DNA from: a bacterium
GTDB lineage: Bacteria > Bacillota_I > Bacilli_A > RFN20 > DUOZ01
Assembly: GCA_012838555.1 (NCBI GenBank)
Contig: DUOZ01000115.1
Span: forward strand, 2,226-66,225
Length of the DNA: 64,000 nucleotides
Direction of reading: 5' to 3'
In this document: positions 1 through 64,000 of the stretch, piece after piece
Numbering within the stretch: position 1 is the stretch's first letter
How the letters are laid out: every line of letters begins with the position of its first letter
Notes under the pieces: generated by a model
What the model was told of the DNA's origin: nothing
Databases searched by the model: none
Seen by the model: the letters and a program-made list of their open reading frames with translations, nothing else
Made by a program: the position numbers and the translations under genes

Positions 1-1116
1 AAAGAAGCATATCCAATAATGCCAGGACAAGTTAGATTAAGTCTAGAAGATGAATATTATCAACTGAGTACATGGGAAGGATGTTCATCTGATAATTATG
101 CATCTTTAATTACTGGTATTAATGTATCAAATGTCAATATCGTAGGTGAAGGTATAATTGATGGAGGAGCACTTGAATCAACTTGGTGGGAAAATGTTAA
201 ACCTAGCAAATACGGAAATCGACCAAGAACCATATTCTTAAATAAATGTAATAATATAAATTTACAAGGTATTACGGTCCAAAATTCTCCATCTTGGACG
301 ATTCATCCTTACTTTAGTAAGAATATTAATGCTTTTGATTTAAAAATAAATAATCCTAAAGATTCACCAAATACTGATGGATTTAATCCAGAATCTTCAC
401 AAGGAGTAACCATATTAGGTGTTGTCTTCAGTGTTGGGGATGATTGTATTGCAATTAAATCAGGAAAATATGAAATGGGTAGACGTTATAAAACACCATC
501 AAGTCATATAACTATTCGAAACTGTTTAATGCAATTTGGTCATGGTGCTGTTGTTTTAGGTAGTGAATGTAGTGGTGGTGTCAAAGATTTAAATGTTGAA
601 AGATGCTATTTTAAAGGAACAGATCGTGGGTTAAGAATTAAAACAAGACGAGGAAGGGGTAAGGATGCTATTATAGATGGAATAACATTTAAAAATATTA
701 TTATGGATGGTGTTTTAACTCCTCTAGTAATAAATATGTTCTATTTTTGTGATGAAGATGGTAAAACTCAATATGTTTGGTCAAAAGATCTATTACCTGT
801 TGATGAAAGAACACCTTATCTGGGTAAATTTTGCTTTAAAGATATAAAATGTAGTAATGTTGAATATTCAGCAGGTTATTTTGCAGGTTTACCAGAGCAA
901 AAAATTGGTGAAATAGTTATTGAAAATGTAACTTTCTCATATAAAGATGATGCTGGAAGTGGTTATCCAGCGATGATGAGTTTTATTGAGAAACAATCAA
1001 AACAAGGATTGTATTTCTTAAATGTTCACAAGATTAAGTTAAAAAATGTGAATTTCGAAGGAGTGGCAAAAGACGAAGTTGAACTAAATTGTGTTGATGA
1101 ATATGACCGAAATTAG
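1..1116 (+). CDS. Glycoside hydrolase family 28 (polygalacturonase-like), N-terminally truncated by window edge
   Basis: The reading frame is open from base 1 with no upstream stop. GH28 signature motifs NSPSW, GDDCIAIKSG, GHG and RIK sit in a parallel beta-helix-type sequence. About 80 aa are probably missing at the 5' end. Confidence 0.75.
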   Translation, partial: KEAYPIMPGQVRLSLEDEYYQLSTWEGCSSDNYASLITGINVSNVNIVGEGIIDGGALESTWWENVKPSKYGNRPRTIFLNKCNNINLQGITVQNSPSWTIHPYFSKNINAFDLKINNPKDSPNTDGFNPESSQGVTILGVVFSVGDDCIAIKSGKYEMGRRYKTPSSHITIRNCLMQFGHGAVVLGSECSGGVKDLNVERCYFKGTDRGLRIKTRRGRGKDAIIDGITFKNIIMDGVLTPLVINMFYFCDEDGKTQYVWSKDLLPVDERTPYLGKFCFKDIKCSNVEYSAGYFAGLPEQKIGEIVIENVTFSYKDDAGSGYPAMMSFIEKQSKQGLYFLNVHKIKLKNVNFEGVAKDEVELNCVDEYDRN

Positions 1117-1130
1117 ATAGGTTTGATACT

Positions 1131-1700
1131 ATGGATTGGAATTATGTTTATTTTAGAAGTAGTGTGTATTTATCACCTGCTTTATTTAGAACATCAATAT
1201 CTAGAATTTTACAAGGACCATTTGAAATGGTTTATGATGGAATTGAAGGTCAATTATGGGTAGATAATGATGGTTTGACTTGTCTTTACAATAGTATTAT
1301 GATTTTACAGAATGACTGGTTATGTTCATTCACGATGTTAGTAGTTCCTCGATTTGATGATGTCATGGATCAAGTTTTTTCAAAATTTGATGAAGCAGGT
1401 TTATTTACATTAAATGCTGTTTTACCTAAACTACTAAATGAAAAGTTAATCTCAAAAAATATATTTAACGTTTACTTTGAAGATATTAGTAGTGAGGTAT
1501 TATTAACAGTAAAAAATTATATCGAACTAGGAATGTCGTTAAGTTTAGTAGCCAAAGCGATGTATGCGCATCGAAATACCATTAATTATCGAATTAATAA
1601 GTTTTGTGAAAAAAGTGGTATTAATGTTAGAAAAACAACCAATGCGTATTTTATTTATTTAGTTTTGACATGGGTGAGTAAAGAAGGGGTATTAGTATGA
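1131..1700 (+). CDS. Short CdaR/PucR-family HTH protein (C-terminal HTH_30-like helix-turn-helix only)
   Basis: The C-terminus LLTVKNYIELGMSLSLVAKAMYAHRNTINYRINKF matches the PucR/CdaR HTH signature (HRNT..YR). The N-terminal 120 aa is unrecognised. There is no obvious RBS, and the stop overlaps the eda start (ATGA). Confidence 0.45.
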   Translation: MDWNYVYFRSSVYLSPALFRTSISRILQGPFEMVYDGIEGQLWVDNDGLTCLYNSIMILQNDWLCSFTMLVVPRFDDVMDQVFSKFDEAGLFTLNAVLPKLLNEKLISKNIFNVYFEDISSEVLLTVKNYIELGMSLSLVAKAMYAHRNTINYRINKFCEKSGINVRKTTNAYFIYLVLTWVSKEGVLV

Positions 1701-2338
1701 AAAAGTATGAAACAATTAAAAAGTTAGTTAACTGTGGTGTGGTGGCTGTAATTAGAGCTGAAAATGAAGAAAAGGCTTCAAAACTAGCTCAATCCTGTAT
1801 TGATGGAGGAATTATAGGGATTGAAATTACATTTACCGTTCCTAAGGCTGAGCATGTTATTTCTTATTTATCAAGTAAATTTAAGAGTGAAGGTCTATTA
1901 GTTGGTGCTGGAACAGTATTAGATGTTCAAACAGCTAGAGTTGCCATCTTAAATGGTGCAGATTTTATTGTTGGACCTAATTTCGATCTTGAAATTGCTA
2001 AATTATGTAACATGTATCAAGTACCATATATGCCAGGTTGCTTTAGTATAAATGAAATGGTAGAGGCGTTAAAAGCTGGAGTTGATATAATAAAAGTATT
2101 CCCAGGAAGTGCTGTTGGTCCTTCTTATATCAAAGCAGTTAAAGGTCCTTTACCTCAGGCTAATTTAATGCCTACTGGTGGAGTTAACTTAGATAATGCC
2201 GAAGAATGGATTAAAGCAGGTGCGATAGCACTGGGTGTTGGAGGAGATTTAACAGCTCCTGCGAAAAATGATGATTATGATAAAGTAACTGAGCTGGCTA
2301 AACAGTTTGTTGAAAAAGTTAGAAATGCTAGAAAATAG
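1697..2338 (+). CDS. eda: KDPG / 4-hydroxy-2-oxoglutarate aldolase
   Basis: It is 213 aa with VIRAENEEKA and the GIEITFTVP class I aldolase motifs. An AAGAAGGGG RBS precedes the start. Confidence 0.85.
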   Translation: MKKYETIKKLVNCGVVAVIRAENEEKASKLAQSCIDGGIIGIEITFTVPKAEHVISYLSSKFKSEGLLVGAGTVLDVQTARVAILNGADFIVGPNFDLEIAKLCNMYQVPYMPGCFSINEMVEALKAGVDIIKVFPGSAVGPSYIKAVKGPLPQANLMPTGGVNLDNAEEWIKAGAIALGVGGDLTAPAKNDDYDKVTELAKQFVEKVRNARK

Positions 2339-2349
2339 GAGGGATAGTT

Positions 2350-3372
2350 ATGAAAAAAGTAGTCACTCTTGGTGAAATTATGTTAAGACTATCTACCCCG
2401 TTATATAATCGATTTGTTCAATCTGATTCATTTGATGTAAATTACGGTGGTGGAGAGGCTAATGTTGCGGTATCGTTGTCTAATTATGGACATCATGCTT
2501 TTTTTGTTACTAAATTACCAAAACATGAAATTGGTCAATCTGCTGTTAATGCTTTAAGAAGATATGGTGTAGACACTTCTTATATCGCTAGAGGTGGAGA
2601 TCGAATTGGTATCTATTTCTTAGAAACAGGTGCTTCAATGAGACCATCAAAAGTAATTTATGATCGTGCTCATAGTGCGATAGCTGAAGCTGATATTGAA
2701 GATTTCGATTTTGATGAAATCTTTAAAGATGCCGATTGGTTCCACTTTACTGGGATTACACCAGCTTTAGGTGATAAAGCAACTAGATTAATTAAACATG
2801 CGCTAATAAGTGCTAAAAAACATAATGTCACTATATCAGTTGACTTAAACTATCGTAAAAAATTATGGACTAGTGAAAAAGCTATAGAAGTAATGAGTGA
2901 ATTAATGCAATACGTTGATGTTTGTATTGGTAATGAAGAAGATGCAGAAAAATGTTTAGGATTTAAACCTGTAAATGTTGATGTAACTACTGCTGATTTA
3001 GAATTATCATCTTATAAGAATGTTTTTAAACAAATGAAAAATAAATTTGGTTTTAAATATATTGCTACTTCATTAAGAAAAAGTTATAGTGCTTCTGATA
3101 ATGGTTGGAGTGGTCTAATTTATGATGGAAAAGAATTCTATCACTCTAAAGAATATAACATCCGTATTGTTGACCGTGTTGGTGGTGGAGATTCATTTGC
3201 AAGTGGCATCATTCATGGATTATTAACTTACAATGATTTTAAAAAGGCTTTAGATTTTGCCGTCGCAGCTTCTGCTTTAAAACATACCATCCATGGAGAT
3301 TTCAACATGGTTTCTATTGATGAGGTAGAAAACTTGATGAAAGGAGACGCCTCTGGTCGGGTCCAAAGGTAA
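2350..3372 (+). CDS. kdgK: 2-dehydro-3-deoxygluconokinase (pfkB family sugar kinase)
   Basis: It carries GGGEANVAVSL and the C-terminal DRVGGGDSFASG pfkB signature. It lies adjacent to eda and has a GGAGGG RBS. Confidence 0.8.
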   Translation: MKKVVTLGEIMLRLSTPLYNRFVQSDSFDVNYGGGEANVAVSLSNYGHHAFFVTKLPKHEIGQSAVNALRRYGVDTSYIARGGDRIGIYFLETGASMRPSKVIYDRAHSAIAEADIEDFDFDEIFKDADWFHFTGITPALGDKATRLIKHALISAKKHNVTISVDLNYRKKLWTSEKAIEVMSELMQYVDVCIGNEEDAEKCLGFKPVNVDVTTADLELSSYKNVFKQMKNKFGFKYIATSLRKSYSASDNGWSGLIYDGKEFYHSKEYNIRIVDRVGGGDSFASGIIHGLLTYNDFKKALDFAVAASALKHTIHGDFNMVSIDEVENLMKGDASGRVQR

Positions 3373-3373
3373 A

Positions 3374-3405
3374 TTAGTTCATTTTTTCCTATAATTTGGT
3401 ATAAT
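3374..3405 (+). promoter_or_regulatory. Candidate sigma-A promoter for the GntR gene (extended -10, TGgTATAAT)
   Basis: TTTGGTATAAT lies at 3395-3405, with a second TATAAT at 3390-3395 and a weak -35. Confidence 0.3.
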
Positions 3406-3440
3406 ATTCTAGGAAAAACTAGGAATTAGGATGTGAAATA

Positions 3441-4109
3441 ATGACAAAATCAAATGATGCTATTTATGAAGAATTAAAAAATGAAATAGTAACACTGAAA
3501 ATTAAACCAGGTGCAGTTTTAAGTGAAATTGATATTGCTAAACGTTTTGGTGTCTCTAGAACACCAATTCGTGATGTGTTTAAAAAACTTGAAGCAGATG
3601 GATTACTTGAAATAGTGTCTCAAAAAGGAACGTATGTTAAAAAGATTAACATAGATGAAGTTAATGAAATGATGTATATCCGTGAAAAAGTTGAATTAGC
3701 TGTTTTAAAAGAGGTTATGGAAGTAGCTAATATCGGTCAAATTAACTTATTAAATCTTTTCCTAGTTGAACAAAAGGATATTATTGAAAATACACCTGAT
3801 GAATTAAGAGCAGAAAAGTTCTTAGAAAATGATAATAAATTTCATGAATATATATTTAGAATCGCTGGAAAAGAAGGCGTTTGGAGATTACTATATCAAT
3901 TCCGACCAGCCTTTAATCGCTTTAGAGTAGTTACCAATTTACGTAAAACTGATGATCTTATCGAACTTTATGAAAATCATGCTGCTATTCTTGAGTGTTT
4001 AAAAAATAAGGATTATGAAAGAATCAATGATGTTATATCTAACCATGCATATCATGGGTTAAATGGTATAGATGCTGTTTTTGATAAACATCGTGACTAT
4101 TTTGAGTAA
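3441..4109 (+). CDS. GntR-family transcriptional regulator (FadR/FCD subfamily)
   Basis: The N-terminal wHTH reads RTPIRDVFKKLEADGLLE. The C-terminal half is a helical FCD-like domain. Confidence 0.8.
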   Translation: MTKSNDAIYEELKNEIVTLKIKPGAVLSEIDIAKRFGVSRTPIRDVFKKLEADGLLEIVSQKGTYVKKINIDEVNEMMYIREKVELAVLKEVMEVANIGQINLLNLFLVEQKDIIENTPDELRAEKFLENDNKFHEYIFRIAGKEGVWRLLYQFRPAFNRFRVVTNLRKTDDLIELYENHAAILECLKNKDYERINDVISNHAYHGLNGIDAVFDKHRDYFE

Positions 4110-4112
4110 TTA

Positions 4113-4142
4113 GGTTTAACCATAAAGTGTTAAACCTTTTTT
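4113..4142 (+). terminator. Rho-independent terminator after the GntR gene
   Basis: The stem GGTTTAAC/GTTAAACC (4113-4120/4129-4136) has an 8-nt loop followed by TTTTTT. It overlaps the stop of the convergent methyltransferase gene. Confidence 0.55.
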
Positions 4143-4891
4143 ACTTTAATGATTAAAAAATGTGGGTTATTCATTAAATAATTGTAATCTTTTAATGAAT
4201 AATCTTTTAATTTTTCAATTGGTTGAGGTTCAACAATTTTATCTATAATAAACCTATATTTAATTAAGGTATTAATAATTTCACTTAATGATCGGCGATA
4301 AAATTGAACATTTATTTTATCATTAGATGTGCTCCATGAGTCATTTATTAACTTTAATTCAAAATAATTTGAACATTTAAATCGCGTAAAGTCCATAAAT
4401 GGATGATGAGTAGATATTAGTAGTTCACCATTAGTTTTTAAAATGCGATGAAATTCTTTTAATATGTTATTCCAATCGTATAAGTAATGAAGGGTTAATG
4501 ATGAAATTATTAAATCAAATTCTTCGTTGTTTAAAAAAGTTAAATTATCGTTTAAATCATGAATAAATAATCTAATTTTATTATTAGTAGTTTCTTTGGC
4601 TATGTTTATCATTTCTTCACTTATATCAATACCAGTAACTATAGCACCCTTATTAATCAAGTACTCTAAATAATAACCAGAACCACAAGCTGCATCTAAG
4701 ACGTGCTTATTTTTAACATCATCGATTAAGTTAATCATATTAGGTCTTTCATAAAAGTCATTATATGGTCTAATTTTAGAAGTATATTCTTTAGCTAGTT
4801 GAGTATAAGCCTTTTTATTTTCATCCATTTTTATCACCATAATGATTATACTATAAAAAAATGCCGAATTAACGGCATTAATAACTTTCAA
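4130..4891 (-). CDS. Class I SAM-dependent methyltransferase
   Basis: The DAACGSGYY glycine-rich SAM motif is present. Confidence 0.7.
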   Translation of the reverse strand: MKVINAVNSAFFYSIIIMVIKMDENKKAYTQLAKEYTSKIRPYNDFYERPNMINLIDDVKNKHVLDAACGSGYYLEYLINKGAIVTGIDISEEMINIAKETTNNKIRLFIHDLNDNLTFLNNEEFDLIISSLTLHYLYDWNNILKEFHRILKTNGELLISTHHPFMDFTRFKCSNYFELKLINDSWSTSNDKINVQFYRRSLSEIINTLIKYRFIIDKIVEPQPIEKLKDYSLKDYNYLMNNPHFLIIKVKKV

Positions 4892-5540
4892 ATAATTTTA
4901 TTGCTTGAGATGGATGAGTAATAATGTGCTTAGCACCATTAACAACTAGTTCTTCTCTAGTTCTAAATCCCCAAGTGACACCAACAGCAATAACATTAGC
5001 GTTATTAGCTGTTTGCATATCAGTATTGGTATCTCCAAAATATAAACATTCATCAGGTTTAACAGCAAATTCATCTAACATCATTAATAATGCTGATGGA
5101 TTTGGTTTTTTAGGATGTTCTTCACTAGGGCCAAGAACATACTCAAATTTAATACCTTTAAATACATTGTCTGCAATTTTTCTTGCTAAAGGTGTTGGTT
5201 TATTTGTAAGAACTGCTATTTTACAACCTTTATCTTGTAGATAATTAAGTAAATCTATGATTCCATCATAAGGTTTAGAATAAACATCATAATGTGCATG
5301 GTAATAATCAGCATAGTCTTTTTGAACCTTGTTTACTAAATCTTCATCTTTATTTAAAGGTTCACCAATCGATCTTTTAACAAATGTAAGTTGACCATCA
5401 CCTGTAAATTCTCTAAATTTATCAAGAGATTCATGAATTGGTAGATTGTTTTCTTTAAGAGCGTGATTCATTGCAGTTTTTATATCTTCTAGTGAATCTA
5501 GAATTGTTCCATCCATATCAAATACACATAACTTTATCAA
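4878..5540 (-). CDS. HAD-superfamily hydrolase (phosphoglycolate phosphatase-like)
   Basis: It carries the motif I sequence FDMDGTILDS and a C-terminal GDTNTD motif. Confidence 0.75.
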   Translation of the reverse strand: MIKLCVFDMDGTILDSLEDIKTAMNHALKENNLPIHESLDKFREFTGDGQLTFVKRSIGEPLNKDEDLVNKVQKDYADYYHAHYDVYSKPYDGIIDLLNYLQDKGCKIAVLTNKPTPLARKIADNVFKGIKFEYVLGPSEEHPKKPNPSALLMMLDEFAVKPDECLYFGDTNTDMQTANNANVIAVGVTWGFRTREELVVNGAKHIITHPSQAIKLFESY

Positions 5541-5561
5541 ATTGACATTCCTCTTTCTATC

Positions 5562-6071
5562 TTATAATTCATCAAAATGTTCTTCTATGTCACCATAATT
5601 AATTACTTTATAATTCCAACAATTTATTTTTGGAGTAACAAAGATTATTTCTGATTCATTTACATACTTAACGATTTTACCTGCGCCAGGATAAATTAAG
5701 AACACTTTAACTAATTCTTTGTTTGAAGTAACATCATAAGTTACTAAAGGCACGATTTCGCTTACAATACGAATATTCTTGCTTGCCTTGGTAGAGTCTC
5801 TCATAGCATTTAGATACCATCTTTGAGCATTAGCCATGACAATCTCATTTCTATTATTGGCCATTATTAACTTAACTAAATAGAGTTTTTTATCTGACTC
5901 AATAATATAATCATGTTGTTTGGTTTTACTTACACTAACTTTATAACCTTTTTTCGTTAATATATTAATTAAATAATTAGTAATTTTTTCTTTTTGTTTA
6001 TGTTGATAAATTAAAGCTACAATGATGCCAGCTACAACCGAGCCTATAAAGCCCAAAATTGGCCAAAACAT
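5562..6071 (-). CDS. Hypothetical membrane-anchored protein (N-terminal TM helix)
   Basis: It is 169 aa with a hydrophobic N-terminus and no recognisable domain. It is tightly linked to the aminopeptidase gene. Confidence 0.45.
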   Translation of the reverse strand: MFWPILGFIGSVVAGIIVALIYQHKQKEKITNYLINILTKKGYKVSVSKTKQHDYIIESDKKLYLVKLIMANNRNEIVMANAQRWYLNAMRDSTKASKNIRIVSEIVPLVTYDVTSNKELVKVFLIYPGAGKIVKYVNESEIIFVTPKINCWNYKVINYGDIEEHFDEL

Positions 6072-6073
6072 GT

Positions 6074-7306
6074 TTAAATAGCCCAGTTACCGTTTTTAAA
6101 GATTTGAATAGATTTACCTTCTTGGTCATAACCAACAATATCCAAATCTTTAGTACCAATCATAAAGTCAACGTGGGTTAATGAATGATTAGCACCTCTA
6201 GCTTTTAATTCATCTAAGCTTAAATTTGTACCGTCTTTAATATTCATTGGATAAGCTTTACCTAATGCTAAGTGGCAAGCAGCATTTTCATCAAATAAAG
6301 TGTTATAGAACAAGATACCACTTAAAGAAATTGGTGACTCATATGGAACTAGTGCAACTTCACCTAAGCGGCAACTACCTTCATCAAGTTCGATTAATGA
6401 ACGTAAAGTTTCTTTACCTTGTTCAGCATTAAAGTCAACTACTTTTCCATCTTTGAATATTAATTCAAAATTATTAATTAATTGACCATTATAATTTAAT
6501 GGTTTAGATGCAACAACTTTACCTTCTGCGAAATTAGCATCTGGCATTGTAAATACTTCTTCAGTAGGCATATTTGGATTGAACTCAACATTGCTTTGAT
6601 TATATTCAGAACCACCAGCCCAAATATGGTTTTTAACTAAGCCAACTTTAAAGTCAGTACCATTACTTGATGTAAAATGTAAATAGGATAAATTTAAGTC
6701 GTTTAATGTTTTAACTTTTTCAGCAAGAGTCTTATTGTGTTGTTTCCATTCTTCAATTGGATCGTTGTCATCTTTAATTCTTACTGCACTAAAGATAGCA
6801 TCCCATAATTTAGTGACAGCTTCTTCATCACTAACATCAGGGAAGACTTTTTTAGCCCAATTGATTGTTGGTATTGATAAGACACACCATTGAACTTTAT
6901 TAGCCATTAGTTGAGCTTGGACATTAACTAAAGCTTGAGATCTAGCTTTTCCAGACTCTTTAATTTTAACTGGATCAATATCTTTTAATAATTCAGGATT
7001 ACTAGCAGAAATAGAGATTCTAGCAGTATTTTCTTCCATTGCTGTTTCTGCTTTATCAATTGACCATTTTGGAACTTTTTTTAAATCTTCTAGATCCATG
7101 AACTCATAATGCATTTTACTAATGCTTTCATCATGCCAATCTACACTTACTTTTCTAGCACCAGCTTTATAAGCTTCTTCGACTAAAAAGCGAGTAAACT
7201 GTGCTGTTTCAATCGGTGAACTAATCGCTAAAGGTTGACCTTTTTGGATATTAACACCCATTTTAACAGCTAGTTCAGCATACTTACGTAATTTTTCTTT
7301 ATTCAT
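6074..7306 (-). CDS. M29-family aminopeptidase (AmpS/PepS-like)
   Basis: It is 410 aa. The N-terminal sequence KLRKYAELAVKMGVNIQKGQPL is typical of thermophilic metalloprotease M29. Confidence 0.8.
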   Translation of the reverse strand: MNKEKLRKYAELAVKMGVNIQKGQPLAISSPIETAQFTRFLVEEAYKAGARKVSVDWHDESISKMHYEFMDLEDLKKVPKWSIDKAETAMEENTARISISASNPELLKDIDPVKIKESGKARSQALVNVQAQLMANKVQWCVLSIPTINWAKKVFPDVSDEEAVTKLWDAIFSAVRIKDDNDPIEEWKQHNKTLAEKVKTLNDLNLSYLHFTSSNGTDFKVGLVKNHIWAGGSEYNQSNVEFNPNMPTEEVFTMPDANFAEGKVVASKPLNYNGQLINNFELIFKDGKVVDFNAEQGKETLRSLIELDEGSCRLGEVALVPYESPISLSGILFYNTLFDENAACHLALGKAYPMNIKDGTNLSLDELKARGANHSLTHVDFMIGTKDLDIVGYDQEGKSIQIFKNGNWAI

Positions 7307-7338
7307 AATTAAATCCTCCGTTTCTTAATTTTAATAGA

Positions 7339-7899
7339 TTAATCATCTTCATCTTTATCTTCGTCATTTTCAACAATTTCAATATTAATAATATCTTTTT
7401 TAATATATTCTTTGAATTTCTTTTTGGTATCAGAAGCACTGAAGTCTAAGATTGAATGGGGACCAAGTAAAATATTAATTATTGGAATTAATAAAATAAT
7501 AATCCATGCACGGTTCCACTCTCCAGATACAAAACCAATTACAAGATAGAGTACTATAATTGTTACAGTTGATAAAACACTTAAATCAATCTTTCTTCTA
7601 GCAAAAATGTCATATAAAAAGACTGATAAAAAGACAACCCAACCAGGATGCCATAAGTTAAATTGAATTCCTAAAATCAAAAACACTAATAAAGATAACA
7701 AAAAGATTACATGTTTTAAACGCCTTTTCCAATTTTTTGTTAATAAAGTTGAGTTAATAGGAATTAACAAAAAAGCACAACAACCTAATAACCAAGGACT
7801 TTTTAATCCCCATTCTCCTCCAAAATATCCAATTAGAAGAAAAATGAATATTGAGATTAGTGGAGTCGCAGCGATAATTCGATTTCTTAAATTTTTCAT
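7339..7899 (-). CDS. Hypothetical polytopic membrane protein with acidic C-terminal tail
   Basis: It has four predicted TM helices with an internal duplicated unit (GGEWGLKSPW / SGEWNRAW) and a C-terminus ending ENDEDKDEDD. Confidence 0.5.
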   Translation of the reverse strand: MKNLRNRIIAATPLISIFIFLLIGYFGGEWGLKSPWLLGCCAFLLIPINSTLLTKNWKRRLKHVIFLLSLLVFLILGIQFNLWHPGWVVFLSVFLYDIFARRKIDLSVLSTVTIIVLYLVIGFVSGEWNRAWIIILLIPIINILLGPHSILDFSASDTKKKFKEYIKKDIINIEIVENDEDKDEDD

Positions 7900-7995
7900 T
7901 TAACTCCCTACTTTCTAATTTATAAAATTATACTATAAATACAAGAATAAATGAATAAAATTAAATAGATTTCTCAATGTTTTTAAATAATCTTT

Positions 7996-8091
7996 AATTG
8001 CCAAATTAACTTCCACACACAAACAGTCGCTTTTTAATATTATATGGAAGTTACCTTGGCAAGCCTTACTATGGAATTTACTTTGGCAATT
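7996..8091. repeat. Three copies of a 19-bp motif, one inverted and two direct
   Basis: Copy 1 at 7996-8014 is AATTGCCAAATTAACTTCC, the reverse complement of GGAAGTTAATTTGGCAATT. Copy 2 at 8046-8063 is GGAAGTTACCTTGGCAAG. Copy 3 at 8073-8091 is GGAATTTACTTTGGCAATT. Copies 2 and 3 are 27 bp apart. Confidence 0.6.
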
Positions 8092-8180
8092 AACAGTTTT
8101 TAAATAATACAAAGATTTAAAGGTTAGTGGAATTTTATTGATTTGATAGATTACTAAAATAAACCAATAATAAATATTAG

Positions 8181-8208
8181 TTGACAATCGCTTTATTTGT
8201 GGTAATAT
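8181..8208 (+). promoter_or_regulatory. Sigma-A promoter for degV (TTGACA-16 nt-TGgTAATAT)
   Basis: A consensus -35 TTGACA sits at 8181-8186. A 16-nt spacer leads to an extended -10 TGGTAATAT at 8200-8208, which is 55 nt upstream of the GTG start. Confidence 0.6.
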
Positions 8209-8216
8209 TTTCTTTG

Positions 8217-8237
8217 AAATTCAAATAGTTTGAATAT
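8217..8237 (+). promoter_or_regulatory. Palindromic operator-like site between the -10 and RBS of degV
   Basis: ATTCAAA-tag-TTTGAAT forms perfect 7-bp arms at 8219-8225 and 8229-8235. Confidence 0.35.
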
Positions 8238-8263
8238 CAAAGTAATAGAAAGTAGGTACTACC

Positions 8264-9115
8264 GTGAAAACAAAAATTGCAATTTTAACAGATAGTTCAT
8301 CTTCAATCTATAACGTAAAAGACCGTGCTGAAAATATTTTTATGTTAAACTCACCTGCTTATATAGGTGAAGAAATGTTTACTGATTTTGAGAAAAATTT
8401 AGATGCTCCTTTTTATGAAGCATTAGAAAAGGCCACTGTTATTCCTAGAACAAGTCAACCTTCAGTTGGGGAAACTTTAGAAATGTTTAATCATATTAAA
8501 TCACTAGGTTACACTGATGTGATTTATTTACCCATATCTAAAGCATTAAGTGGAACTTATCAAAATGGACATATGGCTAAAGAAATGGTAGAAGGTATTA
8601 ATATCACAATTGTTGATACCATGACTACAGTTTCCATTTTAGCTGCGATGACCTTAGAAGCTTCAAGACTTGCTAATGCTGGATTAAGTGTTAGCGAAAT
8701 TGTTGAAAAAATTACGATTCTTAGAGCGAATTCTAAATTCTTTGCAGCAGTGAAAGATTTAACAGCTTTAATTAAAAATGGCCGTTTATCAAATGCTAAA
8801 GGTTTTGTAGCCAATTTATTTAATATTAGACCGGTATTACATATGACTGATGATGGTAGAATAGTTGGTTTAAAAAATGTTAGAACATTCAACAACGCAC
8901 TAAAAGCATGTATTGAATTAATTGAAGAAGGCTTAGATCAAGAAAATGGGGAAATTCACTTACTTTATACAAAGAATACTGATGATATGGAATATACAAA
9001 ATCATTATTAATTGAACGCTTCCCTAAGACTCCGATTAAAGTCTTTACCTTACCTTCTACAGTTGTTGCGCATATTGGTCTTGAATCAATTGCAATTGGA
9101 TTTATTAACTATTAA
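8264..9115 (+). CDS. DegV-family fatty-acid-binding protein (FakB-like)
   Basis: It has a GTG start and is 283 aa. The N-terminal IAILTDSSSSI is typical of DegV. Confidence 0.85.
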   Translation: MKTKIAILTDSSSSIYNVKDRAENIFMLNSPAYIGEEMFTDFEKNLDAPFYEALEKATVIPRTSQPSVGETLEMFNHIKSLGYTDVIYLPISKALSGTYQNGHMAKEMVEGINITIVDTMTTVSILAAMTLEASRLANAGLSVSEIVEKITILRANSKFFAAVKDLTALIKNGRLSNAKGFVANLFNIRPVLHMTDDGRIVGLKNVRTFNNALKACIELIEEGLDQENGEIHLLYTKNTDDMEYTKSLLIERFPKTPIKVFTLPSTVVAHIGLESIAIGFINY

Positions 9116-9118
9116 ATA

Positions 9119-9143
9119 AGTCGGATTTCCGACTTTTTATTTT
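9119..9143 (+). terminator. Rho-independent terminator after degV
   Basis: The hairpin AGTCGG-ATTT-CCGACT is followed by TTTTTATTTT. It overlaps the stop of the convergent VOC gene. Confidence 0.55.
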
Positions 9144-9544
9144 GATACTTTAACTTGCAAAGATTCATTATGTAACTGCATAAACTCAATTTTATTGCCA
9201 TCATAGTCTTGGCACCAGCATTGATAGTTTTTATCTTTACCTTGAATAGGTTCAACATCAAGTTTAATGCCGTTTTTCTTTAAATGATTCGCAATCACAT
9301 TGATATCATCTACTTCTAGACATAAATGTGAATAACTTAACTTATCTTTATTAAATTCTTTCTCATTTGAATAGAATAATTCAATAAATTGATAAGGTTT
9401 AACTTTTAGATAAACAATCCACGGATTACCATTATCATCATCAATTGTAAAAGCTTTTTCAAATCCTAAGATGTCTTGGTAAAAATGTAGAGCTTTCTCC
9501 ATATTAGTAACGTTAAATGCTAGATGAGAAATACCTTTAATCAT
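9137..9544 (-). CDS. VOC-family protein (glyoxalase/bleomycin-resistance fold)
   Basis: It is 135 aa with an N-terminal GISHLAFNVTNMEKALHFYQDILGF glyoxalase-type motif. Confidence 0.7.
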   Translation of the reverse strand: MIKGISHLAFNVTNMEKALHFYQDILGFEKAFTIDDDNGNPWIVYLKVKPYQFIELFYSNEKEFNKDKLSYSHLCLEVDDINVIANHLKKNGIKLDVEPIQGKDKNYQCWCQDYDGNKIEFMQLHNESLQVKVSK

Positions 9545-10175
9545 TATTTGTTTCTCCTTTCTTAGTTAATAAAAATAAACAAATACTTGGCATAAAGAAT
9601 TTTTCTTTGATTTTAATCACTTTTATTAAATTAAAGTGTTCTTTAGTTAATGATTCTATCTTTTTGATTGATGGATACTTACCAAAACCAGTATAAAATT
9701 TTACAGCAAACATAGAAATTTTATCATAAAAGTTATTGATTGAAGCTTGTGCTAGTAATAAATAGCCATTATCATTTAATAGATTATTAAACTTTTTAAT
9801 AGCTTTTTCTTGATCTTGGTAATAAGGAAAAGAATGTGAACACATGATAATATCAAATTTTTCAACAGTCTCAAAATCAAAGATACTACTATTGTAGAAA
9901 GTAATATCTTTGTTTTTAATTTTAGCAAGTTCGAGCATTTTTGAAGATATGTCAACACCAATAATGTTAAGGTCATAGCTTATAAATTCATTTTTTACCT
10001 CATAGATAAGTTGTCCAATACCACAGCTCATATCTAAAATATTTAAACTAGTGCCAGGTTTAATGATGTTATGAAGCTCATTTATAATCGTGTTTCTTGT
10101 TGGACCTAGTGAGTATTTTTGTATCCAGTGCTTCTCATATTTGGTAGCCCAATAATCCCATACCTTCTTGCTCAA
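9537..10175 (-). CDS. Class I SAM-dependent methyltransferase
   Basis: The ILDMSCGIGQL motif is present. It overlaps the VOC gene by 8 nt. Confidence 0.7.
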   Translation of the reverse strand: MSKKVWDYWATKYEKHWIQKYSLGPTRNTIINELHNIIKPGTSLNILDMSCGIGQLIYEVKNEFISYDLNIIGVDISSKMLELAKIKNKDITFYNSSIFDFETVEKFDIIMCSHSFPYYQDQEKAIKKFNNLLNDNGYLLLAQASINNFYDKISMFAVKFYTGFGKYPSIKKIESLTKEHFNLIKVIKIKEKFFMPSICLFLLTKKGETNND

Positions 10176-10187
10176 TTTGAACGCTCT

Positions 10188-10970
10188 CTATTTAAACTCA
10201 AAATATGCTTCAATTGGATAGTGATCGGATAAGAATTTACCTTTTACTTTTTCTTGGAAGATAGCAACTTTGTTTAATTTAATTAAATCATTTACAAAGA
10301 TATGATCAATTGGTAATCCTTCCTTAGTCCCAGTAAAATTATGGAAGGTTGTTCCAAAATTATCTTCACTAATTAATTCATTTGCATGAATTAAGGAAGC
10401 AAAGTGTCTTAAATAATATAGAGGATCATCATTTTTAGTAGCATTGAAATCACCTGTAATAATAAGAGGTAATACTTCTTTTTGATTATGTTCATTAATT
10501 AAGTCTCTTAACATTTTTGCTCCTTCAACACGTGCTAATTCACTTTCATGATCTAAATGAGTGTTGTAAAAACGGAAGCGCAAAAATGGATTTTTAATGA
10601 AATAAAATTCACCATAAGTAATAATTCGTGGTAATGAAGCTTTAAAATCCTTTGTATTTGGGATCATAGGAGTTTTGCTTATCCAAATAGTCTCACTTTT
10701 TCTTACCCTTAAAATGTCGCTATTGTAGAAGATAGCATTATACTCTGCATTAAATTTGTTATTACTTCGAGGTACACCAATATATTGATAATCATGTAAA
10801 TTTTCGCATAAATCATCAATCATACCCTCAACACCCTCTTGGGTGCCAAAAATTAATGGTTTCCTATCATTTAAATAAGTAATGATACTATCAAGGCGAT
10901 AAGGCCAAGCATTTTCTTTATCATGATTTGTAGAAATCCTTAGATTAAATGTAAGTAATAGATGTTCCAT
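10188..10970 (-). CDS. Endonuclease/exonuclease/phosphatase (EEP) family protein, cytoplasmic
   Basis: It is 260 aa with LTFNLR near the N-terminus, GDFN and a C-terminal SDHYP motif. There is no signal peptide. Confidence 0.7.
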   Translation of the reverse strand: MEHLLLTFNLRISTNHDKENAWPYRLDSIITYLNDRKPLIFGTQEGVEGMIDDLCENLHDYQYIGVPRSNNKFNAEYNAIFYNSDILRVRKSETIWISKTPMIPNTKDFKASLPRIITYGEFYFIKNPFLRFRFYNTHLDHESELARVEGAKMLRDLINEHNQKEVLPLIITGDFNATKNDDPLYYLRHFASLIHANELISEDNFGTTFHNFTGTKEGLPIDHIFVNDLIKLNKVAIFQEKVKGKFLSDHYPIEAYFEFK

Positions 10971-10981
10971 AGATTCACCCC

Positions 10982-12709
10982 TTATTCTTTTAATGAAGCA
11001 TAATATAGTTTACTATAATAACCATTTTGATTTAATAAATCTTCGTGTTTTCCTCTTTCAACAATTCCTTCTTTATCCATAACAAGAATTTCATCAGCAT
11101 CTTTAATTGTTGTTAAACGATGGGCGATGATGATAGTTGTACGATTCTTAGCAAGTTCATCTAGTGATTCTTGAATGATTTTTTCAGTTATGTTATCTAG
11201 TGAAGAAGTAGCCTCATCTAAAATTAAGATTGAAGGGTCTTTTAAGAATAATCTAGCTATGGCAATTCTTTGTTTTTGCCCTCCACTTAAGCGTACGCCT
11301 CTTTCACCAACAATAGTATCATAACCATCTTCAAGTGATTCAATAAAGTCATGGATATTAGCCTTTTTAGCAGCTTCAATCACTTCTTCATCACTTGCAT
11401 TTACATTACCATATAATATATTTTCTTTAATTGTACCAAAAAAGATGAAGACATCTTGTTGAACGTGTCCAATCGCATTTCTTAATGAGAACAAATCATA
11501 ATCTTTGATGTTTACACCATCAATTAAAATTTCACCATCATCTATATCATAGAATCTCGGTACTAATTTGGAGATTGTTGATTTACCGACTCCAGTTTCT
11601 CCAATTAAACCAATTTTACTTCCTTTTTTAATATTAATAGTAAAGTCTTTTAAGACTTGCTCATTACTAGCAGGATAAGTAAAGTTTACATTTTTAAATT
11701 CAATCTCACCTTTAGGGTCAGTTAGTTTAACTGCATTTGGTTTAGATTGTATTGATGGTTTAATTTTAATAATCTCATAGAACTTTTCAAAACCAGTCCA
11801 AGCTTGATTAATTTGTTCCATGGAAGCTACTAAACGATTAATTGGTTTAACTAAATAGTTAAAATAAAGGAAGAAGGCAAATAATTCAGTTGTAGAAATA
11901 AAATTCAAGTAAACTAAATATGTGCCTACTGCTAATAAAACCAAGTTAGTTAAAAGGATTAAGAACTCATTACCAGTGTGGAAAATTGCCATTTGTTTAT
12001 ATGAATATTTCCATGATTGTTGATATTCGTTATTAATCTGTTTAAATTTCTTTTTTTCGTGTTCTTCATTAGTAAAGGCCTTAGTTAATCTAATTCCACT
12101 AATACTACTTTCTAGTTGAGAGTTTAATTCTCCATGGAAGTATCTAACGTTTCTAAATCCTTGTTGCATCTTTTTCCTTCGATTAAAGGAAAAGATGAAG
12201 ATAATGATAATCATAAAGGACATAATTAATGTTAAATAGACAGAACTAAACATTAAAATAATAAAACTTCCTATTAACATAATAAATGAAATAAACAAAT
12301 CTTCAGGTGCGTGATGTGACATTTCTGAAATATCACGCAAATTGTTAGTGATATTAGCCATTAATTGACCTGTTTTGTTTTGATCGAAAAATTCATAATC
12401 TAAGACTTCGTATTTATTAAATAGGTCTTGACGCATATCTTTTTCAATTCTAGTACCCATAATGTGCCCATAATAACTTACTACATATGAGAAGACTAAG
12501 CGTAGAATATAGGCAACTAATAAGCAAATAAGAACAATAAATATCATTCTAAAATTGTTATTAGGTAGTAAGTCTTCTAAGATAAGTTTAGATAAAAAGG
12601 GAAAAAGTAGATCTGTAAGTGCTAGCATTAAAGCACAGAATAAATCAATGATTAGTAATCTTAAATGTGGTTTATAATAACTTGCAAATTTTTTAAACAA
12701 ATAAATCAA
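10982..12709 (-). CDS. ABC exporter, fused TMD-NBD (MsbA/type I exporter-like)
   Basis: It is 575 aa with a six-TM N-terminal domain. The C-terminal NBD carries Walker A GETGVGKST, the signature LSGGQKQR and Walker B ILILDEATS. Confidence 0.85.
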   Translation of the reverse strand: MIYLFKKFASYYKPHLRLLIIDLFCALMLALTDLLFPFLSKLILEDLLPNNNFRMIFIVLICLLVAYILRLVFSYVVSYYGHIMGTRIEKDMRQDLFNKYEVLDYEFFDQNKTGQLMANITNNLRDISEMSHHAPEDLFISFIMLIGSFIILMFSSVYLTLIMSFMIIIIFIFSFNRRKKMQQGFRNVRYFHGELNSQLESSISGIRLTKAFTNEEHEKKKFKQINNEYQQSWKYSYKQMAIFHTGNEFLILLTNLVLLAVGTYLVYLNFISTTELFAFFLYFNYLVKPINRLVASMEQINQAWTGFEKFYEIIKIKPSIQSKPNAVKLTDPKGEIEFKNVNFTYPASNEQVLKDFTINIKKGSKIGLIGETGVGKSTISKLVPRFYDIDDGEILIDGVNIKDYDLFSLRNAIGHVQQDVFIFFGTIKENILYGNVNASDEEVIEAAKKANIHDFIESLEDGYDTIVGERGVRLSGGQKQRIAIARLFLKDPSILILDEATSSLDNITEKIIQESLDELAKNRTTIIIAHRLTTIKDADEILVMDKEGIVERGKHEDLLNQNGYYSKLYYASLKE

Positions 12710-12717
12710 CTCCTAAA

Positions 12718-14586
12718 CTAACGACCACCGCTTCCTCCTCCGCCACGGCCACCGCCTCCACCAGAGGAGAAGCCTCCTCTTCCACCACCACTACTACCAC
12801 TAACATAGCGTTGTGGAGAGAATGTTACTTTTCCAATATTGGAAATAGTTTGATATGGACTAACACCATAACTTCTCATCATCATAAAACTATATAGATA
12901 ACTAGTTCTAATGGTAGGATCATGTATAACCGTATCAAACTTCTTCTCTAACTGTTTGATTACTTTATCTGCAATGCCTAAAGCTACTGCATAGACTAAG
13001 TAATTTTCCCACATTACTAAGTCTTGAACTAGTTTTTCATTAATTAAGGTATAATCTTGTAAATAGTTGGCAAAAGCCTTAATTTCTTCATATTTATCTT
13101 CGCCTTGTTGTGTTAATCTTGTGAATTTAGGTCCTGTAATAATTAATATTGTTATTGCACATATCCCGACATTAATAGCACCAATGATTAAGAAGAATAT
13201 CCAATTTGTGAGTTTTGGTTCAATCATTACAAAAATAAATCCAGTAATTATTAAGATAATATTTAATAGAATTGGGGAAAAGCGTAAAACATTATATTTG
13301 TTAAGTTCAGTATCTACCCAATTTTGCTTATTAAATAAGACATTGAATTCACTTTTTACCCCAGCCATATCAGCTGAAAAACTAGTTGTATTCTTCTTTG
13401 CATATTTTTCAATATCTTTATCAGTTAAATTTACACCATCTGGACTTAACTTGGTAAATAATAAATGGACTATATCTCTTTCATAATTTGTTAAATCTTG
13501 TGGGTCATTATCAATTAATGTATAAGACATAGTAGGCTTTTTCTTGTTACCACTTACATCAATTGATATAACCTTTTTCTTAGCGAGACTTAATAAGGCA
13601 GACACAAACAAGTCATTACTAACATCAATACTGTAATAACGATATAATTTACCGGCTAAAATCGGATCCATATCAGGAATGCGATTAATTGAGCCTCGGT
13701 TAATACCTTTAAAGCGAGGGTATTTGGATTTTATATAAATGTTATAACTAATGATAATTAAACTTACGATAAATGCAAGGATGAAGCAAATATAAATAAG
13801 CATAGCATCTTTTTTGACTAATTCCATTGCAATTTCATTTTCTTTTATAACATCATCTAAAATAACGCCGTCTAATTTAGGGGCTTTAGTAAAGACACCA
13901 CTTGGGACTAATACTCTAATCTCAAAGCGTTCATTTGCATCTAGATTAGAAGCTTCAAAACTTAATTTATCTTCACCAATTTTGCCATCAACTGGTCCAT
14001 AACCATAACTGTATATATCATCTTTAGCAACATCACTTGGTAATTCAATATTTACTTTCATATTATAGATTGGGAAATCGTAGTTTCGAGCAATCATATA
14101 ATATAAATCAGCATAATCTTCATGAACCTTTACAAAGTCTTTAAATTTAAGATCCATGACAATTTTTTGGTCGAAATTTTCATTTCTTGGGAAATAATAT
14201 TCAATTATGTATTCCCCATTACTATAACCAAAGTAATATTGTCCATAATATTCACTTGGATTCATATCGCTTAAAGGCGCTCTATCTTCTGATTTAGTGT
14301 ATTTTTGATCATTTATATAAAGAGATAAGACTTCCATCTCATAGTCTTGGTAAGGGTCATTAAATGTAAAATACCTCACCGAATATGAATCATTAACATG
14401 TGTATCAATAGTGTAGGTGGCTAAAGCATCACCATTATCATCTAACTTTATATCAACATTAAATTCTTTAGCATAAACTCCATAATCATCTATTGAAGGC
14501 GGTAAAGATGACAAATAAATAATGAGTAAAGTTGCACCTAAAAGTGCACTAAACGCAAATAAAATACCAAATAAATTTCTTTTCAT
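12718..14586 (-). CDS. DUF2207-family membrane protein with Gly/Arg-rich C-terminal tail
   Basis: It is 622 aa with a signal/TM start and a large extracytoplasmic domain. Central TM helices are followed by the C-terminus SGSSGGGRGGFSSGGGGGRGGGGSGGR. It lies next to lemA. Confidence 0.65.
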   Translation of the reverse strand: MKRNLFGILFAFSALLGATLLIIYLSSLPPSIDDYGVYAKEFNVDIKLDDNGDALATYTIDTHVNDSYSVRYFTFNDPYQDYEMEVLSLYINDQKYTKSEDRAPLSDMNPSEYYGQYYFGYSNGEYIIEYYFPRNENFDQKIVMDLKFKDFVKVHEDYADLYYMIARNYDFPIYNMKVNIELPSDVAKDDIYSYGYGPVDGKIGEDKLSFEASNLDANERFEIRVLVPSGVFTKAPKLDGVILDDVIKENEIAMELVKKDAMLIYICFILAFIVSLIIISYNIYIKSKYPRFKGINRGSINRIPDMDPILAGKLYRYYSIDVSNDLFVSALLSLAKKKVISIDVSGNKKKPTMSYTLIDNDPQDLTNYERDIVHLLFTKLSPDGVNLTDKDIEKYAKKNTTSFSADMAGVKSEFNVLFNKQNWVDTELNKYNVLRFSPILLNIILIITGFIFVMIEPKLTNWIFFLIIGAINVGICAITILIITGPKFTRLTQQGEDKYEEIKAFANYLQDYTLINEKLVQDLVMWENYLVYAVALGIADKVIKQLEKKFDTVIHDPTIRTSYLYSFMMMRSYGVSPYQTISNIGKVTFSPQRYVSGSSGGGRGGFSSGGGGGRGGGGSGGR

Positions 14587-14597
14587 AGTGATTCTCC

Positions 14598-15131
14598 TTA
14601 ATCAGATACTTTGTATGTAGGATACTCAATTGTTGAAAATTTGAATATTTTTGCAACAATATTATTAGGGAATTTTTCAATAAAGCGGTTATAAGACATT
14701 ACCATTTCATTGTAGAAAAGTCTTTGGTAGGCGATTTGTTTTTCGGCATCATTAATTTCATCCATTAATTTAATATAACTATTATGAGATTGTAATGATG
14801 GGTAACCTTCTTTTATTAAATTAATAAGCACATTAAAATCTTCATTAGCTTCAATCTTTTCATTAATTGAAGCATTTAACATCTTACTTCTTAATTTAGT
14901 TAACTTTTCCAACTCTTCACTTTCAAATTTCATTTGACTTTTTAGTAAAGATGTTAGATTAGGTAATACTTCTGCCTTTCTTTTTAATTCAATATCAATT
15001 AATGACCAATTATAAGTAACTTTCTTCTTGTAATTAATGATTTTGTTATAAACATTAACAACATAGAAAGTTAGTAAAAGTAAAACTAAAATTATGACAA
15101 TAGCAATGTAAATATATAAATTCTCTTTCAT
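14598..15131 (-). CDS. lemA: LemA-family protein
   Basis: It is 177 aa with an N-terminal TM helix and a conserved LemA core (YN..I....ID.EL.RK.E..PNL). Confidence 0.8.
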   Translation of the reverse strand: MKENLYIYIAIVIILVLLLLTFYVVNVYNKIINYKKKVTYNWSLIDIELKRKAEVLPNLTSLLKSQMKFESEELEKLTKLRSKMLNASINEKIEANEDFNVLINLIKEGYPSLQSHNSYIKLMDEINDAEKQIAYQRLFYNEMVMSYNRFIEKFPNNIVAKIFKFSTIEYPTYKVSD

Positions 15132-15140
15132 ATAATCACC

Positions 15141-17957
15141 TTATTTCTTTTTAAGTGCCTGAATTGGATCAACGTTTGAAATCTTCATAGCAGGTAAAAT
15201 ACTAGCAATAACCGATAAGATTATAGCAGTTGTAAAGACAACTAGCAAAGCTTGTAAATCAAATGAAATGATATTGAAATTAGTTCTTATTATACCTAGT
15301 GTCATCAACGTAAGTGTTATTTGGAAAATATAATTTATGATAAATCCAATTACCATCGAGAATAAATAGGCGATTATCGAACTAATCACACCAATAATGA
15401 CTGTTTCATTAATAAATAATAGACCAATATCAAACTTTCTAGCACCCATGGTTCGCATGACACCAACTTCTTGTCGTCTTTCAATAATTGAAATAAAGCT
15501 AACCATGGAAATAAGCATTACCGCTACTAAAATAGAAATACTAGATAAAACAATCAAGACGGTCCTTACTCCTTCTACGGCACTATTAATTGAATTATTG
15601 ATTTCAACAATTTGATTAGAAAAAGTATAATCAGGATATAAATCTTTTAATTTACTCATCAAATTTGCGATATTAACATTTTTCTTTACAAATAAGAAAA
15701 TTGAATAATTATCAATAGGGACTAATTCCACTTGAGAATACACATCTATTGAATCATCGCTTTCTAATAAAAATATTTTATTAAAGAAATTATTAGGCCA
15801 ATTACTATAAGATAAAATAGAAAGTGTATCTTCGTTTAAAGCTACTCCTGTAATTGTTAATTCAAAATCAATACTATTAAAACTTTGTGTTAAATTACCG
15901 TATAGTTTTGTATTAACTAAACTATCATAGTTTTTAGGTTTTCCACTTAAAAGAGCATCAGCAAGTTTTTTAGAAATGACAACTTGATTTAAATCATTTT
16001 TAGAAGGAACACTACCTTTAATATTATAATACTTAATTGAAGTTTGACCATCTTCATTTAAAGGTCTAAAGGTAAAGATGTTTCCTTTCTTCGTATTAAA
16101 TAAGTTAGTTGGTAATTCATCAATAGGAATTTGATAATAATCAGGTCTTGAAGCATATAAATCACTTAACGATTCATCATTACTTAAAAAGACATTTGGT
16201 GAAAATTTAAGGATGTTTTCTTCAATTTCAAAGTATTTAGAGTTAACATAACTAATTAATTCATTAGAATTTTCTTTAATTATCTTATTAATCTCTGTAC
16301 TATTTAAAGGAATTCGATAAGCTCTTTGAATTTTGATATTCCTAGTTTCTTCTTCAGTTGTAAAGAAGTAGTATTCAGATAAATTAGGATTATTATTTAA
16401 TTCGTGTAATACTACTTTTGTATTTACATTATTTGTATAAGTAAGATTGTTTTCTAGTACTAATGCATTTTTATTAGTATTTGGGAATCTTACTATTTGA
16501 TAAGGACTATCTTTTAAGAAGTTCGTAGCAAAATCAGTGTTAGTATGGTAGATTTTGCTTTGTTCATAATAGTCACTGAGTCCTTCTGTTTCAACAAAAC
16601 CAACGATTCTAAATGTTTTATTATTTAAGAAACTAGAGTTATCTTCAAAAATCAACATCATCGGTTCATCATTAAGTAACTCTGATGCTTTTTGAATCGA
16701 ACAAGTTATTCTAGAAGATTCATAATAATCGCAAACATTAAGATATTGTCGACTGTTAACTAAGATTTCATTATCTTCAAGTGGTTTTGTTAAACTAGGA
16801 GTAATCCTTTCATCTTCATAAGAAACATAATTATAATTAAGTAAGTCTACTAATGTAGTAATAGTATAATTTTTATCTGTTTTTAAGGAAATACCGAAAT
16901 TAATCTGATAATAAGAAGGTGAATATGTTTGATATTTAATTAAATCAACATCTCCACTATTACTTATTACATAATCATAATCAGCATCAGAGATTTGTTT
17001 ATTAATATTTTTATTTGTTTTACCTACTTCAATATAATTTTCGCTTTTTAAGCCACCAAGAGCATCGACAATAAATCTTTGGAAACCATTGGTTAATGTT
17101 ATTGCAAGTGCGATACCAGTTAAACCAATTGCTAAACCAATTGATGATAATATATTTCTTGCTTTATGTAAACCCAGTGATCTAAAGGCAATTTTTAAGT
17201 TAGTTAAAAATGGTAGTTTACCTTTCCTATTTCCTTTTCTTTTTTTAGTTAAGTTAATGTTTAAGTTAGATTCTTTAACATTTTCTTCATTATTTATTAT
17301 ATTTATGATTTGTCCATCTTTCATTTGGAATATCTTTGAAGCATATTCATAAGCAAATTTTTCTTCATGAGTAACCATGATGATTAAACGTTCTGATGAT
17401 AGTTTTTGAAGAATATCTAAAATAATTCTAGAGTTCTTAGAGTCTAGTTCACCTGTAGGTTCATCTGCTAGAATGATTTTTGGATCATTCATTAAGGCTC
17501 GAGCGATGACAACTCTTTGCTTTTGACCACCTGAAAGAGTATTAACTTTTCTTCTTCTTAAGTCATAGATATTTAACAACTTTAAGATTTCAGTCGCTCT
17601 TTTTTCTTGAATCTGACTAGGTTGAGAGTCAATTTGAAGTGGGAAAATTATATTTTCATAAACGGTTAATGAATTTAATAAAACGGCATGTTGAAAGATA
17701 AAACCAATTGTATCTTTACGATAATCATTTATTTTATTCTTACTTTTAGCATCAATAACACGATTATCAATCATGATACTTCCTTCAAAGTCACTATCCA
17801 TACCACCGATAATATTTAGTAAGGTTGTTTTACCACATCCTGAAGGACCTAAAATAGCAAATAACCCTTTTTCAGGTAATTCAAAGGAAATATTATGTAA
17901 AGCTTTAAATTCAATTTTACCTTTATAGGTTTTATTAATATTTCTAACTTTTAACAT
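15141..17957 (-). CDS. ABC transporter with fused N-terminal NBD and C-terminal FtsX-like permease (MacB architecture), 938 aa
   Basis: It carries Walker A GPSGCGKTT, the signature LSGGQKQR and Walker B ILADEPTGELD. A roughly 550-aa extracytoplasmic domain precedes a C-terminal FtsX four-TM bundle. Confidence 0.75.
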   Translation of the reverse strand: MLKVRNINKTYKGKIEFKALHNISFELPEKGLFAILGPSGCGKTTLLNIIGGMDSDFEGSIMIDNRVIDAKSKNKINDYRKDTIGFIFQHAVLLNSLTVYENIIFPLQIDSQPSQIQEKRATEILKLLNIYDLRRRKVNTLSGGQKQRVVIARALMNDPKIILADEPTGELDSKNSRIILDILQKLSSERLIIMVTHEEKFAYEYASKIFQMKDGQIINIINNEENVKESNLNINLTKKRKGNRKGKLPFLTNLKIAFRSLGLHKARNILSSIGLAIGLTGIALAITLTNGFQRFIVDALGGLKSENYIEVGKTNKNINKQISDADYDYVISNSGDVDLIKYQTYSPSYYQINFGISLKTDKNYTITTLVDLLNYNYVSYEDERITPSLTKPLEDNEILVNSRQYLNVCDYYESSRITCSIQKASELLNDEPMMLIFEDNSSFLNNKTFRIVGFVETEGLSDYYEQSKIYHTNTDFATNFLKDSPYQIVRFPNTNKNALVLENNLTYTNNVNTKVVLHELNNNPNLSEYYFFTTEEETRNIKIQRAYRIPLNSTEINKIIKENSNELISYVNSKYFEIEENILKFSPNVFLSNDESLSDLYASRPDYYQIPIDELPTNLFNTKKGNIFTFRPLNEDGQTSIKYYNIKGSVPSKNDLNQVVISKKLADALLSGKPKNYDSLVNTKLYGNLTQSFNSIDFELTITGVALNEDTLSILSYSNWPNNFFNKIFLLESDDSIDVYSQVELVPIDNYSIFLFVKKNVNIANLMSKLKDLYPDYTFSNQIVEINNSINSAVEGVRTVLIVLSSISILVAVMLISMVSFISIIERRQEVGVMRTMGARKFDIGLLFINETVIIGVISSIIAYLFSMVIGFIINYIFQITLTLMTLGIIRTNFNIISFDLQALLVVFTTAIILSVIASILPAMKISNVDPIQALKKK

Positions 17958-17971
17958 GTTTTTTCACCTTC

Positions 17972-20131
17972 TTACTCTTCTCTTAAAACATCAACGATTG
18001 GTAACTTAGCAGCTTTTCTAGCAGGGAAGATTCCTGAAAGATAGGCTACTAATGATGAAATTAGAACTAATAAAATTGGAACGGAAAACGGAAGGTATTT
18101 AAAGAGGATGTTTCCACTATAAGTTATACCTCTAATAATCGGAATATTAATAATCATAAAGTTATAATCGATTCCCAAGATACTTGGAGATAAGAAATAC
18201 ACGATGATTTGAATAACGAGTGCAATAGCAAGTCCTGTTAAAGCAGCTAGAACACCTACAATAAAGGCTTCTGATAACACATATCTTTTTATATCTTTAT
18301 TGGTGCTTCCTAAAGCCCTTAAAATACCTAGTTCTAGCCGTTTTTCAATCACCGATGTATATAGTAGGATTGCTAACATAAACATTGAAACTACCATCGC
18401 TGTTACAATAAACATAGATAAAATAAACTGAGCAACCCCAATCGCAGTTGAAATAATACTCTTAAATTCAATACTTAAATCGGAGATGCTTAAGAAACTA
18501 TTTTTTGATGCATCTAATAAATCAGAGTTTTTAATACTTGAAATTATATTTAGGATATTCTGTGTATCTAAAATAACTAATTCTTTGTTTAATAAACAAA
18601 TAGAATAAGTGGTACTACAAGTTTGGGAGGTTAATTTATCAATTAAATTAGGAGCTAAACTCTCGATTTTATTATAAAAAGTATTATAGTAAAGATAAAT
18701 TTTAGGTGATGAGAATAATTCTAATTCATTTAAAATACCGACAATTGTCAATGTTTCATTAAAGTTAACAACATTTTGGTCGTGTCCATAAACATCATAG
18801 ACAGTAAAATTAAATTCTAAATGAATCTTCTTACCTATATAATCTTCATAATTACTTTCTATTCCCGCTCTATTATTTATATCGTTGATAAAGGAAGTGT
18901 TTACTATAACTTCATTAATATTATTAGATGAAGCAAAACGGCTACCTTTTACAAAATATTTTTCATAATGCTTTAAATAATTACTATCTGAAACTAATGA
19001 GATATTTGTATGTGAATAATAAACATTATAAGATTCATCAGGTTCATTAATATAATATAAATCAAAATTTCTAGTTTTTCCTAAAATATCGTCTAAACTG
19101 TATCTGTAATCTAATCGATTTGATCCTACATCATTAACTAGTTCATTTAAAATCGTATTAGAAGGTGTTTCATAAGTATAACCCCCACCAACAGTTTTTC
19201 TAACATAACTAATAGGAATAATATTAGCATCCAAGTATTTATTGATTTGTTCATCGGCAAAACGATTAGCACCTTCACCTAAACCAATAATTAAGGCAAT
19301 ACCACTAATACCAATGGAACAAGCAACAACTGTCGCAATTAAACGACCTAAATGGTTTTTGATTGATTTAAGGATCATTCTAATGCCATCTTTATATTTT
19401 AAACCTTTACTTGAGAAACGAAGTCTAGAATTACTAGTATCAGTTACAGGGTTTATAACTTCATCATAAGTAATTAAGCCGTCTTCCATTTTAATTATTC
19501 TTGTTGCGTATTCATAAGCAAAATCATGATTATGTGTAACCATGATTAATAATTTATCTTTTGCAATTTCTTTTAATAAAGTCATGATTTCCACAGCAGT
19601 CTTTGAATCAAGTGAACCTGTTGGTTCATCTGCCAAAATAATATCCGGATTGTTAATTAAAGCTCTAGCGATTGCAACTCTTTGTTTTTCTCCACCTGAA
19701 AGTTCAAGCGGGGTATTATGATGTTTTTGACTAAGCCCGACTTTATCAAGCATTTCTTTAGCCCTTTGTGTTCTTTCATTTAGACTAACACCTGCAACAG
19801 CTAAAGGAAGGGCAACATTTTCTATTGCTGTTAATGAATTGATTAAATTAAAATGTTGAAAGATAAATCCAACATTATGTCTACGATAAATATCCCAACT
19901 ATGTTTATTAAAACTTCTAGTTGATTGACCTTGTATGATAATTTCACCACTTGATGGTACTTCTAAGCCACTGATAACATTAAGTAATGTTGATTTACCG
20001 CAACCAGAAGGACCTAAAACGGCAATAAATTCATTGCGATTAAATTCAAGATTTATACCACCTAAAGCTCTAATGCCTTCATAACCGCTTTTATAAATTT
20101 TAATTAAATTTTTAACTTTCATTAAAGCCAT
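17972..20131 (-). CDS. ABC transporter with fused NBD and FtsX-like permease (MacB architecture), 719 aa, paralogue of the downstream gene
   Basis: It carries Walker A GPSGCGKST, the signature LSGGEKQR and Walker B ILADEPTGSLD. Its C-terminus is FtsX-like. A GGGGTGA RBS precedes the start. Confidence 0.75.
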   Translation of the reverse strand: MALMKVKNLIKIYKSGYEGIRALGGINLEFNRNEFIAVLGPSGCGKSTLLNVISGLEVPSSGEIIIQGQSTRSFNKHSWDIYRRHNVGFIFQHFNLINSLTAIENVALPLAVAGVSLNERTQRAKEMLDKVGLSQKHHNTPLELSGGEKQRVAIARALINNPDIILADEPTGSLDSKTAVEIMTLLKEIAKDKLLIMVTHNHDFAYEYATRIIKMEDGLITYDEVINPVTDTSNSRLRFSSKGLKYKDGIRMILKSIKNHLGRLIATVVACSIGISGIALIIGLGEGANRFADEQINKYLDANIIPISYVRKTVGGGYTYETPSNTILNELVNDVGSNRLDYRYSLDDILGKTRNFDLYYINEPDESYNVYYSHTNISLVSDSNYLKHYEKYFVKGSRFASSNNINEVIVNTSFINDINNRAGIESNYEDYIGKKIHLEFNFTVYDVYGHDQNVVNFNETLTIVGILNELELFSSPKIYLYYNTFYNKIESLAPNLIDKLTSQTCSTTYSICLLNKELVILDTQNILNIISSIKNSDLLDASKNSFLSISDLSIEFKSIISTAIGVAQFILSMFIVTAMVVSMFMLAILLYTSVIEKRLELGILRALGSTNKDIKRYVLSEAFIVGVLAALTGLAIALVIQIIVYFLSPSILGIDYNFMIINIPIIRGITYSGNILFKYLPFSVPILLVLISSLVAYLSGIFPARKAAKLPIVDVLREE

Positions 20132-20154
20132 TATTTCACCCCGTTTATCTTAAT

Positions 20155-20192
20155 TTAATTATACCATTAACGTACTTTCATTTGTTTTAAAA
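20155..20192 (-). promoter_or_regulatory. Candidate promoter for the nine-gene minus-strand operon
   Basis: On the minus strand an extended -10 TGGTATAAT maps to 20158-20166. An A/T-rich -35 region lies near 20183-20190. This is about 30 nt upstream of the ATG at 20131. Confidence 0.4.
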
Positions 20193-20224
20193 ATTTGATT
20201 TTAGATAAAGAAATTCAATAATTA

Positions 20225-20253
20225 AAAAGATTGGTTTATTACTCCAATCTTTT
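20225..20253 (-). terminator. Rho-independent terminator ending the C1-folate operon
   Basis: A perfect 10-bp stem AAAAGATTGG/CCAATCTTTT has a 9-nt loop. On the minus strand it is followed by the U-rich TTAATTATT. It overlaps the DUF951 stop codon. Confidence 0.55.
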
Positions 20254-20473
20254 AGTCGGTTTTATCATCTTGAGCTTTACTAACTATTCTTTTTAACCTT
20301 TTATTAAAATTGTATCGTGTTAGCATAATAACATTTTTACAACCCTGACATTCAATTTTAATATCAGCACCCATTCTAACAATCTTAAAGATTTTACTTC
20401 TAGTATTACAAGGGTGTTCTTTTTTCATTTCAACAATATCATATAATCCATAATCAAGTTGGGTTGATGTCAT
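20252..20473 (-). CDS. DUF951-like small protein with CxxC...CxxC-like cysteines
   Basis: It is about 73 aa from the likely start MTSTQ (AGGA RBS). The motif DIVEMKKEHPC...RMGADIKIECQGCKNVIM matches my recollection of the DUF951 family. Confidence 0.5.
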   Translation of the reverse strand: MTSTQLDYGLYDIVEMKKEHPCNTRSKIFKIVRMGADIKIECQGCKNVIMLTRYNFNKRLKRIVSKAQDDKTD

Positions 20474-21353
20474 TTTTATCATCCTCACTAAGTTCCTTTT
20501 TAATAGGTATAGCTCTTTTAAAGTTATGTTCTTGACATAGTTTTAATAGTTCTAAGTTGAAGTCTCTTCTAAAAGCATATTGAGATAATGCTCTTACTTT
20601 AGTATGAATTTCAATTGTGTAACCAATTGTTTCAAATCCGGTTAATCCTTTAATTGCGGGATTTTCAATAATTTCAGGAAACTTTTCTTTAAAGTAATCC
20701 ATTTTAGAATTAAATATATTAACAAAACGATTAATATCATCATCAAAACTTAAAGATAAATTATTAACTACAATCGAATAATTAGCTAAAGTATAATTAA
20801 TAATTTTAGAGACATCACGGTTATTGATAATAATAACTTCACCTGTATAAGCGGTAAAAGTTGTCGTTTTAATACCAATGTTAGTAATTGTACCCATTGT
20901 TTCATCAATATTTACTAAATCACCAACATTATAACTTTTTTCAACAATGATAAAGAAACCTGCGACTATATCTTTTAATAAATCTTGGAAAGCAAAACCA
21001 ATGACGATTCCTATAACACCTGCGCCAGCAAATATAGTTGCTGGATCTAAGCCGATATATTGTAAAGAAAAGATAATTCCGATAACTAAGAAGATATATC
21101 GCATAAATGAACGAATTAAATTGTTTATTGTTCTAGCTCTTTTTTTATTGAAATCACCTTTAATGAATGAAACATATTTAGTCATTATAAAGACAACGAT
21201 TCTATAAACTACAAAACAAATTAAAACGACAATTAAAACACGACCTATGGATTTTAGTAGCTCCCAAGCCCATGTGAATTTAAGAAAGTCTTCAATAAAT
21301 TGGTTAAATCTATTCCTTAGTTCCTCCAATAGTATCACCTCGATAGCTGTCAA
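20454..21353 (-). CDS. Mechanosensitive ion channel (MscS family)
   Basis: An N-terminal TM helix is followed by the conserved MscS beta-domain GDLVNIDETMGTITNIGIKTTTFTAYTGEVIIINN. The start is ambiguous, with TTG/GTG options at 21353, 21338 and 21329. It overlaps folD by 20-44 nt. Confidence 0.75.
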   Translation of the reverse strand: MTAIEVILLEELRNRFNQFIEDFLKFTWAWELLKSIGRVLIVVLICFVVYRIVVFIMTKYVSFIKGDFNKKRARTINNLIRSFMRYIFLVIGIIFSLQYIGLDPATIFAGAGVIGIVIGFAFQDLLKDIVAGFFIIVEKSYNVGDLVNIDETMGTITNIGIKTTTFTAYTGEVIIINNRDVSKIINYTLANYSIVVNNLSLSFDDDINRFVNIFNSKMDYFKEKFPEIIENPAIKGLTGFETIGYTIEIHTKVRALSQYAFRRDFNLELLKLCQEHNFKRAIPIKKELSEDDKNDINPT

Positions 21354-22161
21354 TTAAGTTTTGCATTAAGGCAATGTTAGTTAAAGGTCCAACACCACCA
21401 GGTACTGGAGAGATTGCTCTTACAAATTCTTTGACACTTCTTTTAACGTCTCCGACCATTTTTCCATTTTCGTCATAGTGAATTCCTACATCAATTACGA
21501 TGCTATTAGGATTAAAGTATTTTTCATCGATAAATTCTTTTTGACCGATTGCTACTATTACTATATCTTTATTTTTACAGATATCTGGTAAGTTCTTTGT
21601 TTTTGAATGACATAATGTCACAGTAGCATCTTCATTATTTAAAAGTAGGAATAAAGGTTTTCCGACATTTCTACTTCGACCAATAACAGCAATATTTTCA
21701 CCATCTAGAGGAATCTTATAATATTTTAATAATTCAACAATAGCCCTAGCGGTAGCACCAACATGGCATTTATAGCCTTGGTATAATAAACCTAAATTAT
21801 GAAGAGTACATCCATCAATATCCTTTTTATAATCTAAATAAGAAAAGACGACATCTTCATCAATAGTATTACCTAAAGGTCGATCAATCATAATACCATC
21901 AACATTATTATCATTTGATAGTCTAACTACTAAATCAATCATTTGGTCTTGATTATATGATTCACAATCAAAAACCTCAACGCCAACACCGATTTCATTG
22001 GCTAGTCTTTGTCTTCCTTTTAAATAAGAAAGTGATCCACTATCTTTAGTAGAAATTAAAATCGCTAATTTTGGGTTTCTTCCTTTATAATATTTTTTTA
22101 TATCCTCAATTAAGGTAGCTTTTAATTCATTAGCAGCTTTTTTACCATCTAGAAGCATCAT
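21310..22161 (-). CDS. folD: Bifunctional methylene-THF dehydrogenase / methenyl-THF cyclohydrolase
   Basis: It is 283 aa with the C-terminal PVPGGVGPLT motif and the typical FolD layout. Confidence 0.85.
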   Translation of the reverse strand: MMLLDGKKAANELKATLIEDIKKYYKGRNPKLAILISTKDSGSLSYLKGRQRLANEIGVGVEVFDCESYNQDQMIDLVVRLSNDNNVDGIMIDRPLGNTIDEDVVFSYLDYKKDIDGCTLHNLGLLYQGYKCHVGATARAIVELLKYYKIPLDGENIAVIGRSRNVGKPLFLLLNNEDATVTLCHSKTKNLPDICKNKDIVIVAIGQKEFIDEKYFNPNSIVIDVGIHYDENGKMVGDVKRSVKEFVRAISPVPGGVGPLTNIALMQNLIDSYRGDTIGGTKE

Positions 22162-23823
22162 CTAAAATACCCCCTTGATCGTACCATCTTCTAAAATATC
22201 CATATTATTAGCAGCCGGAACCTTTGGCAAACCAGGCATCGTTAGAATTTTTCCAGTTAACGGAACAATAAATCCTGCACCATTAGATAATCTAATCCCT
22301 TTAATTGTAATATTAAATCCTCTAGGTCTTCCGATTAAAGCATCATTATCAGAAATGGAGTTTTGTGTTTTGGCCATACAGACTAATAAGTTATCTCTTC
22401 CATGGTTTTTTAATCTTTCAAGTTCATTTAAGGCCTCATTTGTATAAGTGACACCATCAGCACCATAAATACTCTTACAAATCTTTTCAATCTTTACTTC
22501 TAATGGTTCATTTACTTCATAAAGAGGTTTAAAGTTATTTTTAATAGGGATTGAATTAATAAACTTAGCTAATTCTACAGCTCCTTCTCCTCCATGAGCA
22601 TGAACATTACATAAGAATAAAGGATGATTATTTTCTTTACACCAATTAGTTAGGGCTTCTATTTCGCTTTCATCATCGCTAGCAAATTGGTTAATAGCGA
22701 CGATATAAGGCAAATTGTATGAAGCAATATTTTCAATATGTTTTTCTAAGTTAGGGATACCCTTCATTAAAGCGTCTGGATCAGGAGTAATTAAATCGCT
22801 TCGATCTTTACCTCCGTGCATTTTTAAAGCTCTAATAGTTGCTACAATTACCACTGCTGAAGGTCTTAAATTACCTTGTCTACATTTAATGTCTAAAAAT
22901 TTTTCAGCACCTAAATCAGCACCAAAACCTGCTTCTGTTACTACAACATCACTCATCTTTAAAGCCATTTTTGTTGCAATAATAGAGTTACAGCCATGAG
23001 CAATATTAGCAAAAGGACCTCCATGAATAAAGGCAGGACCACCTTCAAGTGTTTGAACTAGATTAGGTTTAATCGCATCTTTCATCACTACACCTAAGGC
23101 ACCTACAATGTTTAAGTCTTTTACGTATACTGGTTCATCATCATAAGTGTAAGCCACAACCATATTACCGATTTTCTTTTTAAAATCGTTTAAATCATTA
23201 GATAAACATAAAATAGCCATAACTTCACTTGCTACAGTAATATTAAAACCGTCTTCTCTTTCAACGCCATTACCTTTGCCTTTACCAATTGTGATATTTC
23301 TTAAGGTACGATCATTCATATCCATACAACGTTTAATAACGACTCTTGTTGGGTCAATATTTAATTGATTCCCTTGATGGATATGATTATCTAAACAAGC
23401 ACAGATTAAGTTATTAGCTGTTGTTATTGCATGCATATCACCAGTAAAATGCAAGTTAATATCATCCATTGGAACAACTTGAGCATAACCTCCGCCTGCT
23501 GCCCCACCTTTTAAACCAAATACTGGACCTAGGGAAGGTTCTCTTAAGCAAATCATTGTTTTAGTTCCAATTTTTCTTAAAGCTTGGCCAAGACCAATAG
23601 TCATTGTTGTTTTACCTTCACCAGCTTTTGTTGGAGTAATCGCTGTTACTAAGATTAATTTTCCATCTTCATTATTTTTAATCTTTTCATAATAGTCTAA
23701 ATTAATTTTAGCTTTATAATGACCATATGGTTCAACAAAATCTAGAGGTATTTCACACTCTTTAGCCACATCTATGATTTTTCTTAACTTACAACTTTGA
23801 GCAATCTCAATATCACTTTTCAC
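22162..23823 (-). CDS. fhs: Formate--tetrahydrofolate ligase
   Basis: It is 553 aa with the [11 protein letters not shown]-loop and [11 protein letters not shown] motif. It abuts folD with no gap. Confidence 0.9.
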
Positions 23824-24468
23824 TTATTTTCCTCCTTCCAATCTATTCATTAATTTATTTAAGAGTGAAGATAATTTATTCACTCTAAGTTCTGTTGCCA
23901 TTTTAATTATATCGTTAACCTTATTAATAATATCTTCATCTTTGATATAAGGTAGGTTTATTTTTAAATTAACAATATTGGATTGGATACTACTATCAAG
24001 TAAAATAACCCCAATAATTAAATCACTTATAATTGATTTAACAACATATGGTTCGATTATTTCATATTGCTCATAAGCTTCTAAGCATGTTTCTAAAATA
24101 CGATAAGGAATCATTATATTTTTATTTGATGCTTCATTTAATCTTTTTTCTTTAATATTTTGTTCATTTTGAGTTGTAACTTTTAATTTATAAATATCCA
24201 TAAAATGATTAAAAGCATCTACGTCATTTTGAATTTCATCTAAAAGTGTTGTACCCAAAAGAGTTAACTTATCAGATGCTTCGTTAATTTGATGTTGAAT
24301 CTTTTCATCCAAAGATAAAAAACTCTTGCGTTTTTTAGAAATTAAGATAGCCATATTGGATAAGCCAATGCCTAAACTTAAAACATAACTAATAACGGCT
24401 CCTCCTCCAGGAGTAGGAGCATCACTATTAAGTAAATAATAAAACTGTTCAAGAGTTTTTCGTTTCAT
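23824..24468 (-). CDS. Cyclodeaminase/cyclohydrolase-family protein (FTCD C-terminal domain / FchA-like methenyl-THF cyclohydrolase)
   Basis: It is 214 aa. The N-terminal PTPGGGAVISYVLSLGIGLSNM is characteristic of the formiminotransferase-cyclodeaminase helical domain. Confidence 0.65.
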   Translation of the reverse strand: MKRKTLEQFYYLLNSDAPTPGGGAVISYVLSLGIGLSNMAILISKKRKSFLSLDEKIQHQINEASDKLTLLGTTLLDEIQNDVDAFNHFMDIYKLKVTTQNEQNIKEKRLNEASNKNIMIPYRILETCLEAYEQYEIIEPYVVKSIISDLIIGVILLDSSIQSNIVNLKINLPYIKDEDIINKVNDIIKMATELRVNKLSSLLNKLMNRLEGGK

Positions 24469-24470
24469 TT

Positions 24471-25892
24471 TTATTTTCCTTCTTTCTCAACAATGTGACG
24501 AGCTACCCAAACACCATTAGCACCTGCTTGAGCTAATCCTCTTGTTAATCCTGCTCCATCACCCGCGACAAAAAGATTATTAATTTGGGTTTCAAAATAC
24601 TTATTAACAATAGGTCTAGCTGAGTAGAATTTAGCTTCTACACCATATAGTAAGGTGTGTTCTGAAGCAATACCAGGTGTAACATGGTCTAAAGCTTCAA
24701 TCATTTCAATAATAGACTTCATTGTATTATATGGTAAAACTAATCCTAAATCACCAGGAGTTGCCTCAACAAGTGTAGGCTTAACAAAACCTTCGGCTAA
24801 ACGCTTCGCAGTTGTTCTTCTTCCTAGTAAGATATCACCATATTTTTGAACTAAAACACCACCATTTGTCAATTTATTGGCTAATTTAGCAATATCATGT
24901 GCAAATTGATTTGGTTGGGTAAAAGGTTCATTAAATGAATGAGAGACTAATAATGCAAAGTTAGTATTTTTACTTCCTAAAGATGGATCTTTAAAAGCGT
25001 GTCCATTAACTAACATCGTTCCGGATTGATTTTCAATGACGACGTGACCTGATGGATTTGAACAGAAAGTTCTTACTTTAGTACCAACACTTGCATTATA
25101 AATAAACTTTCCTTCATATAAATGTTCATTGATTTCATCCATAATAACATCATTGGTTTCAACTCTAACACCTATATCAACTTGGTTGTTTAACATTTCT
25201 AATCCATGATTTTCTAAAACTTCTTCTAGCCAAGTTGAACCATCTCTTCCTGGAGCTAGAATAATATATTTGGCTTCAATTATTTCGCCTTTTTCCAATT
25301 TAACACCAGTAACTTTGCCATTTTCAACAATAACATCACTTACTAAGGTTCTAAATCTAAAGTCAACTTTTTCTTTTAAATATTCATATATACTTTTTTG
25401 TATTTTTAAGTTTTGTTCTGTACCTAAATGTCTTACTCTTGCACGCAGAAGTTTTAAACCAGCTGCATAGCCTCTTCTTTCAATCTCTTTTACTTTTAAA
25501 GTAGTTGGATCGGTTAATTCAGAATTAGCTCCATGTTTTAAATTAATTTCATCGACATAATTAATTAATTCTGCGACTGTATCATTATCTAAATAATCAG
25601 CCATCCAACCTCCGAACTCTTCAGTTATATTAAATTTACCATCAGAAAAGGCTCCTGCTCCACCAAATCCGCATGTAATTGAACATGCAGGATAACAACC
25701 AGTTGGCCGATTTTTTGCTCCTGTAGGACATTGTTTAACTCTTTTATCTAAAATTGGACAGTGACGTGAATAAATATCATGCCCCTTATCAATTAGTAGA
25801 ACTTTTAAATTTGGATTCTTTAATGTTAATTCGTAACAAGCTGCTGTTCCAGCAGGACCAGCACCAACAACAATTACATCATACTTTGACAT
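24471..25892 (-). CDS. FAD-dependent oxidoreductase (COG2509-like uncharacterised flavoprotein) with Cys-rich segment
   Basis: It has an N-terminal Rossmann motif DVIVVGAGPAGTAACYEL and a C-terminal GDGAG. A Cys cluster reads CPIL..C....C..C.ITCG. An AAGAGG RBS precedes the start. Confidence 0.6.
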   Translation of the reverse strand: MSKYDVIVVGAGPAGTAACYELTLKNPNLKVLLIDKGHDIYSRHCPILDKRVKQCPTGAKNRPTGCYPACSITCGFGGAGAFSDGKFNITEEFGGWMADYLDNDTVAELINYVDEINLKHGANSELTDPTTLKVKEIERRGYAAGLKLLRARVRHLGTEQNLKIQKSIYEYLKEKVDFRFRTLVSDVIVENGKVTGVKLEKGEIIEAKYIILAPGRDGSTWLEEVLENHGLEMLNNQVDIGVRVETNDVIMDEINEHLYEGKFIYNASVGTKVRTFCSNPSGHVVIENQSGTMLVNGHAFKDPSLGSKNTNFALLVSHSFNEPFTQPNQFAHDIAKLANKLTNGGVLVQKYGDILLGRRTTAKRLAEGFVKPTLVEATPGDLGLVLPYNTMKSIIEMIEALDHVTPGIASEHTLLYGVEAKFYSARPIVNKYFETQINNLFVAGDGAGLTRGLAQAGANGVWVARHIVEKEGK

Positions 25893-25944
25893 ACCATTAC
25901 CTCTTTTACTAATTAATTTGGAGCATCAATTAAAAATACCCCTT

Positions 25945-25985
25945 TTAATTATACATTAACAACAATTTTTATTCACTACCAAATA
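25945..25985 (-). promoter_or_regulatory. Candidate promoter of the C1-folate operon
   Basis: On the minus strand an extended -10 TGTATAAT maps to 25948-25955, about 55 nt upstream of the ATG at 25892. Confidence 0.35.
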
Positions 25986-26017
25986 TAAAACTGCCTTATT
26001 ATAAGATTTAACATTTT

Positions 26018-26040
26018 ATTATACTACGTCATTATACTAC
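26018..26040. repeat. Direct repeat ATTATACTAC x2 (13-bp periodicity) in divergent promoter region
   Basis: The copies lie at 26018-26027 and 26031-40, separated by GTC. Confidence 0.4.
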
Positions 26041-26186
26041 AGATTTTTAAATGAAAAGTTGAGATTATATCAAGGTTTTTACTCATTTTAATGATCACCT
26101 TATTGCATAATTTATATAATCATTTAATCTATTCTACATTATATATTATTGTGATAAAATTAACATGATAAAGAAGAGGTTTAATT

Positions 26187-27125
26187 ATGAAAACCAAGAA
26201 ATTATTTAGATTTTTAACATCATTACTACTGTTGGGGTTACTAGGTTGTACAGTTGTTGTAGAAAATAAATCTTACAGTGATGAAGAAGTTTTTGATATA
26301 GCAGTTTCATATATAGAAATAGAAAAACAATATGAAATTGTTCAATTTTACTATCCTCTAAATTTTTTAGAAGAAGATGATTTAATCAAGCATTATACAA
26401 TGGCATCTTATGCTAGACCTAACTTTGCTTTAATTAAAAGTAAAGATAATAAATATTATTTAATCGAATATATTGGCAGTAATAATAAAAATATTAGATT
26501 AAAAGATATGTATAATGTCATGGAGATATCACTTCCTGTTTCTCCTGATTATTATGAAGTTTTGTATAAAGATTTAACACAAGAAAATAAAGAATTTGTG
26601 AATTCTTATCTAGGTAAAGAATTATATATTGATTTAAGAAATTCAAATGAATCAACAATTAGACTTGCTAAAAATAATCGTATCTATATTGATATGAATG
26701 AATATGGATTTTATTTGTATGAAGATGATATTTTACTATTTATATCTAATTTTAATGATGCAAAACGTGTATTTATAACTCAAGAAAATGTCTATGATTA
26801 TTTTGATATTGAAGTTAGTTTTGGTAAAGCTTATGGCCGTAATGAGTATTATGAATACATAAACTTTGAATTTAAAGCCAAAGATAGAGTGATGGTATTA
26901 TTCTCTCGTATAACATTTAATTTTAATATAATCGTTAAAACTGATTCTGTTTCTAGTGTCTTTATTGATAATTTAGAACATAAATCTGGAGTTTATGGTA
27001 CTGGATTTACTAGTCACACTGTAACTTATTCGCTTAATGAAAATGATTATTTCTATAGTGATTTTGTAACGATCGAAGTTAAAGACATTACTAATATTAA
27101 TACTTTAGTTTATTTTATAGGTTAA
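26187..27125 (+). CDS. Hypothetical lipoprotein
   Basis: A signal peptide with lipobox LLGC is followed by 312 aa with no recognisable domain. Confidence 0.55.
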   Translation: MKTKKLFRFLTSLLLLGLLGCTVVVENKSYSDEEVFDIAVSYIEIEKQYEIVQFYYPLNFLEEDDLIKHYTMASYARPNFALIKSKDNKYYLIEYIGSNNKNIRLKDMYNVMEISLPVSPDYYEVLYKDLTQENKEFVNSYLGKELYIDLRNSNESTIRLAKNNRIYIDMNEYGFYLYEDDILLFISNFNDAKRVFITQENVYDYFDIEVSFGKAYGRNEYYEYINFEFKAKDRVMVLFSRITFNFNIIVKTDSVSSVFIDNLEHKSGVYGTGFTSHTVTYSLNENDYFYSDFVTIEVKDITNINTLVYFIG

Positions 27126-27132
27126 AAAGATA

Positions 27133-27167
27133 AAACTCTTCTTAAGGTTATTTCCCTAGAAGAGTTT
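27133..27167. terminator. Bidirectional rho-independent terminator between convergent genes
   Basis: A 12-bp stem AAACTCTTCTTA/TAAGAAGAGTTT has an 11-nt loop and T-rich flanks on both strands. Confidence 0.5.
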
Positions 27168-27515
27168 TTAATTTGATGATTCTTCACTTTCAACAATTGA
27201 ATCTTCTTCACAAATTGAACTTTCGGACTGAATATTAGATGGAGATGCAGATCCGGTTTTAAATAAGAAATCATTCACTAAATGATAGAAACCTGCTCCT
27301 GTTACATTAAATACAATGAATAAGGAACAAACCAAGGCTATTTTACGATTCCAATGGTTTTTACTTCTTATTTTAGAAAAAGGAAGGTTATGTTTTACTT
27401 TATATAAATTTAACATCATATTAAGTTTTCTTTGTTTTATTTTTAGAGAAAGGATTATAATAAAAGTTAAAACAAATATTACATTAATGATTATAATTAA
27501 ATACCAATACCACAT
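27168..27515 (-). CDS. Small membrane protein (two TM helices) downstream of the LytTR gene
   Basis: It is 115 aa with hydrophobic segments at residues 1-25 and 60-85 and an acidic Ser-rich tail. Confidence 0.4.
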   Translation of the reverse strand: MWYWYLIIIINVIFVLTFIIILSLKIKQRKLNMMLNLYKVKHNLPFSKIRSKNHWNRKIALVCSLFIVFNVTGAGFYHLVNDFLFKTGSASPSNIQSESSICEEDSIVESEESSN

Positions 27516-27531
27516 CTAATTATCCCTCCTT

Positions 27532-28083
27532 TTATAATTTCAAGAAGTTTTTAAAACTTTTAACATAAGAACGCATTACTTCTAATTGCTGTTTATTATC
27601 TAACACTAATAGTAATTTGGCATTAAAAGCTGTTCTTATTTCACTTATTTTAGCGACATTAACAATTGTAGCTTTACCAATTCGTACAAAGTTATCATTT
27701 TTTAAGAGGTTTTCTAGTTGATAAAGTGTGCTTTTAATTAGATAATTATTTCCTCTTGTGTATAAGAATAAATCTGTTCCATAGGTTTGGAAATAATAGA
27801 TATCTTGAATAAAAATTCTAAGTAGCCCTTTATCAGTGTTAAAGACAATAATTCTTGAATCATCTTTTTTTAGAGCGTTGACTAGTTTTTTAATTTCAGG
27901 AATGTTTTCTTTATTAATTAAGATGTTAACCTTGTCTTTTTCAAATAAAGATATATCGTCGCATATAACATACGATGCATTTTCTTCACTTTGAATATCA
28001 AAATCAATCTTTTCTTTTGTATCAAGTTTAGAAATTTTGAGTTTGATCATTGTCTCCCTCCTTAGTATTTTATAATTTTTCAT
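27532..28083 (-). CDS. LytTR-domain DNA-binding protein without receiver domain
   Basis: The C-terminal 95 aa (FVRIGKATIVNVAKISEI..) match the LytTR fold signature. The N-terminal 90 aa is unassigned. Confidence 0.65.
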   Translation of the reverse strand: MKNYKILRRETMIKLKISKLDTKEKIDFDIQSEENASYVICDDISLFEKDKVNILINKENIPEIKKLVNALKKDDSRIIVFNTDKGLLRIFIQDIYYFQTYGTDLFLYTRGNNYLIKSTLYQLENLLKNDNFVRIGKATIVNVAKISEIRTAFNAKLLLVLDNKQQLEVMRSYVKSFKNFLKL

Positions 28084-28178
28084 ATAAAAAGTGGCAATAT
28101 TTCAAGTAACTTACATTGATAAAATTATATCATACATGAATGTGTAATAAAGTTTTAATTTATCCCAATAGTTTAGAA

Positions 28179-28388
28179 TTATATTATAAGGATGAAGAAA
28201 TTAGGATATATAAATCCTTGATAGCGAAATTTTGCTTTATAAGGACAATTATTTCTATGTTTACAAAATATAGATTTACCTGTTGCAGTTCTTCTTTTAG
28301 CATGTCCTCTGTTTCTTTTCATTTCTCTATAAATAGTTTGTCTAGATACATTTATAACAGAAGCAATCTCTTGAGCGGCCTTATTCAT
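28179..28388 (-). pseudogene. IS30-family transposase remnant (N-terminal HTH only)
   Basis: It encodes 69 codons. AQEIASVINVSRQTIYREMKRN matches the conserved IS30 N-terminal HTH (..STI(Y/S)REIKRG..). No DDE domain follows. Confidence 0.5.
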
Positions 28389-28576
28389 TTCAATACGGAT
28401 TGAATTTTTACTCTATCACTTAATGTGGGTTGTTTTGCATTTTGTCTTTTTTCGAAATAAAATTTACAACCATATTTAACAGGGTTTACATAAAATAGTT
28501 GAAATATTTGATATTAGTATAATAATTTTTATATAATAGTAATAAGTTTATCTATCAAATTTTGAGGTGAAAGAGT

Positions 28577-29305
28577 ATGGAATATAAAATTGGTGCATTC
28601 TTCGTTCATGGATTTATGGGGTATCCGACAGATTTTGGGAACTTATCTGTTGCATTAGAAAAATTAAATATTGATACGAAGTTAATAATATTACCAGGCC
28701 ATGATAAAGGTGAAAATCCTTCTTTATACAGTTGGAAAAATTGGTTAAGCTATGCAGAAGAAAGATATTTAGAGTATAAAGAAAAATTAGATATTGTATA
28801 TCTAATAGGTTTTTCTATGGGAGGTACAATTGCAACTTATCTAGCTAATAAGCATGGTTGTGATAAATTGGTCTTAATTGCTCCTGCATTTGAATATTTT
28901 AATCCAATTCAAAATATAAAAGATATTAAATTAGCATTTAAGCGTCGTTATTTTAGTATTAATAAGATTAAAGCAATGATGAAACAAGAACTTGGATATC
29001 AAAATGAAAATAAAATCAAATTTAAGACTTATCGCGATTTTATAATGTTAACAAAGTATTGCATTAAAAATATTGGTTATTTAGATATACCTATTAGAAT
29101 ATATCATGGTGAAAATGATGAACTTATACCTTTAAGTTCATCAATGAATGCACTTAAAAGATTTACTAATCAAGATAAAAAACTAGATATTATTCCTTAT
29201 GGAAGACATATGTTATTAACTGGGGCGAGTGCTAAGGTAGTTGAATCATCGATTGCAGAGTTCTTAAGTGTAACGTTAGTTAAAGAAGAGGCAACTATTA
29301 GCTAG
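28577..29305 (+). CDS. Alpha/beta-fold hydrolase (esterase/lipase-like)
   Basis: It has the GFSMGG nucleophile elbow and is 242 aa, with a GGTG RBS. Confidence 0.7.
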   Translation: MEYKIGAFFVHGFMGYPTDFGNLSVALEKLNIDTKLIILPGHDKGENPSLYSWKNWLSYAEERYLEYKEKLDIVYLIGFSMGGTIATYLANKHGCDKLVLIAPAFEYFNPIQNIKDIKLAFKRRYFSINKIKAMMKQELGYQNENKIKFKTYRDFIMLTKYCIKNIGYLDIPIRIYHGENDELIPLSSSMNALKRFTNQDKKLDIIPYGRHMLLTGASAKVVESSIAEFLSVTLVKEEATIS

Positions 29306-29319
29306 AAAGGTGGACATCA

Positions 29320-30660
29320 ATGGGATATATTGATCGTGTTATTAAATACATTGAAGATAACTATAAAAATGAAAAAGAATTTGTTCAATCAGCAAAAGAG
29401 ATTTTAAAATCACTTAATAAAGTCGTTGAAATTAATCCTATTTATGAAAAAGAAAGAATTTTAGAAAGAATTATTATACCTGATAGAGTTGTTATGTTTA
29501 AAGTTATGTATGAAGATGATAATGGTGTTAATCAAGTTCATAACGGTTATCGTGTTCAATTTAATAATGCTCTAGGCCCTTATAAGGGTGGAATTAGATT
29601 TCATCCAAGTGTTAATTTGAGTATTTTGAAGTTTTTAGGATTTGAACAGATTTTTAAGAATGCATTAACAGGATTACCTCTAGGTGGAGGTAAAGGTGGA
29701 AGTGACTTTGATCCTAAAGGAAAAAGTGAAATTGAAATTAAGAGATTTTGTATTAGTTTTATGAATGAACTTTATCACTATATAGGAAGTGACAAAGATG
29801 TCCCAGCAGGTGATATTGGAGTCGGTCAAAAGGAAATTGGTTATTTATACGGTCAATACAAAAAACTTACTAATCAATCCTTAAGTGGCGTAATTACGGG
29901 TAAAGGTGTTGGTTATGGTGGATCTTTACTTAGGAAAGAGGCTACAGGTTATGGGTTAATTTATTTTGTTGAAAGAATGTTAAGTCAAAATAATGATACT
30001 TTAAAAAATAAACGAGTTATGATTTCTGGATCAGGAAATGTAGCACTTCATGCCGCAAAAAAGGCAGTAGAACTAGGTGCTAAGGTCATTACTATAAGCG
30101 ATAGTAAAGGTTATATTTATGATAAAAAAGGTGTTGATTTATCCTTAGTTAGTGAAATAAAAGAAAAAAGGAAAGGTAGAATTAAAGAATATTTAGATTA
30201 TAAGAAGGATGCAGTTTATGGTGAAGGCAGTGTCTATGATGCTAATATCAATGTAGATATTGTGTTACCGTGTGCAACTCAAAATGAAATTGATTTAGAT
30301 AGAGTGAAAAATATTATTAATAATGGCTGTATTTTATTAGCAGAAGGTGCGAATATGCCTTTAAATAACGAGGCAATTAATTATTTATTAGAATTAGATG
30401 GTTTCTTATATGCTCCAGGGAAAGCTGCGAATGCTGGAGGGGTAAGTGTCTCGGGTTTAGAAATGGTTCAAAATTCTCAACGTTACTACTTTAGTAGTGA
30501 ACAAGTTGATAAAATGTTAAAAGAGATTATGTATCAAATTCATGATGAATGTATTAATACTTGCTTAATGTATGGTGAAAAGCCAACTAATTATGTCTTT
30601 GGTGCGAATGCTCGAGGATTTGTTAGAGTAGCAGATGCTATGATTGCACAAAATCTATAA
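29320..30660 (+). CDS. gdhA: NAD(P)-specific glutamate dehydrogenase
   Basis: It is 446 aa with the GGGKGGSDFDPKGKS lysine motif, a GFEQIFKN motif and the C-terminal dinucleotide fold GSGNVA. Confidence 0.9.
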   Translation: MGYIDRVIKYIEDNYKNEKEFVQSAKEILKSLNKVVEINPIYEKERILERIIIPDRVVMFKVMYEDDNGVNQVHNGYRVQFNNALGPYKGGIRFHPSVNLSILKFLGFEQIFKNALTGLPLGGGKGGSDFDPKGKSEIEIKRFCISFMNELYHYIGSDKDVPAGDIGVGQKEIGYLYGQYKKLTNQSLSGVITGKGVGYGGSLLRKEATGYGLIYFVERMLSQNNDTLKNKRVMISGSGNVALHAAKKAVELGAKVITISDSKGYIYDKKGVDLSLVSEIKEKRKGRIKEYLDYKKDAVYGEGSVYDANINVDIVLPCATQNEIDLDRVKNIINNGCILLAEGANMPLNNEAINYLLELDGFLYAPGKAANAGGVSVSGLEMVQNSQRYYFSSEQVDKMLKEIMYQIHDECINTCLMYGEKPTNYVFGANARGFVRVADAMIAQNL

Positions 30661-30663
30661 AAA

Positions 30664-30696
30664 AAGAATCAAAGTTTTTCTATGACTTTGATTCTT
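30664..30696. terminator. Bidirectional terminator between gdhA and the convergent membrane-protein operon
   Basis: A perfect 12-bp stem AAGAATCAAAGT/ACTTTGATTCTT has a 9-nt loop. An A-run upstream gives a U-run on the minus strand, and T-rich sequence lies downstream. Confidence 0.6.
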
Positions 30697-31123
30697 CAAT
30701 TCTTTTATTTACTGCTTTAATAATTTCATAAGGTTCAATTAAATGCATAATCCTTATTTTAGTGTCTGTTTCAATGATTAAGACATCTTTTTCAACGCTA
30801 ATCGTTTTAATATCACTATATTTAATTTTACTATTTCTTAAATACGACTTACTAACATCATTTATTTCTAAACAATCATCATAGACTCTTACATAAGTAT
30901 TTTTAAATATATGGTTAGTCGCTGCAACAGAGATAATAATAACTAATAAAAGTGAAATTGATGTATTAATAATGATTCGATTTAAATCTTCACCATATTG
31001 AAAGGTTAGAAAAACTTCCATTAAACCTCCTAGAATCAAAAGTAAGATTGCAAGAGGGATGGTTGTTTTTTTAATTATGCTTTTTAGTGATGTCCTTTTT
31101 TCAATTAAAAATTGATTTCCCAT
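30680..31123 (-). CDS. Hypothetical membrane protein (two TM helices plus possible bacterial PH-like domain)
   Basis: It is 147 aa. Its topology resembles DUF304/bPH_2 proteins. This is a weak call. Confidence 0.35.
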   Translation of the reverse strand: MGNQFLIEKRTSLKSIIKKTTIPLAILLLILGGLMEVFLTFQYGEDLNRIIINTSISLLLVIIISVAATNHIFKNTYVRVYDDCLEINDVSKSYLRNSKIKYSDIKTISVEKDVLIIETDTKIRIMHLIEPYEIIKAVNKRIEESKS

Positions 31124-31128
31124 TTTTA

Positions 31129-31749
31129 TTACACCTGCCTTGGTTGATTAAGATTCTCTAAGTTTGGTGCTAGAGCTTTATGAGCAACATATTTAGCACG
31201 CTTAATTCTAGCGTTGTGGATAAAAAGCCGATCTAAAATTAAGACAAAAGAGATAAAGACTAAGAGAATATAAGTGTAAGTAACATAGCCATCAAGATTT
31301 AAGACTGGATTAGGTGTCTTCTTAACGATTGGCCAGTCACTAATTAATGTTAGACCAAAAAATCTTTCTGTAGGCCAATATAATTCAAACGTTAATGAAT
31401 CTAAAGCGTTATACATTCCCGTAAAATCAAAATTCCTAAAATTGTAGAAATATAGGAAAAATAAAATCGTTAAAATAATAATGGTTCTAAATTTCCATCT
31501 AGTGTCAAAGTAAAGTGATCTTTCTTCTCTTTGTTTTACATAACTCTTAAATTTATCAACATTGGTAATGAGGTTAAACCTAATCATTCCGTACATGTAG
31601 CCGTCAATATATTCCCCTTCGCGTTCGCTTCTTTTCTTGATTAGTTCGCCTATTATGCCAATTAAGACAATAACTGTAGCTAAAATAATGGCAATAATGG
31701 CGATTTTCTTTTTATCACTTTCAGAAAGTTGGATTAAAAAGATGCTCAT
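31129..31749 (-). CDS. Hypothetical membrane protein
   Basis: It is 206 aa with three hydrophobic segments and no recognisable domain. Confidence 0.4.
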   Translation of the reverse strand: MSIFLIQLSESDKKKIAIIAIILATVIVLIGIIGELIKKRSEREGEYIDGYMYGMIRFNLITNVDKFKSYVKQREERSLYFDTRWKFRTIIILTILFFLYFYNFRNFDFTGMYNALDSLTFELYWPTERFFGLTLISDWPIVKKTPNPVLNLDGYVTYTYILLVFISFVLILDRLFIHNARIKRAKYVAHKALAPNLENLNQPRQV

Positions 31750-32180
31750 AGTTTATCCTCTTGTTTTGGAATCTCATTAGTCTGTTGGTTATAGTTAGGA
31801 TATTGAGGCTGTTGAGGTGGATATTGAGTAGGATTTGGCTGTTGATAATACGGATGATTAAATTGATTAGGAGGATAACTCATTTGTTGATTAATCTGAC
31901 CGTTAGTAAAATTTTGTTGAGGAATAGTTTGCATTTGAATTGTTTGTTTTTGTAATGCTTCTTGACGCAAGCAGGTTTCTAATTTGAGCGATAGTTCGTC
32001 GATATTACGAAATTTCTTCCCGTTTAAAAAATTGAATAATGTGATGATCTCCCCACCGATAAATACGATAATAGTTTTTAATAGATGTAAAGCATACTTA
32101 GCTAAATAGTAAGGGCTTAACACTATATAAATTAGTCCATTCACAAAATAAGTGAGCAATTTAAGCATGAGATTCACCAC
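31746..32180 (-). CDS. Hypothetical membrane protein with Q/P/N/Y-rich C-terminal tail
   Basis: Two N-terminal TM helices are followed by the tail QTIQMQTIPQQNFTNGQINQQMSYPPNQFNHPYYQQPNPTQYPPQQPQYPNYNQQ. It overlaps the downstream gene by 4 nt. Confidence 0.45.
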   Translation of the reverse strand: MVNLMLKLLTYFVNGLIYIVLSPYYLAKYALHLLKTIIVFIGGEIITLFNFLNGKKFRNIDELSLKLETCLRQEALQKQTIQMQTIPQQNFTNGQINQQMSYPPNQFNHPYYQQPNPTQYPPQQPQYPNYNQQTNEIPKQEDKL

Positions 32181-32186
32181 CTAAAA

Positions 32187-33074
32187 TTATTTTACAACAT
32201 TTTTCGACATATTTGTTAACAATATGACAAAAGTTTTTAGATAGTAGGGAAGAAAAAAGAAAGTAATTAACATTAAGATACTATCACTAGGAAACTTTTT
32301 CATTAAAGGTAACGTAACAAATAAAATAAATAAAGAACCTATAACTAGAAATATAAAATGTTTATTTGTTTTACTAAAGGCATAAATGATAATGGGAATA
32401 AAGGTTATTAAATAAATGAACATGAAATAAATAGCAACATTAAGATAAGTTGTATTAAATAATATTAAACTAATAATAAGGGCAACTAAACTAAAACAGA
32501 CGAAGAAAAAACTAGGATCATAATTATTATTGACTTTTATATTCATTCTATTTAATTCTTCTTTGATAATTATATGAGTAAGGATACTTTGACAAAATCC
32601 AATAAGTAAAATTAATGAGGGTCCGTAATTATTAAATGTTGTTTCAGAGATATTAAAAAATGATTTAGCTAAATCTATAAAGTCGATATGATAAACTAAA
32701 TCAATTATAAAAATTGAAAATAAAAATAAAAGTGATGAGATAAAGGTTAAAGTGTATATTAATGATAAACTATTAAATTTTAGTTTTATTAGATAACCAT
32801 AAGCAATACCACTTACTAATGATGGGATGATATATAATAAAGTTTTAATTAAATCAATAGGAAAACAAATTAATGATGTTGCAACAAAAAATAAAAGTGT
32901 ATGTAAAGGCTTGTTTTTTAAACTATAAAGAGCAGAGGCAAAAGGTAAGCCAACAATTAAAATAAAATCAACACCAATAATTGCATTTGATACGATTAAT
33001 AAAACTACATGTAAAGCTGCAAATAAACCAGCCTGAGTAAGAGGTTTTATTTTGTTCATTTTTAAGCCTCCCAT
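32187..33074 (-). CDS. Hypothetical polytopic membrane protein (about 8 TM helices)
   Basis: It is 295 aa and very hydrophobic, with a GGGAGG RBS. It is the first gene of a four-gene membrane-protein operon. Confidence 0.45.
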   Translation of the reverse strand: MGGLKMNKIKPLTQAGLFAALHVVLLIVSNAIIGVDFILIVGLPFASALYSLKNKPLHTLLFFVATSLICFPIDLIKTLLYIIPSLVSGIAYGYLIKLKFNSLSLIYTLTFISSLLFLFSIFIIDLVYHIDFIDLAKSFFNISETTFNNYGPSLILLIGFCQSILTHIIIKEELNRMNIKVNNNYDPSFFFVCFSLVALIISLILFNTTYLNVAIYFMFIYLITFIPIIIYAFSKTNKHFIFLVIGSLFILFVTLPLMKKFPSDSILMLITFFFLPYYLKTFVILLTNMSKNVVK

Positions 33075-33191
33075 AATATTATCTTATCACATTATCTAAT
33101 TTATAATTAAATGGATTTTTTAATTTATGTTTTTGGTTAATGTTACGTAAAGTTATTGTTTTATTTAATTAAATTCTATATAGTTAACTAG

Positions 33192-36068
<2,877 letters not shown>

Positions 36069-36301
36069 ATTTTAAGAAAGCAGGATAAGAAAATAAAGAA
36101 GTAAATACAAATAAGCAAAGTGCTGTTAATGTATTAAACGAAGCTTATGTAAGTGCCTAGTAAATAGATAAAAGAAAACTCCTAGTATGATTAAACAAGT
36201 TATCATGTTTTAGAATAACCTAGTTTGAACGTGGACTATTATTTATGGTTATGATAAAATTTATTTCGTGAAACGGGCTGTTTTCACTAGGAGGGTGCTT
36301 A

Positions 36302-40755
<4,454 letters not shown>

Positions 40756-42225
40756 ATGAGTTATTTAGATTTATCAGTTAAAGAATTAGCTTTAAAAATA
40801 AAAAATAAAGAAGTTTTACCTTCTACTTTAGCTAAAGAATCTTTAGAAAGAGCGAAAAATTATCAAGGATTATATAATTCTTTTGTTACTATTACTGAAA
40901 AAGAAGCGTTGACTCAAGCCCAAGAATTAGATAATTTAGAATCTGATAATCCTTTATTTGGTATTCCTTATGCTTTAAAAGACAATTTTTCAACTAAAGA
41001 TATTTTAACTACTGCTTCTAGTAATATCTTAAAAAATTATGTACCTGTTTTTGATGCGGAAGTAGTAAGAAAATTAAAACAAAATAAGGCTGTTTTAATC
41101 GGTAAAACGGTTATGGATGAACTTGCTATGGGTGGAACGTCAGTAAGCGGACATACTGGTAAAGTGATAAATCCTTATTCAGAAACACTTTCCCATATGG
41201 CAGGTGGCTCTAGTGGAGGAAGTGCTGCTAGTGTAGCTAGCGGAATTGTTCCTTTTGCCATCGGTTCTGATACAGGTGATTCAGTAAGAAAACCGGCTTC
41301 TTATTGCGGTATCGTAGGATTTAAACCAAGTTATGGTTTAATTTCTCGATTTGGATTATTTCCATTTGCGACTTCTTTAGACCATGCTGCCTTTTTTACA
41401 AGAACAGTTGAAGATAGTGCTTATGTATTAAATGCACTTGCAGGCAATGATGAAAAAGATATGACAAGTGCAGTTAAAGAAAAAGAAGATTATGCTAAGA
41501 ACTTATCTAGTGATGTTAAAGGAAGAAAAGTCGCTGTTGTAAACGGAATTATTAATTCGATAAAAGATAAAAAAGTTAGAAAATTATTTGATGAAACTAT
41601 TGAAAAGATAAAAGAAACAGGTGTTCAAGTTGATTATATAGATGTTGATTTAAACTTATTAAGAGCGATTTTACCTGTTTATATGGTTATTTCTTGTGCT
41701 GAAGCGACTTCAAATAATGCTAGTTTAGATGGTATTAAGTTTGGTTATCAAGTCAAGGGTGATAGCGTTGAAGAAACAGTTATTAAAACTAGAACTCAAG
41801 GATTTGGTGAATTAATTAAGCGTAGATTTGTATTAGGAAGTTATGTTCTTAAAAAAGAAAATCAAGAAAAAATCTATATTAGAGCTCAAAAGGTACGAAG
41901 AATCCTTGTTGATAAAGTAAATGATATCTTTAAAGAATATGATGCTTTATTCTTGCCTGCTGCAGGAAGTAGTGCACCAGAATTTGAATCAAGTAACCTT
42001 GATAAACTTTCCGATGAATATTTAATTGCTGAAAATCATATGGCAATTGGTAACTTTGGAGGTTTCCCAAGCATTACTATTCCTTGTGGTTTAATAGATG
42101 GGTTCCCATTTGGTGTTAATATCACTGGAAGAGTATTTGAAGATCAAACAGTCTTAAATCTAGCTCTAGCATTAGAAGAAAAAACAGGGTTTAAAAATAA
42201 AGTTGTAGCAAAAGGAGGGAATTAA
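40756..42225 (+). CDS. gatA: Glu/Asp-tRNA amidotransferase subunit A (amidase signature family)
   Basis: It has the amidase signature GGSSGGSAASVASG and is 489 aa. Confidence 0.9.
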   Translation: MSYLDLSVKELALKIKNKEVLPSTLAKESLERAKNYQGLYNSFVTITEKEALTQAQELDNLESDNPLFGIPYALKDNFSTKDILTTASSNILKNYVPVFDAEVVRKLKQNKAVLIGKTVMDELAMGGTSVSGHTGKVINPYSETLSHMAGGSSGGSAASVASGIVPFAIGSDTGDSVRKPASYCGIVGFKPSYGLISRFGLFPFATSLDHAAFFTRTVEDSAYVLNALAGNDEKDMTSAVKEKEDYAKNLSSDVKGRKVAVVNGIINSIKDKKVRKLFDETIEKIKETGVQVDYIDVDLNLLRAILPVYMVISCAEATSNNASLDGIKFGYQVKGDSVEETVIKTRTQGFGELIKRRFVLGSYVLKKENQEKIYIRAQKVRRILVDKVNDIFKEYDALFLPAAGSSAPEFESSNLDKLSDEYLIAENHMAIGNFGGFPSITIPCGLIDGFPFGVNITGRVFEDQTVLNLALALEEKTGFKNKVVAKGGN

Positions 42226-42227
42226 AG

Positions 42228-43658
42228 ATGAAATTTGAAACAGTTATTGGTGTTGAAATCCATCTTGAATTAAAAACTAAAACAAAAATGTTCTCTCCAT
42301 CGCCAAATACCTTTGGTTCACGTCCAAATACCAATGTATCAGCAATAGATATGGCTTTCCCTGGAACAATGCCTAGATTAAATAAGAAAGCCGTTGAGTA
42401 TGCAATTAAAGCTGCTACAATTTTAAATTGTGAGATCGATAATGAGTTATACTTTGACCGTAAGAACTATTTTTATCCTGATTTACCAAAAGGTTATCAA
42501 ATTACACAAGATAAACGTCCGATAGGTAAAAATGGATATGTTGATATTTTTGTAGATGGTATTAAAAAGAGAATTAAAATTGTTCGTGTCCATATGGAAG
42601 AAGATACTGCAAAGCAACTACACTTTGATGATTATACTTTAATTGATTATAATCGATGTGGAGTACCTTTAATTGAAATAGTTACTGATGCTTCTTTAAG
42701 AAATGGTAAAGAAGCTGCAGCATACTTAAATAAATTAAGGCAATTGGTTCTTTATGCAGGCATTAGTGATGCTAAAATGGAAGAAGGATCAATGCGTTGC
42801 GACGTAAATATTTCTTTAAGACCAGAAGGTCAAGAAGAATTTGGAGTTAAAACAGAAATTAAAAACTTAAACTCAATTTCTAATGTAGAAAGAGCGATTG
42901 AGTTTGAAAGAAATAGACAAGAGCAAATTCTTTTAAGTGGTGGAGAAGTTATTCAAGAAACTAGAAGATTTGATGAAGCAACCAAAGAAACAGTCTTAAT
43001 GAGAACTAAGTCTGATGCTGTTGATTATAAATATTTCTGTGAACCTAATATTTATCCTCTTAGACTTGATCCTGAATGGATTAAAAGGGTTCAAAGTGAA
43101 CTTCCAGTTATGCCAGATGTTAGAATCAATAAATACATGGATGAATATGGACTTAATGATTATGATGCTAGTGTTTTAACTCAAGTCATTGAAATTTCAG
43201 ATTATTATGATGAATGTGTTAAATATTCAAAAGAATATAAAATGCTTGCTAACTGGATTATGGGTGATGTAAGTGCCTATTTAAATAAAAATAGTCTTAC
43301 TATAAATGAATTTAAGATTAGACCTGTGGATTTAGCAGAACTAGTTGAAATGATTGCAAAAGGTGATATTTCATCTAAACAAGGTAAACAAGTCTTTGAA
43401 TTAATGCTAAATAGTGAAGAAACTAATCCTAGAAAGATTGCAAAAGAAAAAGGATTAATGCAAATAACAGATATTGAAGTTATTAGAAAACTAGCTATTG
43501 AAGTTTTAGATGCTAACCCTCAAGCTATAGAAACTTATAAACAAGGAAGAGATAATATTGTTGGTTTCTTAGTTGGTCAAACAATTAAAAAGTCAAAAGG
43601 ACAAGCCAATCCAGCTTTAGCTAATCAAGTTGTTAGAGAAGAATTAGCAAAAAGGTAG
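42228..43658 (+). CDS. gatB: Glu/Asp-tRNA amidotransferase subunit B
   Basis: Its N-terminus reads FETVIGVEIHLEL. It is 476 aa with the C-terminal GatB/YqeY domain. Confidence 0.9.
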   Translation: MKFETVIGVEIHLELKTKTKMFSPSPNTFGSRPNTNVSAIDMAFPGTMPRLNKKAVEYAIKAATILNCEIDNELYFDRKNYFYPDLPKGYQITQDKRPIGKNGYVDIFVDGIKKRIKIVRVHMEEDTAKQLHFDDYTLIDYNRCGVPLIEIVTDASLRNGKEAAAYLNKLRQLVLYAGISDAKMEEGSMRCDVNISLRPEGQEEFGVKTEIKNLNSISNVERAIEFERNRQEQILLSGGEVIQETRRFDEATKETVLMRTKSDAVDYKYFCEPNIYPLRLDPEWIKRVQSELPVMPDVRINKYMDEYGLNDYDASVLTQVIEISDYYDECVKYSKEYKMLANWIMGDVSAYLNKNSLTINEFKIRPVDLAELVEMIAKGDISSKQGKQVFELMLNSEETNPRKIAKEKGLMQITDIEVIRKLAIEVLDANPQAIETYKQGRDNIVGFLVGQTIKKSKGQANPALANQVVREELAKR

Positions 43659-43660
43659 TT

Positions 43661-44362
43661 ATGGGCGTTTTCATTAATGTAGTTGCCATTATTATCGGTG
43701 GTTTATTAGGAATACTATTTAAAAGATTTATTAATGAAGACATATCAAAAAGGATATTAAAATATCTAGGAGTTGTCGTAATTGTATTAGCTCTTAGCTG
43801 GGCGATTTCAAAAACGATTATTATTAAAGATGGTAATCTTACTACTAATGGTGAACTATTACTAATAGTTTCAATTGTTTTAGGAGCTATTATTGGTGAA
43901 ATCTTTAAAATTGATGATCGTTTAAATAATCTAAGTTCAAAGTTAGAAAATAAATATAAAATTAAGGGCTTTATGAGTGGATTTTTAGCTGCAACTTTAC
44001 TTTTTGGTGTTGGAGCTATGACTGTTGTAGGTCCAATTGAAGAAGCTTTATTAGGTAATAACAATATCTTATTAGTTAAAAGTGGATTAGACTTTATTAG
44101 TTCGATTATTTTAGGTTCGACTTTAGGCTATGGCGTCATCTTTTCTTCAATACCTATCTTCATTGTTGAAATAACATTTTATTTACTAGCACCATATTTA
44201 AGCATTTCAACTGAAATGTTAAATGATATCTTGTTAGTAGGATATGTAATTATTTTCACCATAGGCATTAATTTAAGTGGGTTAGGCAAAATAAAGACCG
44301 GTAACTTATTGCCTAGTATGTTGATACCTATTATTTATCACTTGATATTAAATTTATTATAG
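43661..44362 (+). CDS. DUF554-family membrane protein (YqgA-like)
   Basis: It is 233 aa with the N-terminus MGVFINVVAIIIGGLLG and six TM helices. Confidence 0.6.
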   Translation: MGVFINVVAIIIGGLLGILFKRFINEDISKRILKYLGVVVIVLALSWAISKTIIIKDGNLTTNGELLLIVSIVLGAIIGEIFKIDDRLNNLSSKLENKYKIKGFMSGFLAATLLFGVGAMTVVGPIEEALLGNNNILLVKSGLDFISSIILGSTLGYGVIFSSIPIFIVEITFYLLAPYLSISTEMLNDILLVGYVIIFTIGINLSGLGKIKTGNLLPSMLIPIIYHLILNLL

Positions 44363-44371
44363 AACGTAAAT

Positions 44372-44416
44372 AAAAGCTTAATTTTGATATTAATCGGAGT
44401 TAAGCTTTTTATTTTC
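44372..44416 (+). terminator. Rho-independent terminator after the gatCAB-DUF554 unit
   Basis: A 10-bp stem AAAAGCTTAA/TTAAGCTTTT has an 18-nt loop and is followed by TATTTTC. Confidence 0.4.
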
Positions 44417-44541
44417 ATACCTGATTAGAAATAAATTTTATTAGATCATTTTTGTCAATTTAAAATAATAAGGACGTTCCCAAACTTTCCTTTGTAATAA
44501 TGGAGACAATCAATAGGAATAATGTTTTATTATGTTAATAT

Positions 44542-45411
44542 TTAACGATGACTTCCAAAGAAGAATACTCCAATAACATTTGGTCCTGCATGTGATCCAA
44601 TTACCGGTCCTATAAAACTTAAGAAAATATTTTTTATATTAAACTTTTCTTTAATAAGTAAAGCAACAAAATTTGCATCATCTACACAGTCTCCGTGAGA
44701 AATAAAAACAGTTTTAGTAAATGATGTTATTCTTTCTTCCATCAATTTTATAATTTTTTTGAATGCACCTTTTCTTCCTCTTGCAGTTGTTATAGGTACT
44801 AGTCTTCCCATGTTATCCATATAAATAATTGGTTTTAACTGAAGCACAGTGCCTAAAAATGCTTTAGTTGCAGATAGCCTTCCACCTCTTTTCATATGAT
44901 AAAGGTCATCACCGGTGAAAAAATGACATAAATTTAATTTATTATCTTCAACGAACCTTGCTACTTCATCAATTGTTTTGCCGTCTTTTTTTAGATTTAT
45001 CGCTTGATGTATTAATAATCCTTGTCCAAAAGAAGAGCATAAAGAATCAATAGCTATAATTTTGGCATTTTGGTACTTTTCTTCTAACTCTTCTTTAGCA
45101 ATTAATAGAGAATTATAAGTTCCGCTTAACGCTGAAGAAAAGATAATACATAAGACATCTTTATTATCTTTTAAAATTGGTTCAATAGCATTTATAAATT
45201 CAATTGGTGTAACTTGTGAAGTTGTCGGATTTTTCTTGTTTCTTATTAAACTATAAAATTCTTTATTTGTCATATCCCTTTCATCACTGTAATTTTTATA
45301 ATTTTTACCGTCAATATTAAATCCTAAAGGTAAAACTTTAAGATGTTCGTCTTCTATTAAATAAGCAGGTAAATCACTGCATGAATCAGTGATAATAATA
45401 TAATCTTTCAT
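44542..45411 (-). CDS. DegV-family fatty-acid-binding protein (tandem paralogue 2)
   Basis: It is 289 aa with MKDYIIITDSCSDLP and an AAGGAGA RBS. It is about 70% identical to the upstream paralogue. Confidence 0.85.
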   Translation of the reverse strand: MKDYIIITDSCSDLPAYLIEDEHLKVLPLGFNIDGKNYKNYSDERDMTNKEFYSLIRNKKNPTTSQVTPIEFINAIEPILKDNKDVLCIIFSSALSGTYNSLLIAKEELEEKYQNAKIIAIDSLCSSFGQGLLIHQAINLKKDGKTIDEVARFVEDNKLNLCHFFTGDDLYHMKRGGRLSATKAFLGTVLQLKPIIYMDNMGRLVPITTARGRKGAFKKIIKLMEERITSFTKTVFISHGDCVDDANFVALLIKEKFNIKNIFLSFIGPVIGSHAGPNVIGVFFFGSHR

Positions 45412-45484
45412 TTACTCATCTCCTTTTTCTGTTCAATAATATTATTTATTATCTATTAGTATTTAATGTCTAAATCTAATCATT

Positions 45485-45518
45485 TTAGAAAAAAGAGGCG
45501 AACTTGTAAAATCGCCTC
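45485..45518 (-). terminator. Rho-independent terminator between the tandem degV genes
   Basis: The stem AGAGGCGA/TCGCCTCT has a 10-nt loop. On the minus strand it is followed by TTTTTCT. Confidence 0.55.
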
Positions 45519-45549
45519 TATTTTAAATGTTAAATTTGAATTTAAATAA

Positions 45550-46419
45550 TTAACGATAATTACCAAAGAAGAATACTGCAATTGTATTAGGCCCTGCATG
45601 AGCTCCAATAACTGGACCAATCGGACTAATAACGATGTCTTTAACATCAAATTTTTCTTTGATTAACTCTGCCATAAATTCTGCATCTTCCTTACAGTCT
45701 CCATGTGAGATAAAGACTGTTTGACTATCATTACTAATGCGTTCTTCAATCTTTTTAACAATATCTTTGAAGGCTCCTTTTCTACCTCTAACAGTGTTTA
45801 AAGGTACTAAACGACCCATATCATCAACGTAAAGGACTGGTTTAAGTTGTAAGACAGTACCTAGGAATGCCTTAGTTGATGATAATCTACCACCTCTTTT
45901 AAGATGACCTAGATCATCAACAGTGAATAAATGACATAGTTTTAATTTGTTTTCTTCAACATAAGTAGCAACTTCATCGATTGATTTACCTTGTTTTTTT
46001 AGATTAAGGGCACTATAGACTAATAACCCTTGACCTAAAGAAGCACTTAAAGAATCAATGGCAATGATTTTGTTATCTTTATATTTATCTTCAAGTTCAT
46101 TTTTAGCGACGACTAGAGAATTGTAGGTTCCACTTAATGCTGATGAAAAAATAATGCATAATACATCTTTTCCTTCTTTTAATATTGGTTCAATTGCTTC
46201 AATAAATTCATTAGGTGAAAGCTGTGAAGTAGTCGCGCTTTTATGATTTCTTAATGAATCATAAAAATCTTTATGTGACATTTCTCTTTCATCACTATAA
46301 TTTTTATAATTCTTGCCATCAATGTTAAAGCCAAGCGGTAATACTTGCAAGTGTTCCTTTTCAATTAAATAAGTAGGTAAGTCACTGCACGAATCGGTTA
46401 AAATAATATAATCTTTCAT
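45550..46419 (-). CDS. DegV-family fatty-acid-binding protein (tandem paralogue 1)
   Basis: The start is at the internal ATG 46419, with a strong GGAGGAG RBS. The protein is 289 aa, MKDYIILTDSCSDLP. The longer ORF from 46479 lacks an RBS. Confidence 0.85.
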   Translation of the reverse strand: MKDYIILTDSCSDLPTYLIEKEHLQVLPLGFNIDGKNYKNYSDEREMSHKDFYDSLRNHKSATTSQLSPNEFIEAIEPILKEGKDVLCIIFSSALSGTYNSLVVAKNELEDKYKDNKIIAIDSLSASLGQGLLVYSALNLKKQGKSIDEVATYVEENKLKLCHLFTVDDLGHLKRGGRLSSTKAFLGTVLQLKPVLYVDDMGRLVPLNTVRGRKGAFKDIVKKIEERISNDSQTVFISHGDCKEDAEFMAELIKEKFDVKDIVISPIGPVIGAHAGPNTIAVFFFGNYR

Positions 46420-46594
46420 TTGTATCTCCTCCTTAAATGAATATATAAAGTCGGTTAATGTCGTTTTATGTAGTTTCAAAAACCCATCATCTAGTTTTCA
46501 AAACTATTTTATAATGGTATAATACTACTTGTCAATAAATATGTGCTTGAACTATTAAATAGAATATTCTAAAATATGAACGGAGTTGATTTTT

Positions 46595-47215
46595 ATGAAG
46601 GAAATAATTACTGAATTAAAAGTATGGTTAGAACAACTAGAAAATTTTACACTCCCAAATTGGGACTCATTACCTGATTTAGATTTATATATGGATCAAG
46701 TAATAACATATTTAGAAAAGCAATTATCACCCCTTACTGTTGAAGAACATGAAAAACTTATTACACCATTTATGATTAACAATTATGTCAAAGGTAATCT
46801 AATTCCTAGTCCAATTAAGAAGAAATATTCTAGAGAACATATGGGATTTATACTAGGAATTTGCTCGGTTAAACAAGTTTTATCAATTTCTGATATCTCT
46901 AAATTAAGATCACGAATTAAAAGTGATAATATCGAAGATTTATATCAGATTTTTATCAAAAATTGGCAAGATAATCTTCATCATATTGCATTTACTTCAA
47001 AACAAGAAATTAATTCATATGTTAATGAATTATTAAATGAAGAAAGTGATGAAATAGATGAAGATACTAAAGAGTTATTGATTAATAGATTAAATTACTT
47101 AGCACTTAAATTAGCAATTGAAGCCGAAGCTCAAAAAATAATTGCTACTAAAATTATATATTTACTGAATAAATCTTATGATGAAGATCTTGAAAAGAAG
47201 AAAAAGAAAAAATAG
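46595..47215 (+). CDS. DUF1836-like protein
   Basis: It is about 206 aa. The motif LPDLDLYMDQVITYLE resembles the DUF1836 family of Firmicutes. It has a GGAG RBS 9 nt upstream and a lysine-rich C-terminus. Confidence 0.45.
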   Translation: MKEIITELKVWLEQLENFTLPNWDSLPDLDLYMDQVITYLEKQLSPLTVEEHEKLITPFMINNYVKGNLIPSPIKKKYSREHMGFILGICSVKQVLSISDISKLRSRIKSDNIEDLYQIFIKNWQDNLHHIAFTSKQEINSYVNELLNEESDEIDEDTKELLINRLNYLALKLAIEAEAQKIIATKIIYLLNKSYDEDLEKKKKKK

Positions 47216-47229
47216 ATAGAGGTAGTAAA

Positions 47230-48342
47230 ATGAAGGAATTGCCTATGATTTTTAAAACATTTCCAGTTGTTTTTGCTTTAAATAACAATTATCACATTAT
47301 GGTTTTGGTTAACGAACCTTGTTTAATGTGGGTTAAAGTAGGAAGTAATGAGTATTATGATGAATCAAATGGAATATTAAGGTCTTCTAACAAGATTCAT
47401 AGAATGATAGTACCAATAGATGAACTAGATAAAGAACTAAACTATCAAGTTGTCTATCGTAAGATTATTGAACGTAAACCTTATTTTCCTTTAATAGAAG
47501 AACCTGTATTTATTAATTTTAAGTTTAAGCCAGTTAAAGAAACACCGATTAATATTTACCATATTTCTGATGCACATAATAAAGTAGAAACGCCTGTTAA
47601 AGCAGGTAGTTACTTTAAAGATAAATTAGATTTATTAATCTTAAACGGTGATATCCCTAATCATAGTGGGGAAATAAAATACTTTGATACAATTTATGAA
47701 ATCGCAGGTAGTATTACAAAAGGTAATATTCCTGTTATATTTTCTAGGGGTAATCATGATATGAGAGGATTTTATGCTGAAAATCTAATTGATTATACTC
47801 CGCATGACAACGGTAATTCATATTTTACTTTTAGATTAGGTCCGCTTTGGGGTGTTGTTTTAGACTGTGGTGAAGATAAAGATGATGATCATAGTGAATA
47901 TGGTGGAACGATTTGTTGTCATGCTTTTAGATTAAGGCAAACTAAGTTTCTTGAAAATATTGTTAAAAATGCTAGTAATGAATATGGTGCTGAAGGGATT
48001 AAACATAAAGTTGTAATCTCTCATATTCCGTTTACAGATACTTTTGAACCGCCTTTTAACATTGAAAAGGATGTTTATGCAAAGTGGGTAGGTATTTTAG
48101 ATGAGCATATAAAACCAGATATAATGATATGCGGACATATGCATGATACAAGAGTAGATTTTAGTGATAAGATTCATGATGAAAAGGGGAATCAAATACC
48201 GATTGTTATTGGTTCAAATCCATTTTTAAATAAAGAAGACGATATCTTTATAGGTGCTGCAATAACACTTGAAGATAATCGTATAAATGTGAAATTTACT
48301 GACCATACTGGTAAGATTTTTAACGAAGCGAAGATAAGATAG
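47230..48342 (+). CDS. Metallophosphoesterase (calcineurin-like)
   Basis: It has GDIPNH, the GNHD motif SRGNHDM and a GH(x)H motif ICGHMHD. It is 370 aa. Confidence 0.7.
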   Translation: MKELPMIFKTFPVVFALNNNYHIMVLVNEPCLMWVKVGSNEYYDESNGILRSSNKIHRMIVPIDELDKELNYQVVYRKIIERKPYFPLIEEPVFINFKFKPVKETPINIYHISDAHNKVETPVKAGSYFKDKLDLLILNGDIPNHSGEIKYFDTIYEIAGSITKGNIPVIFSRGNHDMRGFYAENLIDYTPHDNGNSYFTFRLGPLWGVVLDCGEDKDDDHSEYGGTICCHAFRLRQTKFLENIVKNASNEYGAEGIKHKVVISHIPFTDTFEPPFNIEKDVYAKWVGILDEHIKPDIMICGHMHDTRVDFSDKIHDEKGNQIPIVIGSNPFLNKEDDIFIGAAITLEDNRINVKFTDHTGKIFNEAKIR

Positions 48343-48352
48343 TACTAAAATT

Positions 48353-48377
48353 GATGAGCTGAATGGCTCATCTTTTT
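48353..48377 (+). terminator. Rho-independent terminator after the metallophosphoesterase gene
   Basis: The stem GATGAGC/GCTCATC has a 6-nt loop and is followed by TTTTT. Confidence 0.6.
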
Positions 48378-48497
48378 ACATAATTTATAAAATCTTTAAA
48401 AATTTGTAAGTTAAATGAGGTTAAAAAAGTATTAATAATTTAAGGATTATTTTATTGTTGTTATTTTTTAACAATTTGGTGGGTAAAATGAAAATCA

Positions 48498-48537
48498 ATG
48501 AAAGCGCTTGACAGTTTTTTAAAATGTGTTGTATTAT
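48498..48537 (+). promoter_or_regulatory. Promoter of the fructan-locus operon with overlapping cre-like element
   Basis: The -35 TTGACA is at 48508-48513. An 18-nt spacer leads to the -10 TATTAT at 48532-48537. The upstream cre-like sequence ATGAAAGCGCTTGACA lies at 48498-48513, with a perfect left half TGAAAGCG. Confidence 0.4.
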
Positions 48538-48550
48538 TAAATCATAAAAA

Positions 48551-48568
48551 TGTGGTATCGATACCACA
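48551..48568 (+). promoter_or_regulatory. Perfect 18-bp palindrome (LacI-family-type operator) between promoter and RBS
   Basis: TGTGGTATCGATACCACA is centred on CG. It lies 13 nt after the -10 and 4 nt before the AAGGAGG RBS. Confidence 0.6.
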
Positions 48569-48585
48569 CCGAAGGAGGAACTAAA

Positions 48586-49920
48586 GTGAAAAGAGTTAAA
48601 AAGTTTGTTACACTTGCTTTAGCTGCCATGATGCTAGTTGGTTGTGGTGGCAATACTGGTGAAGAAGAATCACCTGATGTAAAAATTGTTAAAATTTGGG
48701 TTCACAAATCCGAAGCAGAAGATGAAGGTAAGGTGTACTCAGCTGTTGCAGATTTATTTAATGAACAAGAAATTAAGACTGCTGATGGCACCAAAACAAT
48801 TAAGATGAAATTAGAATTTAAGAACAGTGCTGAAACACTTTCTAATGCTATTAGTTCAGAAATTCTAACTGGTGGTCTTCCAGATATCGTTGCTGTTGAC
48901 GCTCCTAATATTGCAGCGTATGCAGATGCAGGAATCTTAACAAGTATAGATGATTATTTAACGACAGAAACCATTGATAGCTACGTAAGTAGTGTTATCG
49001 AACAAAGTACTATTGATGGAAAAATTTATGCTTTATCTGCTATGGATGCTCCAACAGGACTTTATTACAACAAAGACTTACTAAAACAAGTAGGTTATAC
49101 AGATGAAGATTTTGGAAGTATTGAAAATCCTTGGTCATGGGTTGATGTTAAAGAAGCTATGGCTAAGTTAAAAGAAAAAGGTTTATCTTATCAAATTAAA
49201 CTAAACCTTGGCTTTGGTGGAGACGAAGGATTAATGTATCTATATTCTGCTCTTGTTTACTCAGCTGGTGGAGACTTCATTACTAGCGAAGGTAAAACTG
49301 AAGGTGCTTTAAATAGTGAAGAAACATTAGCAGGTATTAGAGTCCTTGAAGATATCTTAAGAGTAGATACTAATGGCGATTCATGGTATTACAATGGTGC
49401 CAACACAGATGCTTTAGCAGCTGGTGAAGTTGCGTTTGAAGTCTTTGGCCCTTGGAGTATTGCATCTATTAAGAAAAATTATCCTGAATTTGTAAATAGT
49501 TATGATATTATGCCATTCCCAGTTTATGAAGATGAAAATGGTAATAAGGGAAGTTTAGCTGCTGGTAGTGGATCTTGGGGATTTGGTGTTACACCAAACG
49601 CTAAAGACAAAGACGCTGCAGCTAAAGTACTTGCTTACTTAACTGGACCAGAAGCAAGTAGATTATTATATGAATCAATTGGTACATTCCCAACACATAA
49701 ATCACTATTTGATGAAATTAGTGATTTCCATACAGGTCCATTAAATTCATTAGCAGTTATTTTAGAAAGAGCTGCGACACCACGTCCAAAAATGGTTAAC
49801 TATCCAAAACTAAGCAGTGGATACAGTAAAATCATTTCTTATATTGAAACAATGCATGAATCTGAAGAATATGACCTAGTTGGGTTTATCAATACACAAA
49901 TCGCTCAAATTGATAGATAG
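48586..49920 (+). CDS. ABC transporter substrate-binding lipoprotein (CUT1 / SBP_bac_1 family)
   Basis: It has a GTG start after GGAGG and a signal peptide with lipobox LVGC. The protein is about 444 aa with extracellular solute-binding protein family 1 topology. Confidence 0.8.
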   Translation: MKRVKKFVTLALAAMMLVGCGGNTGEEESPDVKIVKIWVHKSEAEDEGKVYSAVADLFNEQEIKTADGTKTIKMKLEFKNSAETLSNAISSEILTGGLPDIVAVDAPNIAAYADAGILTSIDDYLTTETIDSYVSSVIEQSTIDGKIYALSAMDAPTGLYYNKDLLKQVGYTDEDFGSIENPWSWVDVKEAMAKLKEKGLSYQIKLNLGFGGDEGLMYLYSALVYSAGGDFITSEGKTEGALNSEETLAGIRVLEDILRVDTNGDSWYYNGANTDALAAGEVAFEVFGPWSIASIKKNYPEFVNSYDIMPFPVYEDENGNKGSLAAGSGSWGFGVTPNAKDKDAAAKVLAYLTGPEASRLLYESIGTFPTHKSLFDEISDFHTGPLNSLAVILERAATPRPKMVNYPKLSSGYSKIISYIETMHESEEYDLVGFINTQIAQIDR

Positions 49921-49928
49921 GTCTTATT

Positions 49929-50861
49929 ATGAGTGTTAGTTCAGTAAAAAAACCTAAAAAAATGTATTTTAGGTTTATGGGAAAGAGTTACCGTATATCC
50001 GATACTATAATCGGATATACGTTCCTCTTACCAGCCTTAATACTGGGCATAATCTTCATTATTATGCCGATAGTCATATCTTTAGCTTATGCATTTACTG
50101 ATGCGAACTTATTAAAGTTGAATCAGGTTAATTTCGTCGGACTTAAAAACTTTGAATTCTTGATAAGTGATGAAACTTTATGGCAAGCATTCAAAAATAC
50201 GATGGAATTTGTTATTAAGGTAGTACCACTTCAGTTACTAACTGCACTAGGTCTAGCCTTACTTGTTAATAAGAAAATGAAAGGTAATACTTTCTTTAGG
50301 TGGGCATTCTTTGCTCCAGTTATGTTATCATTAGCAGTTACTTCGATGTTATGGATTAACTTGCTTAACGAACAAGATGGCTTAATTAATGCAATATTAA
50401 CGATGATGGGTTTACCAAAAGAAAAATTCTTAGGTGACCCTAAGATGGCGATGGATTTAATTGTTTTAATCTCAGCATGGCAAGGTGCAGGTTACCAAAT
50501 GTTAATCTTCTTGTCAGGCTTAAAAAATATTCCTAAAGAAATGTATGAAGCAGCAAGTATTGATGGTGCTAATAAAAGACAACAATTCTTTAGAATTACT
50601 TTACCAAGTATTAGACCAACCTTTTCATTCGTATTAATTACCATGCTCATTGGAGCCTTTAGATTAATTACTCAGCCGATGATCATGACACAAGGTGGTC
50701 CAATTAATAAGACTTTAACGATGTCTTATTATATTTATCAACAAGGTATCACTTACCGTGATGTAGGTTATTCAAGTGCGATTGCTCTAGTTTATACCAT
50801 CTTTATGGCAACAATTGCACTAACACTTCGAAAAATCACGGAAAAGGACAACACTGTTTAA
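49929..50861 (+). CDS. ABC sugar permease (MalF/UgpA-like)
   Basis: It has six TM helices and the EAA loop EAASIDGANKRQQFFRITLP. Confidence 0.8.
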   Translation: MSVSSVKKPKKMYFRFMGKSYRISDTIIGYTFLLPALILGIIFIIMPIVISLAYAFTDANLLKLNQVNFVGLKNFEFLISDETLWQAFKNTMEFVIKVVPLQLLTALGLALLVNKKMKGNTFFRWAFFAPVMLSLAVTSMLWINLLNEQDGLINAILTMMGLPKEKFLGDPKMAMDLIVLISAWQGAGYQMLIFLSGLKNIPKEMYEAASIDGANKRQQFFRITLPSIRPTFSFVLITMLIGAFRLITQPMIMTQGGPINKTLTMSYYIYQQGITYRDVGYSSAIALVYTIFMATIALTLRKITEKDNTV

Positions 50862-50869
50862 GGAGGGGT

Positions 50870-51787
50870 ATGATGGAACTTAAATTAAAAAGTGAATCAC
50901 TAAATTATATCCCGCCAAAAAAGAAAAGTTTAACACCAAAGAGAGTAATTAAATCAACATTATTTTACGCATTTATGCTACTACTAGCTGCTATATTCAC
51001 TTTCCCAGTTTTGTGGATGGTAGTAAACAGCTTTAAATCACAAAAAGAAGTATATGAAACCATTAATTCTCTTAGAACATTCCTACCATATACATGGGAT
51101 GTAACGAAATGGTTTGAATCATATAAGAATTTATTCTCAACATTTGACTATTTTGGTCAATCAATCATTAACAGTATCGTTTATGCCTCAATTACGATAA
51201 CAGGCGTCCTTATTATTAATTCAATCGCAGGTTATGCTTTATCTAGATTCGTATTCCCAGGTCATAAACTAATTGTTAATATTATTATCTTAATTCTAAT
51301 TGTCCCTGTGGAAACATCAATCGTTCCATTATACGTTATCTTAAAGAACTTGGGACTTTTAGACCCTAATCTAAGAATTATTGGTTATTTAATTCCTGGA
51401 TTAGTTAGTCCATTTTATATCTTTATGTTTAGAAATTACTTCTTAGGAATACCTAAAGAGTTAGAAGAGGCTGCTTATATTGATGGAGCAGGTAGATTAA
51501 AGACATTTTTTGGAATCATAATTCCGGTATCGTTACCAGTCTTTGCGACAGTTGCCATATTTACCTTTATGGGTTCATGGAATGAATATGTCTTTGCTCA
51601 ATTAATGTTCTCTTCTCCAGCTCAACAGCCATTACAAGTATTCCTACAGTTAATCAATAACTTTAATCCAAAAGATATATCCTTAGTAATGGCATCATTA
51701 ACATTCTCAACGATACCAATTGCGATTGTATATATCTTCTGTCAACGTTACATTGTCGAAGGTGTAGCATTCACAGGATTAAAATAA
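50870..51787 (+). CDS. ABC sugar permease (MalG/UgpE-like)
   Basis: It has six TM helices and the EAA loop EEAAYIDGAGRLKTFFGIIIP. Confidence 0.8.
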   Translation: MMELKLKSESLNYIPPKKKSLTPKRVIKSTLFYAFMLLLAAIFTFPVLWMVVNSFKSQKEVYETINSLRTFLPYTWDVTKWFESYKNLFSTFDYFGQSIINSIVYASITITGVLIINSIAGYALSRFVFPGHKLIVNIIILILIVPVETSIVPLYVILKNLGLLDPNLRIIGYLIPGLVSPFYIFMFRNYFLGIPKELEEAAYIDGAGRLKTFFGIIIPVSLPVFATVAIFTFMGSWNEYVFAQLMFSSPAQQPLQVFLQLINNFNPKDISLVMASLTFSTIPIAIVYIFCQRYIVEGVAFTGLK

Positions 51788-51808
51788 AAAAAGAAGGGAG
51801 AGGAAAAA

Positions 51809-54178
51809 ATGAAAAAGACATTATCACTTATATTTATGATGTCAATCATTGTTTCCTTTCTAGGTTGTGCTCAAACTAATATGAACAGTGATTCTCAATT
51901 TATCAATGATTATAAAGATCCTAATCAAGATTCATTACTCTTATCTTTATCTTTTGATGAAGAAAGTGGTAATCAAGTAGAGGATAAAATTACTTCATCT
52001 TTAGCAACTATTAATTATGTGTTTAATGATGCTAAATATAAAAGTAATGAAGATCCTCAAAGGACAAAAAGGTCTGCTGTGAGCGGAAGTGCTCTAGCAT
52101 TTGATGGATATTCTAATTATATTGAGTATCCTTCATCAACTATTCAAGTTCATGGACCTTACTTAACAATTGATGTCTTTGTAAGTCCAAGGATGTTTGA
52201 ATGGGATGACCCATATGCCTTATATAACGGTAATGAAAACTTACAAGTAATACTAGGTCAATATAACAAGGATAGTAAAGCTGGATTTGTATTAGGGATG
52301 CATAAATATGGTAACTTTTCATTCCAAGTTGGACTTGGAGATAGATGGGTTAAGTTATGGAATGAATGGAATAAGTTAGACCGTTATAAATGGAATCATT
52401 TAACTGCCGTCTATAATGGTGAAACTGGCTTCATGGCTTTATATAAAAATGGTGAGATTGTTAACTATGAAGAAAAAGTATTTGGAAGTATAGCACCTGC
52501 TAATGTTCCTCTTTACATTGGTAAAAGTCATCAACCTCAACGTGTCGGAGTCTTTGAACTAAATATGTTTAATGGCTTAATGGATGAACTAAGAATTTAT
52601 AATAAAGCCTTAAATGAAGAAGATATCTATAACTATCATCAAAGTTATCTAATAGATGGAAGTATAAAAGAAGTTAAGTTTGAAGATGCTTGGTTAAATG
52701 CAGATATTTTAGATGATGATATCTATCATCCTAAATATCATGCAACACCCCCACAGCATTGGATGAATGAACCACACGCCTTATTTTATTACAAAGGTTA
52801 TTATCATATGTTCTATCAATTTAATCTTACCGGTCCTTATTGGCGACAAATCACTTGGGGTCATTGGGTAAGTAAAGATTTAGTTAGATGGGAACATGTT
52901 AAAGAAGCTATTGTCATGGATGAAAGAAGTGTTGTTAAAGACGGCGCTTGGAGTGGCAATATGGCTTATAAACAAGATGGAACTCCGGTCTTATTTATTA
53001 CAGCAGGTGATGATGGAAAGTCTTATGGACAATATAGTAATCAAAATATTGCTATCGCTGTCCCTAAAGACTTAAATGACCCTTATTTAACAGAGTGGGA
53101 AATCCATGATTCCTTAGTTGTAACTCATACTTCTAGTATGGGAAGAATGAATGAGTTTAGAGATCCTAATGTTTACTATGAAGATGGAGTTTACTATATG
53201 GTTGTTAGTGCTTCAAAACATGATGGAAAAGGAACAGCCTTATTATTTACAACAAGTGATGATTCATTTACATCATGGAATTATGAAGGGAATTTATTTA
53301 CACCAAAGAATTTCTATCCATACATGGGAAGCACTTGGGAATTGGTGAATTTAGTTAAAGTTCATAACGAAAGTAAAACATTGTCTAAATATCTATTCGT
53401 CTTTTCACCTTCAGGAAGTGGTTCAGATAATGATGTTTATTATTATCTAGGAGATTTTGATAAAAAGACAAAGAGATTTATACCTGAACATGATGATCCA
53501 CTCTTAATGGATTATGGAAATAATGTCTTTACTGGACCGACGATTTACACAGAACCTCATAGTGGAAGAGTCTTAATAAGTTCAATCTTACAAGATCAAA
53601 GAACAGGTAGAGAACATTATGATGCAGGTTGGGCCTTTATGGCTGGAATACCTCGAGAATTATCTTTAGATTATGAAGGTAATTTAAAGGTCACACCGAT
53701 TAAAGAATTAGAGACTTTAAAAGGTGATTCATTAGCAAGTTTAAAAGATACATCAATAAATGTTGCTAATGAAGAGTTAGACAAAGTGGATAGCTCTCAA
53801 GTCTATGTGCATTTAAAAATTAGTACATCTGAGTCTACTAACTTTGGTTTAAAAATTAAAAAAGATGAATTAGGTCGAGAAACAATCATTGGTTATGATA
53901 AATCGACAAAGCAAATATATATTGATACCACTAATTCAGGAAATACAAATGTCAAAGGTATTTTTGGAGGGTATCTAGAATTAATTGATGGTCAAACACT
54001 TGATTTAGAAGTTTATGTCGATGGAGCGACAATTGAGTGTTACATCAATGGATATAAGACAATCTCTGCGATGGTTTATAACACTGCTACTAAGATGGAA
54101 TTCTATGCGGATGATAAAGTAATGATTGATTTACTAGAAATAAACTATATGCAGAGTATCAAGGAGGGGCTTAAATGA
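51809..54178 (+). CDS. GH32 lipoprotein A: N-terminal LamG/ConA-like domain plus GH32 beta-propeller and C-terminal beta-sandwich, with variant active-site motifs
   Basis: The lipobox is FLGC. The LamG-like domain reads LSLSFDEESGNQVEDK...AFDGYSNYIEY. GH32 block A is HWMNEPHALFYY, with Glu at 52769-52771. FSGS is present as WSGNMAY, RDP as FRDPNV, and the EC motif as TWELVN. Confidence 0.8.
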   Translation: MKKTLSLIFMMSIIVSFLGCAQTNMNSDSQFINDYKDPNQDSLLLSLSFDEESGNQVEDKITSSLATINYVFNDAKYKSNEDPQRTKRSAVSGSALAFDGYSNYIEYPSSTIQVHGPYLTIDVFVSPRMFEWDDPYALYNGNENLQVILGQYNKDSKAGFVLGMHKYGNFSFQVGLGDRWVKLWNEWNKLDRYKWNHLTAVYNGETGFMALYKNGEIVNYEEKVFGSIAPANVPLYIGKSHQPQRVGVFELNMFNGLMDELRIYNKALNEEDIYNYHQSYLIDGSIKEVKFEDAWLNADILDDDIYHPKYHATPPQHWMNEPHALFYYKGYYHMFYQFNLTGPYWRQITWGHWVSKDLVRWEHVKEAIVMDERSVVKDGAWSGNMAYKQDGTPVLFITAGDDGKSYGQYSNQNIAIAVPKDLNDPYLTEWEIHDSLVVTHTSSMGRMNEFRDPNVYYEDGVYYMVVSASKHDGKGTALLFTTSDDSFTSWNYEGNLFTPKNFYPYMGSTWELVNLVKVHNESKTLSKYLFVFSPSGSGSDNDVYYYLGDFDKKTKRFIPEHDDPLLMDYGNNVFTGPTIYTEPHSGRVLISSILQDQRTGREHYDAGWAFMAGIPRELSLDYEGNLKVTPIKELETLKGDSLASLKDTSINVANEELDKVDSSQVYVHLKISTSESTNFGLKIKKDELGRETIIGYDKSTKQIYIDTTNSGNTNVKGIFGGYLELIDGQTLDLEVYVDGATIECYINGYKTISAMVYNTATKMEFYADDKVMIDLLEINYMQSIKEGLK

Positions 54179-56532
54179 AAAAAACCTTAACTAAAATTTT
54201 AACATTTATCTTTATATTATTAGTAGCTTCTAGTTGTAATTCTTCTGGTAGTGATAAAGATTTAATGCTATATCTTTCATTTGATGAAGGAAGTGGCAAT
54301 AAGGTTGAAGATAAAGCTAAGAAATTAGATACAGCGACAGTTCAATATGTCTTTAATAATCCAAAGTTTCAACCCTCACCTCAAGATCCTCAGTGGCGAG
54401 AAAACGGTGTGATAAATGGAGCGTTACTGTTTGATGGGTATTCAAATTATATCCGTTATAACTATGAAGACATTAAGATAAGAGGTTCTTCTTTATCAAT
54501 AAGTGTGTTTGTAGCCCCTAGAGCTTTTGAATGGGATGACCCAAATGCTAAAGAAAAGGGTACTGATAAATTAACAGCGATTGCATCTCAATATAGTAAA
54601 GATACCAATAGTGGATTTATTCTAGGTTATCAACGTCACGGTGCATTTAGTTTCCAAGTTGGTCTTGGAGATCGTTGGTTAACTATTTGGGATGAGGGAA
54701 ATCCACTTAAGAAGTATGAATGGAACCATATAAGTGCGGTATTTGATGGTAAAAAAGGTAGAATGGCTCTTTATTTAAACGGAGAATTAATTAATGAAAA
54801 ATTATTTTTTGAAGGAGCTGAAATCGCACCAGCATATGATGAACCATTATTAATTGGTAGAAACAATTATCCTGGTTCAAATGCAACTGCTAGTTTAAAT
54901 ATGGTAAGTGGATTACTAGATGAATTAAAAATTTATAACCGAGTTTTAAGTACTAGTGAGATTGAAAAATATGTTAACGGTATTGACATACCAAAATTAG
55001 AATATGAAGATATTGCGTTAGTTAATATTCTGCAAGATGATTATTACAAAACTCAATATCATGGTGGTCCATATCAACATTGGATGAATGAACCACATGC
55101 GCCACTTTATTATAACGGTTATTATCACTTATTCTTCCAACATAATTTATTTGGTCCTTATTTTAGAAATATTGGTTGGGGACATTTAGTAAGTGAAGAT
55201 ATGGTCAATTGGCGTCCATTAAAGGAAATTATTATGCCAAGTGCAAATACAGTAGCACCTGATGGAGTTTGGTCAGGTGGAGCCACTTATGATAAAGATG
55301 GTGTACCAGTTTTATTCTTCACAGCAGGTAATGATTCATTTAGAAAAGATGGATTAATCAGCAATCAAAATATCGGTATTGCTCGACCTAAAGATAAAAA
55401 CGATCCATTACTTCAAGAATGGGTTGTAGGTGAAGAATTAGTAATTGCTCAACAGCCTGGTCAAGGTAAACCGGGTGAATTTAGAGATGCTCACCTGTTT
55501 ATTGAAGATGATACTTATTATTTCTTAATTGGTTCAGCAAGCACTAAACCAAATACAGGTGGAACAGCACTTCTATTTACTACTAAGGATGATTTAGAAA
55601 ACTGGACTTATAAAGGTCAATTATTTGAGATTCAAAATCAACCTGGTGATTTAGGTAGTGTGTGGGAGTTACCAGTCTTGTTACCGGTTTATAACGAAGC
55701 TAAAACAATTAAAAAGTATGTCTTTATTATCTCGCCAGCACCAGCCGATAGAGCAGATAACGACATTTATTACTGGATAGGTGATTTTGATAAAGTAAAT
55801 GGACGCTTTATCCCTGATGCAAGTTTTGGTAATAAACCTAGACTGCTTGATTATGGAAACAACGTCTTTACAGGTCCTTCAGGATTTATTGATCCAAAGA
55901 CAGGTAAGGCAATTATCTTCTCAATTATGCAAGATCAAAGATTACCTGGACATGTTGCTAGTTCTGGTTGGGCTAATAGTGTTGGATTAGCTAGAGAAAT
56001 CTACTTAAATGATGATGGTAGTGATCTAAAGATTAGACCAGTTGAAGCAATTAAAAACTTAGAAGACAAAACTCTAGCCGAGTTTAAAAATAAATCAGTT
56101 AATGACGCTAATGCGTTATTAAAAGATGTTAAAGGAGATATGCTTTATATCCATGTTGAATTTAAAAATGTGAGTGCAAGTAACTTTGGAATTAAAGTTA
56201 GAAAGAATGACAAAGTACTTGAAGAAACAGCTTTCTACTATGATGTAACTACATCTACAGTAGGAGTTAGAACAGGACTTAGTGGAGCTTATAGTAGTAA
56301 CCAAAATATTGCAGGTAAATTCTATGGACCATTAAGTTTAGATGAAAACACATTAAAAATGGATTTATATCTAGATAGATCATTAATTGAAGGATTCTTT
56401 AACTCTGATAAAGCAATCTCAGCTCGAGTGTATCCTGATATCACCTCATTAGGAATTGAATTATTTGAAGAAGGTGGCACGGTCGAGATTAAGAATATGG
56501 TAGTTAAGACCATGCGCTCAATTTATGAATAG
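54175..56532 (+). CDS. GH32 lipoprotein B: paralogue of A with LamG-like N-terminal domain and variant motifs
   Basis: The lipobox is ASSC. The LamG-like domain reads LYLSFDEGSGNKVEDK...LFDGYSNYIRY. GH32 block A is HWMNEPHAPLYY, with Glu at 55090-55092. RDP is replaced by FRDAHL and the EC motif by VWELPV. It overlaps the upstream gene by 4 nt. Confidence 0.8.
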   Translation: MKKTLTKILTFIFILLVASSCNSSGSDKDLMLYLSFDEGSGNKVEDKAKKLDTATVQYVFNNPKFQPSPQDPQWRENGVINGALLFDGYSNYIRYNYEDIKIRGSSLSISVFVAPRAFEWDDPNAKEKGTDKLTAIASQYSKDTNSGFILGYQRHGAFSFQVGLGDRWLTIWDEGNPLKKYEWNHISAVFDGKKGRMALYLNGELINEKLFFEGAEIAPAYDEPLLIGRNNYPGSNATASLNMVSGLLDELKIYNRVLSTSEIEKYVNGIDIPKLEYEDIALVNILQDDYYKTQYHGGPYQHWMNEPHAPLYYNGYYHLFFQHNLFGPYFRNIGWGHLVSEDMVNWRPLKEIIMPSANTVAPDGVWSGGATYDKDGVPVLFFTAGNDSFRKDGLISNQNIGIARPKDKNDPLLQEWVVGEELVIAQQPGQGKPGEFRDAHLFIEDDTYYFLIGSASTKPNTGGTALLFTTKDDLENWTYKGQLFEIQNQPGDLGSVWELPVLLPVYNEAKTIKKYVFIISPAPADRADNDIYYWIGDFDKVNGRFIPDASFGNKPRLLDYGNNVFTGPSGFIDPKTGKAIIFSIMQDQRLPGHVASSGWANSVGLAREIYLNDDGSDLKIRPVEAIKNLEDKTLAEFKNKSVNDANALLKDVKGDMLYIHVEFKNVSASNFGIKVRKNDKVLEETAFYYDVTTSTVGVRTGLSGAYSSNQNIAGKFYGPLSLDENTLKMDLYLDRSLIEGFFNSDKAISARVYPDITSLGIELFEEGGTVEIKNMVVKTMRSIYE

Positions 56533-56546
56533 AGGTGGGAAATGAA

Positions 56547-58583
56547 ATGAAAAGAATAACTAGTTTGGTAATGATTGGTATTATGCTCTTATTGTTTGGA
56601 TGTAATGATACCACAGTAAAAGAAATTACTAACCCAAGCTTTGAAACAGGAACATTAAGAGGTTGGGAAATAAAAGGAGAAGCCTTTAGTAATAGTGGAG
56701 TTATCTTTGATGATAAAGATAGTAAAGGAAATTATTACAATCAAGAGGGAGACTTCTTCTTCTATGGTGGAAAAGCCAAAAAAGGCTCTGTTGGTGAATT
56801 GTTATCAAATGAATTTATTTTAAGTGGAAATGGATTAATCGGTTTTAAAATTGGAGCCGGTAAGAATTATGAAAAATGTTATGTTGCCTTAATTGATAGT
56901 AAGGGTAATGTACTTGTTACTCGAGGCAATTATGAATTCGATGAAAATGACTCTGCAGATACATTACACCGCGTAATCTTAGATGCATCGAGTCACGTTG
57001 GAAAAAAAGTAAGAATTAAGGTTGTTGATAATGATAGTGGTGTAGATGGATATAACTACATCAATGTTGATGACTTTATAGTGAATTATCAAGGAGTTGT
57101 AGAACCAGTGGGAAAAGTAGCCAAAGCACATCAGTATGTCTTAGATAACATGCACAAAGTTAATCCTCGTTATCGTCAGACATATCATGCAATGCCCCCG
57201 CTTAATTGGGGGAACGATCCGAATGGATTAATTTATTATCAAGGAAAAGGTCATTTATTCTTCCAATTCAATCCTTATGATTCTGTTTGGGGTCCAATGC
57301 ATTGGGGGCATTACACTACCGAAGACTTTATTAAGTGGGAGTTGCAACCAGTTGCATTAGCACCAGACAAGGATTATGACAATCAATTTGGAGCCTTTAG
57401 CGGTACAGCGATTGAAAAGGACGGAAAGCTCTACTTAATGTATACAGGTGTAGCTAATGACTTACAACAACAAGCTCTAGCAGTCTCAAGTGATGGAATT
57501 ACGTTTGAGAAATTAAACCGTAATCCAGTTATAAGTGTCAATCAATTACCAAAAGGAGCTTCACCAAAAGACTTTAGAGATCCAAAAGTCTTTTATAAGG
57601 ACGGAAGTTACTATGCCATTATTGGTAGTAGGATGAACGGGTATGGAATGATTTTAATGTATAAATCTCATAATTTAACTTCATGGGAATATGTAGGAGA
57701 AGTTATGAATAGTTCCAATCCAAGTGAACCTAATTTCTATCAACTAAGTGGAGTTTATGAATGTCCTGATTTCTTTGAAATTGATGGTAAAGAAGTGATT
57801 ATTGCATCACCCCAATTCTTACCTCAAGATGGAAACAAATTCGAGAACATCCATTCAGTTGTCTATATGATTGGTAACTTTAACTATGAGACTGGAAGGT
57901 TTACTTATGATGAATTTATTGAATTTGACAGTGGATTTGATTTCTATGCGGCTCAAACATTAAAACATGAAGATGGTAGAACAATCTTAATCGCTTGGAA
58001 ACAAATGTGGGACCGTACTTTAGTTACTCAAGCAGATAACTGGGTAGGCTCATACACATTACCAAGAGAATTAACTTATAAAAATAACCGCATTTATCAA
58101 GCTCCAGTTAGAGAAATCGAAAATTATCGTAAGAACCATGTGAGCTATACTAATCAAGTTATTGATGAAAAATTAAAACTTGATAAGGTTGTTGGAACGA
58201 CTGTTGAATTAGAGTTTGAATTAGAAATGAATAATGCTTCTAAAGCAGGAGTTAAATTATTCAAAGGAGCTTATAACGAAACAGTCTTATCTTATGACAA
58301 AGCTACACAAACATTAACATTTGACCGCTCTAGAAGTGGTAAGTCAATTTCAGGAGCAGAATCAAATGACTTCTATCGTGCTGAAACGATTCCATTAATT
58401 GATGGAAAAATTAAATTAAGAATTTTCCTTGATGTATCAAGTGTGGAAGTCTTTATTAACGATGGATATATGACTATGACAAGTAATGTTTATCCAGATG
58501 AGTTTGATGTTGGCATTGAGTTCTTTTCTGAAAATGGTCAAGCAAGAATTACATCATTAGATAAATATGACATTATAGTTTAA
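56547..58583 (+). CDS. GH32 lipoprotein C: canonical beta-fructofuranosidase/fructanase with N-terminal CBM-like module
   Basis: The start MKRIT follows an AGAGGTGGG RBS, and the lipobox is LFGC. The N-terminal module runs from NPSFETGTLRGW to YINVDDFIV. Canonical motifs are present: NWGNDPNGLIYY (Asp at 57216-57218), FSGTA, FRDPKV and YECPDFF. Confidence 0.85.
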   Translation: MKRITSLVMIGIMLLLFGCNDTTVKEITNPSFETGTLRGWEIKGEAFSNSGVIFDDKDSKGNYYNQEGDFFFYGGKAKKGSVGELLSNEFILSGNGLIGFKIGAGKNYEKCYVALIDSKGNVLVTRGNYEFDENDSADTLHRVILDASSHVGKKVRIKVVDNDSGVDGYNYINVDDFIVNYQGVVEPVGKVAKAHQYVLDNMHKVNPRYRQTYHAMPPLNWGNDPNGLIYYQGKGHLFFQFNPYDSVWGPMHWGHYTTEDFIKWELQPVALAPDKDYDNQFGAFSGTAIEKDGKLYLMYTGVANDLQQQALAVSSDGITFEKLNRNPVISVNQLPKGASPKDFRDPKVFYKDGSYYAIIGSRMNGYGMILMYKSHNLTSWEYVGEVMNSSNPSEPNFYQLSGVYECPDFFEIDGKEVIIASPQFLPQDGNKFENIHSVVYMIGNFNYETGRFTYDEFIEFDSGFDFYAAQTLKHEDGRTILIAWKQMWDRTLVTQADNWVGSYTLPRELTYKNNRIYQAPVREIENYRKNHVSYTNQVIDEKLKLDKVVGTTVELEFELEMNNASKAGVKLFKGAYNETVLSYDKATQTLTFDRSRSGKSISGAESNDFYRAETIPLIDGKIKLRIFLDVSSVEVFINDGYMTMTSNVYPDEFDVGIEFFSENGQARITSLDKYDIIV

Positions 58584-58741
58584 AAATTTAATTTGATTAT
58601 TTAGGTCATAAAAAAGGAAAAAGGTTAGATTCATCCAAGTCATGTCGGGGTGATGATCAGGGAGAATCAAACCTTGTATATATAGCATACCACTTTTATG
58701 GCCTGAATATAAACAAAAAATGCAAAATGGAGGTAAAAAGT

Positions 58742-61492
58742 ATGAAAAACTTAGTAAAACGCATTTCAATCACCCTCCTTGCAGTGTTGACGCTATCAAT
58801 TGCATCAGCATGTAACAATCAAGGAGGTACTTCCATCCCTACAACTATCGAAAACGGTGGTTTTGAAGAAGGTACTCAAGAAACCTGGACAGGATGGACA
58901 AGAACAGGAACTGCCTTTTCATCTCGTGGTGTTGTTAATGATACACAGGTTAATGGCATAACTGTAGATAAAGAAGGCGAATATTGGTTTAGTGGACTAG
59001 ATGGTGGAACTCAAAAGATGACTGGTACACTTACATCAAATGTCTTTAAATTAACAGGAACAGGCCATATCGCTTTTAAAATGGGCGCAGCAAAATATGG
59101 AGACAAAATCTTTGTTGAATTCATTGAAGATGGTACTGATACTGTTTTAGCAAAAGTTACAAACAGTGATTACAATGAACCATGGATTACTGACCAAATG
59201 ATTCGTAAAATTGTTGACTTATCAGAACATTTAGATAAGAATATCTATATTAAAATTACTGATAATGATAACAATGATGATTATGGTTATGTTAACCTTG
59301 ATGACTTTGTTATTTGTCTAACTCAAGAAGATGTTAATAAATATACTACAGAAAGAAATAACCAATTAGAAGCTTATTCTGAACCAGAATTTGAAGAAGA
59401 TGAAACTTCAACAACAATTCAAAACCCTGGTTTTGAAACTGGAGATTTAACTGGTTGGAAAATCTTAAGTGGTACAGCCTTTGGTGGAAACGTAATTGTT
59501 CCTACTTCACAATACTACTGGACAGATAGATCAGTTTATGGTGAAGGTGAATACTACTTAGATGGCAATAACAATGGTGAAATTGCTGAATCTGCAGTAG
59601 GTGTAGTTCGTTCATCTAAATTCACTCTTGCAGGCGATGGCTTTATTTCATTCATGATTGGTGCTGCACCAACTAATTGTTATATTGCTATTAATGATGG
59701 TGTTACTGGTGAAGAATTAATTAAAGTTACAAATACTACCTTTAAAGACCCTGCTTTACCATTAACATTAAGAAGAGTTTATGTTGATGCCTCTGCTTAT
59801 TTAAATAAAGTATTATATATCACAATCGTGGATAACAATCCTTCAAGTGGTTTTGCCTTTATCACTGCGGATGATTTCCATGTAAGTATGACTGAAGAAG
59901 AAGTTGTTTCATTAATGAAATATCAATATGATAAGATTATGAATGAAACTTATACTGATTCATACAATTCATTATTACACTTACAAAACTATTATCAAAA
60001 CTATGAATATCCATTTGAACTTCCTGCATTAGTCTTTGAAAATAAAGCAAGTGGAGTTGTTAGTGGAATTAAAGAAGATGTTAACTTAAATGATTTCATT
60101 AAAGATGTCGTTATTAAATACGGTAGTGTAGATGTTCCAGCTGCAATTACTAAAGTTGTCTTTGAAGAAGAAACATTTACAGATGGTTTCGATTCATTTG
60201 ATTTAGCAAATGAAGGTACATATGTAGTTTACTATGGTGCTACATATGAAGGAGAAACTATTGAAGATTCATTCAATATCGTTGTGGCAGGTAACGTTAA
60301 CGTTGTTAACGGTGGCTTTGAAACTGGCGATATGACTGGTTGGACAGTTGTTGAAGGTGAAATTGATGACGGTGTTATCGATGCTGAAACATACTGGGGC
60401 GAAAAGATTGCTTATAACCGTCATGGTAACTATCACTTTGATGGTTGGACAGCAACTAGCGATGAACCAGCAGGATATGTCTTACGTTCAAATACATTTG
60501 TTCTATCAGGAACAGGTTGGGCTTCATTCATGATGGGTGGAAACGCTGCTAGAGTACGTGTTAGTTTAGCAGATGGTACACCAATTGGATACTTTACTAA
60601 CTATAAATTCCTTGATGAAGGATTCCCACTCTTAGCTACAGGTGGAAGATGGGCTACAATGACTAGATACTTTGTTGATTTATCAGCTTACCTAGGCGAA
60701 GAAGTCTATGTTGAATTAATCGATGACGCTAATGCTGCTGGTTGGGCAGTTGCCTTCTTTGATGAAATTAACTTCTACCATGAAACTACACCAGATGTAG
60801 AAAATGGATTTGATACAGTTCTAGAATCTAATGAAACTGGTGAAGAAGTTCAAATCCACTGGGAATATGCAGATAATGCTTATATCATTAATGGTGGCTT
60901 TGAAACTGGTGACATGACTGGATGGACTAGTGAAGAAGTTAAAGTTAATGCTGTTATTAGCGATTCATTCTACTGGAATGAAAAACTTCCATACAATCAA
61001 ACTGGTAATTACCACTTTGATGGATGGAGTTCAGGTGTAAATGAAAATGAAACTTATGCTTTAAGATCAACAGTATTTACACTACATGGAACAGGATATA
61101 TCTCTGTTAAAATGGGTGGAAATGCTGCAGCAGTTAAAGTTTACTTAGAAGATGGAACTCTTGTAGGTTTCTATAAACAAAACCGTTTCAGCGATACTAA
61201 CTTCCCTAACTTAGATCAAGGTGGTTCATGGGCTGATATGGGTAAATACTTCTTTGACTTAAGTGATTATGTAGGTCAAAAACTATATATCGAATTATTA
61301 GATATTGAAGTTGAAGGTTGGGCAGTTGCCTTCTTTGATGACGTAATTACTTACTATGAAGAATTACCTGATATTGATAATGGCTTTGACACTGTAACTT
61401 TATACTCTCTAGATGATGATGGTGAATTTACAGTTGAACGTAGTCATAACATTCCATGGCAATTAGCATCTAATCTAGTAGAAGCTGAATAA
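58742..61492 (+). CDS. Surface lipoprotein made of four tandem CBM-like beta-sandwich modules (homologous to the N-terminal module of GH32-C) and no catalytic domain
   Basis: It has a GGAGG RBS and a signal peptide with lipobox IASAC. The four repeats start at NGGFEEGT (about 58847), NPGFETGD (about 59417), NGGFETGDMTGW (about 60305) and NGGFETGDMTGW (about 60893). Each ends in a ..DDF.. motif. Confidence 0.6.
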   Translation: MKNLVKRISITLLAVLTLSIASACNNQGGTSIPTTIENGGFEEGTQETWTGWTRTGTAFSSRGVVNDTQVNGITVDKEGEYWFSGLDGGTQKMTGTLTSNVFKLTGTGHIAFKMGAAKYGDKIFVEFIEDGTDTVLAKVTNSDYNEPWITDQMIRKIVDLSEHLDKNIYIKITDNDNNDDYGYVNLDDFVICLTQEDVNKYTTERNNQLEAYSEPEFEEDETSTTIQNPGFETGDLTGWKILSGTAFGGNVIVPTSQYYWTDRSVYGEGEYYLDGNNNGEIAESAVGVVRSSKFTLAGDGFISFMIGAAPTNCYIAINDGVTGEELIKVTNTTFKDPALPLTLRRVYVDASAYLNKVLYITIVDNNPSSGFAFITADDFHVSMTEEEVVSLMKYQYDKIMNETYTDSYNSLLHLQNYYQNYEYPFELPALVFENKASGVVSGIKEDVNLNDFIKDVVIKYGSVDVPAAITKVVFEEETFTDGFDSFDLANEGTYVVYYGATYEGETIEDSFNIVVAGNVNVVNGGFETGDMTGWTVVEGEIDDGVIDAETYWGEKIAYNRHGNYHFDGWTATSDEPAGYVLRSNTFVLSGTGWASFMMGGNAARVRVSLADGTPIGYFTNYKFLDEGFPLLATGGRWATMTRYFVDLSAYLGEEVYVELIDDANAAGWAVAFFDEINFYHETTPDVENGFDTVLESNETGEEVQIHWEYADNAYIINGGFETGDMTGWTSEEVKVNAVISDSFYWNEKLPYNQTGNYHFDGWSSGVNENETYALRSTVFTLHGTGYISVKMGGNAAAVKVYLEDGTLVGFYKQNRFSDTNFPNLDQGGSWADMGKYFFDLSDYVGQKLYIELLDIEVEGWAVAFFDDVITYYEELPDIDNGFDTVTLYSLDDDGEFTVERSHNIPWQLASNLVEAE
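60305..61367 (+). repeat. Intragenic tandem duplication (modules 3 and 4) with near-identical DNA stretches
   Basis: A 26-nt identical run GGTTGGGCAGTTGCCTTCTTTGATGA occurs at 60741 and again at 61317. AACGGTGGCTTTGAAACTGG occurs at about 60308, with a 1-mismatch copy at about 60889. Confidence 0.6.
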
Positions 61493-61500
61493 TCCTTTAA

Positions 61501-61537
61501 TCAGAGGATGAAAAAGTCTCATCCTCTGATTTATTTT
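61501..61537 (+). terminator. Strong rho-independent terminator after the CBM-repeat lipoprotein gene
   Basis: An 11-bp stem TCAGAGGATGA/TCATCCTCTGA has a 7-nt loop and is followed by TTTATTTTAT. Confidence 0.7.
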
Positions 61538-61567
61538 ATGGTATATTATTAGTAAATAAATAAGTAG

Positions 61568-62548
61568 GTGGTCGATTTGGTTCAGATTAAAGATGTAGCA
61601 AAAAGAGCCGGATGCGGAACGAGCACTGTATCAAGAGTTCTAAATAATTCTGGCTATGTCTCAAAAGAAACACGAGAAAGAATTGAAAGAGCAATCAAAG
61701 AATTAAAATATGTGCCTAATCAGATGGGAAGAAATCTTAAGCGACTTAGTTCGCATTTAGTAGCATTATTTGTTCCAACAATCTCTCACCCATTCTTCTC
61801 TAAAATTGCATATTACATTGAAAATTATCTTTATAAATATGGGTTTAGAATGATTATAGTATCTTCTCAAGATAATAAGGAAAAAGAAGTTAAACTTCTT
61901 GATATGATAAAAAATAAACAAGTTGATGGGATTATCTTTATTACGACTCATATTCATGATGATGTTAATTTTGAAGGAATGTCTATTGTTACATTAGATA
62001 GAAAAATACCAGGAGTCCCTTGTATTGCCTCAAATAACTATGAGTCAACATATGAAGCGGTTGAATATTTAGTTAAACTAGGTTGTAAAAAAATTGGTTA
62101 TATCGGTGGTTTAACTAAAGTAGGTTCTGAAGTTGAAAAAAGATATGAAGCTTATTGTGATGTCATGAATAAGTATCAATTAGAGATTATTGATTGTCGT
62201 AAAGAAATATTACACGGAGAAGAGTACAATATCTCAAAAGAGTTTATTGATGAAAATCCTGATTTGGATGCGATTTTTGCTCAAAGTGATATATTTGCCC
62301 ATTGTTGTTATCTAATTGAATTGCAAAGAGGTAGAAAGATACCTGAAGATATTAAGATTGTTGGATATGATGGTGTTATGGATGAAATTTACCAACATCC
62401 TACTTTTACTGTTGTTAGGCAAAACTTAGATAAATTAAGTGAAAAAATTGTTCAACAATTAGTTAGACGAATGAAAAAGAAAAAGTGTGAGAAACTTTCA
62501 ATTGTACCTGCTGATTTTATTATTGGTGAAACTACTGAGGTGAAATAA
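61568..62548 (+). CDS. LacI-family transcriptional regulator
   Basis: It has a GTG or TTG start. The N-terminal HTH is IKDVAKRAGCGTSTVSRVLNN. The C-terminus is a periplasmic-binding-protein-like sugar-binding domain. Confidence 0.85.
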   Translation: MVDLVQIKDVAKRAGCGTSTVSRVLNNSGYVSKETRERIERAIKELKYVPNQMGRNLKRLSSHLVALFVPTISHPFFSKIAYYIENYLYKYGFRMIIVSSQDNKEKEVKLLDMIKNKQVDGIIFITTHIHDDVNFEGMSIVTLDRKIPGVPCIASNNYESTYEAVEYLVKLGCKKIGYIGGLTKVGSEVEKRYEAYCDVMNKYQLEIIDCRKEILHGEEYNISKEFIDENPDLDAIFAQSDIFAHCCYLIELQRGRKIPEDIKIVGYDGVMDEIYQHPTFTVVRQNLDKLSEKIVQQLVRRMKKKKCEKLSIVPADFIIGETTEVK

Positions 62549-62549
62549 G

Positions 62550-63479
62550 ATGATTTTATGTATTGGTGAAATACTTGTTGATTTAATTGGTAAAGAAGTA
62601 AATGGACGTACTAGTTATGATGTTTTTGCCGGAGGTGCTCCATTTAACGTAGCTTGTGGAATTAAAAATTTCGGAGGCAATGTTATATTTATCGGTAATG
62701 TTGGTGACGACATTATGGGTAGGTTTTTATTAGACTTCGCTAATAAAAGAAGTTTTGATAAATTATTAATTTCTCTAGATCAAGAACATAATACAACACT
62801 TGCTTTTGTTAAAAATGATGAAGATGGTGAAAGAAGTTTTTGCTTTCATCGTAAAAATACTGCTGATTATTTTTTTAATACAGATTACTTTGCTGAAATT
62901 GAAAATGCTGATATTGTTCATGTAGGTACTTTAATGTTATCAAATGAAGAAGGAAGAAAAATGGCAGACTTAATCATTGAAACAACAAAGAAAAGTGGTA
63001 AGTTATTAAGTCTTGATATTAACTTTAGAGATGATATTTATAAGAGCAAAGAAGAAGCAATTAAAGTATATCAACATTATGCTTCAAAGGCTGATATAAT
63101 TAAATATTCACTAGATGAACTTCAATTATTTTCATCTAAGCATGATATATATCAAGCTTTAAATGAAATAGCAAAGCCAAATCAATTAGTCTTTTTAACC
63201 TTAGGTAAAGAAGGTTCACTATGTTATTACAATCAAAATGTCGTTAAATCACATTCAATAAAAGTAATGTCTGTGGATACAACTGGAGCTGGTGATGCCT
63301 TTTATGGTGCGATTTTATCCCAACTTGACCGTATAGGATTTGAAAACTTTGTTAAGGATAAGAATGTAATTAAAGAGGTGTTAAGATTTGCTAATCTTAC
63401 TGGAGCTTTAACAACAACAAAAAAAGGCGCGATTGATGCCTTACCTACTTTAGAGGAGATTAATACATTTACTAAGTAA
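62550..63479 (+). CDS. Fructokinase (pfkB/ribokinase family)
   Basis: Its N-terminus reads ILCIGEILVDLIG and it carries the C-terminal TTGAGDAF motif. It is 309 aa and lies 1 nt after the LacI stop. Confidence 0.8.
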   Translation: MILCIGEILVDLIGKEVNGRTSYDVFAGGAPFNVACGIKNFGGNVIFIGNVGDDIMGRFLLDFANKRSFDKLLISLDQEHNTTLAFVKNDEDGERSFCFHRKNTADYFFNTDYFAEIENADIVHVGTLMLSNEEGRKMADLIIETTKKSGKLLSLDINFRDDIYKSKEEAIKVYQHYASKADIIKYSLDELQLFSSKHDIYQALNEIAKPNQLVFLTLGKEGSLCYYNQNVVKSHSIKVMSVDTTGAGDAFYGAILSQLDRIGFENFVKDKNVIKEVLRFANLTGALTTTKKGAIDALPTLEEINTFTK

Positions 63480-63480
63480 T

Positions 63481-64000
63481 ATGAAAAAAAGAAGTTTCAT
63501 GAATAAGCTCATAATGGGCTTTGATAACAAAAAGAACTTAAAACCTAAAAATCGCTTTGAAGTTTTTAAGTTGATGTTTTATGAATCACCACTTAAACTT
63601 GTTTTACTGTCCTTTTCTATTTTTATATCAACTCTACCTTTAGTTATTTTATTAGTAAGTAAAGATATTTATATAATGTATGGAGATGCAAGTATTAAAG
63701 ATAATCCTTATGGCTTATTTTTAATTAACTTTTTTACATACACTATATCAATACCTTTAATTATTATTGTTTTTGTTAACCTAGGTGGAGTTTTTTATGT
63801 TATTAAAAAAATGGCATGGGATGAAACTCTAGATTTTAAATTTGATTATAAAGATGGAATTAAAAAATCATTAAAAGAGAGTGTTTTATTAGGATTAATT
63901 CTTGGATTATCAATCGATGTAATGATGACTAATTTATATTTTTTACGATTAGATTTAGGTTTTGATCCAATTATTACTACAATTATGACTTATTTATCAA
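63481..64000 (+). CDS. Membrane protein, partial at window end (DUF624/YesL-like?)
   Basis: The reading frame is open from the ATG at 63481 to the window end, more than 173 codons. The N-terminus MGFDNKK is followed by hydrophobic helices. Its position after sugar-utilisation genes resembles YesL-like proteins. Confidence 0.35.
   Translation, partial: MKKRSFMNKLIMGFDNKKNLKPKNRFEVFKLMFYESPLKLVLLSFSIFISTLPLVILLVSKDIYIMYGDASIKDNPYGLFLINFFTYTISIPLIIIVFVNLGGVFYVIKKMAWDETLDFKFDYKDGIKKSLKESVLLGLILGLSIDVMMTNLYFLRLDLGFDPIITTIMTYLS

Follow-up and report, generated by a model that had tools for sequence, protein, structure and literature searches.

An eight-gene predicted operon around two MacB-type ABC proteins is probably a lineage-specific composite of unrelated modules

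Introduction

When genes for seemingly unrelated proteins follow one another on one strand with almost no DNA between them, do they make up a pathway, or do they merely share a place on the chromosome? This question is raised by a locus in which genes for two MacB-type ABC proteins, a LemA family protein, a DUF2207 membrane protein, an MsbA-like exporter, an EEP-fold phosphoesterase, a methyltransferase, and a VOC protein lie head to tail. It is located in a 64,000-nt stretch of bacterial DNA (GCA_012838555.1 DUOZ01000115.1:2226-66225), the whole of which is called the window here. The initial annotation could not assign the combination to a known pathway, and we likewise find none that it fits.

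A single predicted transcription unit in a compact genome

Open reading frame (ORF) calls over positions 9137-20131 reveal an unbroken run of eight minus-strand genes, in the 5' to 3' order MacB1, MacB2, LemA, DUF2207, MsbA-like, EEP, methyltransferase, and VOC (Table 1). The initial annotation had counted nine genes, against the eight named in its own title; the co-directional layout that it described and all of its domain labels agree with our calls (Pfam ABC_tran plus FtsX twice, LemA, DUF2207 N- and C-terminal parts, ABC_membrane plus ABC_tran, Exo_endo_phos, class I methyltransferase, and Glyoxalase/VOC). A Shine-Dalgarno sequence is present ahead of every gene, and the successive intergenic gaps are 14, 9, 11, 8, 11, 12, and -8 nt, the last being the overlap of the VOC gene with the methyltransferase gene. 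Gaps of 12 nt or less or small overlaps, as described previously, are thus found at six of the seven junctions, the exception being the gap of 14 nt. Further, the DUF2207/MsbA-like gap becomes 17 nt with the start picked by public gene callers, and the second TTG, at 12700, is the likely start of the MsbA-like gene, giving a protein of 572 aa.

Table 1. Features of the unit and its borders (window coordinates)
Feature	Position	Strand	Basis
Bidirectional hairpin, 3' boundary of unit, between VOC gene and convergent DegV gene	9118..9135	.	Terminator scan
VOC/glyoxalase-fold protein, 135 aa	9137..9544	-	Pfam Glyoxalase 8.9e-17
Class I SAM-dependent methyltransferase, 212 aa, TTG start	9537..10175	-	Pfam Methyltransf_31, _11, _25
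EEP-fold phosphoesterase, 260 aa	10188..10970	-	Pfam Exo_endo_phos 7.3e-13
MsbA-like ABCB-type half-transporter, 575 aa from first TTG	10982..12709	-	Pfam ABC_membrane 2.4e-50, ABC_tran 1.9e-29
DUF2207 membrane protein, 622 aa	12718..14586	-	Pfam DUF2207 2e-13 (51.3 bits), DUF2207_C 3.9e-43 (148.4 bits)
LemA family protein, 177 aa	14598..15131	-	Pfam LemA 3e-32, 111.9 bits
MacB2, fused NBD-FtsX type VII ABC protein, 938 aa	15141..17957	-	Pfam ABC_tran, FtsX, MacB_PCD 28.3 bits
MacB1, fused NBD-FtsX type VII ABC protein, 719 aa	17972..20131	-	Pfam ABC_tran 1.4e-36, FtsX 9.5e-11
Extended -10 promoter element TGGTATAAT	20158..20166	-	Read from sequence; -35 poor
Terminator-like hairpin, 5' boundary of unit	20225..20253	-	10-bp stem, U-rich tail
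DUF951 gene, outside unit	20252-20488	-	Pfam label on identical contig L001
MscS-like channel gene, outside unit	20454-21353	-	Pfam label on identical contig L001

Both ends of this run are marked by signals that make a single transcript plausible. Upstream, a terminator-like hairpin (-9.3 kcal/mol; z = -3.1 relative to shuffles) begins within the stop codon of the DUF951 gene and is also kept in a sister species (L137). Between this hairpin and MacB1, 27 nt 5' of the MacB1 ATG, lies an extended -10 element, with a matching ATGGTATAAT in L137 and TGTTATAAT in the same spacer of another relative (L007). Downstream, the hairpin that follows the VOC gene folds at -9.7 kcal/mol, with z = -4.0 for the minus strand and z = -3.1 for the plus strand. 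No intergenic terminator occurs in the unit, where every gap is too short to hold one, and the sole terminator-like match inside a coding region (19347-19332) is no more than chance would yield (4 found versus 5.7 expected), in keeping with the earlier remark that internal terminators are absent. The eight genes, co-directional and bounded by these elements, plausibly form one predicted transcription unit. No tRNA genes or Rfam matches were found within the window.

The claim of a single promoter upstream of 20131 stands insofar as an extended -10 element is there. Its uniqueness is less secure: a promoter scan returned 109 matches versus 106 expected in shuffled sequence, a frequency that is uninformative in AT-rich DNA and leaves room for internal promoters. 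Such promoters could divide the run into several transcripts, for example MacB1-MacB2, LemA-DUF2207, and MsbA-like to VOC, an arrangement suggested by many promoter-like hexamer pairs (TG-extended ones at 15248-15220 and 9874-9847) and by the independent evolutionary histories of the modules described below. We regard it as quite improbable, given that these matches are no commoner than in shuffled sequence and that no gap exceeds 14-17 nt; with gaps this short and no terminator between genes, read-through from the first promoter would be expected even if internal starts existed.

How much can be read into the spacing itself? Across the window, 28 of the 44 same-strand junctions are 12 nt or shorter and 32 are 14 nt or shorter, with a median of 8 nt. 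The probability of seven such junctions in succession is ~0.11, and the window contains several comparable runs. The tight spacing is not beyond chance for this genome and carries no special weight. ORF calls cover ~96% of the window, and the genome is gene-dense with ~29% GC. Genomes that are gene-dense and low in GC have tight co-directional spacing by default, and such spacing hence cannot alone support the claim of a new pathway; the main value of our results is this caution. The GC content of the cluster (27-30%) is the same as that of the remaining window, which, together with its housekeeping flanks, led us to reject a horizontal-transfer island.

Gene products and their nearest known relatives

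MacB1 and MacB2 both exhibit a MacB-type architecture, with an ATPase domain, a four-TM FtsX-type domain, and a large outer domain between TM1 and TM2; hydropathy places TM1 at about residues 265-287 and TM2-4 at the C-terminal end. In MacB1, four hydrophobic segments give the layout TM1, an outer domain of ~285 aa, and TM2-4; the Walker A, signature, Walker B, and H-loop motifs are all intact, and MacB_PCD scores 24.3 bits, under its cut-off of 27. The fusion of an ATPase domain to a four-helix membrane domain is that of the type VII systems (MacB/LolCDE/FtsEX/YtrEF), and the C-terminal membrane domain matches PDB structures of MacB, Spr0695, YtrF, and LolE. At the level of orthology, the MacB equivalog (NCBIfam NF007826) has a cut-off of 966 bits, and the two proteins score 218 and 207.

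Two further aspects deviate from MacB-type systems. First, two divergent fused proteins stand in tandem. Their ATPase domains are 37% identical and their membrane domains 25%, as old paralogues, and their arrangement suggests a heterodimer. Second, the outer domain of MacB2 (~510 aa; 512 residues) is nearly an orphan, with 4 matches at E <= 1e-3 among 1.84 billion representative proteins; a word-index search with the outer and membrane region returned a thin set of 5 proteins, and an AlphaFold model from a three-sequence alignment was unusable (mean pLDDT 33). This domain is the one oddity of the locus.

Two known types of machine were considered for the MacB pair. A MacAB-TolC-like tripartite pump is ruled out by the lack of a membrane-fusion protein: no membrane-fusion Pfam family (HlyD/MacA/YknX) was found in the unit or within 10 kb on the identical contig L001, and no outer-membrane partner in or near it. 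A Bce-type (BceAB-RS) module shares with our locus an FtsX-family ABC transporter, a Gram-positive-type genome, and a plausible envelope-stress response. A BceB permease, with its ten TM helices, has a two-component system as its partner; the four TM helices of each MacB protein and the lack of a kinase, two-component system, or regulator rule this type out as well.

The MsbA-like protein has its membrane domain ahead of its ATPase domain and aligns end to end with a model of MsbA, as expected of an ABCB-type (type IV) transporter. It falls short of both lipid A flippase equivalogs (452 bits versus 602 for TIGR02203 and 386 versus 867 for NF008381). Its setting also differs from that of MsbA, the host being a low-GC organism in which the nearest named relatives of the window genes belong to "uncultured Bacilli" and to Acholeplasmataceae/Acholeplasmatales MAGs; lipid A is not expected in Bacilli or Acholeplasmatales. 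Sequence comparison identifies it as a generic ABCB-type exporter.

The three smaller enzymes are cytoplasmic, since all lack a hydrophobic segment; this was already the initial reading, and the EEP protein has no TM or signal segment. The EEP protein aligns over 231 residues (E = 5.9e-29) with BT3783, the mannose-6-phosphatase of Bacteroides thetaiotaomicron (PDB 4c1r), and the catalytic motifs NLR, GTQE, NTHLDH, TGDFN, and IDHIF are aligned, such that both overall similarity and conserved catalytic residues mark it as BT3783-like. The genes for relatives at 39-47% identity have as neighbors GH35/42 enzymes, a sulfatase, and a glycoamylase in L139 and L140, a GH31 enzyme together with a sugar ABC permease in L141 and L142, and a GH38 alpha-mannosidase in L146; this subfamily near the Bacteroides enzyme is tied to glycan-utilization loci. 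Unlike BT3783 and its subfamily, the protein encoded here lacks a signal peptide, and its gene stands at the end of a transporter operon rather than in a glycan locus.

The methyltransferase has no NCBIfam equivalog at cut-off, and the VOC protein, whose top PDB match is FosB at only 2e-8, is far under the VOC equivalog cut-offs (49.8 bits versus 165 for GloA and 41.8 versus 171 for FosB). A PADLOC anti-phage system (for example, MADS) was rejected, as mad3 and mad8 are generic ABC-ATPase matches and mad2 is a methyltransferase-domain match; PADLOC gave no matches for LemA, DUF2207, EEP, or VOC.

These enzymes bear on the earlier suggestion of a self-immunity/export system for a small metabolite made elsewhere, extended here to an antimicrobial peptide; the compound would leave through the ABC proteins and be modified or inactivated by the methyltransferase, VOC, and EEP proteins. 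Three ABC exporters, the weak similarity of the VOC protein to FosB and bleomycin-resistance-type proteins, and the sub-threshold resemblance of the ATPase domains to bacteriocin-export ATPases are all consistent with such a role. Yet no biosynthetic, precursor-peptide, peptidase-domain, or regulatory gene occurs in the unit or within 10 kb, Pfam detects no C39 peptidase domain in the MsbA-like protein, the VOC and ABC equivalog scores are all far under their cut-offs, the flanks hold housekeeping genes (folate C1 metabolism, DegV), and a sister species keeps the transporters without the methyltransferase and VOC genes. With no biosynthetic, regulatory, or membrane-fusion gene alongside the unit, the suggestion is unsupported, and we consider it very improbable.

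Inherited gene order and an insertion-prone slot

Besides the window, only L137 carries all eight genes in order, and six genes in order, without the methyltransferase and VOC genes, are found in L007/L008. The six-gene core is intact and tightly spaced in these three species at 47-85% protein identity and down to 47-73%. However, the three are also collinear in their flanks, with FTHFS-FolD-MscS-DUF951 on one side and DegV-PepM29-HAD on the other (~20 kb in all), and their shared gene order is therefore inherited synteny rather than independent evidence. Beyond these flanks the gene set does not recur in our unevenly sampled survey: neither the 47 MsbA-anchored loci nor the 80 DUF2207-anchored ones carry it, nor do four distinct EEP-anchored contexts (L139, L140, L141/L142, and L146). 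The neighborhood comparison proposed in the initial annotation thus finds the order kept in two close relatives with collinear flanks, and the modules separate in the wider survey.

What is kept more widely is the place. Orthologues of the MsbA-like gene (57-59% identity) lie downstream of MscS-DUF951 in at least 20 metagenome loci, and the backbone shared by relatives runs from MscS and DUF951 through a variable slot to the MsbA-like gene, with the MscS-like and DUF951 genes as the conserved left edge. At least 10 loci (L091-093, L110, L115-118, L120, L129) have an empty slot, DUF951 there abutting the MsbA-like gene, and in at least 10 others (L096, L097, L099-102, L108, L112, L133, L134) the slot holds one MacB gene (~778 aa) ~2-3 nt from the MsbA-like gene. 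Homologues of LemA, DUF2207, EEP, methyltransferase, and VOC were found in none of the 47 MsbA-anchored loci, and MacB1-MacB2-LemA-DUF2207 occupies the slot only in the three collinear sister species. By this comparison, the MsbA-like gene is the resident of a conserved slot.

LemA and DUF2207 exhibit a different pattern. The LemA protein has one N-terminal TM helix (residues 7-25) and a helical bundle (PDB 2etd, "lemA protein", 1e-20). The DUF2207 protein comprises an N-terminal anchor, an outer beta-sandwich domain, and a TM helix, followed by an alpha/beta domain and two more TM helices, and ends in a helical domain and a Gly-rich tail (AlphaFold model, mean pLDDT 75.6). By Foldseek, its outer domain is similar to the N-terminal domains of LTA4H/M1 aminopeptidases and of Ost1/ribophorin I (E 3e-7 to 1e-4). 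In the window, the two genes are adjacent and co-directional with a gap of 11 nt, and both exceed their Pfam gathering scores. A word-index search with DUF2207 was thin (8 proteins), and the survey of 80 loci was seeded on the Gly-rich tail, such that it comprises distant relatives only (19-28% identity), over-samples Collinsella, and does not include the window's clade. In this set, LemA adjoins DUF2207 on the same strand in 21 of the 80 loci, spread over many phyla, with LemA first in 16 of the 21, as in the window, which bears out their earlier description as a conserved pair. No other gene of the unit recurs beside DUF2207 across the 80 loci: none has an EEP, methyltransferase, or VOC homologue, and only 2 have an ABC ATPase domain within 4 kb, this ATPase-domain check covering any very divergent FtsX domains that tblastn at E < 1e-4 could miss. 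The pair has also been noted in Proteiniphilum saccharofermentans, and published work describes it as recurring irrespective of the surrounding genes (PMC12631010). When a DUF2207 protein is lost (SMU.243, Streptococcus mutans), tolerance of acid and oxidative stress is impaired, as is the formation of biofilm (PMC10457818). Our survey lends further support to LemA-DUF2207 as an autonomous pair that would travel independently of its neighbors. Unlike other known pairs (PF04011 with PF09972/PF20990), the one studied here is wedged among ABC transporter genes, a context seen only in this small clade.

Could the six-gene core nonetheless be one integrated envelope-maintenance system of this clade? 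LemA-DUF2207 would then partner the ABC machines in an accessory or sensing role, the EEP protein would trim a phosphorylated head group, and the whole might, for example, export or remodel a surface glycolipid, lipoprotein, or peptide. The conserved order and spacing of the core in three species, the MacB gene adjoining the MsbA-like gene in the further loci above, the one promoter with no room for internal terminators, and the nature of the products, five of six being membrane proteins with large outer or membrane-proximal domains, all point this way. Against it, the order in three collinear species is not independent evidence, narrow gaps are usual throughout this genome, at least 10 relatives have nothing in the slot, DUF2207 has an ABC neighbor in only the 2 loci mentioned, and EEP relatives lie in glycan-catabolism loci and not beside exporters. 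On balance, we judge such a system unlikely. The envelope-stress or lipid/peptide export module of the initial annotation is likewise unsupported, in that the next level of comparison (the 47 loci) offers an empty slot or a single MacB gene. More specifically, LemA-DUF2207 might have been recruited as a working partner of the MacB1/MacB2 heterodimer, and possibly of the MsbA-like protein, making the core a single envelope-maintenance device; we think this decidedly unlikely, but if the partnership were real, it would provide a first mechanistic handle on the widespread LemA and DUF2207 families, with this locus as a tractable entry point.

How the unit may have assembled and what it may do

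Our results instead favor, with good probability, an ordinary, lineage-specific composite operon, in which unrelated modules accumulated in one chromosomal slot without forming a dedicated pathway. Comparison across loci divides the genes into at least four or five independent modules. In relatives, the MsbA-like gene follows mscS-DUF951 directly, with one MacB-type insert ahead of it in some of them. In the window's small clade, two old MacB paralogues and LemA-DUF2207 occupy the slot and the EEP gene was added behind the exporter, while the methyltransferase-VOC pair is seen in only two of the three sampled species (the methyltransferase in the window species and L137 only, with both genes missing from L007/L008). 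One promoter probably drives all eight genes, each presumably translated from its own ribosome-binding site, and this co-transcription would reflect genome compaction and a common membrane-related expression need rather than one pathway. The retention of a tightly spaced core in three species is compatible with selection on co-expression and counts against a composite origin. Further, there may be some functional link between the MacB and MsbA-like proteins, as at least 10 further loci have a MacB gene directly ahead of the MsbA-like one.

Possible roles can be hypothesized from what is known of each family. MacB1 and MacB2 may constitute a type VII "mechanotransmission" ABC machine, probably a heterodimer with two competent ATP sites, whose outer domains would be moved to expel or process an extracytoplasmic substrate. 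LemA-DUF2207 could serve as an autonomous membrane-homeostasis or stress pair, and the MsbA-like protein could work as a homodimer that exports a lipid or some other hydrophobic compound. For its part, the EEP protein would be a sugar-phosphate (mannose-6-phosphate-like) phosphatase, and the methyltransferase and VOC proteins may act on small molecules, possibly in detoxification.

Three observations may be reusable beyond this locus: the conserved MscS-DUF951-MsbA-like backbone, whose slot, bounded by DUF951 and the MsbA-like gene, is prone to insertions; the autonomy of the LemA-DUF2207 pair; and the link of this EEP subfamily to glycan-utilization loci.

Gene content and transcription of the unit

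We consider it probable that the eight minus-strand genes at window 9137-20131 form a lineage-specific composite operon of known families, assembled where a compact genome has a slot prone to insertions. The initial annotation counted nine genes in this interval, and its domain labels were all upheld by Pfam. At the named-equivalog cut-offs of NCBIfam (for example MacB, LolD, MsbA, FosB and GloA) none of the eight proteins was assigned, and PADLOC returned nothing for the unit beyond generic ATPase and methyltransferase domain matches. The methyltransferase and the VOC protein exhibited generic weak similarity only, to a ToxA-like methyltransferase (1e-8) and to FosB (2e-8), respectively. Every gene is preceded by a Shine-Dalgarno sequence; for the MsbA-like gene, a second TTG at 12700 is a better fit to AGGAG and is also the choice of public gene callers, giving a protein of 572 aa.

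Genes of the unit in order of transcription, with window coordinates
Gene	Coordinates	Strand	Product length
MacB1	17972-20131	-	719 aa
MacB2	15141-17957	-	938 aa
LemA	14598-15131	-	177 aa
DUF2207	12718-14586	-	622 aa
MsbA-like ABC exporter	10982-12709	-	575 aa
EEP phosphoesterase	10188-10970	-	260 aa
Class I methyltransferase	9537-10175	-	212 aa
VOC/glyoxalase-fold protein	9137-9544	-	135 aa

The gaps inside the unit are, in order, 14, 9, 11, 8 (or 17), 11, 12 and -8 nt, such that the earlier description of gaps of 12 nt or less, or overlaps, holds for most junctions and is exceeded at one or two, while the reported lack of internal terminators is borne out, gaps of -8 to 14 (or 17) nt being too short for an intergenic terminator. 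At the upstream edge, a hairpin (20253-20225; -9.3 kcal/mol, z = -3.1) marks the end of the DUF951 gene, and 3' of it an extended -10, TGGTATAAT, lies at 20166-20158, 27 nt ahead of the MacB1 ATG. Both the hairpin and ATGGTATAAT are kept in a sister species (L137), and TGTTATAAT occurs in the corresponding DUF951-MacB1 spacer of a more distant one (L007). At the other edge, a hairpin (9118-9135, z = -4.0) lies between the VOC gene and DegV, which converges on it. Given these edge signals and the lack of room for a terminator between genes, a single transcript carrying all eight genes is the simplest reading. Promoter-like matches (109) equal the shuffled expectation (106) and so carry no information on internal promoters.

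The close packing of the unit is not meaningful, because short gaps are typical of the whole window: ORF calls cover ~96% of it, and same-strand gaps have a median of 8 nt, with 28 of 44 junctions at 12 nt or less and 32 of 44 at 14 nt or less. Seven tight junctions in succession have a probability of roughly 0.11, and similar tight runs occur elsewhere (20252-25892, 38463-44362 and 49929-58583). At 27-30% GC, the cluster does not differ from its surroundings. Elsewhere in the window, several ORFs of 115-312 aa at 26187-27515 and 30680-32180 had no Pfam match; they adjoin a LytTR-domain regulator (27532-28083) and a DUF2232 membrane protein (32187-33074).

Probable assembly of the unit on a conserved backbone

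The initial annotation had proposed one new export, immunity or envelope system, a proposal that is not supported, as the modules separate in loci anchored on MsbA, DUF2207 or EEP. The MsbA-like protein is the best-conserved of the unit, and a search with its membrane domain retrieved 47 metagenome loci, most at ~50% identity over this domain and ten at 56-60% over the full length (blastp). None of the 47 contained homologues of LemA, DUF2207, EEP, the methyltransferase or VOC. An MscS-DUF951-MsbA-like backbone (MscS/DUF951 at 20252-21353, minus strand, in the window) is conserved in at least 20 metagenome loci (among L091-L134). In at least ten MsbA-anchored loci, nothing lies in the slot between DUF951 and the MsbA-like gene, and the two genes directly adjoin; in at least ten others, the slot holds one fused MacB gene (~778 aa), ~2-3 nt from the MsbA-like start. 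This single MacB is roughly equally distant from MacB1 and MacB2, which are old paralogues (their ATPase domains are 37% identical and their membrane domains 25%).

Among close relatives, six metagenome contigs (L001-L006) represent the same species with an identical arrangement, all eight genes are present in the sister species L137 (55-85% protein identity), and only the first six in the more distant sister L007/L008 (47-73% identity), which lacks the methyltransferase and VOC genes. Order is kept for eight and six genes, respectively, which could be read as functional integration of the six-gene core (MacB1 to EEP) in this clade, the main alternative to a composite origin. Yet conservation does not reach beyond loci with collinear flanks: in all three species FAD enzyme, FTCD_C, FTHFS, FolD, MscS and DUF951 lie on one side, and DegV, a 180-aa ORF, peptidase M29 and HAD on the other. 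The shared order is thus inherited synteny and not independent evidence of coupling, and we regard integration of the core as unlikely.

Under the composite origin that we favor, the backbone is MscS, DUF951, slot and MsbA-like gene, with the slot occupied to varying degree; in the window's clade the slot holds MacB1, MacB2, LemA and DUF2207, while the EEP gene would have been appended 3' of the exporter, and the methyltransferase-VOC pair (8-nt overlap) added or retained in just two of the three sampled species.

Two side observations concern DegV. Three DegV-family (fatty-acid-binding) paralogues occur in the 64 kb (8264-9115, plus strand; 44542-45411 and 45550-46479, minus strand), two of them in tandem. 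Further, contig L001 carries an extra 420-aa HTH_38 gene (16888-18150) between DegV and the 186-aa ORF (window spacer ~7900-8263). This gene, which may encode an IS-type transposase, is absent from the window and L002 and so represents a strain-level insertion polymorphism.

The LemA-DUF2207 pair

Across 80 DUF2207-anchored loci, from genomes of many phyla, LemA neighbors DUF2207 on the same strand in 21 (16 upstream, 5 downstream), while an ABC ATPase domain lies within 4 kb in only 2, and no locus carries EEP, methyltransferase or VOC homologues; an additional DUF2207 relative (P0005) is solitary. LemA-DUF2207 pairs have been found to recur regardless of neighboring genes (PMC12631010). Streptococcus mutans that has lost the DUF2207 protein SMU.243 is impaired in biofilm formation and in its tolerance of acid and oxidative stress, with MICs of cell-wall antimicrobials unchanged (PMC10457818). 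The LemA homologue MamQ is required for magnetosome formation, being classed in a summary table under magnetosome-membrane formation (PMC3905215).

LemA here matches the solved four-helix LemA protein 2etd. The AlphaFold model of DUF2207 (mean pLDDT 75.6) comprises an N-terminal anchor, a beta-sandwich outer domain (residues 35-235), a long TM helix, an alpha/beta domain, two TM helices, a helical domain and a disordered Gly-rich tail. The outer domain, whose modeling had been suggested, resembles the N-terminal domain, itself non-catalytic, found in LTA4H/M1 aminopeptidases and in Ost1/ribophorin I, a likeness that implies no catalytic site. The positive-inside rule would place the LemA bundle and the C-terminal domains of DUF2207 alike in the cytoplasm. 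Residues 300-420 of DUF2207 (TM2-TM3 region, predicted cytoplasmic) exhibit a helix-helix-beta-hairpin pattern in the model that looks like a winged-helix domain.

MacB2 outer domain and EEP phosphoesterase

Only two points are mildly unusual: MacB2 has an orphan outer domain, and the EEP subfamily is linked to glycans. Both MacBs are type VII in layout (ATPase domain, TM1, outer domain, TM2-4) with Walker A, signature, Walker B and H-loop intact, and their membrane domains match structures of MacB, Spr0695, YtrF and LolE; the 10 kb around the unit contain neither a membrane-fusion protein nor a two-component system. The outer domain spans ~285 residues in MacB1 versus ~510 in MacB2 (residues 288-799, 512 in all; window 15561-17096, minus strand). 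In a search of 1.84 billion representative proteins the latter had just four matches at E<=1e-3, of which two or more are short fragments, and it is the quickest-evolving part of the unit (47-58% identity versus 73-85% for the MsbA-like membrane domain); the MacB2 model has a mean pLDDT of 33. The outer domain of MacB2 may be exposed at the surface and evolve rapidly.

Among solved structures, EEP is best matched by 4c1r, a mannosyl-6-phosphatase from Bacteroides (E 5.9e-29), and the catalytic EEP motifs of the two proteins align. EEP relatives at 39-47% identity neighbor GH35/42 enzymes, a sulfatase and a glycoamylase (L139, L140), another in an Acholeplasmataceae MAG (L141/L142) adjoins a sugar ABC permease and a GH31 enzyme, and a further one (L146) has a PfkB kinase and a GH38 alpha-mannosidase as neighbors. 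The likeness to 4c1r, together with glycan-utilization loci in four independent relatives, suggests, on sequence and context, that the subfamily acts family-wide as sugar-phosphate phosphatases. Within 33210-36068 and 48550-58583 (plus strand), the window itself carries a GH2 beta-galactosidase as well as a sugar ABC importer, after which come a GH32 enzyme (51809-54178) and further large ORFs. The organism is saccharolytic, in keeping with such a role for EEP.

Follow-up and report, generated by a model that had tools for sequence, protein, structure and literature searches.

Which protein acts at a perfect 18-bp palindrome set between the promoter and the first gene of a large fructan operon, and whether the palindrome is a protein site at all, are the questions raised by a 64-kb stretch of bacterial DNA (the window), whose nearest relatives are MAGs labelled Bacilli, Acholeplasmatales, Christensenellaceae and Clostridia. 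The operon spans 13 kb of the plus strand. Its first gene encodes an ABC substrate-binding lipoprotein (SBP; 48586-49920, SBP_bac_1 in Pfam), and is followed by two ABC permease genes (49929-50861 and 50870-51787, BPD_transp_1 in both), three GH32 beta-fructosidase genes (51809-54178, 54175-56532 and 56535-58583, assigned by Pfam and NCBIfam; two of the three proteins carry an N-terminal Laminin_G_3 domain), and a last gene coding for a 921-aa protein (58727-61492), which has no Pfam domain and keeps its position in related loci. A strong terminator (61499-61531, 13-bp stem and T run) closes the operon. Beyond it, on the same strand, lie an extended -10 sequence, TGgTATATT (61539-61547), the putative promoter of the two genes that follow, a LacI-family repressor gene (61577-62548; 323 aa from a probable TTG at 61577, the mechanical ORF beginning at a GTG at 61568), and the gene of a PfkB-family fructokinase (62550-63479; the top match is the fructokinase model NF006957, at a score under its cut-off). 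The lacI and pfkB genes are 1 nt apart and probably co-transcribed. Members of the SBP cluster carry the JGI name fructooligosaccharide transport SBP, and the comparison of the SBP with solved structures returned no close FOS-binding relative; the substrate assignment derives from gene context and source-given names.

The control region is bounded on the left by a terminator-like hairpin (48353-48372, plus strand; 8-bp stem with 4 GC pairs, then a T run) closing the upstream metallophosphoesterase gene (47230-48342, plus strand, Metallophos match). Downstream, TGAAAGCGCTTGACA (48499-48513, plus strand) can be read directly as a cre-like site fused to a -35 hexamer. The cre-like element TGAAAGCGCTTGAC (48499-48512) may be a weak CcpA site: it agrees fully with the consensus in the left half and at the central CG, and the -35 TTGACA (48508-48513, 6/6 matches) takes the place of the right half; the -10 TATTAT (48532-48537, 5/6) follows after a spacer of 18 nt. 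This sigma-70 (sigma-A) promoter matches the consensus at 11 of 12 positions, and was the joint-best found by the promoter scan from 46.4 to 64 kb. From its geometry we infer a transcription start near 48544. The palindrome, TGTGGTATCGATACCACA (48551-48568), begins exactly 13 nt past the -10, is centred on the CG at 48559-48560, and would cover about +8 to +25 of the transcript. The ribosome-binding site AAGGAGG (48572-48578) is found 7 nt 5' of the GTG at 48586, which is likely the start of the substrate-binding gene, rather than the ATG at 48550 where the mechanical ORF begins. The palindrome extends from -35 to -18 relative to this GTG, and is separated from the ribosome-binding site by 3 nt if AAGGAGG is considered, by 4 nt if AGGAGG is. 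No Rfam match was obtained over the whole window, hence no riboswitch or known leader. All the sequence elements listed in an earlier note on this DNA, including the perfect CG-centred 18-bp palindrome 13 nt past the -10 and 4 nt before AGGAGG, were found in the sequence, at most 1 nt away from where the note had placed them.

The palindrome is very probably the operator of a local repressor of the LacI/GalR family, most likely the product of the 61577-62548 gene. Three lines of evidence underlie this reading: the motif is conserved, it occurs together with LacI orthologues, and a recognition-helix residue covaries with an operator base. For 1173 of 1303 LacI-family transcription factors, the sites are even palindromes, 16-22 nt long and centred on CG, and more than 75% of LacI-family sites are located at -140 to -30 from the start codon (PMC4052901). 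The window palindrome has an even length of 18 nt, a central CG, a promoter location, conserved counterparts and a LacI-family gene nearby; its position falls at the start-codon end of that range. A search of the window tolerating up to 3 mismatches returned no other match (0.04 expected). An exact search detected the 18-mer in 28 contigs of the metagenome collection, one of which is from the same species, and in 12 of these 28 copies a LacI-family gene resides about 25-120 nt away. The 18-mer is a recurrent LacI-family operator, yet sequence alone does not name the binder.

Conservation was monitored in 44 loci hosting SBP orthologues, one genome per species, plus several metagenome contigs. 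The SBP was taken as anchor; since the gene order is conserved, over 10 kb separate the operator from the lacI gene downstream, and the flanks of LacI orthologues do not reach it. In nearly every locus, a CG-centred TGTGG[A/G/T]A[A/T]CG[A/T]T[T/C/A]CCACA sequence is found upstream of the orthologous operon, and the conserved motif can be written as TGTGGNANCGNTNCCACA. L031 and L049 look like exceptions, but there the operon begins with another gene, and the site is upstream of that one. In the 1.06 Mb of collected loci, the exact core TGGNANCGNTNCCA was counted 44 times, where its ten fixed bases predict about one occurrence; for some 40 of the 44, the orthologous operon's first gene starts no more than 260 nt downstream. 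With up to one mismatch, 66 sites were counted, at least one of which was present in 41 of 43 non-redundant loci (two sites in 21 loci, three in 2). The C9 and G10 residues are kept in 103 of 106 symmetrised site halves, a figure partly circular, as sites had been preselected by pattern at up to one mismatch. The entire control region is retained in a 99%-identical strain, and Bacilli-type relatives share the layout of the window, with -35, -10, operator and ribosome-binding site in this order. In L049, whose SBP is 47% identical to that of the window, an identical 18-mer is found directly 3' of the -10, and a second site 58 bp upstream; in this example the operator is better conserved than the protein.

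The same set of sites allows readings other than a repressor target to be weighed. The palindrome could mainly work as a 5' mRNA hairpin, stabilising the transcript or tuning translation, DNA binding being secondary or absent. In RNA form it would feature a 7-bp stem and a 4-nt loop, 3 nt 5' of the ribosome-binding site; the predicted fold of the 5'UTR has an energy of -9.1 kcal/mol, and no more than about 7 nt separate the stem-loop from the predicted 5' end. Stem-loops at such 5'-end positions protect Gram-positive mRNAs. The fold is however unexceptional (z = -1.7; 11 of 200 shuffled sequences fold as well), and what orthologues keep are the bases themselves (GG, A and the central CG), those of the would-be loop included. 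Complementarity is broken at positions 6/13 in 8 of 53 distinct sites and at positions 8/11 in 23, and perfect palindromes are only three in this set. The two halves vary independently (GGTAT, GGGAA, GGAAA) around nearly fixed GG, A7 and central CG residues, which argues for a protein site over an RNA hairpin. Moreover, many loci carry two or three copies at variable distance, the centres ranging from -20 to -244 from the start codon, and some copies are upstream of the -35, outside the transcript. The hairpin role is accordingly considered very improbable. Even smaller is the likelihood, close to nil, that the palindrome is an intrinsic terminator of the minus strand or a chance inverted repeat. 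The terminator scan does list it on the minus strand, as 9 pairs followed by TTTTATGATTT, but no minus-strand gene ends there, both flanking genes being on the plus strand; the conservation of the motif in sequence and position upstream of orthologous operons, and the chance expectation calculated for the window, speak against either version.

Additional operator-like sequences of the window do not share these features. At up to one mismatch, three sites were detected against 0.43 expected, two of them internal to genes, at 51525-51538 (second permease) and 60538-60551 (921-aa protein gene). Both were evaluated as auxiliary operators and rejected, because L054, L012 and other loci have no such site at the corresponding positions, and the density of sites downstream of the operon start equals that found far upstream. 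A half-site, ATACCAC, had been pointed out by the earlier note upstream of what it called the CBM-lipoprotein gene. It maps at 58687-58693, is one of 14 copies of this 7-mer in the window, and lacks both a partner half and a central CG, and no related locus has an operator there; its presence is attributable to chance.

The protein most likely to bind the operator is the one encoded at the end of the locus. Its sequence matches PF00356 (E = 3e-21), then PF00532, PF13377 and PF13407, corresponding to an HTH_LacI domain and a sugar domain of the type-I periplasmic-binding-protein kind. Scores are below every curated NCBIfam equivalog cut-off (137 bits vs. 442 for ccpA, TIGR01481; 109 vs. 390 for fruct_sucro_rep, TIGR02417), and by these scores the protein is not an orthologue of CcpA or of FruR/ScrR but a generic member of the LacI family. 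LacI orthologues, 39-59% identical, were found on the same locus or contig and in the same gene order in at least 17 loci, after the large protein of the 921-aa type and before or near pfkB. No second LacI-family gene was found in the 64-kb window.

Regulators and sites appear to vary together. The recognition helix of the window LacI reads GTSTVSR, and across loci the base at operator position 6 changes with the first x of the helix pattern GxxTVSR. Where this residue is V, I, M or L, it is paired with GGAAA half-sites (11 loci), K with GGGAA in 3 (L059, L026 and L052), T with GGTAT in the window, in L054 and probably in L061. The correlation of helix residues 1 and 2 with base pairs 4 and 5 from the centre is a trait shared with the LacI-GalR family. 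In the Lac repressor, studied by Lehming and Mueller-Hill, these two residues reportedly contact the same base pairs, and position 6 of the operator described here is what we take to be the base pair contacted. A strict specificity code was considered and discarded: the prediction that P0016, a TS-type regulator presumptively paired with L061, would go with GGTAT came out by half, L061 having GGGAA and GGTAT, and distant LacIs with other helices adjoin an identical 18-mer. The covariation involves few, phylogenetically related pairs, and is suggestive, being supportive rather than decisive.

The identical 18-mers next to distant regulators mostly belong to GH13-PTS loci of the trehalose or alpha-glucoside type (metagenome loci L066-L090), in which TGTGGTATCGATACCACA has lacI on one side and, on the other, the first catabolic gene with its ribosome-binding site. 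The LacIs encoded there are 28-34% identical to the window LacI, have other recognition helices (VS, SI, PM), and are not orthologous to it. They also differ in setting: lacI is directly beside the operator, an arrangement typical of autoregulation and unlike that of the window, and the targets are mostly GH13 and PTS EIIBC genes, those of the window ABC and GH32 genes. Such loci lend some weight to the idea that the window palindrome is indeed a LacI-family operator, but bound by another member encoded elsewhere, either a paralogue or CcpA itself. Along the same line, some Clostridia-type loci (L019 and L022) encode two LacI paralogues, and a common variant of the site, GGAAACGTTTCC, is just 2 mismatches off the cre consensus. 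The window operator differs from this consensus at 4 positions, however, and the absence of a further LacI-family gene from the window, the retention of a LacI orthologue in the corresponding end position of at least 17 loci and the covariation of the helix with operator position 6 all weigh against a binder encoded elsewhere, which is held to be improbable. Assignment of the operator to the locus-encoded LacI, predicted for the fructan ABC/GH32 operon by the earlier note, has strong comparative support.

The proposed pair conforms to a known type. As in lac O1 and PurR-type operators of E. coli, an even, CG-centred palindrome is matched by a regulator with an HTH_LacI domain and a hinge helix, which here includes the Leu-Lys pair (RNLK). 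The RNLK hinge pairs with PurR S53-L54-K55 in an ungapped manual alignment to the PurR sequence. PurR is the best characterised PDB match of the window LacI (E = 2e-33), though the relation is remote. As in lac O1, the operator is located just 3' of the -10, where the repressor is proposed to block RNA polymerase. Unlike lac O1 and PurR sites, the half-site is TGTGGTAT. Unlike LacI, the 323-aa repressor lacks the C-terminal tetramerisation segment, and a single operator is found in the window; in the absence of that segment, the repressor is presumably a dimer that forms no loops. A full-text search for the motif strings, covering the searchable literature library, did not retrieve a published description of this operator, the only hits being a variant of the CebR box and an unrelated paper. 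The CebR/CelR box TGGGAGCGCTCCCA marks cellulose and cellobiose regulons of actinobacteria, and also occurs as TGGGAACGTTCCCA (PMC9953190). It shares with the operator the TGG...CCA frame, the 14-bp core and the CG centre, and the variant GGGAACGTTCCC, present in related loci, is nearly identical to the reported CebR-box variant. Phylum, sugar and regulon are different, and the resemblance is at the level of the motif only.

In the mechanism that can be proposed, we infer that a repressor dimer would bind the two half-sites, TGTGGTAT and its reverse complement, and insert its hinge helices at the central CG. Sitting at about +8 to +25, it would hamper open-complex formation or promoter escape of RNA polymerase; as the site blocked is the single strong promoter, the 13-kb operon would be silent. 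A sugar derived from fructan (fructose, sucrose or a short fructooligosaccharide) may bind the sugar domain and free the repressor, a candidate inducer suggested only by gene content and by the SacR1/SacR2 precedent of L. plantarum. Repressor and fructokinase would be expressed from their own promoter behind the terminator, without autoregulation through a nearby operator. Neither in the window nor in L001, L003 and L006 does an operator-like site precede lacI; in all four, the gene follows a terminator and a promoter-like stretch. The lacI-fructokinase pair therefore appears to be a separate, non-autoregulated unit. Among local LacI regulators, about three quarters are autoregulated, a typical rather than defining trait (PMC4052901), and the window lacI departs from this pattern. 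A second, weaker layer of control could be superimposed, the cre-like TGAAAGCGCTT over the -35 allowing a CcpA-type regulator to compete with the sigma factor when a preferred sugar is available.

This second layer deserves separate scrutiny. Compared with the cre consensus TGWAANCGNTNWCA, the window element matches 11 of 14 positions, and the 3 mismatches all fall in the right half, because this coincides with the -35. Validated cre sites deviate from the consensus at 1-2 positions at most (PMC5986886), and the window site lies outside this range. In position the element is suited to the role, as it overlaps the -35, and its contiguous left part, TGAAANCGCTT, occurs once in the window against 0.13 occurrences expected. 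The entire element may nevertheless be a chance resemblance beside a consensus -35, the operon being under LacI control only, and for this reading the chances are about even. Matches of equal quality in the window are at background frequency (739 vs. 671 expected), and no cre with up to one mismatch was found near any promoter of the window. The promoters of related loci tell in part a different story. In these, a cre core, AAGCGCTT, adjoins or overlaps the -35 at varying positions. L012 shows the same fusion of left half and -35, TGAAAACGCTTGACA, and a mirror arrangement, TTGACA(A)AAGCGCTTACA, is found in L026, L052, L059 and L061. Sites with 1 mismatch are located between -35 and -10 in L054 (TGAAAGCGCTTTGA), L044 and L035. 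Overall, a cre with up to one mismatch is present in 12 of 45 orthologous upstream regions, where 0.45 would be expected, and the AAGCGCT core in 8 of 16 non-redundant Bacilli-type promoters, against 5 at most for any comparable 7-mer in shuffled sequences. This enrichment, and the recurrence of the fusion and of its mirror image, speak against chance; the core is, on the other hand, absent from the closest relatives with low-GC promoters (L034, L039, L040 and L042), as chance resemblance would allow. A CcpA/cre layer is plausible, at a probability slightly short of even, and unproven. Of the CcpA-type catabolite control put forward in the earlier note, the perfect left half and central CG stand, and related promoters carry the cores just described; the match as a whole, with three right-half mismatches, is not significant alone.

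Dual control of this sort has precedents in FOS metabolism. FOS clusters of L. plantarum have been shown experimentally to be repressed locally by SacR1 and SacR2 and globally by CcpA at cre sites (PMC7419226, PMC5986886), and the msm FOS operon of L. acidophilus is described as MsmR-regulated (Barrangou 2003, as cited in PMC5986886). As proposed for the window, SacR1, SacR2 and MsmR are local LacI-family repressors of GH32-containing FOS loci, and FOS releases them; further similarities are the cre sites of those promoters, combined local and global control, and CG-centred pseudo-palindromic sites. The operators differ (e.g., AATGTCAAACGATTGACATA; consensus WNNNNNAACGNNTTNNNNNW), and the SacR/MsmR regulators are not close homologues of the window LacI. 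Transport is of the PTS type in the L. plantarum clusters, and relies on an ABC importer in the window locus. The cre sites of L. plantarum are 1-2 nt off the consensus and shown to be bound by CcpA, the candidate cre of the window has 3 mismatches and is a sequence match only.

Taken as a whole, the system is a well-supported but ordinary sugar-operon switch of an uncultured gut-type Bacillota, an uncharacterised example of a thoroughly familiar type. It brings no new concept, the logic being that of the LacI family, possibly combined with standard catabolite repression. A broader picture, of low probability, is that of an uncharacterised LacI regulog for ABC/GH32 fructan loci, in which T, K or a hydrophobic residue of the helix would retune base 6 to T, G or A, respectively, together with a conserved half-cre/-35 composite at which CcpA would compete with sigma region 4. 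If regulog and composite were both true, they would provide a natural graded series of LacI-DNA specificities and a compact design for a two-input promoter. The 18-bp operator and its repressor are a candidate part for a sugar-inducible switch. For the organism, the findings supply a testable regulatory model of a large fructan/inulin locus in an uncultured, small-genome lineage of Bacillota from gut-type metagenomes. The loci of this possible regulog reside in both Bacilli-type and Clostridia-type MAGs of uncultured gut Bacillota; the motif TGTGGNANCGNTNCCACA can be used for regulon annotation in dozens of MAGs, and could predict which organisms switch on their GH32 loci with prebiotic fructans.

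The repressor and the fructokinase, which serve the operon, are apparently expressed independently of it, as judged from the sequence preceding lacI, which features a strong terminator followed by promoter-like sequence (TGgTATATT, TGaTATAAT and similar), and no operator, in all four loci compared, i.e. the window (61499-61580) and the related loci L001 (9841-10000), L003 (9821-10000) and L006 (9928-10000). The pfkB gene comes after lacI in all of these loci except L003.

No ABC ATPase gene was found in the fructan locus of the window. A gene for a hydrophobic protein starts at 63482, after pfkB, and continues past the window end (63482-64000 visible). In L006 (11904-14699) its counterpart, encoding a 297-aa protein, is followed by the gene for a 632-aa ABC ATPase with the C-terminal domains of the MalK type (ABC_tran, OB_MalK, TOBE_2), and because of this arrangement the ATPase missing from the window may reside just past its end. 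Upstream of lacI, the window encodes a 921-aa protein (58727-61492), in which a Pfam domain search detected no domain, the sole match, to NTTRR-F1, being weak and below threshold. A protein of 912-914 aa is nonetheless conserved at the equivalent position in L001-L005. L054, the closest long relative, encodes one of similar length there, truncated where the locus ends, at about 912 aa; L006 and L007 have a pair of proteins instead, of 750 and 552 aa. The 921-aa protein is a component of these fructan loci, probably located at the surface.

Sites matching the operator core with at most one mismatch number three in the window, vs. 0.43 expected. Two, each with one mismatch, reside within genes of the operon, CGGTATCGTTACCA (51525-51538) in the coding region of the second permease, and TGGAAACGCTGCTA (60538-60551) in the gene for the 921-aa protein. 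Neither is conserved in other species; CGGTATCGTTACCA is retained in L056, a 99%-identical strain. In L054, two shortened palindromes, TGTGGTTTACCACA and TATGGAAAGTTCCACA, are found at about 9745-9800, and the gene for the substrate-binding protein (SBP) starts roughly 205-230 nt downstream of them. In both, the outer operator arms are preserved and the central bases are missing; they may represent auxiliary sites that have decayed or diverged.

The window has one operator. In the Clostridia-type loci L013, L015, L016, L023-L025, L027, L028 and L030, the SBP gene is preceded, at a distance of about 100 nt, by two or three operators in tandem, all of the GGAAACGTTTCC type. They are spaced 31-33 bp centre to centre, and this distance, of about three helical turns, suggests that two dimers would bind cooperatively.

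In the window, the terminator scan picked up an inverted repeat with arms of 12 bp and a loop of 6 nt (CGTATATCCGAT ACTATA ATCGGATATACG, 49992-50021), which lies within the first permease gene, towards its 5' end. The 7-mer ATACCAC occurs 14 times in the window as a whole, vs. 5.4 expected, a number matched in none of 100 shuffles. The copies lie mostly on the plus strand, within genes, and their excess is probably an effect of codon or amino-acid composition, not of regulation.

The 18-mer operator of the window, TGTGGTATCGATACCACA, is found, letter for letter, about 25-120 nt from LacI-family genes in metagenome contigs (L066-L069, L071, L076, L078, L086-L088 and L090), in which the usual order is lacI, operator, a GH13 alpha-glucosidase-like gene and PTS EIIBC(A). 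The LacI-family proteins encoded there share just 28-34% identity with the regulator of the window, and differ from it in their recognition helices. Since the same 18-mer adjoins such divergent genes, one operator sequence appears to be common to non-orthologous LacI regulogs.

Follow-up and report, generated by a model that had tools for sequence, protein, structure and literature searches.

We read the genes at 48.5 to 64 kb of the window (the whole 64,000-nucleotide [nt] stretch of DNA that was analyzed) as a Gram-positive polysaccharide utilization locus (PUL) for inulin-type fructan, a reading to which we give a probability of roughly 0.7. The region encodes parts of a CUT1-family ABC importer, namely, a substrate-binding protein (SBP) and two permeases, together with three GH32 enzymes, a 921-amino-acid (aa) protein with four modules, a LacI-family regulator, and a fructokinase. 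The host is an uncultured low-GC lineage of Bacilli related to the Erysipelotrichales. An earlier reading of the sequence alone had given the same gene content and order and had described a fructan locus in which every exported part is a lipoprotein. The profile matches confirm the SBP, the permeases, the three GH32 enzymes, the LacI regulator, and the PfkB kinase, and the domain content, the conservation of the lipoboxes, and the conserved synteny all agree with that description.

The pathway that we propose is as follows. One LacI-controlled promoter/operator would drive a 13-kb operon. The 921-aa lipoprotein, with its two tandem pairs of CBM38-type modules, would hold fructan at the membrane surface, and the lipoproteins GH32_1 and GH32_2, which belong to a Glu-nucleophile subfamily that includes the cycloinulo-oligosaccharide fructanotransferases (CFTases), would cut the polymer internally to give oligosaccharides. 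GH32_3, an exo-type enzyme with one CBM38-type module, would shorten the chains, with fructose and short FOS as products. The SBP lipoprotein would hand the products to the two permeases, import would be powered by an orphan MsmK/MsmX-type ATPase encoded elsewhere, and the fructokinase would convert fructose to fructose-6-phosphate.

Boundaries, operon signals, and the genes for import and regulation

All features given here are on the forward (+) strand, except for the palindrome described below, to which no strand is assigned. The left boundary of the locus is a terminator-like hairpin (48353 to 48372; an 8-bp stem followed by a T-run) that ends the upstream gene; the open reading frame (ORF) upstream of it matches Metallophos in Pfam and encodes a metallophosphoesterase unrelated to the locus. 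A sigma-70-type promoter (48508 to 48537; TTGACA, an 18-nt spacer, and TATTAT) matches the consensus at 11 of 12 positions, lies 50 nt 5′ of the SBP start, and is the top promoter-like site within 48.2 to 64 kb. Between its −10 box and the ribosome-binding site is a perfect 18-bp palindrome with a central CG, TGTGGTATCGATACCACA (48551 to 48568), which is a predicted operator. The palindrome occurs only once in the window (the chance expectation is 0.04 matches), and TGGAAACGTTTCCA-type palindromes are also found 5′ of the SBP genes in the related loci L008, L044, L045, and L049. It is probably the operator of a LacI-family protein, and we infer that its partner is the LacI of the locus. The order of the genes in the operon is SBP, two permeases, GH32_1, GH32_2, GH32_3, and the binding protein. 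A strong intrinsic terminator (61499 to 61531; a 13-bp stem followed by a T-run) closes this 13-kb structural operon, and the genes for LacI and the fructokinase lie beyond it.

The SBP gene (48587 to 49920; SBP_bac_1, E = 3.8e-36) starts with the GTG at 48587, which is preceded by the Shine-Dalgarno sequence GAAGGAGGA; the sequence-only reading had put the start of the locus at 48586, in agreement with this assignment. The SBP has the signal peptide MKRVKKFVTLALAAMMLVGC, with the lipobox Cys at position 20. The two permease genes follow (49929 to 50861 and 50870 to 51787; both match BPD_transp_1). Beyond the terminator, the LacI-family transcriptional regulator (61568 to 62548) was identified by domain profile matches. 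The PfkB-family fructokinase (62550 to 63479) has fructokinase as its top NCBIfam match (E = 5e-65), with a score under that model's equivalog cutoff.

The nine-gene cassette is found again in metagenome-assembled genomes of Bacilli and Clostridia. The closest syntenic relative, L087, has the same nine genes between different flanks, and the cassette is also present in L007, L008, L033, L039, and others. A tenth gene encodes a multi-pass membrane protein (63482 to 64000) that is cut by the end of the window; in L001 the protein is 278 aa long. With this full-length ortholog, a Pfam search gave nothing at an E value of ≤0.01, the DUF624/YesL profile was not matched, and the NCBIfam match to the MusI family was below threshold (E = 4.7e-6; 26.6 bits versus a cutoff of 160). 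The gene is absent from L087. The earlier description of it as "DUF624-like" is thus not supported, and it is doubtful that the gene is part of the locus.

No MsmK-type ATPase is encoded in the window or in the 6 kb past the window's end (in L001), which bears out the earlier observation that the locus has no ABC ATPase. This is usual for loci of this type, just 1 of 86 of which has an ABC ATPase nearby. Firmicutes use the orphan multitask ATPases MsmK and MsmX (PMC7658222), and a locus without an ATPase fits this documented arrangement. The CUT1 importers of S. pneumoniae and B. subtilis that work with MsmK/MsmX likewise consist of an SBP and two permeases, with the nucleotide-binding protein not in the operon. 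The locus differs from them in that its SBP is only distantly related to structurally characterized SBPs (best E = 7e-17); its nearest solved relatives are oligosaccharide binders, e.g., GacH and MalE.

Five exported, predicted lipoproteins and the modules of the putative binding protein

The lipobox scan used a pattern of the PROSITE PS51257 type; the features expected of a signal peptidase II substrate are a basic n-region followed by a hydrophobic h-region and then the motif [LVI][ASTVI][GAS]C, all in roughly the first 35 residues. All five exported proteins (the SBP, GH32_1, GH32_2, GH32_3, and the 921-aa protein) have such a lipobox, as the sequence-only reading had claimed; the permeases, LacI, and the kinase were negative in the scan. 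When the best-supported starts are used, the five N-termini have 2 to 4 basic residues, 10 to 14 hydrophobic residues, a Cys at positions 19 to 24, and then a linker rich in Gly, Ser, Asn, or Thr. As a background, we scanned the 59 ORFs of ≥100 aa in the window; the only other lipobox matches were one lipoprotein (26187 to 27125) and an FAD-binding motif that was hit falsely, and no LPXTG motif was found. Neither lgt nor lspA is in the window. The lipobox Cys of the 921-aa protein is invariant across 32 aligned homologs, and among 80 related loci most SBP and LamG-GH32 orthologs have a lipobox, which is widespread in walled Clostridia. We infer from these results that the five exported proteins are lipidated and exposed at the surface. 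It is very improbable that the lipoboxes are chance matches or artifacts of wrong starts and that the proteins are secreted in the usual way or stay in the cytoplasm. The pattern scan did produce the one false positive mentioned above, and for three of the genes the start of the longest ORF differs from the true start, but each of the five N-termini, read from its best-supported start, looks like a textbook signal for signal peptidase II, and both the invariance of the Cys and the recurrence of lipoboxes among orthologs speak against chance.

The 921-aa protein (58742 to 61492; lipobox SAC) is a noncatalytic lipoprotein and a predicted inulin/fructan binder; its ORF can alternatively be read from the ATG at 58727. 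A Pfam search found no family above threshold, and the family to which the protein belongs is annotated merely as "hypothetical." Its four CBM38-type β-sandwich modules form two tandem pairs, M1-M2 (at about residues 36 to 200 and 224 to 392) and M3-M4 (at about residues 524 to 690 and 713 to 885); the protein also has an Ig-like domain (residues 435 to 520) and helical linkers. The four modules that had been proposed earlier were confirmed, since BLASTP shows homology of each one to the module at the N terminus of GH32_3 (E = 8e-24 to 9e-10). In 57 of 57 loci, wherever the contig allows, the stand-alone binding protein shares its operon with a LamG-GH32 gene.

The CBM38 inulin-binding module was defined experimentally as residues 32 to 389 of the P. 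macerans CFTase (PMC10076258). In the P. polymyxa CFTase P0295, residues 58 to 393 align with M1-M2 (E = 5e-29) and residues 77 to 378 align with M3-M4 (E = 3e-42); these spans coincide with CBM38 on the assumption that the P. macerans and P. polymyxa numberings are equivalent (both proteins have 1333 aa). The N-terminal module of GH32_3 (about residues 27 to 190) is 37% identical to CFTase residues 1168 to 1326 (E = 3e-22). The giant Paenibacillus proteins that bear these modules are 82 to 83% identical to CFTases that have been characterized (O52973 of B. circulans MCI-2554 and the P. polymyxa enzyme). These alignments connect the modules of the 921-aa protein by homology with the inulin-binding CBM38 region of characterized Paenibacillus CFTases, a link that is new here. 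We also tested for CBM66, the levan-end-binding module of B. subtilis SacC, and found neither sequence similarity nor close fold similarity to 4AZZ.

GH32 enzymes, substrate, and imported sugar

All three GH32 proteins match Glyco_hydro_32N and 32C (E = 1e-55 to 3e-89). GH32_1 (51809 to 54178; lipobox FLGC, Cys20) and GH32_2 (54175 to 56532; lipobox ASSC, Cys21) are lipoproteins with a LamG and a GH32 domain; they are paralogs (44% identical), and the start of GH32_2 overlaps the stop of GH32_1 by 4 nt. GH32_3 (56547 to 58583; lipobox LFGC), the ORF of which can alternatively be read from the GTG at 56535, is a lipoprotein that combines one CBM38-type module with a canonical GH32 domain. Both GH32_1 (WMNEPH, FRDPN, and WELV) and GH32_2 (WMNEPH, FRDAH, and WELP) have the full E/D/E catalytic set, with Glu at the nucleophile position; GH32_3 (WGNDPN, FRDPK, and YECPDF) has the canonical D/D/E. 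No further GH32 sequence was found by tblastn in the whole window, nor was there a cytoplasmic GH32 in the 6 kb downstream, so the earlier claim that the locus has no cytoplasmic GH32 stands.

The two LamG-GH32 proteins align end to end, over about 750 residues, with the core of the P. polymyxa CFTase; GH32_1 is 37% identical to residues 398 to 1146 (E = 4e-163), and GH32_2 is 41% identical to residues 392 to 1146 (E = 7e-180). Their Glu at the nucleophile position is common to CFTases and the fungal endo-inulinase. It is highly unlikely that this Glu, in place of Asp, means that GH32_1 and GH32_2 have lost catalysis and are lectin-like and that GH32_3 is the sole active enzyme. In favor of such a loss are WMNEPH instead of WMNDPN and, in GH32_2, RDA in place of RDP, but Glu is the proven nucleophile in the working endo-inulinase INU2 (PMC5245892), and active CFTases also have Glu here (WMNEAH). 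In addition, both proteins keep the acid/base Glu as well as the Arg-Asp pair, and WMNEPH is present in nearly all of the members examined, which indicates purifying selection on the active site.

GH32_1 and GH32_2 as CFTase orthologs were ruled out. In a neighbor-joining tree, they fall into separate lipoprotein clades and carry WMNEPH; the genuine CFTases cluster tightly in a Paenibacillus clade of their own, which has WMNEAH. The two are instead relatives within the subfamily, and consequently inulin specificity and endo action are not confidently transferable to them. The overall sequence of GH32_1 does not place it nearer to the endo-inulinase of fungi (3rwk, E = 5e-30) than to enzymes of the exo type (3pig, E = 7.5e-38). 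GH32_1 is predicted to be active on inulin and is probably endo-acting. The top solved relatives of GH32_3 are 7vco (E = 8.8e-90), 7bwb, and 3pig; it is closest to exo-acting β-fructofuranosidases, clears the NCBIfam scrB_fam cutoff, and is a predicted exo-type β-fructosidase.

The most likely substrate of the locus is an inulin-type fructan, because the modules match the CBM38 of CFTases and because the subfamily of GH32_1 and GH32_2, with its Glu nucleophile, is CFTase/endo-inulinase-like. That the same architecture has as its natural substrate levan, a fructan with β-2,6 linkages, or else fructans of a mixed or branched type is less likely but has an appreciable probability. The CBM38 of CFTase was reported to recognize levan in addition to inulin (PMC10076258), GH32 specificity is poorly predicted by sequence, and the divergence of the LamG-GH32 paralogs could allow them to address different linkages. 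As for the imported species, the evidence leans toward FOS, with a cytoplasmic GH32 predicted to be elsewhere in the genome, because the SBP is of the oligosaccharide type (CUT1) and because several syntenic loci with a related SBP encode a cytoplasmic GH32. If FOS are imported, the pathway as encoded, with an oligosaccharide-type SBP but no cytoplasmic GH32, would be incomplete.

An unlikely alternative to hydrolysis is that the LamG-GH32 lipoproteins are CFTase-like fructanotransferases that would convert inulin at the surface to cyclic or nonreducing oligofructans, which the dedicated SBP would then import; the sugar would in this way be kept from competitors, as in the CGTase/cyclodextrin pathway. 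CFTases are the sole characterized relatives found for GH32_1 and GH32_2 (37 to 41% identity over the LamG-GH32 core, with the same Glu). The CFTase genes of Paenibacillus adjoin an ABC importer and two cytoplasmic GH32 genes, one of which encodes a LamG-GH32 paralog; these neighbors fit import and intracellular opening of the CFTase products. However, the placement of GH32_1 and GH32_2 outside the tight CFTase clade speaks against this activity, the locus has no cytoplasmic GH32 that could open an imported ring, and a surface exo-β-fructosidase, GH32_3, is better suited to hydrolytic breakdown.

Relation to known systems

The "Gram-positive PUL" (gpPUL) is already a formal concept, and fructan examples include Eub-3 and Eub-4 of Eubacterium rectale as well as Roseburia inulinivorans (Sheridan et al. 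2016, PMC5320581). Thus, the analogy to a Bacteroidetes PUL drawn in the sequence-only reading is sound as a functional analogy but is not a new concept. The locus has the published minimum of a gpPUL, i.e., a degrading enzyme (three GH32 enzymes), a transport system (the SBP and two permeases), and a regulator (LacI). As in the fructan gpPULs, GH32, an ABC importer, a LacI-type regulator, and a fructokinase are in one locus. In contrast to them, the locus has three exported GH32 enzymes, all of which are lipoproteins and none of which is visibly cytoplasmic, and two of the three are in the LamG/Glu-nucleophile subfamily; it also adds a stand-alone, noncatalytic multi-CBM lipoprotein, the modules of which are CBM38 type, not CBM66.

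The Bacteroides fructan PUL BT1757-1765 has a SusC/SusD pair, the surface endo-levanase BT1760, and a surface glycan-binding protein. The logic shared with the locus consists of a surface lipoprotein glycan binder plus an endo-enzyme, oligosaccharide import, a fructokinase, and a dedicated regulator. Here, however, there is no outer membrane, an ABC importer takes the place of the TonB-dependent transporter, no locus protein has the domains of a SusC (TonB-dependent transporter)/SusD pair, and homology is limited to the GH32 fold. Sas6 of Ruminococcus bromii is a noncatalytic, dockerin-attached surface protein that uses CBM26 and CBM74 to bind starch. Like Sas6, the 921-aa protein is a multi-CBM protein separate from the enzymes and, by our prediction, likewise tethers a polysaccharide next to them on the cell surface; it differs in its lipid anchor and its CBM38-type modules.

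The CFTases of P. macerans, P. polymyxa, and B. circulans MCI-2554 have the same building blocks as the locus, namely, CBM38-type modules, LamG, and a Glu-nucleophile GH32, with identities of 29 to 41%. In Paenibacillus, the modules, LamG, and GH32 are fused in one secreted polypeptide, in some cases SLH anchored (SLH anchors are present in L048), whereas here the blocks are split into separate lipoproteins. The enzymes in the window are outside the CFTase (EC 2.4.1.248) clade and have WMNEPH; a cyclizing activity is not implied. Since gpPULs, including those for fructan, and the shared MsmK/MsmX ATPases have already been described, the locus type is not new in kind; among the new points is the split of CFTase-type parts into separate lipoproteins.

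It is quite improbable that the binding lipoprotein and the LamG-GH32 lipoproteins form a noncovalent, "split" equivalent of a CFTase at the membrane that acts as a fructanotransferase. If they do, the cyclic or nonreducing oligofructans would be importable only by cells with a matching SBP, and the locus would represent a fructan counterpart of cyclodextrin sequestration that is widespread in gut Clostridia and Bacilli.

Gene content and transcription signals

Domain matches bore out the gene set that the sequence-only reading had assigned to window positions 48.5 to 64 kb. On the forward strand are genes for a CUT1 substrate-binding protein (SBP; SBP_bac_1), two permeases (BPD_transp_1), three proteins with GH32 domains, a 921-aa protein for which Pfam gave no family above threshold, a LacI-family regulator, and a PfkB kinase, matched best by fructokinase in NCBIfam. 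The window end cuts the last gene on this strand, leaving the 5' part of a membrane protein gene at 63482-64000. A metagenome contig, L001, whose fructokinase is identical and whose neighboring proteins are 98-100% identical to those of the window, reaches 6 kb past this end; there, a membrane gene of 278 aa and a gene of 131 aa are followed by unrelated genes. Pfam gave no family for either the 278-aa membrane protein (window 63482-64000; L001 10965-12227) or the 131-aa ORF, and both genes, which lie downstream of the kinase, are missing from L087 (GCA_050174575.1), which is the closest syntenic relative. Both probably lie outside the conserved cassette, and membership of the locus is doubtful for the terminal gene, previously read as DUF624-like.

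The window encodes no ABC ATPase for sugar import, all those present being fused exporter-type or MacB-like, and the 6 kb beyond its end (L001) contains no MsmK-type ATPase. An MsmK-like ATPase was found within 10 kb in just 1 of 86 fetched loci. Firmicutes are well known to have orphan multitask ATPases, each shared by several CUT1 importers (PMC7658222). There are also no other GH32 sequences across the whole window; thus, two absences claimed for the locus, of an import ATPase and of a cytoplasmic GH32 enzyme, both held. Elsewhere, two adjoining ORFs of 938 and 719 aa (15141-20131), both carrying an ABC ATPase motif near the N terminus, neighbor a fused ABC protein of the exporter type (10982-12709); the two ORFs resemble MacB/FtsX and have no connection with sugar import.

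The upstream gene ends in a terminator-like hairpin (48353-48372), which is followed by a near-consensus promoter (TTGACA-18-TATTAT, 48508-48537). A perfect 18-bp palindrome, TGTGGTATCGATACCACA (48551-48568), present as a single copy in the window, separates the -10 box from the SBP ribosome-binding site; GAAGGAGGA then precedes the GTG start of the SBP at 48587. The ATG of the longest ORF, at 48550, is 1 nt upstream of the palindrome and is not the real SBP start. A strict regular expression for the site gave no copies in other loci, after which a looser palindrome search found TGGAAACGTTTCCA-type palindromes preceding the SBP genes of L008, L044, L045, and L049, related loci with upstream sequence. 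These have the TGGnAnCGnTnCCA frame in common with the window site, which we infer to be a putative LacI operator. Directly 3' of the binding-protein gene is a terminator with a 13-bp stem (61499-61531); therefore, the LacI and kinase genes are a separate downstream unit.

The GC content is ∼30%. GatB is 100% identical to metagenome proteins only, its nearest named relatives being Erysipelotrichaceae (Beduini and Coprobacillus, ∼59% identity), and the organism would be an uncultured member of the Bacilli related to that family. Scans of the window for tRNAs and Rfam families gave no matches. A pectin/hexuronate module at 19-4109 has a Pfam-confirmed GH28 polygalacturonase fragment, followed by ORFs resembling, by their N-terminal sequences only, KDPG aldolase, KDG kinase, and a GntR regulator; it would seem, therefore, that several plant polysaccharides serve this organism as substrates. 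A 952-aa GH2 β-galactosidase with no signal peptide (33210-36068) stands alone amid unrelated genes. Two tandem paralogous ORFs on the reverse strand (44542-46479) and a third copy (8264-9115) look by eye like DegV-family (fatty-acid-binding) proteins. Near 26 kb (∼26000-28500), GC skew passes from negative values to positive ones, with a cumulative-skew minimum, and gene orientation changes from reverse to forward; the skew change may be a mere effect of gene orientation.

Binding modules and GH32 enzymes

The 921-aa binding protein (58742-61492) has four homologous modules of ∼165 residues (M1 to M4), each of which is homologous also to the ∼190 unannotated residues at the N terminus of the third GH32 protein. 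Neither start codon gave an identical entry in an exact-sequence look-up; the closest homologue, 72% identical, is from a MAG labelled "Bacilli bacterium." The family, annotated only as hypothetical and with no Pfam domain, had 389 matches in a word-indexed search. Of 1.84 billion cluster representatives, 1,307 matched in a full profile search at E ≤ 1e-3, and 288 still did so at E ≤ 1e-30. Many of the matches listed are in MAGs from rumen, rabbit, chicken, mouse, and human gut samples.

A search of the PDB with the whole protein gave nothing meaningful, and a module profile run against the PDB and Pfam gave nothing beyond a strand motif at the N terminus, NGGFETGxLxGW, and weak matches to CBM_4_9. 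Neither sequence profile nor fold search detected CBM66, and the profile result led us to reject that family. In a scan of species-representative genomes, the matches listed included the same modules inside giant secreted Paenibacillus GH32 proteins. One of these is 82% identical to O52973, the cycloinulo-oligosaccharide fructanotransferase (CFTase) of B. circulans MCI-2554, and 83% identical to a P. polymyxa protein of that name. CBM38 had almost been dismissed, one paper having it as an insertion in the GH32 propeller; the lead was reinstated by its experimental definition as residues 32-389 of the P. macerans CFTase, two β-sandwich domains that bind inulin and levan (PMC10076258). M3-M4 aligned with residues 77-378 of the P. 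polymyxa CFTase (34% identity, E = 3e-42) and M1-M2 with residues 58-393 (E = 5e-29); M2 additionally matched the C-terminal module of the CFTase, 1169-1325 (37% identity). Thus, the binding protein is two tandem CBM38-type units on a predicted lipid anchor. The third GH32 protein bears a single module of the same type, and for the binding-protein family as a whole we predict a fructan-binding role, with CBM38-type modules and a lipid anchor.

GH32_1 (51809-54178) and GH32_2 (54175-56532) each have one Laminin_G_3 (LamG) domain N-terminal to the GH32 domains. Both aligned end to end with the LamG-GH32 core of the CFTase (residues 392-1146), GH32_2 at 41% identity (E = 7e-180) and GH32_1 at 37% (E = 4e-163). 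In both, the motif WMNEPH places Glu at the position of the nucleophile, which is Asp in the majority of GH32 enzymes; the Arg-Asp motif reads FRDP or FRDA, and the acid/base Glu lies in WELV or WELP. Because CFTases have WMNEAH at this position, and the nucleophile of the fungal endo-inulinase INU2 is Glu43 in YWMNEPNG (PMC5245892), the Glu form is active and is associated with internally acting inulin-cleaving enzymes. In a neighbor-joining tree of 41 cores, the true CFTases were a tight Paenibacillus clade, and GH32_1 and GH32_2 fell into two separate clades of lipoprotein enzymes. Both are subfamily relatives of the CFTases and not their orthologues, and they may act as hydrolases or as transferases. 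GH32_3 (56547-58583), in which the N-terminal module takes the place of LamG, has canonical motifs, exceeds the NCBIfam scrB_fam cut-off, and is most similar to β-fructofuranosidases of the exo-acting type and to sucrose-6-phosphate hydrolases (7vco, E = 8.8e-90).

Conservation of predicted lipid anchoring and of gene order

That all five secreted components carry lipoboxes was confirmed by a PROSITE-type pattern, which matched 5 of 5 exported proteins and none of the permeases, LacI, or the kinase. Read from the start codons with the best support, the signal peptides are MKRVKKFVTLALAAMMLVGC (SBP), MKKTLSLIFMMSIIVSFLGC (GH32_1), MKKTLTKILTFIFILLVASSC (GH32_2), MKRITSLVMIGIMLLLFGC (GH32_3), and MKNLVKRISITLLAVLTLSIASAC (binding protein). 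The window has 59 ORFs of 100 aa or more; besides these five proteins, the pattern matched one plausible lipoprotein and one false positive among them, and there was no LPXTG motif. The sole other clear lipoprotein (26187-27125, 312 aa, lipobox LLGC) had no Pfam match. The lipobox Cys of the binding protein is invariant across 32 aligned homologues, including Clostridia MAG sequences, and most SBP and LamG-GH32 orthologues in 80 related loci have a lipobox; thus, lipid anchoring is a conserved trait of these families and not chance. It might instead be a mere effect of a wall-less, Mollicutes-like host, but lipoboxes are present as well on the orthologues from Clostridia MAGs (Lachnospiraceae, Oscillospiraceae, and Christensenellaceae), for which reason we do not take such a host to be the main cause.

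Among 57 loci with a stand-alone binding protein, its gene directly adjoins a LamG-GH32 gene in 43; in 8, as in the window, the two are in the same operon with only GH32_3-type genes intervening, and 6 loci end at a contig edge. Each binding-family protein is genetically locked to a Glu-nucleophile GH32 enzyme. L087 has the full nine-gene cassette in identical order within a different neighborhood, and the cassette genes occur, with order or content slightly altered, in MAGs labelled Christensenellaceae, Clostridia, Bacillales, and Staphylococcaceae. Depending on the locus, the GH32_3-type gene encodes a lipoprotein with a module, a cytoplasmic protein of ∼500 aa, or both (L037, L040, L049, and L081). 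At the equal operon position, L044 (8446-9954) and L045 (8439-9971) have GH32_3 orthologues of ∼500 aa without a signal peptide or CBM38-type module; therefore, the exo-enzyme switches between surface and cytoplasm across lineages.

The Paenibacillus proteins have in one chain binding modules, LamG, GH32, and a further module, with SLH anchors in some, and as such are a Rosetta-stone fusion of the locus parts. Preceding each CFTase gene in Paenibacillus loci L048, L053, L056, L063, and L065-L070 is a ∼758-aa LamG-GH32 paralogue (WMNEPH, no signal peptide), along with a second cytoplasmic GH32 gene and an ABC importer. This arrangement suggests that the CFTase products, cyclofructans, are imported and opened inside the cell, a pathway for which we found no description in the literature searched.

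Proposed route and significance

Most likely, fructan would be captured at the surface by the binding protein and cleaved internally by the two LamG-GH32 lipoproteins; GH32_3 would trim the products, the CUT1 system with a shared ATPase would import them, and the kinase would phosphorylate fructose. As to the imported sugar, the nearest solved relatives of the SBP are all oligosaccharide binders, and cytoplasmic GH32 enzymes are encoded in sister loci whose SBPs are related; each of these suggests that fructo-oligosaccharides are imported and that the genome has a cytoplasmic GH32 outside the locus. Equally consistent is uptake of fructose or sucrose, given a surface exo-enzyme and no cytoplasmic one at the locus.

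The locus falls within the published definition of a Gram-positive PUL (PMC5320581), but it is not a Sus-like PUL because the SusC/SusD pair is missing. Fructan Gram-positive PULs with GH32 enzymes, an ABC importer, LacI, and fructokinase have already been described (PMC5320581). As predicted here, the new features are the stand-alone CBM38-type lipoprotein, the CFTase-like architecture split into separate lipoproteins, and the lipid anchoring of every exported part.

The analysis also connects the CFTases, which are in industrial use, with an uncharacterised subfamily of enzymes that is far larger. No prebiotic is more widely used than inulin, and its capture by most gut Firmicutes is poorly known. 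Cell sorting has found surface inulin binding by many gut Firmicutes (PMC10721620). The binding-protein family is a predicted candidate for this surface capture step. If the binding and enzyme activities are true, fructan loci in gut metagenomes could be better annotated, and new endo-inulinases or fructanotransferases might emerge.

Follow-up and report, generated by a model that had tools for sequence, protein, structure and literature searches.

Inulin and levan rank among the major fructans of prebiotics and forage, and endo-acting enzymes decide which gut bacteria attack the polymer and which only scavenge oligosaccharides. Enzymes of glycoside hydrolase family 32 (GH32) that use Glu as nucleophile are represented in the literature found by a handful of characterized examples, all of them endo-inulinases. 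Enzymes of this type (EC 3.2.1.7) cut beta-2,1 fructan at random internal sites and yield mainly DP3-DP5 products. In the characterized examples, the Glu of the motif WMNEP is the nucleophile of an ordinary retaining hydrolase: INU2 from Aspergillus ficuum (EC 3.2.1.7; PDB 3RWK and 3SC7) has the catalytic residues E43, D176 and E233, with EVP as its acid/base motif, and its E43D mutant shows ~5% activity, while EnIA from Arthrobacter sp. S37 has E323, D460 and E519, with an 'RDF' motif reported (PMC3829992, PMC5245892, PMC5984348, PMC13416181). Fungal endo-inulinases have the further signatures PTANVWGN in loop 1 and AVMNSYGSNP in loop 4 (PMC6042768). The Glu is no general marker of endo-action, because the endo-levanases BT1760 (Bacteroides thetaiotaomicron) and LevB1 (PDB 9H8I) use Asp. 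The genes GH32-A and GH32-B (Table 1), found in a window of 64,000 nucleotides (the whole stretch of DNA analyzed), encode two further GH32 proteins with Glu at this position.

Table 1 Features of the locus, with positions in the window
Feature	Position	Strand	Details
Candidate sigma-70-like promoter	48508..48537	+	TTGACA-18-TATTAT, 11/12 consensus match; best of region; 5' of transporter genes
Candidate LacI-family operator	48551..48568	.	Palindrome TGTGGTATCGATACCACA; 18 bp, perfect; unique in window, 0.04 expected by chance
ABC solute-binding protein, putative lipoprotein (SBP_bac_1)	48586..49920	+	444-aa gene call on identical contigs
ABC permease 1 (BPD_transp_1)	49929..50861	+	
ABC permease 2 (BPD_transp_1)	50870..51787	+	
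GH32-A	51809-54178	+	789 aa ORF; putative lipoprotein with Cys20
GH32-A, LamG domain	52103-52627		Residues 99-273
GH32-A, predicted nucleophile E321	52769-52771		
GH32-A, predicted transition-state stabilizer D452	53162-53164		
GH32-A, predicted acid/base E511	53339-53341		
GH32-B	54175-56532	+	785 aa ORF; putative lipoprotein with Cys21
GH32-B, LamG domain			Residues 88-263
GH32-B, predicted nucleophile E306	55090-55092		
GH32-B, D438 of RDA	55486-55488		
GH32-B, predicted acid/base E498	55666-55668		
GH32-C	56535..58583	+	682 aa, canonical GH32; putative lipoprotein (Cys23)
Protein D	58727..61492	+	921-aa putative lipoprotein; four copies of GH32-C N-terminal module; synteny in related loci
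Intrinsic-terminator-like hairpin	61499..61531	+	13-bp stem, then T run; ends operon
LacI-family transcriptional regulator	61568..62548	+	Synteny in related loci
PfkB-family sugar kinase, fructokinase-like	62550..63479	+	Synteny in related loci

Domains and catalytic residues of GH32-A and GH32-B

The start of GH32-B lies on the stop of GH32-A in an ATGA overlap, and both products show the same Pfam domain order, with Laminin_G_3 (PF13385; E = 5.9e-19 and 69.1 bits in GH32-A, 1.9e-18 and 67.5 bits in GH32-B, gathering cut-off 27.6) followed by Glyco_hydro_32N (1.6e-60 and 2.4e-55) and Glyco_hydro_32C (1.7e-22 and 6.7e-26). By these domains and their catalytic triad, both proteins are members of GH32 (clan GH-J), and the N-terminal LamG domain proposed in a preliminary description of the sequence is indeed present. 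An AF2 model of GH32-A (pLDDT 93.6, pTM 0.89) has an all-beta LamG region with pLDDT >90 and a GH32 part that superposes on all solved GH32 enzymes; in a Foldseek search with this model, GH32 structures were the only matches (probability 1.00). Putative lipobox cysteines, read by eye, occur in GH32-A (SFLGC20), GH32-B (VASSC21), GH32-C (LLFGC23), protein D (IASAC) and the solute-binding protein (MLVGC), with Cys20 of GH32-A showing conservation of at least 90% among family members.

Reading of the ORFs confirms the HWMNEPHA motifs and the GAA codons (52769 and 55090) first noted in the preliminary description: GH32-A has HWMNEPHAL (E321), FRDPN and WELV, and GH32-B has HWMNEPHAP (E306), FRDAH and WELP. 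Alignment by phmmer against the PDB places this Glu, as had been supposed, in the column that the nucleophile Asp takes in 3PIG, 7VCO and 2AC1 (WINDPNG/WMNDPNG), and hhalign (profile-profile, probability 100%) sets the E/D/E of GH32-A on the D/D/E of the canonical family. In the WEL motif, E511 (GH32-A) and E498 (GH32-B) likewise match the acid/base Glu of ECP by profile-profile alignment, in agreement with the earlier reading that the Glu is kept and the Cys lost. Pairwise phmmer had offered S508 of GH32-A as acid/base residue; this is a local misalignment, hhalign and conservation both pointing to the invariant E511.

The motifs W-M-N-E, R-D and W-E-L are invariant in all 118 close relatives, as are the substrate-binding residues N320 and Q337 and the W381-S-G block (GH32-A numbering). 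Invariant residues of the LamG domain include D99, R128 and E131. The Glu substitution is therefore no chance or sequencing oddity, and Glu is likewise the residue at this position in 140 of ~153 aligned domains from the 150 best representatives in a library of 1.84 billion proteins. The residue after RD varies freely among the 118 relatives (P 48, A 41, S 12, M 11, F 5), so that the RDA of GH32-B, correctly reported earlier, is ordinary within the family. As predicted from these alignments, Glu, Asp and Glu most likely fill the three catalytic roles in GH32-A and GH32-B, making both competent retaining beta-fructosidases.

Comparison with characterized enzymes

INU2 resembles GH32-A and GH32-B in the Glu of W-M-N-E-P, the RDP Asp, an acid/base Glu without a following Cys (EVP versus ELV/ELP) and the two-domain GH32 fold (3SC7 against the GH32-A model: TM-score on target 0.82, r.m.s.d. 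2.9 Å, identity ~21%). It differs in being fungal and in having no LamG domain. The fungal WMNEPNG motif and the loop-1 and loop-4 signatures are absent from GH32-A and GH32-B, which have WMNEPHA(L/P) instead, the loop-1 equivalent in GH32-A being NLTGPYWRQ. The bit score of GH32-A is 108 with INU2 and 133 with the exo-acting beta-fructofuranosidase 3PIG, and the canonical GH32-C scores 147 with INU2. Because the sequence of GH32-A resembles Asp-type GH32 enzymes at least as much as it does INU2, the shared Glu may be convergent and, judged from sequence, may not entail the specificity of INU2.

EnIA, compared by its published residue numbers, is closer in layout: it is bacterial, has 813 residues (789 and 785 in GH32-A and GH32-B), has its nucleophile at Glu323 (E321 in GH32-A) and, judged by residue numbering alone, has ~310 residues N-terminal of the nucleophile, as in both proteins here. 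Its Glu-to-Asp spacing is 137 (131 in GH32-A, 132 in GH32-B, 137 in some relatives), its Asp-to-Glu spacing 59 (59 and 60, respectively), and a residue other than Pro follows RD, as in GH32-B. By contrast, its motifs are quoted as WMNEPNGL and ECMP. Neither a search for its catalytic residue numbers among the library representatives nor a profile search started from high-GC members of the family recovered EnIA among the named matches. InuG, a synthetic construct (WGF13389.1) of the Thermoanaerobacter italicus Ab9 GH32 protein ADD03331.1, has the same LamG, GH32N and GH32C domains as GH32-A and GH32-B, the motifs HWMNEPHAP, FRDP and WELP, and 42% identity to GH32-A over 94% of the length of the latter. 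A literature search for InuG or a T. italicus inulinase found no paper, and inulinase activity is suggested by the depositor's name alone.

BT1760 and LevB1, from gut and soil bacteria, resemble what is proposed here for GH32-A and GH32-B in being surface or secreted GH32 endo-fructanases whose oligosaccharides feed an importer and an exo-GH32. However, they use Asp as nucleophile (in BT1760, within GFVGDPMP), have no LamG domain and match GH32-A only weakly in sequence, 9H8I doing so over an N-terminal stretch alone (E = 6.5e-9).

A fructan-utilization operon and its relatives

GH32-C, described previously as fully canonical, proves to be so, with the motifs WGNDPNG, FRDP and YECP (D228, R348-D349-P350 and E409-C-P). 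A CBM-like module of 190 residues forms its N terminus, and the protein is presumed to be an exo-acting beta-fructofuranosidase. Protein D, whose sequence gave nothing meaningful against the PDB, is presumed to be a surface fructan-binding protein. The solute-binding protein, listed as an ORF from 48550, likely starts at the GTG at 48586, which follows a GGAGG ribosome-binding site; its matches in the PDB were generic CUT1 oligosaccharide binders only, none of them specific for fructo-oligosaccharides. In related loci a strict regular-expression search for the operator gave no match, and a general palindrome search found the related motif TTGGAAACGTTTCCAA upstream of the gene for the solute-binding protein. 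No RNA elements emerged when the window was scanned against Rfam.

The database search for other WMNEP-type GH32 proteins, called for in the preliminary description, revealed a large bacterial family of LamG-bearing, Glu-type GH32 proteins that extends across phyla. At 75 genome loci, the usual neighbors of the WMNEPHA gene are a WMNDPNG GH32 gene and genes for a PfkB fructokinase, a LacI regulator and ABC permeases, and some proteins join Glu-type and Asp-type GH32 domains in one chain, which suggests that the two activities are complementary rather than redundant. GH32-A and GH32-B belong to a large bacterial family found in ordinary fructan-utilization operons. The view of these proteins as a distinct GH32 subgroup stands, with a specificity that probably differs from that of GH32-C; the altered mechanism once suggested for them does not, the Glu nucleophile being that of an ordinary retaining hydrolase. 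Nor is WMNEP new, since the variant has already been characterized in INU2 and EnIA. The picture of GH32 chemistry is therefore unchanged.

Probable function

We propose, with a probability of about 0.62, that GH32-A and GH32-B are Glu-nucleophile, LamG-bearing surface lipoproteins that cleave polymeric fructan internally within this operon. The proposal builds on the observed domain architecture, the alignment and invariance of the catalytic residues, the conserved synteny and the putative lipoboxes. E321 (GH32-A) or E306 (GH32-B) would act as nucleophile, the Asp of RD(P/A) as stabilizer and the Glu of WEL(V/P) as acid/base. Anchored in the membrane and bearing LamG at their N termini, the two enzymes would cut fructan internally, in the manner of endo-inulinases, to give fructo-oligosaccharides, which the Asp-type GH32-C with its CBM-like module would trim. 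Surface retention of the polymer is probably the task of protein D with its four modules; uptake of the products would fall to the CUT1-type ABC system, the PfkB kinase would phosphorylate fructose, and the LacI regulator probably governs the operon via the palindrome. The interpretive part of this explanation comprises internal cleavage, the preferred linkage (beta-2,1 or beta-2,6), the function of LamG and regulation.

Exo-action is the most substantial alternative: GH32-A and GH32-B could be active as exo-acting or oligosaccharide-releasing exo-enzymes (levanbiohydrolase-like or inulobiose-forming), with Glu and LamG tuning subsite geometry and the cleft not being opened. It would fit the nearest solved structures by sequence, which are exo-acting beta-fructofuranosidases, the use of Asp by endo-levanases, and the stretch from Q337 to WGH (the equivalent of INU2 'loop 1'), which has 16 residues in GH32-A, GH32-C and INU2 alike. 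However, an exo-type GH32 of the canonical kind, equipped with a binding module, is already present in the operon, Glu-type and Asp-type genes occur together nearly everywhere and are sometimes fused, and the characterized Glu-nucleophile enzymes in the literature found are, without exception, endo-inulinases. We consider exo-action unlikely, if far from negligible.

Two other roles, both raised in the preliminary description, fare worse. The transfructosylase or anhydrofructose-forming role suggested there finds no support, and it is very improbable that the proteins are transfructosylases or fructotransferases, for instance of the kind that forms difructose anhydride (DFA). GH32 fructotransferases (the levan enzyme 4FFF-4FFI and plant enzymes such as 3UGF) do match the GH32-A model structurally, and HA rather than NG after the nucleophile is unusual, but the solved levan fructotransferase uses Asp54, as judged from entries for its D54N mutant, and the context of importer, fructokinase and exo-GH32 is catabolic, with no DFA-hydrolase-like gene seen downstream in the locus. 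That GH32-A and GH32-B are catalytically dead, fructan-binding pseudo-enzymes is hardly credible: three canonical motifs are altered (NDPNG, ECP and, in GH32-B, RDP), and two distant LamG-GH32 relatives (P0366 and P0385) have lost all three catalytic residues, yet all three carboxylates are kept in GH32-A and GH32-B and throughout the 118 relatives, and the Glu in question is the proven nucleophile of INU2 and EnIA.

If internal cleavage is taken to hold for GH32-A and GH32-B, a broader proposal can be put forward tentatively, as possible rather than probable. The WMNEPHA-type clade as a whole might be a cross-phylum endo-fructanase family, biochemically and structurally uncharacterized, that gained its Glu nucleophile independently of the fungal endo-inulinases; its tightly packed LamG domain might form part of the polymer-binding cleft, and the recurrent A-type and B-type paralogues might have come to differ in the linkage they attack (beta-2,1 against beta-2,6 or graminan, for example) or in the chain length they prefer. 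In gut Firmicutes, the clade would then account for the main step by which dietary fructans are depolymerized. The family is not mentioned in an in silico survey (PMC10390659). Function prediction in Clostridia, Lachnospiraceae, Christensenellaceae, Paenibacillus, Streptomyces and others would improve if LamG-GH32 genes with a Glu nucleophile were treated as probable endo-fructanase genes. One family member is encoded by Streptomyces rochei, a producer of inulotriose-forming inulinase according to published work. Database labels for the family are generic, such as 'GH32 C-terminal domain-containing protein' and 'sucrose-6-phosphate hydrolase SacC'.

Motifs and catalytic residues of the three GH32 proteins

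Three GH32 genes lie in tandem (see table), and their sequences read as set out in the preliminary description. Motif A is HWMNEPHAL in GH32-A and HWMNEPHAP in GH32-B, with GAA codons for E321 and E306 at 52769 and 55090, respectively; FRDPN and WELV follow in GH32-A, and FRDAH and WELP in GH32-B. The third paralogue, GH32-C, is fully canonical, as had been stated (WGNDPNG, FRDP and YECP). Pfam assigns Laminin_G_3, then Glyco_hydro_32N and Glyco_hydro_32C, to GH32-A and GH32-B, all exceeding gathering thresholds and bearing out the LamG-like N-terminal domain noticed earlier; GH32-C has two GH32 domains only. The GH32-A stop overlaps the GH32-B start in an ATGA (54175–54178), and 2 nt separate the GH32-B stop from the GTG start of GH32-C, which suggests translational coupling of the three genes.

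The Glu of GH32-A aligns exactly with the nucleophile Asp of 3PIG, 7VCO and 2AC1 (phmmer, all PDB chains), a Bifidobacterium longum β-fructofuranosidase, a Frischella β-fructofuranosidase and an Arabidopsis cell-wall invertase, respectively. In the pairwise phmmer alignments, the ECP acid/base Glu falls opposite S508 of GH32-A, three residues before the WELV Glu; family alignments of 118 relatives of GH32-A and GH32-B and of 117 relatives of GH32-C were therefore built and compared by hhalign. With a probability of 100%, this comparison pairs E321 with the NDPNG Asp, again placing the Glu on the nucleophile position, R451-D452 with RDP, and E511 of WELV with the YECP Glu. S508 was rejected as the acid/base counterpart: position 508 varies in the family (T, S, R, Q, E or K), whereas W510-E511-L512 is invariant and E511 is the residue picked by the profile alignment. 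On these grounds, the catalytic triads are assigned as E321/D452/E511 in GH32-A and E306/D438/E498 in GH32-B.

Conservation, spread and structure of the family

All 118 family members retain W318, M319, E321, H323, Q337, N339, W381, G383, F450, R451, D452 and E511, and 117 keep N320. The position following RD is unconstrained (P 48, A 41, S 12, M 11 and F 5 in the 118-sequence alignment), so the RDA of GH32-B is ordinary within this LamG-GH32(Glu) family; in close relatives, the acid/base Glu is followed by Leu or Met and never by Cys. The motif changes first described as degenerate, RDA and the loss of Cys, are real, but the former is commonplace and the catalytic residues are invariant.

A word-indexed search with GH32-A returned 600 relatives at E ≤ 1e-10, and WMNEP occurs in 109 of the 120 best. 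With HMMER run exhaustively over 1.84 billion cluster representatives, 462 proteins reached E ≤ 1e-30; in the top 150, Glu occupies the nucleophile column in 140 aligned domains and Asp in 10. The Asp cases are second, canonical GH32 domains within multidomain proteins, together with three relatives that carry an S-D motif. Genome scanning found the family in metagenome-assembled genomes of Clostridia, Lachnospiraceae, Christensenellaceae and Oscillospiraceae from rabbit, chicken, ruminant and mouse guts, and in Pumilibacter muris, Agathobacter ruminis, Paenibacillus, Cohnella, Fontibacillus, Neobacillus and Priestia megaterium; profile searching extended it to Streptomyces, S. rochei among them, and to Oxalobacteraceae. 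Two clades can be distinguished, a minor A-type (24 of 118; HWMNEPHAL, WEL[V/T]N) and a major B-type (94 of 118; HWMNEPHAP, WELP). In 11 of 75 loci compared, a second member of the family has its best score against GH32-A, and all 11 also have a B-type gene.

The AlphaFold2 model of GH32-A, built from a 59-sequence alignment, is confident (mean pLDDT 93.6, pTM 0.89), and from it the LamG, propeller and sandwich domains are predicted to be fixed relative to one another. Its Foldseek matches in the PDB are all GH32 enzymes and cover about two-thirds of the model, and no solved structure found in this search combines LamG with GH32. Database labels are generic (‘GH32 C-terminal domain-containing protein’, ‘LamG-like jellyroll fold domain-containing protein’, ‘sucrose-6-phosphate hydrolase SacC’), and this bacterial clade of LamG fusions seems under-annotated and, to the extent of our searches, structurally uncharacterised. 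A Thermoanaerobacter italicus relative (42% identical to GH32-A) is deposited as a synthetic construct, ‘InuG’, for which a literature search found no paper. P0424, a 977-aa LamG-GH32 protein encoded in S. rochei genomes, has WMNEPHAP, FRDP and WELP. The literature cites strain E87 of S. rochei as producing an inulotriose-forming inulinase; tracing did not find the gene for that inulinase, and P0424 could be this enzyme, the link being circumstantial.

Probable activity of GH32-A and GH32-B

A full-text literature search for ‘WMNEP’ led straight to endo-inulinases. In Aspergillus ficuum INU2 (3RWK/3SC7), the nucleophile is E43 (YWMNEPNG), with D176 (RDP) and the acid/base E233 (EVPDM), and E43D retains ~5% activity (PMC5245892, PMC3829992); according to reviews, Asp to Glu in motif A is what sets endo-inulinases apart (PMC6042768, PMC5984348, PMC13416181). 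[quoted passage not shown] Its 2439-bp gene encodes 813 aa, which places the nucleophile ~320 residues in, as in GH32-A (321) and GH32-B (306). The spacings are also similar: Glu to Asp is 137 in EnIA and several relatives, 131 in GH32-A and 132 in GH32-B; Asp to Glu is 59 in EnIA and GH32-A, 60 in GH32-B and 62–63 in several relatives. The preliminary description, accurate in observation and sensible in reasoning, had suggested an altered mechanism or specificity for GH32-A and GH32-B; their ‘non-canonical’ residues are instead the established endo-inulinase variant of GH32, with ordinary hydrolase activity, which is the outcome that the description itself had named as refuting its reading.

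The best-supported reading is that GH32-A and GH32-B are active retaining hydrolases with a Glu nucleophile, acting as surface endo-fructanases. The residue assignments, conservation, architecture and synteny come directly from the present analysis; endo-action we infer, as we do any choice between β-2,1 and β-2,6 linkages, division of labour between the two proteins and role for LamG. Some caution against over-reading is warranted: HA(P/L) rather than the NG of INU2 follows the Glu, and known endo-levanases have an Asp nucleophile. The GH32-A model superimposes on the endo-inulinase 3SC7 (target-normalised TM-score 0.82, r.m.s.d. 2.9 Å). In sequence comparisons, GH32-A scores 108 bits against INU2, no better than against exo-acting enzymes (133 bits for 3PIG), and the canonical GH32-C, at 147 bits, is nearer to INU2 than GH32-A is. 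The Glu of the fungal and bacterial clades may therefore have arisen independently. An exo-acting or oligosaccharide-releasing hydrolase, although unlikely, is the alternative to take most seriously. Fructotransferase activity is improbable. Least probable of all is the pseudo-enzyme suggested earlier, which the invariant catalytic residues contradict; at the sequence level, such conservation points to active enzymes kept under purifying selection. Two distant LamG-GH32 relatives, P0366 (WTGRPMAP/FQDP/WVAP) and P0385 (WVGQPFAP/FNAP/WVAS), have lost all three catalytic residues: nucleophile, Asp or Arg of RD, and acid/base Glu. These are candidates for genuine pseudo-enzymes within the clade and illustrate a true loss pattern.

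The fructan-utilisation locus

Features of the locus and its surroundings
Feature	Position	Remarks
GH2 β-galactosidase	33210–36068	further upstream
DegV-family tandem paralogues	44542–45411, 45550–46479	minus strand; just upstream of locus
Promoter-like site	48508–48537	best of region; unit begins here
Perfect palindrome, 18 bp	48551–48568	TGTGGTATCGATACCACA; between promoter-like site and SBP start; unique in window
SBP gene start	48586	GTG; GGAGG ribosome-binding site ahead
GH32-A	51809–54178
GH32-B	54175–56532
GH32-C	56535–58583
GH32-C N-terminus with D-type module	56598–57164
Protein D	58727–61492	921 aa, predicted lipoprotein; four module copies
Terminator-like hairpin	61499–61531	strong; operon end, 3' of D
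LacI regulator	61568–62548	3' of hairpin

The gene for the ABC solute-binding protein (SBP) is followed by two permeases, GH32-A, GH32-B, GH32-C, protein D, the hairpin, the LacI regulator and a PfkB kinase. The ATG at 48550 listed for SBP is probably not its true start. The palindrome, with a counterpart (TTGGAAACGTTTCCAA) upstream of SBP genes in related loci, is probably an operator of the LacI regulator. Most of the 75 loci place a WMNEPHA gene next to a GH32 of the canonical WMNDPNG type, together with two ABC permeases, a LacI regulator and a PfkB kinase; a protein D homologue is present in many, and the protein D gene is syntenic in >35 related loci. GH32-A and GH32-B belong to a very large family and are typical of it, and their operon is a standard one for fructan utilisation.

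SBP, GH32-A, GH32-B, GH32-C and protein D each begin with a putative signal peptide that has a terminal lipobox cysteine, so the whole degradative apparatus is predicted to be surface-anchored. There, GH32-A and GH32-B would cut fructan internally, with GH32-C as exo-acting partner and protein D binding the polymer, and the ABC system and kinase would complete uptake and entry into glycolysis. Five library proteins (P0086, P0277, P0282, P0301 and P0318) fuse a WMNDPNG GH32 with a LamG-WMNEPHA GH32 in a single chain, thereby naturally joining enzyme types that have separate genes in this locus, a ‘Rosetta-stone’ pattern suggesting that the Asp and Glu types act together. The modules of protein D (~170 residues each) match the GH32-C N-terminus (BLASTP E from 3e-23 to 5e-10). 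Sequence searches of Pfam and PDB gave nothing above threshold for these modules, with weak hints of CBM_4_9 and NTTRR-F1, and they may form an undescribed fructan-binding family.

The moth β-fructofuranosidases are of bacterial origin (compare Bombyx BmSUC1, PDB 7BWB), and this fits the lepidopteran sequences among the matches of GH32-C (P0221, P0225, P0229 and P0234, from Plodia, Ostrinia, Helicoverpa and Maniola/Aphantopus; ~950 aa, 36–38% identity). A DUF1836 protein and a metallophosphoesterase follow the DegV pair on the plus strand. Housekeeping genes (a PcrA-like helicase, LigA, GatA/GatB and formate–tetrahydrofolate ligase) mark the region as chromosomal.
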